Part shown: piece after piece, positions 1 through 11,687 of the stretch
How the letters are laid out: each line of letters starts with the position of its first letter
How positions within the stretch are numbered: position 1 is the first letter of the stretch
Translations under genes and position numbers: made by a program
Assembly (NCBI GenBank): GCA_938041655.1
Contig: CALISW010000148.1
Span: 1 to 11,687 of the forward strand
DNA length: 11,687 nucleotides
Direction of reading: 5' to 3'
Source of the DNA: an uncultured Thiotrichales bacterium
GTDB lineage: Bacteria > Pseudomonadota > Gammaproteobacteria > CAZUMV01
The notes under the pieces: model-generated
Told to the model about the DNA's origin: nothing
The model's database searches: none
What the model saw: the letters and a program-made list of their open reading frames with translations, nothing else

Positions 1-1
1 A

Positions 2-883
2 GATGTACCAGTGGGTAAGTATTCTCACAAAGACATCTCACGTCATGCAGACATGTCAGTGCTTGATGGTCTTGACGGCTTGTTGGAATCTTTTCCAAAA
101 TTAAGCCGTAAAGGTAATCGTGAACTAGGTAGAAAAGCAGCATTGCAGTGCGGAACATTGGGTGGTGGAAACCACTTCATTGAAATCTGCCTGGATACTG
201 AAGATCGTGTGTGGGTGATGTTGCATTCAGGTTCACGTGGTATTGGAAACGTTATCGGTCGTTACTTCATCGAATTGGCGAAAGAAGATATGCGTGTCCA
301 CCACATCAACCTGAAAGATCGTAACCTGGCGTATTTGAGCGAAGGTACGAAGCACTTCGATGATTACGTGACAGCGGTAAGTTGGGCGCAAAACTACGCG
401 CGCGCAAACCGCGATACGATGATGAAGCTGGTTCTGAATGTACTACGACGCCACTTGGGCAAGTTTGGTATTAAGGAACAAGCGATCAATTGTCATCACA
501 ACTACGTGCAAAAAGAGAACCACTTTGGTGAAAATGTTTGGGTAACCCGTAAAGGTGCAGTATCTGCACGTGAGGGTGAGCTAGGCATTATCCCGGGTTC
601 AATGGGTGCACGCAGCTTTATTGTGCGTGGTAAAGGTAACGCCGAATCTTTCCACTCTTGTTCTCATGGTGCGGGTCGTGTGATGTCTCGCGGCAAAGCA
701 AAAGATGCGATCACTGTGGATCAGCACAAGCAAGCTACTGAAGGTGTTGAATGTCGTAAAGATGCCGGTGTACTCGACGAGTCTCCAGCAGCGTACAAAG
801 ACATTGATGCTGTTATGGCGGCGCAAGAGGATTTGGTAGAAGTGGTACATACCCTGAAACAAATCCTGTGCGTGAAAGGTTAG
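2..883 (+). CDS. rtcB: RNA-splicing/repair ligase RtcB, C-terminal ~290 aa. The 5' end lies upstream of the window; frame 2 is open from position 2.
   Basis: The translated ORF carries the RtcB signature GGGNHFIE and the conserved SHGAGR and NCHHNY motifs. No start codon is reachable in frame inside the window. Confidence 0.9.
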   Translation, partial: DVPVGKYSHKDISRHADMSVLDGLDGLLESFPKLSRKGNRELGRKAALQCGTLGGGNHFIEICLDTEDRVWVMLHSGSRGIGNVIGRYFIELAKEDMRVHHINLKDRNLAYLSEGTKHFDDYVTAVSWAQNYARANRDTMMKLVLNVLRRHLGKFGIKEQAINCHHNYVQKENHFGENVWVTRKGAVSAREGELGIIPGSMGARSFIVRGKGNAESFHSCSHGAGRVMSRGKAKDAITVDQHKQATEGVECRKDAGVLDESPAAYKDIDAVMAAQEDLVEVVHTLKQILCVKG

Positions 884-914
884 TCCGCCTTTTTCTAAAC
901 AATGGCTAACAAGT

Positions 915-940
915 CCGGGCAGTCTCTGCCCGGCATTTTT
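915..940 (+). terminator. Rho-independent terminator after rtcB
   Basis: Hairpin ccgggcag-tctc-tgcccgg (915-933) is followed by cattttt (934-940). Confidence 0.6.
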
Positions 941-1013
941 GGCTCATGGCATAGTGGCTGTGCAGCGGGCTTTTAACCCGCAGAGATAGGTTCGATTCCT
1001 ATTGGGCCAACCA
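940..1013 (+). tRNA. tRNA-Lys (anticodon TTT), CCA encoded
   Basis: Hand fold. Acceptor tggctca/tgggcca with one G-U pair. D-stem gcat/gtgc with a 7-nt loop containing GG. Anticodon arm gcggg-cttttaa-cccgc, which matches the E. coli Lys loop. T-arm atagg-ttcgatt-cctat. Discriminator A, then CCA. Confidence 0.8.
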
Positions 1014-1019
1014 AATTAC

Positions 1020-1093
1020 GCGGGCATAGCTCAATGGTAGAGCGATAGGTTGCCAACTTGTTGATGTGGTTTCGATTACCACTGTCCGCTCCA
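1020..1093 (+). tRNA. tRNA-Gly (anticodon GCC), CCA encoded
   Basis: Acceptor gcgggca/tgtccgc. D-arm tagctcaatggtagagc closely resembles E. coli tRNA-Gly. Anticodon loop ttgccaa. T-arm gtggt-ttcgatt-accac. Confidence 0.85.
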
Positions 1094-1099
1094 AATAAT

Positions 1100-1175
1100 T
1101 ACTCGATAGCTCAATTGGAAGAGTGCTGTTCTTACACATCAGAGGTTGTCGGTTCGATCCCGACTCGAGTAACCA
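1100..1175 (+). tRNA. tRNA-Val (anticodon TAC), CCA encoded
   Basis: Acceptor tactcga/tcgagta is perfect. D-arm gctc-aattggaa-gagt. Anticodon arm ctgtt-cttacac-atcag has a U-U mismatch at 30:40. T-arm gtcgg-ttcgatc-ccgac. Confidence 0.75.
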
Positions 1176-1337
1176 CATTCGTATCACCGAGACGGTGATG
1201 CACGGCGTGAAACTTCACGCTAAACCATGGTCAAGACGGTTCATTATTTAGCGGCTTTGGGTTCTTTGAGTCCCGGCTGGCGTGCAAGTGCCTTGCATGT
1301 TGTACGTACCAAATAATGTTCACGCTTAACCGCCAAC

Positions 1338-1411
1338 TGGGAATTAGCTCAAATGGGTAGAGCAACAGAATCATAATCTGTGTGTTGTCGGTTCGATTCC
1401 GACATTCTCCA
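1338..1411 (+). tRNA. tRNA with CAT anticodon (elongator Met or Ile2/lysidine type), no CCA encoded
   Basis: D-arm gctc-aaatgggta-gagc. Anticodon arm acaga-atcataa-tctgt is perfect. T-arm gtcgg-ttcgatt-ccgac. Acceptor tgggaat/attctcc has a U1-C72 mismatch. Confidence 0.7.
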
Positions 1412-1412
1412 A

Positions 1413-1474
1413 CAGCCTTGAAACGGCTCTATGGCAAGTCTGAGAAGACCAGGGTTCGACTCCCTAACTTGGCG
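1413..1474 (+). pseudogene. tRNA 3'-portion or tRNA-like minihelix. It has an anticodon-arm-like hairpin (loop ttgaaac, GAA), a GAGA-tetraloop hairpin, a T-arm and an acceptor 3' strand, but no 5' acceptor or D-arm.
   Basis: Hairpin agcc-ttgaaac-ggct (1414-1428). Hairpin gtct-gaga-agac (1438-1449). T-arm aggg-ttcgact-ccct (1451-1465). The 3' strand acttggc (1467-1473) can pair with ggcaagt (1433-1439). No complementary 5' acceptor exists upstream, where the previous tRNA sits. Confidence 0.35.
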
Positions 1475-1788
1475 AGAAATCGCCCACAACGCGCTCGTTT
1501 CCCGTATCAGTTTTGAAATTCGATGTTTGAGTTTCTCTATTGGTACAGCGACGTGATCGCCGGTTGATATCGGTCTGATGAGAGCGATCTTGTATCAACA
1601 TTTCTTCCGACAAGATTAGATCCATGCGGTTTGTGGTTCGGTCGCGTTCGACGATCTGTTCATAGTTGATTCGACTCATCAACGTTATTGATCCGCTTTT
1701 TCTTCGTGGAAATGAGCGCACCTAAATTTTTTATGCCTGTGGTTTTGTAGCCATGGGGTTTTTTATCAACCAACCAAAAGGAGGTGAT

Positions 1789-3081
1789 ATGTCTATAGGC
1801 GCTGATAACAAGGCGGAAGTTGAACGGGTGATTAATTTGCGAAAAGCCAGAGCAGTGCAAGACAGCAAACAATCACCTCGTTCACAAAGCAAAATCATGC
1901 CGTTTAAACACGGTTCTATTAACGAAAAAGGAGAACGTAGTATGTTATTTTTTTCAACTTTTATTGTGCGTAAGCACGAACGCGGTCTCCTGTACAAGAA
2001 TGGCGATTTTATTCGTTTCTTGCTACCGGGGACTTACCGCTACTTCAATTTGCTACGCCGTTACACGGTGGAGCGCTTTGATGCGAGCACACCGGCATTC
2101 GATCACCGATTGATCGACTACCTGGTTGAAGCTGAGCGAGACTCGGTAGATCAACTGTTTGAGGTCATTCAAACCGCAGCGGACGAAATTGCGGTGGTTT
2201 ACTTAAACGAACAGGTAGATACCGTACTTGGACCAGCACAGCGAAAGCTCTATTGGAAAGGGTTGGTGACCACACGAGTAGAAGTGTTTAAGACCAATGA
2301 GAGTCTTGAGCTTGAGCCACGTCTGGCAAAACGTTTGATTACAGGTGCTGATGCACGTGTGCTTAATCTTGCTGACCGTGTGGTCTACGCGCGTATCGTT
2401 CCAGAAAGCCACATCGGTTTGTTCTACGTTGACGGTGTACTCACCAAGACGTTGGATGCCGGTATGCACGCCTTCTGGAAGAATGACCGAGCGTTGAATA
2501 TTGATTTGGTAGATCTTCGTGTGAAAACACTCGAAGTACAGGGTCAGGAAATCCTGACCAAGGACAAAGTTAATCTTCGGATTAACGTGACCGCTACCTA
2601 CCAATTTGAAGATGCGCTCAAAGCCATTCGAACGGTTAAAGACCCATTGGATCACTTGTATAAGGAAATCCAGTTTGGTCTTCGTGCTGTTGTAGGTACA
2701 CGCACACTTGATGCCTTACTCGAGGACAAAACTGCTATTGACCGTACAGTGGCAGAGTACCTTGGAACACGCTTTGCCGACATCGGTATCGCGGTTCGCA
2801 GTATTGGTGTTAAGGACATCATCTTGCCAGGTGATATGAAAGACTTGCTTGGCAAAGTGGTGGAAGCTGAAAAAGCGGCACAAGCGAATGTTATTCGTCG
2901 CCGTGAAGAAACAAACGCAACTCGCTCATTGCTCAACACCGCGAAAGTGATGGAAAGTAATGCTGTGGCATTGCGTTTGAAAGAACTCGAGACCCTGGAA
3001 AAAGTGACAGAGAACGTTGGCAAACTCACTGTTCACGGTGGTCTTGATGGTGTGCTCAATGATCTGGTTCGCTTGAAGTAG
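1789..3081 (+). CDS. SPFH/band-7 (stomatin/prohibitin/HflKC-like) domain protein. A strong SD (GGAGG at 1780-1784) precedes ATG 1789. An alternative internal start at 1942 (MLFFSTFIV...) also has an AGGAG SD.
   Basis: A 442-aa ORF. The central region shows SPFH hallmarks (…LRINVTATYQFEDALKAIRTV…; …VVEAEKAAQANVIRRREETNA…), which are typical of band-7 family C-termini. Confidence 0.8.
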   Translation: MSIGADNKAEVERVINLRKARAVQDSKQSPRSQSKIMPFKHGSINEKGERSMLFFSTFIVRKHERGLLYKNGDFIRFLLPGTYRYFNLLRRYTVERFDASTPAFDHRLIDYLVEAERDSVDQLFEVIQTAADEIAVVYLNEQVDTVLGPAQRKLYWKGLVTTRVEVFKTNESLELEPRLAKRLITGADARVLNLADRVVYARIVPESHIGLFYVDGVLTKTLDAGMHAFWKNDRALNIDLVDLRVKTLEVQGQEILTKDKVNLRINVTATYQFEDALKAIRTVKDPLDHLYKEIQFGLRAVVGTRTLDALLEDKTAIDRTVAEYLGTRFADIGIAVRSIGVKDIILPGDMKDLLGKVVEAEKAAQANVIRRREETNATRSLLNTAKVMESNAVALRLKELETLEKVTENVGKLTVHGGLDGVLNDLVRLK

Positions 3082-3096
3082 ATCCGAGTTCGCCTG

Positions 3097-3120
3097 AGGA
3101 CAATACGGATTGTCCTTATT
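3097..3120 (+). terminator. Hairpin terminator after the SPFH gene
   Basis: An 8-bp stem aggacaat/attgtcct with loop acgg is followed by tatt. The U-tract is weak. Confidence 0.45.
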
Positions 3121-3155
3121 GCTGGGTGTCTTGGTCAAGGCCGAGACACTCTCTT

Positions 3156-3231
3156 GGTACGCTGGGTGTAAGTTAACACCATCATGCTCATAACATGGAT
3201 GATCGTGGTTCAAATCCACGGCGTACCACCA
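3156..3231 (+). tRNA. tRNA with CAT anticodon (Met or Ile2), CCA encoded
   Basis: Acceptor ggtacgc/gcgtacc is perfect. D-stem ggtg/cacc with loop taagttaa, which has no GG. Anticodon arm tcatg-ctcataa-catgg. T-arm cgtgg-ttcaaat-ccacg. Confidence 0.75.
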
Positions 3232-3233
3232 CA

Positions 3234-3309
3234 CGATGCATAGCTCAATTGGAAGAGCACCCTGCTACGAACGGGGAGGTTGTAGGTTCGAATCCTGCTG
3301 TGTCGTCCA
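3234..3309 (+). tRNA. tRNA-Arg (anticodon ACG), CCA encoded
   Basis: Acceptor cgatgca/tgtgtcg with two G-U pairs. D-arm gctc-aattggaa-gagc. Anticodon arm ccctg-ctacgaa-cgggg. T-arm gtagg-ttcgaat-cctgc. Confidence 0.8.
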
Positions 3310-3316
3310 TTTTTAT

Positions 3317-3390
3317 TCGGTGCTGGTCTAATGGGAAGACACGAGACTTTGACTTTCGTGATCGTGGTTCGAATCCACGGCGCCGATCCA
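3317..3390 (+). tRNA. tRNA-Gln (anticodon TTG), CCA encoded
   Basis: Acceptor tcggtgc/gcgccga. D-arm gtct-aatggga-agac. Anticodon arm cgaga-ctttgac-tttcg. T-arm cgtgg-ttcgaat-ccacg. Confidence 0.8.
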
Positions 3391-3392
3391 AT

Positions 3393-3463
3393 GCACTTGT
3401 CTGTTGGACAGCGAGAAGATTCCAAACCTTCAAGACTGGGTTCGAATCCTAGCAAGTGCTCCA
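3393..3463 (+). tRNA. Atypical tRNA-like gene with a CCA (Trp) anticodon, a miniaturised D-arm and a 31:39 A-C mismatch. It may be a pseudo-tRNA or a non-canonical tRNA.
   Basis: Acceptor gcacttg/caagtgc is perfect and CCA is encoded. T-arm ctggg-ttcgaat-cctag. Anticodon region gaaga-ttccaaa-ccttc resembles the E. coli Trp loop cTCCAAAa. The D-region is only about 15 nt (ctgt-tgg-acag). Confidence 0.45.
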
Positions 3464-3467
3464 ATTT

Positions 3468-3542
3468 GATGTTGTGGCTGAATGGTTAGGCGCGAGACTG
3501 CAAATCTTGTTTATTCCGGTTCAAGTCCGGACGACATCTCCA
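3468..3542 (+). tRNA. tRNA-Cys (anticodon GCA), CCA encoded
   Basis: Acceptor gatgttg/cgacatc. D-arm gctg-aatggtt-aggc. Anticodon arm cgaga-ctgcaaa-tcttg. T-arm tccgg-ttcaagt-ccgga. Confidence 0.8.
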
Positions 3543-3548
3543 AATACT

Positions 3549-3624
3549 ATCCTCGAAGGTCAACTGGATGAGCACCGAGCTTCTAACTCGGCGGTTTCAG
3601 GTTCGAGTCCTGACGGGGATGCCA
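3549..3624 (+). tRNA. tRNA-Arg (anticodon TCT), CCA encoded
   Basis: Acceptor atcctcg/cggggat. Anticodon arm ccgag-cttctaa-ctcgg is perfect. T-arm tcagg-ttcgagt-cctga. The D-stem has one mismatch. Confidence 0.8.
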
Positions 3625-3707
3625 ACTTAAAGTTTTTTTGAGGCAGGGCGCGTGTTGCACATCTGCGGGTGTAACCGGTGTTTGCGCACCTCGGTACCCG
3701 AATGGGT

Positions 3708-3738
3708 GGACAATAGAGCGTTGCTCCGTCCTGTTTTG
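3708..3738 (+). terminator. Candidate intrinsic terminator between the tRNA sub-clusters
   Basis: Nested hairpin ggac-aata-gagc-gtt-gctc-c-gtcc followed by tgttttg. Confidence 0.35.
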
Positions 3739-3757
3739 AAAATCCAATATTACTTAC

Positions 3758-3836
3758 AGCCGCCTGAAGGGAATTGGCTATACCTACCTGTCTTAGAAAC
3801 AGGTGTTTCTCGGTTCGAGTCCGAGGGCGGCTACCA
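3758..3836 (+). tRNA. tRNA with Leu anticodon TAG but type-I architecture (5-nt variable loop). It has a Leu-like D-arm and A73; CCA is encoded.
   Basis: Acceptor agccgcc/ggcggct is perfect with A1-U72. D-region tgaagggaattggctatacct carries a GAATTGG D-loop like E. coli tRNA-Leu. Anticodon arm cctgt-cttagaa-acagg is perfect. Variable loop tgttt. T-arm ctcgg-ttcgagt-ccgag. Confidence 0.65.
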
Positions 3837-3841
3837 ACTTT

Positions 3842-3920
3842 ATGGACCTGATGGGAATTGGTTATACCTCGGTGTTTCAAACTCACCGGCATCCCGGTTC
3901 GACTCCGGGGGTCCATACCA
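3842..3920 (+). tRNA. Paralogous type-I tRNA with Leu anticodon CAA, a U-U at 31:39, A73 and CCA encoded
   Basis: Acceptor atggacc/ggtccat is perfect. D-region tgatgggaattggttatacct. Anticodon arm ggtgt-ttcaaac-tcacc. Variable loop ggcat. T-arm cccgg-ttcgact-ccggg. Confidence 0.6.
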
Positions 3921-3926
3921 ACACAC

Positions 3927-4004
3927 GCGCAGCTGATGGGAACTGGCATACCTGGTTGATTTAAAACCAACCGTTTCCGCGTTCGATCCGCGGGCTGCGC
4001 ACCA
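3927..4004 (+). tRNA. Paralogous type-I tRNA with Leu anticodon TAA, an A-C at 31:39, A73 and CCA encoded
   Basis: Acceptor gcgcagc/gctgcgc is perfect. D-region tgatgggaactggcatacct. Anticodon arm gttga-tttaaaa-ccaac. Variable loop cgttt. T-arm ccgcg-ttcgatc-cgcgg. Confidence 0.6.
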
Positions 4005-4009
4005 TCATT

Positions 4010-4227
4010 GGGGACGTTTGCAAATGGATGCTACTACCAAAAACGTAAGTGACCGGGTAGCGGGTAACACCGGCGTCGGCTAAGTGAACTAGCGGTATGG
4101 TTGAGGATGGCAGGTGACTGCTCTGCGTAAGGGTTACTCACTGGCGCCCGTTTCCAACGACTGGTTCTTCCGGTAGTAATGCACCGGTACTGACGTTATG
4201 CGGGTTCGATACCCGTCGTCTCCACCA
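4010..4227 (+). pseudogene. Split or interrupted tRNA. A 5' acceptor with U8 and a D-arm lies at 4010-4038. A long variable arm, T-arm, 3' acceptor and CCA lie at 4172-4227. About 133 nt intervene at the anticodon-loop position.
   Basis: ggggacg (4010-4016) pairs 7/7 (one G-U) with cgtctcc (4217-4223), followed by A and CCA. D-hairpin gca-aatgga-tgc has GG in the loop. The 5' strand actacc (4033-4038) pairs with ggtagt (4172-4177). T-arm gcggg-ttcgata-cccgt (4200-4216). No uninterrupted tRNA ending at 4227 can be folded. Confidence 0.4.
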
Positions 4228-4233
4228 ATTATT

Positions 4234-4317
4234 ACGGGTGTGGTGAAACGGTATACACGCTGTCGCGAGAAGGCAGTGGCACAAGTCTTGTCGGTTCGAC
4301 TCCGGCCACCCGTACCA
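4234..4317 (+). tRNA. Type-II tRNA-Leu (anticodon GAG) with a 13-nt variable arm and the unusual C33; CCA is encoded.
   Basis: Acceptor acgggtg/cacccgt is perfect. D-arm gtg-aaacggtata-cac. Anticodon arm ctgtc-gcgagaa-ggcag. Variable arm tggcacaagtctt. T-arm gtcgg-ttcgact-ccggc. Discriminator A. Confidence 0.6.
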
Positions 4318-4373
4318 CAAACACATTCACACAATTCAAATTACTATTTTTTAATCGTATACAGGAAAAGGAA

Positions 4374-4946
4374 ATGAATACGTTAATCCTTAAGTTGGAC
4401 ATTGCTGGTCAACCAGTCGGCTGGATTTCACGAGAAGAAGGCGCATTGCTTTATTGTCGTGATCAAGTTGCTTGGGAAGCGGGCGAACAAGTGGTTCGTT
4501 TGCATGGCGGAGAGTCTCGTCTAACTGGTACGAGATCTTTTCTGGATATCAATACGATTGTCGCTACCCGATCGCATGACAAAGGTCTTCTGAGCAAAGG
4601 CGATGTTCCATGTCTGACGAATAAGCAATTATTCTCTCGCGACGAATACATGTGTATGTACTGCGGGAAGCAGTACGGTAATTCATTACTGACACGCGAT
4701 CATGTTATGCCCTTGTCACGAGGAGGTCTAGATATTTGGGAAAATGTCGTTACGGCATGCCGCTCATGTAATCAGACCAAAGACAATGCGTTATTGAGCG
4801 AGATCAATATGAAATTAATCGCAGTCCCATACGCACCTAATCGTGCAGAGGGATTGATTTTAACTAACCGCAGAATTTTAGCGGACCAAATGGCATTCCT
4901 TAAAACCCGGGTAGGGAAGGGAAGTCGACTGCGAGTCGCAGCGTAG
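4374..4946 (+). CDS. HNH endonuclease
   Basis: A 190-aa ORF with a canonical HNH core CMYCGK…TRDHVMPLSRGG…WENVVTACRSCNQTK. An AGGA-type RBS precedes the ATG. Confidence 0.85.
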   Translation: MNTLILKLDIAGQPVGWISREEGALLYCRDQVAWEAGEQVVRLHGGESRLTGTRSFLDINTIVATRSHDKGLLSKGDVPCLTNKQLFSRDEYMCMYCGKQYGNSLLTRDHVMPLSRGGLDIWENVVTACRSCNQTKDNALLSEINMKLIAVPYAPNRAEGLILTNRRILADQMAFLKTRVGKGSRLRVAA

Positions 4947-4965
4947 CTGCGGCTTGGATTTTTTT
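4927..4965 (+). terminator. Tandem hairpins followed by a T-run after the HNH gene
   Basis: ctgcg-agt-cgcag and gcagc-gta-gctgc are followed by ggcttggattttttt. Confidence 0.4.
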
Positions 4966-5042
4966 AAAGTGGCAAACTTTGAGATGTTAAAGGTTTGTCT
5001 TACCTCACACAATCATATGCGATCGTATGCTAATGTCGATCT

Positions 5043-5585
5043 ATGATAAATATAGATCGCAAAACATCTCCTTTTCAGAATACTAGTTTCGAGATATTTG
5101 TAAAGTCTCATGGCTGGCATTTTGATTGCCATGACGAGAAGTCATTGTTACTGAAAACTATTTCAGTAAATAATATTCAATTGAAAGATATCCTTCACAG
5201 CAATAATCCAGTGGTATGGAATGATGAAATCACTTCTGGGTTAGAGGGGCTTCGAGATGAAGGATTTATTCTACTTGATGCTCAGGTTCTACGTACATTA
5301 ATGAAGTTACAATCTCTTCCAAAAGAATGGGCGGAAATCGCAGATTCTGATTGGATTGGTGGGGGCTCTATCAGGTTTGATGGGAGTATCATTACTTCAT
5401 CAAATGATCCATCTTTTAGAAGAGTATTCAGTCCCATGTTTAGTCGTGGCATATGGATGTTAGGAACAAATGATGTGCTGTTCAGCCCAGATGAGATACG
5501 TAGGTATGAAGAATCTGAAAATCCTGTAAACCCACGACATTTCCGTCAGCTTACTGCTGTTATAAATCCATCGCTATGCATTTAG
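5043..5585 (+). CDS. Hypothetical protein (180 aa), no recognisable motifs
   Basis: Long ORF in an AT-rich region. The start position is uncertain. Confidence 0.4.
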   Translation: MINIDRKTSPFQNTSFEIFVKSHGWHFDCHDEKSLLLKTISVNNIQLKDILHSNNPVVWNDEITSGLEGLRDEGFILLDAQVLRTLMKLQSLPKEWAEIADSDWIGGGSIRFDGSIITSSNDPSFRRVFSPMFSRGIWMLGTNDVLFSPDEIRRYEESENPVNPRHFRQLTAVINPSLCI

Positions 5586-6163
5586 AAATGTGGTACGACA
5601 GTCATTCGTCTAGGTCGGATTGCAAAGCACCCTATCGGTATAGATGTTTTGCGTAGCCGTTACCTTTTTCGGGAGCATTTCTTAAAAAGAGTATTTAAAC
5701 CCTATTGAAGTTATCGAACTTGAAGGATTCGAGTTTGTAATTCTTCAAGATTTTTTGCACGATAAAATCGTAGGGCAAGGTTTAGATTTTAGGAATAGTA
5801 AGTTAGGAATTATCGATACCCCAACGACAACATAATCATAATTTCTGCCATTATACTATAACTTCTTCGGGTATGATCGGATAAAGATTTGGATTTTTCT
5901 CTAATAACAAAGGTGAATATACGAAATATTCGGCGGCCGAAATTGTCGAAAAATTTTGCTACTCTCTAGAGAATGGAAGGAAGTTGAACCTGAATTTTGA
6001 AATAGAGAAAATGAAATTCAAATCAAAAGAATTGATTATCGCAATCGATGATACGACCATGACCTGGTTGATTTTATCTCGCACAAAATAGCTCAGATCG
6101 CATAAAGGCGTTAGTGATCAGTCATTCTGGCTACTTTTCTAATATACGGAACTACTTTCGATT

Positions 6164-6544
6164 ATGGAGTCAAGAACGACAGCACAGGTTGCTGGCGAAT
6201 CATTTTCATTACTCACTGGGTTGGATTTAGTGGATAACCACCTAGATGAAGAATCGCCACAGAGGGATGAGCCTAGCTCTGTAGAAAAGAGTGAGATATA
6301 TAATGAATATCGTAACTATGAAGAGCTATTACCGTGGCCCAGCGTAGAAAAGGGCACCGCTTGGTGGGCGGATAATTCAGCTATGTTCCATGGAGATAAA
6401 GGATATCTGGCGGGTTCAGAAATCACGCTAGAAAATCTAAACGAAGTACTAAAAATAGGAACTCAAACCCAGCGTTATGCTGCAACTTTAGAATTAGCGA
6501 GAATAAAGCCTAATGATTCTGTAATAGATACCCAAGTTTTTTAG
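6164..6544 (+). CDS. Hypothetical protein (126 aa), acidic N-terminus
   Basis: Only an ORF call; no recognisable motif. Confidence 0.4.
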   Translation: MESRTTAQVAGESFSLLTGLDLVDNHLDEESPQRDEPSSVEKSEIYNEYRNYEELLPWPSVEKGTAWWADNSAMFHGDKGYLAGSEITLENLNEVLKIGTQTQRYAATLELARIKPNDSVIDTQVF

Positions 6545-6656
6545 GATAATCACTATCTTGGGTAAACTGTACTAATTCAGACTTGATCTGATACATCGCT
6601 TGAATTTTTGGAATCGTAGTGATCGTAGGTAACAGATTGCGTGCCTAATAATGCAT

Positions 6657-7271
6657 CTATTGTGCTACCTGAACTGTTGGATTAAACCGATAGTGCCCCG
6701 TGATTGTTGCGGTAAACAACATATCTTCTAACTTGGGTCCTGAGCCGATGTTGTGAACAATAAGTGGGTTACCTGAAGCTGTAGATAACGTGTCAGAAAC
6801 AATACCAATATGTGGTAGGTTACCTACTAACGACCAAGTAACAATATCCCCTGCTTTGTAATCTGATGAATTACTAGATACTGGAAGTTTTTGACCGTGT
6901 CTCTCGAAGAATACCGCTAAATTTGGAACACGGCGGTGGTCAATATTTCTATCAGTTTTATTCATACCCCAAATGCGTTTTGATGGATATTCGGAAAAAG
7001 CACGAGTCATATCCTCATGGACTAGAGCTTGTAAATCAACGCCCAAGCTTCGATAGGATCGAATAACCACATCCGTACAGACACCAATATTTGAAGGTAC
7101 ATCACCGTTAGGATAATCAATAACCCTGTACCTACCGTCATAAGTAATATTTTGCGTAGTTCTATATAATGCAGCTTCAACTAAATCCTCTTCAAAACCA
7201 GCCCAAACAAAGGTTATGAAAACCGAGGATAAAACAATAAATATGCCTTGGTATATAAACTTAATATTCAT
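6657..7271 (-). CDS. Secreted DUF1287-like protein (204 aa)
   Basis: N-terminal signal peptide MNIKFIYQGIFIVLSSVFITFVWA. Motifs YDGRYRVIDYPNGDVPSNIGVCTDVVIRSYR and LVHED, as I recall them for the DUF1287 family. Confidence 0.6.
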   Translation of the reverse strand: MNIKFIYQGIFIVLSSVFITFVWAGFEEDLVEAALYRTTQNITYDGRYRVIDYPNGDVPSNIGVCTDVVIRSYRSLGVDLQALVHEDMTRAFSEYPSKRIWGMNKTDRNIDHRRVPNLAVFFERHGQKLPVSSNSSDYKAGDIVTWSLVGNLPHIGIVSDTLSTASGNPLIVHNIGSGPKLEDMLFTATITGHYRFNPTVQVAQ

Positions 7272-7365
7272 AACGAAGCATGAAATAGTTCCGAAAAGGG
7301 GTTAACGTTTTTGGAATCGTTCTGATTGAAAGGAGCATTTTCGCGCCTGCTTATTTGTTGAATTT

Positions 7366-8454
7366 TCAATGATTGTACAGTAACCAATTATTAGCAGCTA
7401 TAATGGCCGGATCCAGATTCATCGCCAGCTCTGGTGAAAAACTTATGTGCTCATCTGGCTGCAAATTCTTATTAAAAACAATATTGTTTCTGTCCGCATA
7501 ATAGCTCACGGCAATTGACATAATTAGCTCTTCACCAATGCTTTCCCAATTTGTGACCGTCGTAAGACCTCCTGTAGGCTCACCGAAGAATCTTGAATTA
7601 GAACGCCCCTTAAAGGTAGTTGCCACCGCTTCGCCTGAGCTCACTGTGTAGCGACTGATAAGCACAGCAACATCCGCATCACAGGGGATATCATTCGAAA
7701 CAGGCAATGGGATCTCATTATAGTCGCGAAGGTAAAAATTACCTGCCTTCATCAACCAATTCCCAATGATTTCACCCTTAGCGTTAGCCTCACCACCGAC
7801 CACTCCATTGCAGAGTAAAGGACCTAAGCCAGCCATCATCGGGTGCATGTTTCCACCCATGTTATAGCGGAGATCAAGGATCCAGTTTTTTGCACCTTTT
7901 TTCGCAAGTAGCTCTAAGTTGGATCTAATTGAGATAGCGTGCTCATTTAAATCTTCACCAGAGAAAATTCCTTTAATTTTTATATATCCGGTATGATCAC
8001 CCAGTAATTCAAAATGATGCTCATGCTCCAAGTTGAATCGATGCACAATACTCTGATCTATAGTTCGACTATCTCTATTCCGTTCATTACCCCATTCTGT
8101 AAAATGGGCAAACACTTGGTTATCGTAAAAAAAGCGCGCATGCGGGTCTCGAAGATGATTTAGCGCCGTACTCAAGGGTCTTTTCATATCTTCTTTTGTC
8201 TGAATATCTGCGATCTGCTGTTCCAACTCTTCTTCGATCGCAACCCAGTCGACATCACTAGTAAAAAGAGACTGCGCCTTGAGTTCCACAAGCGCGGATC
8301 GTACGAGCTGTTTGCGCGCCTGAATTGCAGTGGTAATATTTTGATCAGAAGTTTGATTGAGTTCAGTCGGCGGCTCCAAAGGAGCATTAACCGACTCTGC
8401 ACAGCCACCTAAGAATGCAACAAATAGAACACTTGATAACACTACTAGTTTCAT
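7366..8454 (-). CDS. S41-family peptidase, lipoprotein. The likely true start is the internal Met at 8454 (MKLVVLSSVLFVAFLGGC lipobox); the ORF track extends to 8640.
   Basis: S41 catalytic-serine region VLISRYTVSSGEAVATTFKG. GAGAGG RBS 6-7 nt upstream of ATG 8454. The N-terminal 62 aa of the longer ORF are not protein-like. Confidence 0.75.
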   Translation of the reverse strand: MKLVVLSSVLFVAFLGGCAESVNAPLEPPTELNQTSDQNITTAIQARKQLVRSALVELKAQSLFTSDVDWVAIEEELEQQIADIQTKEDMKRPLSTALNHLRDPHARFFYDNQVFAHFTEWGNERNRDSRTIDQSIVHRFNLEHEHHFELLGDHTGYIKIKGIFSGEDLNEHAISIRSNLELLAKKGAKNWILDLRYNMGGNMHPMMAGLGPLLCNGVVGGEANAKGEIIGNWLMKAGNFYLRDYNEIPLPVSNDIPCDADVAVLISRYTVSSGEAVATTFKGRSNSRFFGEPTGGLTTVTNWESIGEELIMSIAVSYYADRNNIVFNKNLQPDEHISFSPELAMNLDPAIIAANNWLLYNH

Positions 8455-9099
8455 AGAAACCTCTCTGAGAACGCTTGCTACGTTAAATATAATATCATGC
8501 CTCTGAACAATTTCATGCTGTCGAGAAAACACCAAGATACCCTTCGAACCCAACTTATTAGCGTGAGAAACTGAGCGCCTCGACTTCTGATGTCTCAATA
8601 GACCGCATCCATTGTTTTTTCGGTACCGTTTCGAAAGCATTATGATTTAGATGCGAAGATCGTTCTCTTTAACCATAAGCATTCATCAGACCAAGCGTTG
8701 GTTAAGGCACAAAACCCTTATTATCGGAATGAGCTACCTAAAGAAGATAATGGAAAAATTTGCTTCAATGGTCTATTGAAAGGCAGTTCTAATGCGCGCT
8801 GTCTTAGAATTAAGATATAACAAACGGACGAGATATAACATTCGCTAGCTATAACTTGTTAACAGTCTCTATGAAAGTCTTAATTTATAAGGCTAATACT
8901 GGATGGTTGTGAAAATTACATACCCTGTCCTTGTAACCGAATAACCGACAGCTAACCTAAAAGTTGTCTGTATATTGACAAGCAGAAAAAGTGAAGATCA
9001 ATTCACTAAGAGCGCACTAAAGTATGAGCCTGATCACGGTTTAATTCCTATTCATTCTTTACATTGTCTGCAATAAAAAATTATCATTTGGAGAAAAAT

Positions 9100-9498
9100 A
9101 TGGGTCTACCCGAAAAGCGTGTTATAGCAAGTGTTGAAAGTGATCTTTTTCCTGGTATGAAGGAATGGATTGTTGAATTTTCAGGTCAAGAAATACCATT
9201 CGAAGCTGATTATGAAAGTCTTGGTAGCTTCTCTGATCAAGAGCATTTAAACAGTTCTAATGATTTTTGTGACCGTGTGTTTCGGGATTTTTTCATTGGC
9301 CTTGCTGATGTCTGTTCAGATGAAGCTGGTAAAGCAGCGTTTTTTGAGAAGGTCGAAAACATCTATTTCAAATGCAAAGATACTAATCCTACTGTGAGTA
9401 TTGATGATAAAACTATGAATGTTGGAATGACATATTTAGATGAGTCATCACGCCCATCACGCTCTGAATACGTTGCTATGATCGAAGAGCTATTATAG
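9100..9498 (+). CDS. Hypothetical small acidic protein (~132 aa)
   Basis: GGAG RBS 7 nt before ATG 9100. The ORF track starts earlier, at 9064. Confidence 0.45.
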   Translation: MGLPEKRVIASVESDLFPGMKEWIVEFSGQEIPFEADYESLGSFSDQEHLNSSNDFCDRVFRDFFIGLADVCSDEAGKAAFFEKVENIYFKCKDTNPTVSIDDKTMNVGMTYLDESSRPSRSEYVAMIEELL

Positions 9499-9513
9499 AA
9501 AATTCGATACTTA

Positions 9514-9954
9514 TTAATTGTAGTAGCTCAGACCCGGTCTGAACATTACCGATTTATACGGAAGCCAGTATTGTAATTTCAAGTTAGCATAACTCTTTTT
9601 ACCTGGATGGGTTCGCTCAGTTATGTAATTCAGCCGCCATTCTTCAAGATCGATTTGCAAGTTATTAATATTAGTGTGGGTCTTCTTACCTAATATTACC
9701 TGATAAAACTTCTGCAGGATGCTCTTGTGGTGGCCTATCGATAACACCATTAGTTTACAACGTCTTCACTTTGGCCCGGTGTCGACACAAATGTTGCACT
9801 TCGTGACGTATGTATAGGTACCTCGAAAAGTCTTTTCATGGTTTGGTGCGGCACGGCACAGGACATCAAGAATAACGTTGTTGCGATTGAACTTTAGAAT
9901 CTGGACATAATATTGGATTCGATCAAGGCTCGAGCTCAATGAATTTGCGTCCAA
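9514..9954 (-). pseudogene. Decayed C-terminal fragment of an rve (DDE integrase-core) transposase of IS481/IS3 type, frameshifted
   Basis: Two adjacent minus-strand ORFs in different frames. 9954-9766 carries …ILKFNRNNVILDV…, which resembles the integrase-core consensus …ERFNRTLK…. 9750-9514 carries …LEEWRLNYITERTHPG…, which resembles W…YN.ERPH.ALG. Confidence 0.4.
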
Positions 9955-10417
9955 ATTCTTCGAGGAGTGTGTTTTGGATGTTATTTAGAAAAGCGGCGTG
10001 AGCTTCCCTGCCAATATCTTTAGTCATTATTTCAACTCGTATATAGGATTTTTGGTGTAATGGCGAAACGCTAAGTCTTAGCATTGGTATTTTTCCTGCA
10101 TTTTTTAGCGATTTCATGCATAACCTTTGAGGTCCATATTTTGACCAATGTTTATCGCAGTCATAGGTTTCCATGTCATTTTGATTTCCCCAATTCTCAA
10201 TTACATCGGTGACGAAAATCTTTTTATCTCGTTGGGCGATGACTCTTATCGTGTTGTGACGCACACTACCCAACTCTATTATAGACCGGAAAATCAAAAC
10301 TGATCCGACGCTTGTTGAGTAGAGTGCTCTCTTCATTGACGGGAAAGACCAGATTATCATCACGGATGCGATAGCGATTCCTATGAGTAACTTCCTTATT
10401 GAGCCGATTTTATTCAT
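9923..10417 (-). CDS. Hypothetical protein with an N-terminal transmembrane anchor (164 aa)
   Basis: Hydrophobic segment LLIGIAIASVMIIWSF near the N-terminus. No other motif. Confidence 0.4.
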   Translation of the reverse strand: MNKIGSIRKLLIGIAIASVMIIWSFPSMKRALYSTSVGSVLIFRSIIELGSVRHNTIRVIAQRDKKIFVTDVIENWGNQNDMETYDCDKHWSKYGPQRLCMKSLKNAGKIPMLRLSVSPLHQKSYIRVEIMTKDIGREAHAAFLNNIQNTLLEEFGRKFIELEP

Positions 10418-10478
10418 TTCGGTTTTATACCTATATATTATTAACTGCTGTACGAAAGTGATTCGGTCAAAGTATCTT

Positions 10479-10844
10479 TTATATGATCGCTTTAAGAGTC
10501 TTTAATACACTACCTATTTTTGTAGTAATGCCATTTATAGTAGCTACGTCTTTTATTGGGTTCAGTATAAGCTCGTATTCCGTGTTAATACTTGGGTAAC
10601 GAGCAAGCACTAACATAATTGAGCTTATAGTTTCTTTGGCGGACAATAAATGCCATACGTCGCCTTCAAGACTGAGAATTTCAGTGTTCGAAACTGTGTC
10701 AAATATTACCGGTGCATCAATCCAATGAGACATCCTCATTTCATGAGAAACGGTTGTCAGCTCATACCTTCCGTTATGCAGATATCTTTTACTATTCATT
10801 CTGGTTTCCTGCCAGTTTCCTTCAGGTTTAAGAAGTCTCCGCAA
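10479..10844 (-). CDS. Hypothetical protein (121 aa)
   Basis: ORF only. Confidence 0.35.
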   Translation of the reverse strand: MRRLLKPEGNWQETRMNSKRYLHNGRYELTTVSHEMRMSHWIDAPVIFDTVSNTEILSLEGDVWHLLSAKETISSIMLVLARYPSINTEYELILNPIKDVATINGITTKIGSVLKTLKAII

Positions 10845-10973
10845 GTTTCTTTTTCCCGAAGTAGGTATAGACTTTGCATAAGACTTAACTCGATTACTCG
10901 AAGGCGTTTAAGGGCTTCAAAAAATACTCACAGCGTTTATAGAAAACGCTAGTTTACACTTGGCTAAGGAGCC

Positions 10974-11201
10974 TCAATAAACAAGGCCTACAATCTGACT
11001 TATTGAGATCAAGAGAGTTCTTGCATCGTAGTTGTCGCCTTCCAGTTCACTGAGCTGAATTGTGTCGGGTGATTTTGCTTCTCCCACATTTAACACACCA
11101 GTCATTGCATGACCCGTTGCCAAGAAAATTGTCACGTGTTTGCCATTTGATTTTCTAATGTAATAACTAATTGGCTGTTGCGATGAAAATTCAAAACTCA
11201 T
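10974..11201 (-). CDS. Hypothetical small protein (75 aa) downstream of nadV, possibly a beta-rich Sm-like fold
   Basis: ORF only, with alternating hydrophobic pattern (HVTIFLATGHAMTGVL…TLLISISQIVGL). Confidence 0.3.
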   Translation of the reverse strand: MSFEFSSQQPISYYIRKSNGKHVTIFLATGHAMTGVLNVGEAKSPDTIQLSELEGDNYDARTLLISISQIVGLVY

Positions 11202-11342
11202 GGGGTTCTCGAAATTTGGGGAAAAGGATTTTGACTATATTTGAATCTAGCATATCAAAATGTGATGAATGTCGAAGGTTTACTTGCGTGGCTCCAACAA
11301 TTGGAGACGTCCCTGTCTCAATTGTTGCTTGGTTTTTATAGC

Positions 11343-11687
11343 CTAACCGTCTCTACTGACCACCCGTTCTCTAATATCAGAGAAATTCTCGTCGCGTAGA
11401 AGTTTGCCATCTATGAATACTGGCTCAAGCATATTTTTAAAGGTACCGAGCTCGGATTCTCTGATGGTTCTGATATCATTCGCATCTTTAATGACAGCGA
11501 GCTTGCCTTTTTTGGAGCGCTTCCCTTTATCTGTGATCGGATCTTTAAAGACATCTCTCCATTCACCATTTACTCTGATAGCGGAAGCTTTCATGGCAAA
11601 CTTCATAGTGTCTCTATCGACCTTCTGTAATAACTCCCCACCCATACCGAAGGCGACATTATCGGCTGCCAAGCCGCGCTCATTCAT
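11343..11687 (-). CDS. nadV: Nicotinamide phosphoribosyltransferase (NAMPT/NadV), C-terminal 114 aa. The 5' part lies beyond the window end.
   Basis: …ADNVAFGMGGELLQKVDRDT…FKDPITDKGKRSKKGKL… matches the conserved NAMPT C-terminus (human …[20 protein letters not shown]…VFKDPVADPNKRSKKGRL…). The Met at 11687 is internal. Confidence 0.85.
   Translation of the reverse strand: MNERGLAADNVAFGMGGELLQKVDRDTMKFAMKASAIRVNGEWRDVFKDPITDKGKRSKKGKLAVIKDANDIRTIRESELGTFKNMLEPVFIDGKLLRDENFSDIRERVVSRDG

What the first reader, a model, noticed from the sequence alone, without database searches (positions are those of the whole stretch)
1..11687. RtcB, two non-canonical tRNA arrays, HNH and NadV: candidate phage or mobile-element module countering tRNA-cleaving and NAD-depleting defences
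At least fourteen tRNA or tRNA-like genes sit in two tight clusters (940-1474 and 3156-4317). They are interleaved with protein genes rather than lying in an rRNA operon. They are directly preceded by rtcB, which seals 2',3'-cyclic-P/5'-OH breaks such as those left by anticodon nucleases of the PrrC, colicin E5/D and RloC type. A homing-type HNH endonuclease follows the arrays. A nampt/nadV gene sits at the right edge; it is the key enzyme of phage NAD-reconstitution pathways that counter SIR2/TIR defences. Several of the tRNAs have deviant anticodon arms, which is the reported way phage tRNAs evade anticodon nucleases. The module may therefore be an integrated counter-defence island or part of a large Vibrio-type phage genome (KVP40-like phages carry nadV and about 30 tRNAs).
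Basis: partly seen in the sequence, partly recalled or inferred. Interest (0 to 1): 0.75.

Follow-up and report, generated by a model that had tools for sequence, protein, structure and literature searches.

The report
RNA-repair island with spare tRNA genes
The left 5 kb of this bacterial contig is a horizontally acquired island combining an RNA-sealing enzyme (RtcB), a soluble vault-like scaffold protein with its own tRNA-like RNA, 13 spare tRNA genes and a nuclease that travels with tRNA arrays; it is a new combination of two predicted systems, not a phage, and the NAD gene at the far edge is unrelated.

Summary
The window holds 14 tRNA-type genes in two clusters, preceded by rtcB, followed by an HNH gene, with a partial nadV at the right edge.

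The window is a complete 11.7-kb metagenome contig. The unit is bases 1 to about 4962. [quoted passage not shown]

Relatives of the Band-7 gene lie in at least 583 stretches of bacterial genomes, many of them 3.5-5.9 Mb chromosomes of marine Gammaproteobacteria. None was found in 50,697 phage genomes or in IMG/VR. The b7a-tRNA plus Band-7 pair is the constant core. Arrays, HNH and RtcB join it in about 40% of loci, in conserved order.

The same HNH family flanks a 37-tRNA array on a Burkholderia megaplasmid and sits inside a jumbo-phage tRNA cluster.

nadV lies 6.4 kb away, beyond the homology and GC boundary, and is absent from all related loci.

The island therefore fuses two described systems: the RtcB–Band-7–b7a-tRNA repair system (predicted 2016) and HNH-linked 'L-arrays' (2021). 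The function, tRNA repair plus tRNA back-up under translational stress, is inferred and untested.

The parts
2..883 (+). RtcB RNA ligase, C-terminal 293 aa (N-terminus lies beyond the contig end)
   Evidence: PF01139 E 6e-100. Catalytic motifs present. Relatives 57-74% identical sit upstream of the SPFH gene in L031, L066, L067, L068, L070, L073, L074 and L080, and downstream of it (61%) in L064.
915..939 (+). terminator-like hairpin plus T-run after rtcB
940..1175 (+). array A: tRNA-Lys(TTT) 940-1013, Gly(GCC) 1020-1093, Val(TAC) 1100-1175
   Evidence: ARAGORN and Rfam, 61-64 bits. The same Lys-Gly-Val order precedes the b7a-tRNA in L002, L009 and L011; in L005 Gly is not called.
1176..1337 (+). 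structured spacer of unknown nature
   Evidence: MFE -57.5 kcal/mol, z -3.5 against shuffles. No Rfam hit.
1338..1411 (+). [quoted passage not shown]
   Evidence: Rfam tRNA 56.4 bits. A homologue is the last tRNA before the SPFH gene in 64 of the 69 related loci tested (plus the window itself). The cloverleaf is supported by covariation. The anticodon is hypervariable.
1412..1485 (+). conserved four-hairpin tail of the b7a-tRNA: H1 1414-1428, H2 1438-1449, T-arm mimic 1451-1465, H4 1471-1484
   Evidence: Across 28 loci, 91% of cells are paired against 39-49% when partners are slid; 13 of 15 pairs show compensatory changes; 0/500 shuffles reach the observed score.
1736..1765 (+). terminator-like hairpin plus T-run just before the SPFH ribosome-binding site
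1789..3081 (+). soluble SPFH/Band-7 ('slipin') protein, 430 aa: N-terminal beta-repeats, SPFH domain, long helix
   Evidence: PF01145. RBS AAAGGAGG lies before the ATG at 1789, and this exact product is on record. No transmembrane segment. AF2 model pLDDT 70.7. Stomatin and major-vault-protein fold matches.
3156..3624 (+). array B, first block: Met(CAT) 3156-3231, Arg(ACG) 3234-3309, Gln(TTG) 3317-3390, Trp(CCA) 3393-3463, Cys(GCA) 3468-3542, Arg(TCT) 3549-3624
   Evidence: The order Arg-Gln-Trp-Cys-(Ile)-Arg is shared with L002, L005 and L011.
3625..3757 (+). structured spacer; the segment lies inside the 87%-identical block shared with L087, and is absent at this position in L006
   Evidence: z -2.7. 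BLAST blocks.
3758..4004 (+). three tRNA-Leu genes without a long variable arm: TAG 3758-3836, CAA 3842-3920, TAA 3927-4004
   Evidence: 48 unique sequences of this length class were collected from the loci, most sharing the same fold.
4010..4230 (+). about 215-nt RNA with tRNA-Ala-like ends (G3·U70, T arm, ACCA) and a structured insert of about 165 nt
   Evidence: About 80% conserved in L004, L006 and L009. 9 compensatory pairs among 4 sequences. The Rfam tmRNA match is sub-threshold: 17 bits against a cut-off of 47.
4234..4317 (+). tRNA-Leu(GAG), 84 nt, with a short variable-arm stem
4374..4946 (+). array-associated HNH endonuclease, 190 aa
   Evidence: HNH_5 and HNH. 58-66% identical homologues follow the arrays in about 20 loci, and 40-50% identical ones lie upstream of the SPFH gene in three (L064, L073, L077). 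Full-length homologues lie next to the 37-tRNA array of plasmid pM7012 and inside the tRNA cluster of jumbo phage SCTP-2.
4932..4966 (+). terminator-like hairpin plus T-run; right end of the island (homology with L087 stops at 4962)
   Evidence: GC drop

Best explanation
Bases 1 to about 4962 are a horizontally acquired island, integrated in a bacterial chromosome, that fuses two previously described modules.

(i) The RtcB / Band-7 / b7a-tRNA RNA-repair system: an RtcB 3'-phosphate/5'-OH RNA ligase, a soluble SPFH protein, and a dedicated tRNA-like RNA encoded just upstream of that protein.

(ii) A long tRNA array ('L-array') with its companion HNH endonuclease.

Proposed mechanism (inferred):
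- tRNAs are cut in the anticodon loop or otherwise depleted. The cause could be toxin-antitoxin RNases, colicin-type or abortive-infection anticodon nucleases, or translation inhibitors.
- RtcB reseals the 2',3'-cyclic-phosphate/5'-OH halves.
- The SPFH protein assembles into a soluble ring or cage, as other SPFH proteins and the major vault protein do. Together with the b7a-tRNA it acts as a scaffold, cofactor or decoy for that repair.
- The array supplies extra, sequence-divergent isodecoders that keep translation going.
- The HNH enzyme spreads or maintains the array.

Shown here: gene and RNA content, boundaries, conservation, synteny, RNA covariation, protein fold, and distribution across genomes.

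Inferred: every biochemical step, expression, and the trigger.
For: Anatomy.

Core pair: a b7a-type tRNA is the last tRNA before the SPFH gene in the window and in 64 of the 69 related loci tested. Its cloverleaf and four-hairpin tail are supported by covariation.

Co-occurrence: among 82 SPFH loci, 32 carry at least 4 tRNAs. Of these 32, 22 have the HNH and 18 an RtcB. Of the 50 loci without arrays, 4 have the HNH and 6 an RtcB.

Synteny: Lys-Gly-Val-b7a | SPFH | Arg-Gln-Trp-Cys-Arg-Leu×n | HNH is shared with Woeseiaceae-type loci that hold up to 28 tRNAs covering nearly all amino acids.

Island boundary: homology break at 4962, GC drop, terminator.

HNH family next to tRNA arrays on a conjugative megaplasmid and in a jumbo phage.

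Redundancy hint: L002 has a second tRNA-Phe(GAA) outside the array, and it is closer to E. coli tRNA-Phe than the array copy is.

Literature: the b7a-tRNA/Band-7/RtcB prediction is quoted in bioRxiv 10.1101/312249. L-arrays spread by HGT, carry a linked HNH, show rtcB in their neighbourhood, are induced under translational stress and aid survival in Anabaena (PMC8421152). An SPFH gene lies inside the P. aeruginosa rtc locus (PMC13086221).
Against: - No expression or biochemical data exist for any component. The b7a-tRNA has never been validated experimentally.
- RtcB is present in only 24 of 82 SPFH loci, and most minimal b7a+SPFH loci lack it within ±10 kb. The core pair may therefore work without RNA ligation.
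- Terminator-like hairpins separate rtcB, the b7a RNA and the SPFH gene, so co-transcription is not assured.
- No convincing sigma-70 promoter was found on the + strand of the island.
- Deleting the P. aeruginosa rtc-locus SPFH gene gave no phenotype in standard assays.
- Whether the array tRNAs are supernumerary in this host cannot be tested, because the contig is only 11.7 kb.
- The vault-protein resemblance rests on a medium-confidence model (pLDDT 70.7, TM 0.33-0.42).
Confidence: 0.6

Rival explanations
1. One reading: the whole window is a phage or mobile-element counter-defence module. RtcB and escape-variant tRNAs would defeat host anticodon nucleases, and NadV would restore NAD depleted by SIR2/TIR defences.
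For: RtcB, HNH and NadV all have PHROG families. Full-length HNH homologues occur in jumbo phages SCTP-2 and RsoM2USA and on megaplasmids. The closest relative, L087, has a PcfJ-like (conjugative-plasmid-type) gene next to HNH. The island moves horizontally.
Against: No nucleotide match in phages or plasmids. The SPFH core is absent from phage genomes and from IMG/VR but present in at least 583 stretches of bacterial genome sequence, many on 3.5-5.9 Mb chromosomes. No phage structural or replication gene and no integrase is in the window. NadV lies outside the island, on the other strand, and is absent from 80 related loci. The flank homologue sits in housekeeping context. The anticodon loops are canonical.
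Confidence: 0.1
2. Selfish or cryptic DNA: the tRNA array is a largely silent passenger, spread and maintained by the HNH homing endonuclease. It has merely landed around the tRNA-like b7a gene (a homing target) and provides no benefit to the host.
For: L-arrays are reported as poorly transcribed in most cases studied, and homing endonucleases such as SegB move tRNA clusters (PMC8421152). The arrays vary greatly in content between related loci, and some members look degenerate: odd loops, ARAGORN-only calls, long structured spacers. The b7a+SPFH core exists without arrays in 50 of 82 loci.
Against: Array order and individual tRNAs are conserved at 70-94% identity across hosts whose SPFH genes are only about 70% identical. 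13 of 14 window tRNAs keep intact cloverleaves and encoded CCA. The variant tRNA-Leu class is conserved across many loci, mostly with compensatory stem changes. The Anabaena array is induced and improves survival.
Confidence: 0.15
3. Decoy or sensor system: the b7a-tRNA, held by the SPFH assembly, acts as bait for anticodon nucleases. Its cleavage, or its protection of real tRNAs, is the function. RtcB and the arrays are optional add-ons.
For: The anticodon triplet is the most variable part of an otherwise strongly conserved RNA: 28 different anticodon strings among 64 b7a-tRNAs called (the window's included), and 15 loops of 6 or 8 nt that could not decode, while the flanking loop bases stay conserved. 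The core occurs without RtcB in most loci. A competitive-inhibitor role was proposed for the analogous tRNA-like domain of YrlA (PMC7790460).
Against: The variability could equally be relaxed constraint on three bases that have no function. No nuclease or effector gene is consistently linked in the loci inspected. There is no experimental evidence.
Confidence: 0.15

Closest known systems
RtcB – Band-7/SPFH – b7a-tRNA RNA-repair system (computational prediction, Burroughs & Aravind, Nucleic Acids Res 2016; quoted in bioRxiv 10.1101/312249)
   Same: An SPFH/Band-7 gene, preceded on the same strand by a tRNA-like gene that strongly resembles a real tRNA, with RtcB adjacent. All three are present here.
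   Different: Here the pair is embedded in two tRNA arrays and followed by an HNH gene. This work adds a covarying four-hairpin tail on the b7a-tRNA, a hypervariable anticodon, and a vault-protein-like fold for the protein. I could not read the 2016 paper, so some of this may already be in it.
L-arrays: long, horizontally transferred tRNA gene arrays, e.g. the Anabaena PCC 7120 trn operon (Santamaría-Gómez et al. 2021, PMC8421152); mycobacterial tRNA array units
   Same: Dense, same-strand, non-periodic tRNA cluster; patchy distribution; adjacent HNH endonuclease; rtcB in the neighbourhood. HNH homologues are found on Nostoc, Tolypothrix, Acaryochloris and Mycobacterium plasmids.
   Different: The array is split by a protein gene (SPFH) and its b7a RNA, which that paper does not mention. 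Three tRNA-Leu genes lack the long variable arm. A 215-nt tRNA-Ala-like RNA sits inside the array. Only 14 genes are visible because the contig ends in rtcB.
Salmonella rsr–yrlBA–rtcBA operon (Ro60 with tRNA-like Y RNA YrlA, regulated by RtcR)
   Same: An RtcB ligase encoded with a scaffold protein and a tRNA-mimicking non-coding RNA. The two were proposed to be functionally analogous.
   Different: No Rsr/TROVE protein is present. The Rfam YrlA model scores 19.9 bits against a cut-off of 69. No RtcR or RtcA lies upstream of RtcB in the isolate locus L070. The b7a RNA is a full cloverleaf rather than a Y RNA.
Eukaryotic vault particle (major vault protein with vault RNA and the TROVE protein TEP1)
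   Same: The protein has the order beta-sandwich repeats, SPFH-like shoulder, long helix. Among PDB chains only MVP aligns over the full query length. Both are soluble, and both are paired with a small structured RNA.
   Different: 430 aa against about 890 aa. Sequence identity is 12-16%. Assembly into a cage is not shown. The model is of medium confidence.
Phage tRNA clusters and the NadV/NatV NAD salvage of KVP40-like phages
   Same: A tRNA cluster with an HNH of the same family occurs in jumbo phage SCTP-2. A NadV-type fragment is present in the window.
   Different: There is no phage gene content or sequence match. NadV is outside the island and is not linked to it in any related locus.

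Membership tests
RtcB–Band-7–b7a-tRNA system | Gene for an SPFH/Band-7 domain protein | tested here: met
RtcB–Band-7–b7a-tRNA system | tRNA-like gene immediately upstream of the Band-7 gene on the same strand | tested here: met
   1338-1411, Rfam tRNA 56.4 bits. A homologous RNA sits in the same position in 64 of the 69 related loci tested. Covariation supports the fold.
RtcB–Band-7–b7a-tRNA system | RtcB ligase encoded adjacent | tested here: met
   2-883, PF01139 E 6e-100. Only 24 of 82 related loci have RtcB within reach.
RtcB–Band-7–b7a-tRNA system | The RNA is expressed and binds the Band-7 protein | not testable with these tools
   Never validated experimentally.
L-array (long horizontally transferred tRNA array) | Many same-direction tRNA genes separated by short spacers, non-periodic | tested here: met
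   10 tRNA genes in 1.16 kb and 4 in 0.47 kb, all on the + strand, with 13 different anticodons. Relatives have up to 28. The contig is truncated on the left.
L-array (long horizontally transferred tRNA array) | Adjacent HNH endonuclease of the array-associated family | tested here: met
   4374-4946. Homologues lie beside arrays in 22 of 32 array loci, on pM7012 and in phage SCTP-2.
L-array (long horizontally transferred tRNA array) | Patchy distribution and acquisition by horizontal transfer | tested here: met
   GC shift. Homology break at 4962 with different flanks in L087. Arrays are present in 32 and absent in 50 related SPFH loci.
L-array (long horizontally transferred tRNA array) | tRNAs are supernumerary to a housekeeping set | not testable with these tools
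   The window is the whole contig. The only hint is a second tRNA-Phe outside the array in L002.
Phage genome or prophage (KVP40-like) | Phage structural, replication or lysis genes, or sequence similarity to phage genomes | tested here: not met
Phage NAD-reconstitution pathway (NadV with an NMN adenylyltransferase partner) | NadV linked to the module and paired with NatV/NadM | tested here: inconclusive
   Only the C-terminal 114 aa of NadV are on the contig, and a partner gene would lie beyond the edge. Linkage to the island is not supported.
tmRNA (for the element at 4010-4230) | tRNA-Ala-like domain with G3·U70, T arm and CCA end | tested here: met
tmRNA (for the element at 4010-4230) | Conserved tag reading frame with resume and stop codons; score above the Rfam cut-off; detected by ARAGORN | tested here: not met
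   The candidate frame loses its stop in L004. Rfam gives 17 bits against 47. ARAGORN -m finds no tmRNA.
rtcR-regulated rtcBA operon | RtcA cyclase and RtcR activator next to rtcB | tested here: inconclusive
   The left side is not on the contig. Neither gene lies upstream of RtcB in the isolate locus L070.
Rsr/Y-RNA system | Ro60/TROVE gene and a YrlA-type RNA | tested here: not met
   No TROVE hit. YrlA scores 19.9 bits against a cut-off of 69.

The most novel reading that the evidence does not exclude
The SPFH protein is a bacterial, soluble, miniature counterpart of the major vault protein. It would form a cage or ring around its own tRNA-shaped RNA. The hypervariable anticodon of that RNA would be under diversifying selection as bait or decoy for anticodon nucleases. 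In the array-bearing form, the particle would be the hub of a self-contained emergency translation kit. That kit comprises RtcB, a near-complete set of nuclease-resistant variant tRNAs (including tRNA-Leu without the long variable arm) and a new 215-nt alanine-type tRNA-like RNA.
Probability: 0.15. Interest if true: 0.8.

Novelty: new variant of a known kind. Interest (0 to 1): 0.5.

Why it matters
Bacterial RtcB still has no agreed physiological substrate. Long tRNA arrays have been studied functionally in only a few organisms. The Band-7/b7a-tRNA prediction of 2016 has never been tested.

This locus shows that all three are physically joined, in conserved order, in many marine Gammaproteobacteria. 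That links two separate literatures and suggests a single 'damage-proof translation' island.

The analysis also yields concrete handles:
- a covariation-supported two-domain RNA;
- an anticodon that changes between near-identical copies;
- a soluble vault-like SPFH fold;
- a class of tRNA-Leu lacking the variable arm;
- two tractable organisms, Betaproteobacteria bacterium GR16-43 and P. aeruginosa (PaFlo8 in the rtc locus).

If the vault analogy holds, it would give a bacterial model for the unresolved function of vault and Ro ribonucleoproteins.

Tried and rejected
- Megablast of the whole window against phages and plasmids gave nothing.
- Exact-protein look-ups showed that the window is the entire contig, so neither edge can be extended.
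- SPFH against phage genomes (tblastn) and against IMG/VR gave nothing.
- PADLOC: no defence-system model matches RtcB, SPFH or the flank ORFs. HNH matches only generic HNH models such as PtuB, weakly.
- tmRNA reading of 4010-4230 was rejected as a membership claim: sub-threshold score, no ARAGORN call, stop codon not conserved.
- A group I intron in a tRNA-Ala was considered for the same element. There is no Intron_gpI hit at E ≤ 5, and from general knowledge an insert of about 165 nt is shorter than known group I introns.
- Y RNA/YrlA: no significant hit.
- NadV as a module member was rejected.
- The rtcR/rtcA context could not be seen in the window and is absent in L070.
- The small ORFs on the right flank gave no Pfam or PHROG hits.
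- The 2016 Burroughs & Aravind paper could not be retrieved. What I say about it comes from the quotation and from memory of its abstract.
- Host taxonomy stayed unresolved, because the S41 peptidase relatives carry no organism names.

Full report
**1. What is in the window**

The window is an entire 11,687-bp contig of a metagenome assembly. Its proteins are on record only from a contig of exactly this length, so nothing beyond either edge can be recovered.

ARAGORN tRNA genes at default settings and 14 at a slightly relaxed threshold. All are on the + strand, at 940-1411 and 3156-4317. Rfam's tRNA model confirms 10 to 12 of them above its curated cut-off.

The protein genes are as follows:
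- RtcB, C-terminal 293 aa, at 2-883.
- An SPFH/Band-7 protein at 1789-3081.
- An HNH endonuclease at 4374-4946.
- DUF1287 at 6657-7271, minus strand.
- An S41 peptidase at 7366-8640, minus strand.
- The C-terminal 114 aa of a NadV/NAMPT-type enzyme at 11343-11687, minus strand.

**2. Limits of the unit**

- GC is 0.45-0.52 up to about 5000 and 0.36-0.44 afterwards.
- The closest relative is L087, a 6.4-kb metagenome contig whose SPFH protein is 96% identical. It aligns with the window at 79-87% nucleotide identity from 362 to 4962 and not beyond. Its next gene is PcfJ-like, whereas the window continues with unrelated low-GC ORFs.
- Terminator-like hairpins with T-runs lie after rtcB (915-933), just before the SPFH ribosome-binding site (1736-1757) and after HNH (4932-4956).

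The unit is thus bases 1 to about 4962, cut on the left by the contig end.

nadV is 6.4 kb further on, on the other strand. It has no tblastn match in any of 80 related loci. A homologue of the neighbouring S41 peptidase lies among ordinary chromosomal genes: Mrp antiporter, FBPase, TonB/ExbD. nadV is a neighbour, not a component.

**3. Where relatives are found**

The SPFH protein has thousands of homologues at 50-75% identity, named 'slipin family protein' where a name exists.

A scan of one genome per species found at least 583 related stretches, and 80 were fetched. Most are marine Gammaproteobacteria MAGs: Woeseiaceae, Granulosicoccus, Pseudomonadales, Thiomargarita. Some are Burkholderiales. 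Many lie on 3.5-5.9 Mb chromosomes, and one is an isolate, Betaproteobacteria bacterium GR16-43.

By contrast:
- The window has no megablast hit in 50,697 phage genomes or 72,556 plasmids.
- The SPFH protein has no tblastn hit in phages.
- It has no relative in IMG/VR.

The phage reading is therefore not supported.

**4. The constant core: a tRNA-like RNA plus the SPFH gene**

In the window and in 64 of the 69 related loci tested for it, the last tRNA before the SPFH gene belongs to one family (GGAAATTAGCTCAG…GTTCGA…ATTTCC). It lies 250-640 nt upstream of the conserved start of the protein. In the window this RNA is the 'tRNA-Met(CAT)' at 1338-1411.

[quoted passage not shown] They described it together with a Band-7 protein and RtcB as an RNA-repair system analogous to Ro60/Y RNA. 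According to the source I could read, it has never been validated experimentally (bioRxiv 10.1101/312249). The 2016 paper itself is not in the library.

Three findings here go beyond that quotation.

(a) The anticodon is hypervariable. The cloverleaf is strongly supported by covariation, but the anticodon triplet is the most variable part of the RNA.
- There are 28 different anticodon strings among the 64 b7a-tRNAs called.
- 15 of them have 6- or 8-nt loops that cannot decode.
- Nine near-identical Woeseiaceae-type copies differ almost only at those positions.

(b) The RNA has a conserved tail. In 28 loci the tRNA is followed by a tail of about 75 nt forming four hairpins, one of them a T-arm mimic (GGTTCGAnTCC). 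In the window they lie at 1414-1428, 1438-1449, 1451-1465 and 1471-1484.
- 91% of cells are paired, against 39-49% when partners are slid.
- 13 of 15 pairs show compensatory changes.
- 0/500 shuffles reach the observed score.
- A second group of loci (Pseudomonadales type) has a different downstream hairpin set.

(c) The protein is soluble and vault-like.
- It has no transmembrane segment; the maximum 19-residue hydropathy is 1.18.
- The AlphaFold model (pLDDT 70.7) shows N-terminal beta-repeats (about 56-256), an SPFH domain and a 60-residue helix.
- By sequence only residues 237-409 match stomatin.
- The model is of medium quality, so I treat this as a lead.

**5. The accessory layer: tRNA arrays, HNH and RtcB**

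Of 82 SPFH loci, 32 carry at least 4 tRNAs. Of these 32, 22 have the HNH and 18 an RtcB. Among the 50 loci without arrays, the numbers are 4 and 6.

Full versions (L002, L005, L011) have 26-28 tRNAs covering nearly all amino acids. Their order is …Arg-Lys-Gly-Val-b7a | SPFH | Arg-Gln-Trp-Cys-Ile-Arg-Leu×4 | HNH | RtcB. The window shows Lys-Gly-Val-b7a | SPFH | Met-Arg-Gln-Trp-Cys-Arg-Leu-Leu-Leu-[215-nt RNA]-Leu | HNH, with RtcB upstream instead of downstream.

Two RtcB types occur. One is about 57-74% identical to the window's and is usually upstream. The other is about 30% identical and lies downstream of HNH.

Individual tRNAs are 70-94% identical between hosts whose SPFH genes are about 70% identical at the nucleotide level.

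The HNH family is the array-associated one:
- A full-length homologue lies directly after a 37-tRNA array on the conjugative megaplasmid pM7012 of Burkholderia sp. M701.
- Another lies inside the tRNA cluster of the 440-kb Salicola phage SCTP-2.
- HNH-domain matches fall on Nostoc, Tolypothrix, Acaryochloris and Mycobacterium plasmids.

This matches the 'L-arrays' of Santamaría-Gómez et al. (PMC8421152). Those are long, non-periodic, horizontally transferred arrays with a conserved HNH neighbour and rtcB in the neighbourhood. In Anabaena the array is silent until translation is impaired, is co-induced with rtcB, and then improves survival. That paper does not mention an SPFH/Band-7 gene. No searchable paper links tRNA arrays with SPFH proteins.

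**6. Unusual RNAs inside the array**

tRNA-Leu without the long variable arm. Three of the four tRNA-Leu genes (78-79 nt) lack the long variable arm that, from general knowledge, all bacterial tRNA-Leu have. They keep a Leu-like D region (GGGAAUUGG…AUACCU), A73 and CCA. Most of the 48 unique sequences of this length class collected from the loci share this design, with compensatory stem changes. The Leu genes of the pM7012 array are normal at 86-90 nt.

The 215-nt tRNA-Ala-like RNA at 4010-4230.
- It has a 7-bp acceptor stem with G3·U70, a D-like hairpin, a T arm and ACCA.
- About 165 structured nucleotides replace the anticodon arm.
- It is about 80% conserved in L004, L006 and L009, with nine compensatory pairs among only four sequences.
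- It resembles the tRNA-like domain of tmRNA. It nevertheless fails the tmRNA tests: Rfam gives 17 bits against a cut-off of 47, ARAGORN makes no call, and the only plausible tag frame loses its stop codon in L004.

Structured spacers. The spacers 1176-1337 and 3625-3757 fold better than shuffled controls, with z -3.5 and -2.7.

Anticodon arms. All loops are canonical.

**7. How it most likely works**

Shown: a mobile island that joins a catalytically intact RtcB (motifs), a soluble SPFH protein with a dedicated structured tRNA-like RNA, a set of divergent tRNAs, and an array-associated HNH.

Inferred: after tRNA cleavage or depletion, RtcB reseals cyclic-phosphate/5'-OH ends. The SPFH oligomer with b7a-tRNA serves as scaffold, cofactor or decoy. 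The arrays replenish the tRNA pool with extra isodecoders. One hint of redundancy is the second tRNA-Phe outside the array in L002. The HNH spreads or maintains the array.

Whether the island protects the host from competitors and phages, or serves a mobile element against host defences, cannot be decided from sequence. Its chromosomal abundance and absence from viral collections favour a host-side role.

Points against a strict repair function:
- RtcB accompanies only 24 of 82 SPFH loci.
- Terminators separate the genes.
- Deleting the SPFH gene embedded in the P. aeruginosa rtc locus gave no phenotype in standard assays (PMC13086221).

**8. Verdict**

The locus belongs to two known but barely studied kinds, and it is a fused variant of them with several undescribed RNA features. 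Interest is moderate. A specialist would recognise the components, but the physical fusion, the hypervariable b7a anticodon and the vault-like protein make an old prediction directly testable.

Noticed in passing
window 4010-4230 (also L004 12229-12453, L006 14107-14331, L009 12098-12321): A conserved RNA of about 215 nt with tRNA-Ala-like ends (G3·U70, T arm, ACCA) and a structured insert of about 165 nt where the anticodon arm should be. It resembles tmRNA only in the tRNA-like domain and fails the tmRNA tests. Function unknown.
   Followed up: partly
window 3758-4004; L002 11818-12141 and many other loci: A conserved class of tRNA-Leu genes (anticodons TAG, CAA, TAA, CAG, GAG; 77-79 nt) lacks the long variable arm but keeps a Leu-type D region and A73. 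Most of the 48 unique sequences of this length class share the fold.
   Followed up: partly
window 1338-1411 and the homologous position in 64 loci: The b7a-tRNA anticodon differs between otherwise near-identical copies. There are 28 anticodon strings, and 15 loops of 6 or 8 nt. The flanking loop bases stay conserved.
   Followed up: yes
window 1176-1337 and 3625-3757: Long spacers inside the arrays fold significantly better than shuffled sequence (z -3.5 and -2.7). They may be decayed tRNAs or processing elements. The second lies inside the block shared with L087 and is missing at this position in L006.
   Followed up: partly
window 6164-6544: An ORF of 126 aa matches only the C-terminal third (278-401 of 410) of NCBIfam TIGR02270. 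It looks like a gene fragment about 1.2 kb from the island boundary and may mark an old insertion or deletion event.
   Followed up: no
L070 (CP019169.1, Betaproteobacteria bacterium GR16-43, isolate chromosome) 6919-12301: A cultured organism carries RtcB, tRNAs, b7a-tRNA, SPFH and then an AAA-ATPase gene, with no RtcR or RtcA upstream. It is a possible experimental entry point.
   Followed up: partly
window 2-883; L083 14810-16219: The best NCBIfam models for both RtcB types are the 'intein-containing RtcB family' models, matched only over the extein part. No intein is visible in the window fragment.
   Followed up: no
L087 4929-6356: In the closest relative, the gene after HNH is PcfJ-like (PF14284, a family from conjugative plasmids). 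This hints that that copy sits on or next to a conjugative element.
   Followed up: no

Follow-up and report, generated by a model that had tools for sequence, protein, structure and literature searches.

Three tandem tRNA genes with leucine anticodons lack the long variable arm that characterizes class II tRNA-Leu, which raises the question of whether they encode working leucine tRNAs. The genes lie within the window, i.e., the whole stretch of 11,687 nucleotides that was analyzed, from an uncultured Thiotrichales bacterium. ARAGORN calls and direct parsing agreed with the initial annotation on the anticodons and on the absence of the long arm. The three genes are as follows:

3758..3836, + strand, type I tRNA-Leu with anticodon UAG, 76 nt plus CCA, variable loop UGUUU, A73 (ARAGORN; Rfam tRNA model, 40.6 bits)
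3842..3920, + strand, type I tRNA-Leu with anticodon CAA, 76 nt plus CCA, variable loop GGCAU, U31·U39, A73 (ARAGORN; below the Rfam tRNA gathering score)
3927..4004, + strand, type I tRNA-Leu with anticodon UAA, 75 nt plus CCA, variable loop CGUUU, A31·C39, A73 (ARAGORN; no match to the Rfam tRNA model)

When parsed directly, each gene showed a 7-bp acceptor stem, 5-bp anticodon and T stems, a 7-nt anticodon loop, a TTCGA T loop, A73 and an encoded CCA end, with a D region of the form TGA-x-GGG-AAYTGG-Y(W)AT-ACCT. The variable loops (TGTTT, GGCAT and CGTTT) are short, as had been noted, but measure exactly 5 nt in all three rather than 4 to 5 nt. The length of 76 nt before CCA that had been given for each gene applies to the UAG and CAA genes; the UAA gene has 75 nt. 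It has one D-loop nucleotide fewer than the other two and does not fit the previously proposed D-region pattern exactly, although the pattern is common to the three. The tRNA-Leu-like D arm, the compensating stem changes between the genes and the 31:39 mismatches (U·U in the CAA gene, A·C in the UAA gene) were all confirmed.

The general Rfam tRNA model (RF00005; gathering threshold, 29 bits) recovered the UAG gene and scored the CAA and UAA genes under its gathering score. The gathering score was reached by only 1 of 12 relatives from five other loci, and the misses included relatives from cultured phages. The low score is a trait of the family because of an extra D-stem nucleotide. A tRNA-Sec reading of the CAA gene was rejected, since its 21 bits fall short of the gathering score of 47 and many of its pairs are mismatched. 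Thermodynamic folding of the single sequences produced an approximate cloverleaf for the CAA gene only (z-scores, −0.9 to −2.5). Since single-sequence folding is uninformative for tRNAs, the fold was assessed by covariation.

The genes had been described as clear duplicates. This description holds only loosely, as their mutual identity is 72 to 76%. The UAG gene is 99% identical to the UAG gene of locus L004 and 89% to the CAG gene of L010; the CAA gene is 95% identical to L004 CAA, 90% to L005 CAG and 80% to L005 UAA; and the UAA gene is 92% identical to L004 UAA and 82% to L005 CAA. Since identity to orthologs in other arrays is 92 to 99%, the sequences indicate that the three genes are old paralogs and not recent tandem copies.

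Relatives were found by scanning with the shared D-arm motif, and the armless tRNA-Leu family was defined by the D motif TGA-N-GGGAAYTGG-Y(W)-ATACCT, a 5-nt variable loop (N-G-N-N-U), A73 and a leucine anticodon. All three window genes show these four features. The type was also found in tRNA arrays of gammaproteobacterial metagenome-assembled genomes (MAGs), in 97 records of the phage collection and in at least 120 IMG/VR viral stretches, which contradicts the premise of the initial annotation that bacterial and phage tRNA-Leu is always class II. GenBank tRNA-Leu annotations and published cases (PMC6582537, PMC6614811) contradict it as well. Hosts of the cultured phages include Acinetobacter, Klebsiella, Salmonella, Pseudomonas, Aeromonas, Serratia and Streptomyces, with Acinetobacter phage AM101, Klebsiella phage KP13-16, Salmonella phage Arash and Streptomyces phage Jay2Jay as examples. 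In GenBank the cultured-phage members are usually labeled tRNA-Leu, and several phage records carry no annotation of the gene. On phages and in mobile tRNA arrays, armless tRNA-Leu is common and spans at least two bacterial phyla.

The whole window gave no match to phages by megablast, the window tRNAs gave none to PLSDB plasmids, and the KP13-16 family member gave none to 5,426 complete E. coli genomes. Full-text literature searches returned no description of armless tRNA-Leu as a phage family. The family is large and little described, and the window adds members to it, not a new kind of molecule. A second armless tRNA-Leu type, with the D arm TAGCCCAAYTGGCAGAGGC, also exists.

Among 110 distinct relatives, 97.0% of stem cells paired, compared with 59.5% in shuffled alignments, and the covariation score was 0.946 against 0.199 (none of 500 shuffles reached this value). 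Shifting the register by 1 to 3 columns gave scores of at most 0.17. Double (compensatory) changes occurred at 17 of 20 pairs across these 110 sequences, with pairing of 99.5% in the acceptor, 97.6% in the anticodon and 99.8% in the T helix. The canonical cloverleaf features (U8, G18G19, a TTCRA T loop and a 7-nt anticodon loop with U33) are kept. The family-wide pairing and compensatory substitutions indicate that the cloverleaf is under selection. The variable loop is 5 nt in 110 of 114 members. A fold with a normal long arm had been named as the result that would overturn the first description; the register supported by covariation leaves a 5-nt loop and no room for an arm.

These data bear on whether the genes might be pseudogenes, i.e., decaying or nonfunctional copies in a redundant array. 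Such copies are known from tRNA arrays (PMC4758250), and defective relatives occur: L058 has an aberrant anticodon loop and L041 is interrupted. Few family members (5 of 110 sequences) have a mismatch at 31:39, yet two of the three window genes do, and two of the three fall under the Rfam threshold. The U·U of the CAA gene is shared with its L004 ortholog, whereas the A·C of the UAA gene is private to the window, L004 having G-C there; this private mismatch could weaken the window UAA tRNA. Decay as an explanation of the three genes is nevertheless highly improbable, given the compensatory substitutions throughout the family, the 92 to 99% identity of orthologs in other arrays and the origin of the low Rfam scores in a family trait.

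The anticodons point to leucine. The tRNAs with the D motif (n = 138) all have leucine anticodons (UAG, 51; CAA, 33; UAA, 27; GAG, 17; CAG, 9; and one with an 8-nt loop). When the motif was searched with 3 mismatches allowed in 1,442 unique tRNAs of all isotypes, all 134 matches were tRNA-Leu. One body carries different leucine anticodons in different arrays (the window versus L005 and L010), as expected if charging ignores the anticodon. Outside the search pattern, A73 (114 of 114), U48, G45, C56 and A35 are invariant; U8, A14, A15, G18G19 and A20a do not vary either but fall within it, so the D-arm conservation is in part a product of the search itself, which used that arm as its pattern. 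The invariant bases match the published identity set of E. coli LeuRS, which comprises A73, A14, A15-U48, G18G19 and A20a and for which the arm is dispensable (PMC9976931, PMC6614811). In the same loci, the long arm was kept in 43 of 44 tRNA-Tyr and 118 of 120 tRNA-Ser genes, and such a leucine-specific loss is expected if LeuRS alone tolerates losing the arm. From this pattern we infer leucylation of the armless tRNAs.

The anticodons of short and long tRNA-Leu genes complement each other. Of 48 loci, only 7 had the same anticodon in both forms; the window has UAG, CAA and UAA on its short genes and GAG on the long one. Most family members that read CUN codons have A37 instead of G37. E. coli TrmD methylates G37, and the change, which may affect reading-frame maintenance, counts against a reading as working isoacceptors.

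The noncanonical body, which the general tRNA model scores poorly, and the weak resemblance of the CAA gene to the tRNA-Sec model (21 bits) would also suit recoding tRNAs that are not charged with leucine, a possibility raised in the initial annotation. This is the least probable of the readings considered, and the family offers no mark of an alternative identity. Its 134 to 138 members never depart from the six leucine anticodons. The 3:70 pair is never G·U in 110 relatives, which excludes an alanine identity of this kind, and there is no long arm for SerRS. The synthetases that accept A73 and a short arm (Val, Ile, Met, Lys, Phe and Arg) read the anticodon (PMC9976931).

A type I tRNA-Leu has a biochemical precedent in the tRNA-Leu(CAA) of Streptomyces coelicolor (Fan et al. 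2019, PMC6614811). Like the armless family, it has a 5-nt variable loop and class II isoacceptors alongside it; it is charged by the single bacterial LeuRS, and the 5-nt length of the loop matters (PMC6614811). Unlike the family, it stands as one chromosomal gene and does not use A73 as an identity element, and E. coli LeuRS failed to charge it in vitro (PMC6614811). The armless family is phage and mobile borne, with five to six anticodons, an E. coli-type identity set and the extra D-stem nucleotide. The two were compared by description, and the family does occur in Streptomyces phages. The failure of the E. coli enzyme on the Streptomyces tRNA means that charging by a gammaproteobacterial LeuRS is not to be assumed, although the core of the Streptomyces tRNA may differ from that of the armless family.

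A second precedent is a short-variable-loop tRNA-Leu(UAG) in a horizontally acquired tRNA cluster of Mycobacterium mucogenicum and M. phocaicum (PMC6582537). There, an HNH gene, tRNA-Ile(UAU) and tRNA-Arg(UCG) lie beside the short-loop tRNA-Leu; L005 and L009 likewise carry an HNH gene and tRNA-Ile(UAU), and L005 also has tRNA-Arg(UCG). The mycobacterial case differs in its actinobacterial host and consists of one isoacceptor described in one sentence, so the likeness is one of description; no Mycobacterium records were present among the phage and plasmid search matches. Short-arm tRNA-Leu, already reported from S. coelicolor and the mycobacterial cluster, is known but underdescribed. Phage T5, considered as a classical armless example, was rejected, since its tRNA-Leu(UAG) is 85 nt long and class II. 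Animal mitochondrial tRNA-Leu, also type I, has a short variable loop and uses A73 and A14 as identity elements (PMC9976931), but it is organellar, often structurally relaxed and served by its own LeuRS, with nothing pointing to relatedness.

A further comparison is with canonical bacterial class II tRNA-Leu, from E. coli, T4, T5 and the same viral loci (73 tRNA-Leu genes from the same loci formed the comparison set). The two share A73, U48, leucine anticodons and the D-arm layout of U8 G9, a 3-bp stem, G13·A22 and A14 A15 Y16 U17 G18 G19 N20 A20a N21. The class II genes have a variable region of 13 to 15 nt against 5 nt in the armless family, lack the extra non-G nucleotide that the family has between G9 and the G11-C24 pair, and have G37 where most CUN readers of the family have A37. 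The family has thus kept class II-like traits, namely the 3-bp D stem with G13·A22 and the string from A14 to A20a, and N44, G45 and U48 flank the site where the hairpin would be. These traits suggest an origin from a bacterial class II tRNA-Leu through loss of the variable hairpin and gain of a single nucleotide in the 5' strand of the D stem.

The three genes are part of an array with the following further features:

11..883, + strand, C-terminal part of an RtcB RNA ligase, gene cut by the window edge (Pfam PF01139, E = 5.9e-100, profile positions 136-426; PHROG 1075, annotated as tRNA splicing ligase)
940..1411, + strand, first tRNA cluster, Lys-UUU, Gly-GCC, Val-UAC and Met-CAU (ARAGORN; Rfam tRNA model, 56-64 bits)
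1753..3081, + strand, SPFH/Band 7 protein between the two tRNA clusters (Pfam PF01145, E = 4e-27)
3156..3624, + strand, tRNAs Met-CAU, Arg-ACG, Gln-UUG, Cys-GCA and Arg-UCU, all with encoded CCA (ARAGORN)
3625..3757, + strand, conserved non-tRNA spacer ahead of the leucine genes (76% identity over 120 nt to the L004 spacer)
4010..4227, + strand, mini tmRNA-like RNA of 218 nt between Leu-UAA and Leu-GAG (Rfam tmRNA model, 17 bits, E = 9.6e-5, below the gathering score)
4234..4317, + strand, class II tRNA-Leu with anticodon GAG, a short 13-nt variable arm and C33 (ARAGORN; Rfam tRNA model, 40.5 bits)
4374..4946, + strand, HNH endonuclease right after the last tRNA (Pfam HNH_5, E = 3.9e-15)

The window, which is cut at its left edge, has 13 tRNA genes at 940-4317 (3.8 per kb), and the related array L005 has 22 in 3.5 kb; a tRNA array unit as defined by Tran et al. 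2015 (PMC4758250) has at least 20 tRNA genes and at least 2 per kb. The class II Leu-GAG gene, whose Rfam alignment shows an 11-nt insertion in the variable region, and the three type I genes together make up a complete leucine anticodon set. The nearest relative of the window is L004, from a Thiotrichales MAG, which also shares the upstream order Met-Arg-Gln-Cys-Arg. The spacer at 3625..3757 had no match in Rfam. RtcB homologs lie near the arrays of L003, L005, L009 and L116, and SPFH homologs occupy the same place in L005 (69% identity) and L010 (55%). HNH homologs are found directly 3' of the leucine genes in L002-L005, L009 and L135. A strict linkage of HNH and leucine genes was rejected as a general rule, since it applies to MAG arrays only and the HNH gene is 0.3 to 4.6 kb away in viral loci. 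The RtcB/SPFH/HNH module recurs in L003-L005, L009, L010 and L135, the last of which has bacterial housekeeping neighbors. The best reading of the locus is a mobile tRNA array island in the chromosome of an uncultured gammaproteobacterium.

The mini tmRNA-like RNA has an acceptor stem GGGGACG/CGUCUCC with G3·U70, followed by ACCA, and is 80% conserved in L003, where the 4:69 pair has changed in a compensatory way. ARAGORN detected it at a relaxed threshold only, and exact-pattern scans of viral and metagenome contigs found no further homologs. No sigma-70-like promoter was found on the + strand between 800 and 5100. A terminator-like hairpin follows the HNH gene at 4932-4956, with the counts of the terminator and promoter scans at chance level.

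Like the published tRNA array units and those of M. avium linear plasmids (PMC4758250, PMC12803027), the locus is dense, same stranded and horizontally mobile, is redundant with core tRNAs, is structurally divergent and has an embedded HNH gene, a feature conserved in mycobacterial arrays (PMC12803027, PMC6582537). Published arrays come from Acidithiobacillus, Firmicutes, Cyanobacteria and Mycobacterium, whereas the window lineage is gammaproteobacterial; literature searches found no gammaproteobacterial array lineage with RtcB, SPFH and a mini tmRNA-like RNA.

The array could also carry tRNA-shaped RNAs that act as decoys or sponges, binding anticodon nucleases or tRNA-binding toxins with no role in translation. 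Phage tRNA-Tyr has been proposed to act as a decoy (PMC13096335), RtcB belongs to an anti-damage context, and a mimic of host tRNA-Leu would also conserve leucine-like anticodon loops. Such a mimic would, however, be expected to retain the long arm, and the strong constraint on A73, the encoded CCA, the T loop, G18G19 and all stems argues against it. The anticodons, moreover, complement rather than duplicate those of class II genes in the same locus. We therefore consider decoys very unlikely.

The reading that fits this evidence best, and that we consider probable from the sequence comparisons, is that all three tRNAs function as leucine isoacceptors and belong to a type I lineage that moves about with phages and mobile tRNA arrays. 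The suggestion of genuine leucine isoacceptors with a minimal body, one of several in the initial annotation, thus appears to be the one best borne out. The leucine genes, which lie in one tight array with 5- to 6-nt spacers and encoded CCA, would be cotranscribed with their neighbors, and RNase P and 3' trimming would then free the individual tRNAs. The host LeuRS would charge them through A73 and the D/T-loop hinge, leaving the anticodon and the arm unread. The armless tRNAs would read UUR and CUN codons, with the neighboring class II tRNA-Leu(GAG) completing the set. The most probable role of the array is that of a structurally divergent back-up tRNA set, which would sustain translation once the resident tRNAs are damaged or depleted.

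Arm loss may itself have been adaptive, in that leucine isoacceptors without the arm and with an altered D stem would be invisible to tRNA-targeting enzymes, of the host or of competitors, that depend on the class II long arm for recognition or cleavage; the array would then serve as a counter-defense. This refines rather than replaces the reading as working isoacceptors, and we regard it as possible but rather unlikely. According to PMC13096335, which cites PMC11555353 for this, retron-Eco7 and Septu attack class II tRNA-Tyr by cutting within its variable loop, and the tRNA-Tyr of T5 resists through its distinctive variable loop. As presented in these two sources, phage tRNA-Tyr that escapes retron-Eco7 (PtuAB) resembles the armless genes in having a variable region unlike that of the host and in being encoded in a tRNA region with homing endonucleases; it differs in that evasion was shown by experiment and the loop was altered, whereas the leucine arm was removed and its evasion is hypothetical. 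The RtcB RNA ligase, the HNH endonuclease and the tmRNA-like RNA within the same array, the spread of the family across phages of several phyla, and the discussion of tRNA arrays as a putative anti-defense system (PMC12803027) are consistent with such a role. Against it, literature searches found no bacterial nuclease that targets the variable arm of tRNA-Leu, and restriction of the loss to the one class II tRNA with an arm-independent synthetase would be just as well explained by neutral loss or genome compaction. For the bacterial Schlafen examined to date, the site of cutting is the anticodon arm, and significant cleavage was reported for the short-variable-loop Lys, Met, Ala, Val, Phe and Ile tRNAs (PMC13056530). 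Bacterial Schlafen as a class II-specific nuclease is unsupported by that study. A still more tentative extension is that the armless family is a widespread counter-defense of phages and mobile elements, with a complete leucine-decoding set that, through arm removal and a reshaped D stem, would elude enzymes acting on class II tRNAs via the arm and yet retain all that LeuRS requires. If a counter-defense role were true, it would have a counterpart in the way phage tRNA-Tyr has been shown to escape retron-Eco7 (PtuAB), and arm-dependent nucleases or modifiers directed at tRNA-Leu would await discovery in bacteria.

For the window alone, the three genes are ordinary new members of the armless family, and the wider meaning lies with the family. 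In annotation, the general Rfam tRNA model misses most of its members. For tRNA identity, the family may be read as a natural experiment that places bacterial LeuRS identity in A73 and the hinge, not in the arm, and its cultured hosts are test systems for this. For the conflict between phages and their hosts, it offers the testable hypothesis that the shape of mobile tRNAs, and not their anticodon loops alone, is tuned against tRNA-targeting defenses.

ARAGORN called 13 tRNA genes in the window, all of them on the + strand and with an encoded CCA, in two clusters at 940-1411 and 3156-4317. The array and its neighbors were as follows.

11-883: RtcB RNA ligase, truncated by the window edge
1753-3081: SPFH/Band 7 protein, between the two tRNA clusters
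3758-3836, + strand: tRNA-Leu(UAG), 76 nt before CCA, variable loop UGUUU (ARAGORN)
3842-3920, + strand: tRNA-Leu(CAA), 76 nt before CCA, variable loop GGCAU (ARAGORN)
3927-4004, + strand: tRNA-Leu(UAA), 75 nt before CCA, variable loop CGUUU (ARAGORN)
4010-4227, + strand: tmRNA-like RNA of 218 nt, between Leu-UAA and Leu-GAG
4234-4317, + strand: tRNA-Leu(GAG), class II, with a short variable arm of 13 nt (ARAGORN)
4374-4946: HNH endonuclease, directly after the last tRNA, with a terminator-like hairpin at its end

The initial annotation had described three tandem tRNAs with leucine anticodons and no long variable arm, and the ARAGORN calls and direct parsing upheld this with small corrections. 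The three genes are separated by 5-6 nt, and each has a 7-bp acceptor stem, a 5-bp anticodon stem, a 7-nt anticodon loop, the D region TGA-x-GGG-AAYTGG-Y(W)AT-ACCT, a normal T arm and A73. The length of 76 nt before CCA was correct for all but the UAA gene, and the variable loop is indeed short, at 5 nt in every gene rather than 4-5 nt. The mismatches reported at 31:39 are real (U31.U39 in CAA and A31.C39 in UAA). The general Rfam tRNA model (RF00005) passed the UAG gene at 40.6 bits and missed the other two; the CAA gene gave only a 21-bit tRNA-Sec match, and the UAA gene had no Rfam match.

The D motif TGA-N-GGGAAYTGG-Y(W)-ATACCT was carried by 138 ARAGORN-called tRNAs (118 unique; 75-80 nt) across 134 loci, window included, referred to here as the armless family. 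Pairs were counted for a cloverleaf with a 5-nt variable loop over 110 distinct family sequences. Paired cells amounted to 97.0%, compared with 59.5% in shuffles, and changes on both sides were found in 17 of the 20 pairs. The covariation score was 0.946 versus 0.199, with none of 500 shuffles as high, and registers slid by 1-3 columns scored 0.17 or less. Pairing was 99.5% in the acceptor, 97.6% in the anticodon and 99.8% in the T helix. These results exclude a hidden long variable arm, in agreement with the initial annotation, as well as pseudogene decay of the family as a whole. That the genes are decaying copies within the array is therefore very improbable, although the private A.C mismatch may weaken the window UAA copy.

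A further 12 motif matches were not called by ARAGORN. Five were chance matches in coding DNA, four were cut by locus ends (their visible anticodons were Leu), one combined a weak stem with the anticodon CAA, one was interrupted and one had an aberrant loop. The interrupted match (L041:402-421, - strand) has a family D arm, and the gene is broken just past the start of the anticodon loop, possibly by an insertion or intron. The aberrant one (L058:976-995, + strand) has a family D arm and the loop TGACAAA, with no clear Leu anticodon.

The anticodons of the 138 tRNAs were all Leu (UAG, 51; CAA, 33; UAA, 27; GAG, 17; CAG, 9), one tRNA having an 8-nt anticodon loop. This is an independent result, since the anticodon lay outside the search pattern. 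When 3 mismatches to the D motif were allowed among the 1442 unique tRNAs of every isotype in the same loci, all 134 matches were again Leu. One body can carry different Leu anticodons in different arrays. Identity was 90% between window CAA and CAG of L005, a related gammaproteobacterial array, 80% between window CAA and L005 UAA, 82% between window UAA and L005 CAA, and 89% between window UAG and CAG of a second such array, L010. Such switching is expected if the synthetase disregards the anticodon and selection rules out only departures from the leucine box. Charging with an amino acid other than leucine, the recoding option of the initial annotation, is hardly credible: this distribution contradicts it, as does the lack of other identity marks. 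G.U at 3:70 was never seen in the 110 distinct sequences.

Outside the search pattern, A73 (114/114), U48, G45, C56 and A35 were invariant; U8, A14, A15, G18, G19 and A20a were also invariant but lie inside it. The identity set of E. coli LeuRS consists of A73, A14, the A15-U48 Levitt pair, G18G19, A20a and D/T-loop contacts; neither the long arm nor the anticodon is required, and a minimal tRNA-Leu without the arm is still chargeable (PMC9976931; PMC6614811). The family thus has a conserved tRNA fold, Leu-restricted anticodons and a conserved Leu identity set. In the same loci, the long arm was kept by 43 of 44 tRNA-Tyr and 118 of 120 tRNA-Ser, while 221 of 295 tRNA-Leu were 80 nt or shorter. 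Among class II tRNAs, arm loss is restricted to the one whose synthetase in bacteria needs no arm.

Adaptive evasion, in which an armless tRNA-Leu would escape arm-directed nucleases, is an attractive reading. In class II tRNA-Tyr, the variable loop is the site cut by retron-Eco7 and Septu, and the tRNA-Tyr of T5 owes its escape to its own variable loop (PMC13096335). However, the literature searches turned up no enzyme directed at the tRNA-Leu arm; the single bacterial Schlafen examined so far acts on anticodon arms, and its significantly cleaved substrates are reported to be short-variable-loop species such as Lys, Met and Ala. Neutral tolerance explains Leu-specific arm loss equally well, so evasion is possible but doubtful. 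Decoys that bind tRNA-directed toxins or nucleases without serving translation would be expected to mimic host tRNAs, long arm included, which makes this reading improbable.

Short and long tRNA-Leu of one locus had an anticodon in common in only 7 of 48 loci, indicating that the two forms probably split the decoding work; in the window, the short forms carry UAG, CAA and UAA and the long one carries GAG. U33 is near-universal in tRNAs, but C33 occurred in 14 of 30 unique tRNA-Leu(GAG) of the collected loci, including many viral ones, and in the window Leu-GAG (anticodon loop GCGAGAA); in other isotypes of these loci it was merely sporadic. G37 of E. coli tRNA-Leu is methylated to m1G37, whereas the CUN-reading armless tRNA-Leu mostly had A37 (UAG, 52 A and 12 G; CAG, 12 A; GAG, 19 A and 1 G). 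This predominance suggests that they are independent of TrmD.

The anatomy was compared with 73 class II tRNA-Leu of the same loci, whose typical D region is TG-GTG-G-AATTGG-TAG-A-CAC. Both groups share U8 G9, a 3-bp D stem, G13.A22 and A14 A15 Y16 U17 G18 G19 N20 A20a N21. The armless family differs by one added nucleotide between G9 and G11-C24; 63 sequences have A at this site, 35 have C and 16 have U, but none has G. In one possible arrangement, the preceding A, which is invariant, pairs with the likewise invariant U25 and the added base bulges out; in the other, the added base is itself the partner of U25, which is possible in 56% of sequences. The added nucleotide explains the failure of the general tRNA covariance model: in five other loci, the Rfam threshold was reached by only 1 of 12 members, the misses including members from cultured phages. 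The D loop is one nucleotide longer in window UAG, CAA and their MAG orthologs than in phage members. The armless variable loop N-G-N-N-U corresponds to the nucleotides on either side of the class II tRNA-Leu hairpin. As the simplest history, we infer loss of the hairpin from a class II tRNA-Leu together with the gain of a single nucleotide in the D stem.

The armless type is spread far more widely than the window's array. A sensitive BLAST of the three window genes matched 97 phage records, comprising 43 Acinetobacter T4-like phages, 40 Streptomyces phages and phages of Klebsiella, Pseudomonas, Aeromonas, Salmonella, Serratia and Salicola. Most matches are labeled tRNA-Leu in GenBank and some are unannotated. 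The three inspected, Salmonella phage Arash, Acinetobacter phage AM101 and Klebsiella phage KP13-16, each have a tRNA-Leu(UAG) of 75 nt plus CCA with the D arm of the window and a 5-nt variable loop. In IMG/VR viral contigs, a slightly relaxed D-arm pattern matched at least 120 stretches. A second, different armless type is common in phage contigs (L021, L023, L040, L083, L085, L091, L093, L131 and others), with the canonical-looking D arm TAGCCCAAYTGGCAGAGGC, the variable loop ACAGU and A73; besides their 73 class II genes, these loci hold about 85 more tRNA-Leu no longer than 80 nt. Arm loss in tRNA-Leu may thus have occurred more than once.

The premise that phage and bacterial tRNA-Leu are always class II thus fails for phages and mobile arrays, which weakens the surprise it had lent the window genes. 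Phage T5 tRNA-Leu is class II, unlike the armless family, and a 2023 review describes tRNA-Leu as long-armed everywhere except animal mitochondria (PMC9976931). A tRNA-Leu(CAA) that is type I, like the armless family, was characterized alongside class II isoacceptors in Streptomyces coelicolor (PMC6614811). In Mycobacterium mucogenicum, a single sentence mentions the short variable loop of tRNA-Leu(UAG) in a horizontally acquired cluster that, like the window array, also holds an HNH gene (PMC6582537). Family members are already deposited as tRNA-Leu in dozens of phage genomes. Given these precedents, the window genes add to a known but under-described kind of type I tRNA-Leu. In full-text literature searches, we found no paper describing the phage and mobile-element armless family, the extra nucleotide in its D stem or its strict confinement to Leu.

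None of 50,697 phage records closely matched the whole window. The rightward genes (DUF1287 and S41 peptidase) look bacterial and matched no phage protein family. A D-region pattern scan of one genome per species found six arrays in gammaproteobacterial MAGs (Arenicellales, Thiotrichales, Woeseiaceae and two unclassified), two of them inside chromosomal sequences of 3.6-3.8 Mb. In the nearest relative, L004 (Thiotrichales), Met-Arg-Gln-Cys-Arg precedes three Leu genes as in the window; the tRNAs are 92-99% and the HNH 86% identical. The RtcB, SPFH and HNH module recurs in gammaproteobacterial arrays (L003, L005, L009, L010 and L135), with SPFH identities to the window copy of 69% in L005 and 55% in L010, and the HNH gene directly follows the Leu genes in the MAG arrays. 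The literature searches turned up no SPFH protein as part of a tRNA array. In the metagenome contig L135, the array and HNH adjoin glmS, glmU and a symporter, a bacterial chromosome context. Together, the chromosomal MAG arrays, the recurring module and L135 indicate that the window is most likely a chromosomal tRNA array island and not a phage genome.

Within L135:4998-11998, glmS lies upstream of the array and HNH at a distance of about 4 kb, and glmU and the symporter lie beyond. This region is the Tn7 attachment site, so the array may be cargo of an element inserting there. The 133-nt spacer from tRNA-Arg(UCU) to the first Leu gene (3625-3757, + strand) is conserved in L004:2770-2880 (- strand), with 76% identity over 120 nt and a 23-nt indel. 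It matched neither an Rfam family nor a tRNA and could be a processing element, a promoter element or a small RNA. Related arrays hold a tRNA-Ile with the rare anticodon UAU (L005:4581-4659, L009:210-288 and L135:11757-11835), and L005 additionally holds tRNA-Arg(UCG). The same rare isoacceptors occur in the horizontally acquired mycobacterial cluster (PMC6582537), which hints that arrays of distant phyla have content in common.

The tmRNA-like RNA has the acceptor stem GGGGACG/CGUCUCC with the alanine mark G3.U70, followed by ACCA, and the T arm GCGGGTTCGATACCCGT. It is far shorter than usual tmRNAs, scored only 17 bits with the Rfam tmRNA model and was not called by default ARAGORN. A copy in the Arenicellales MAG array (L003:1676-1899, - strand) is 80% conserved and has a compensatory change at 4:69. 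The two copies share no conserved tag reading frame, and no others turned up when viral and metagenome contigs were scanned with exact patterns.

RtcB, SPFH, HNH and the tmRNA-like RNA accompany the armless genes in their dense, same-strand array. In the most likely mode of action, the array would be co-transcribed and processed, host LeuRS would charge the armless tRNAs through A73 and the hinge, and these would decode UUR and CUN. The main caveat on charging by gammaproteobacterial LeuRS is that the E. coli enzyme did not charge the Streptomyces type I tRNA-Leu(CAA) in vitro (PMC6614811). That phages of Salmonella, Klebsiella, Acinetobacter and Pseudomonas carry the family is an argument for its functioning in those hosts. 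The array would most likely serve as a structurally divergent back-up tRNA set. Such a role is backed in general terms by the rescue of infection by phage tRNAs from tRNA-cutting defenses (PMC11555353, PMC10264068), the spread and amplification of tRNA regions by their homing endonucleases (PMC13096335) and the discussion of mycobacterial arrays with a conserved HNH as anti-defense elements (PMC12803027). The armless family as a whole merits proper description.
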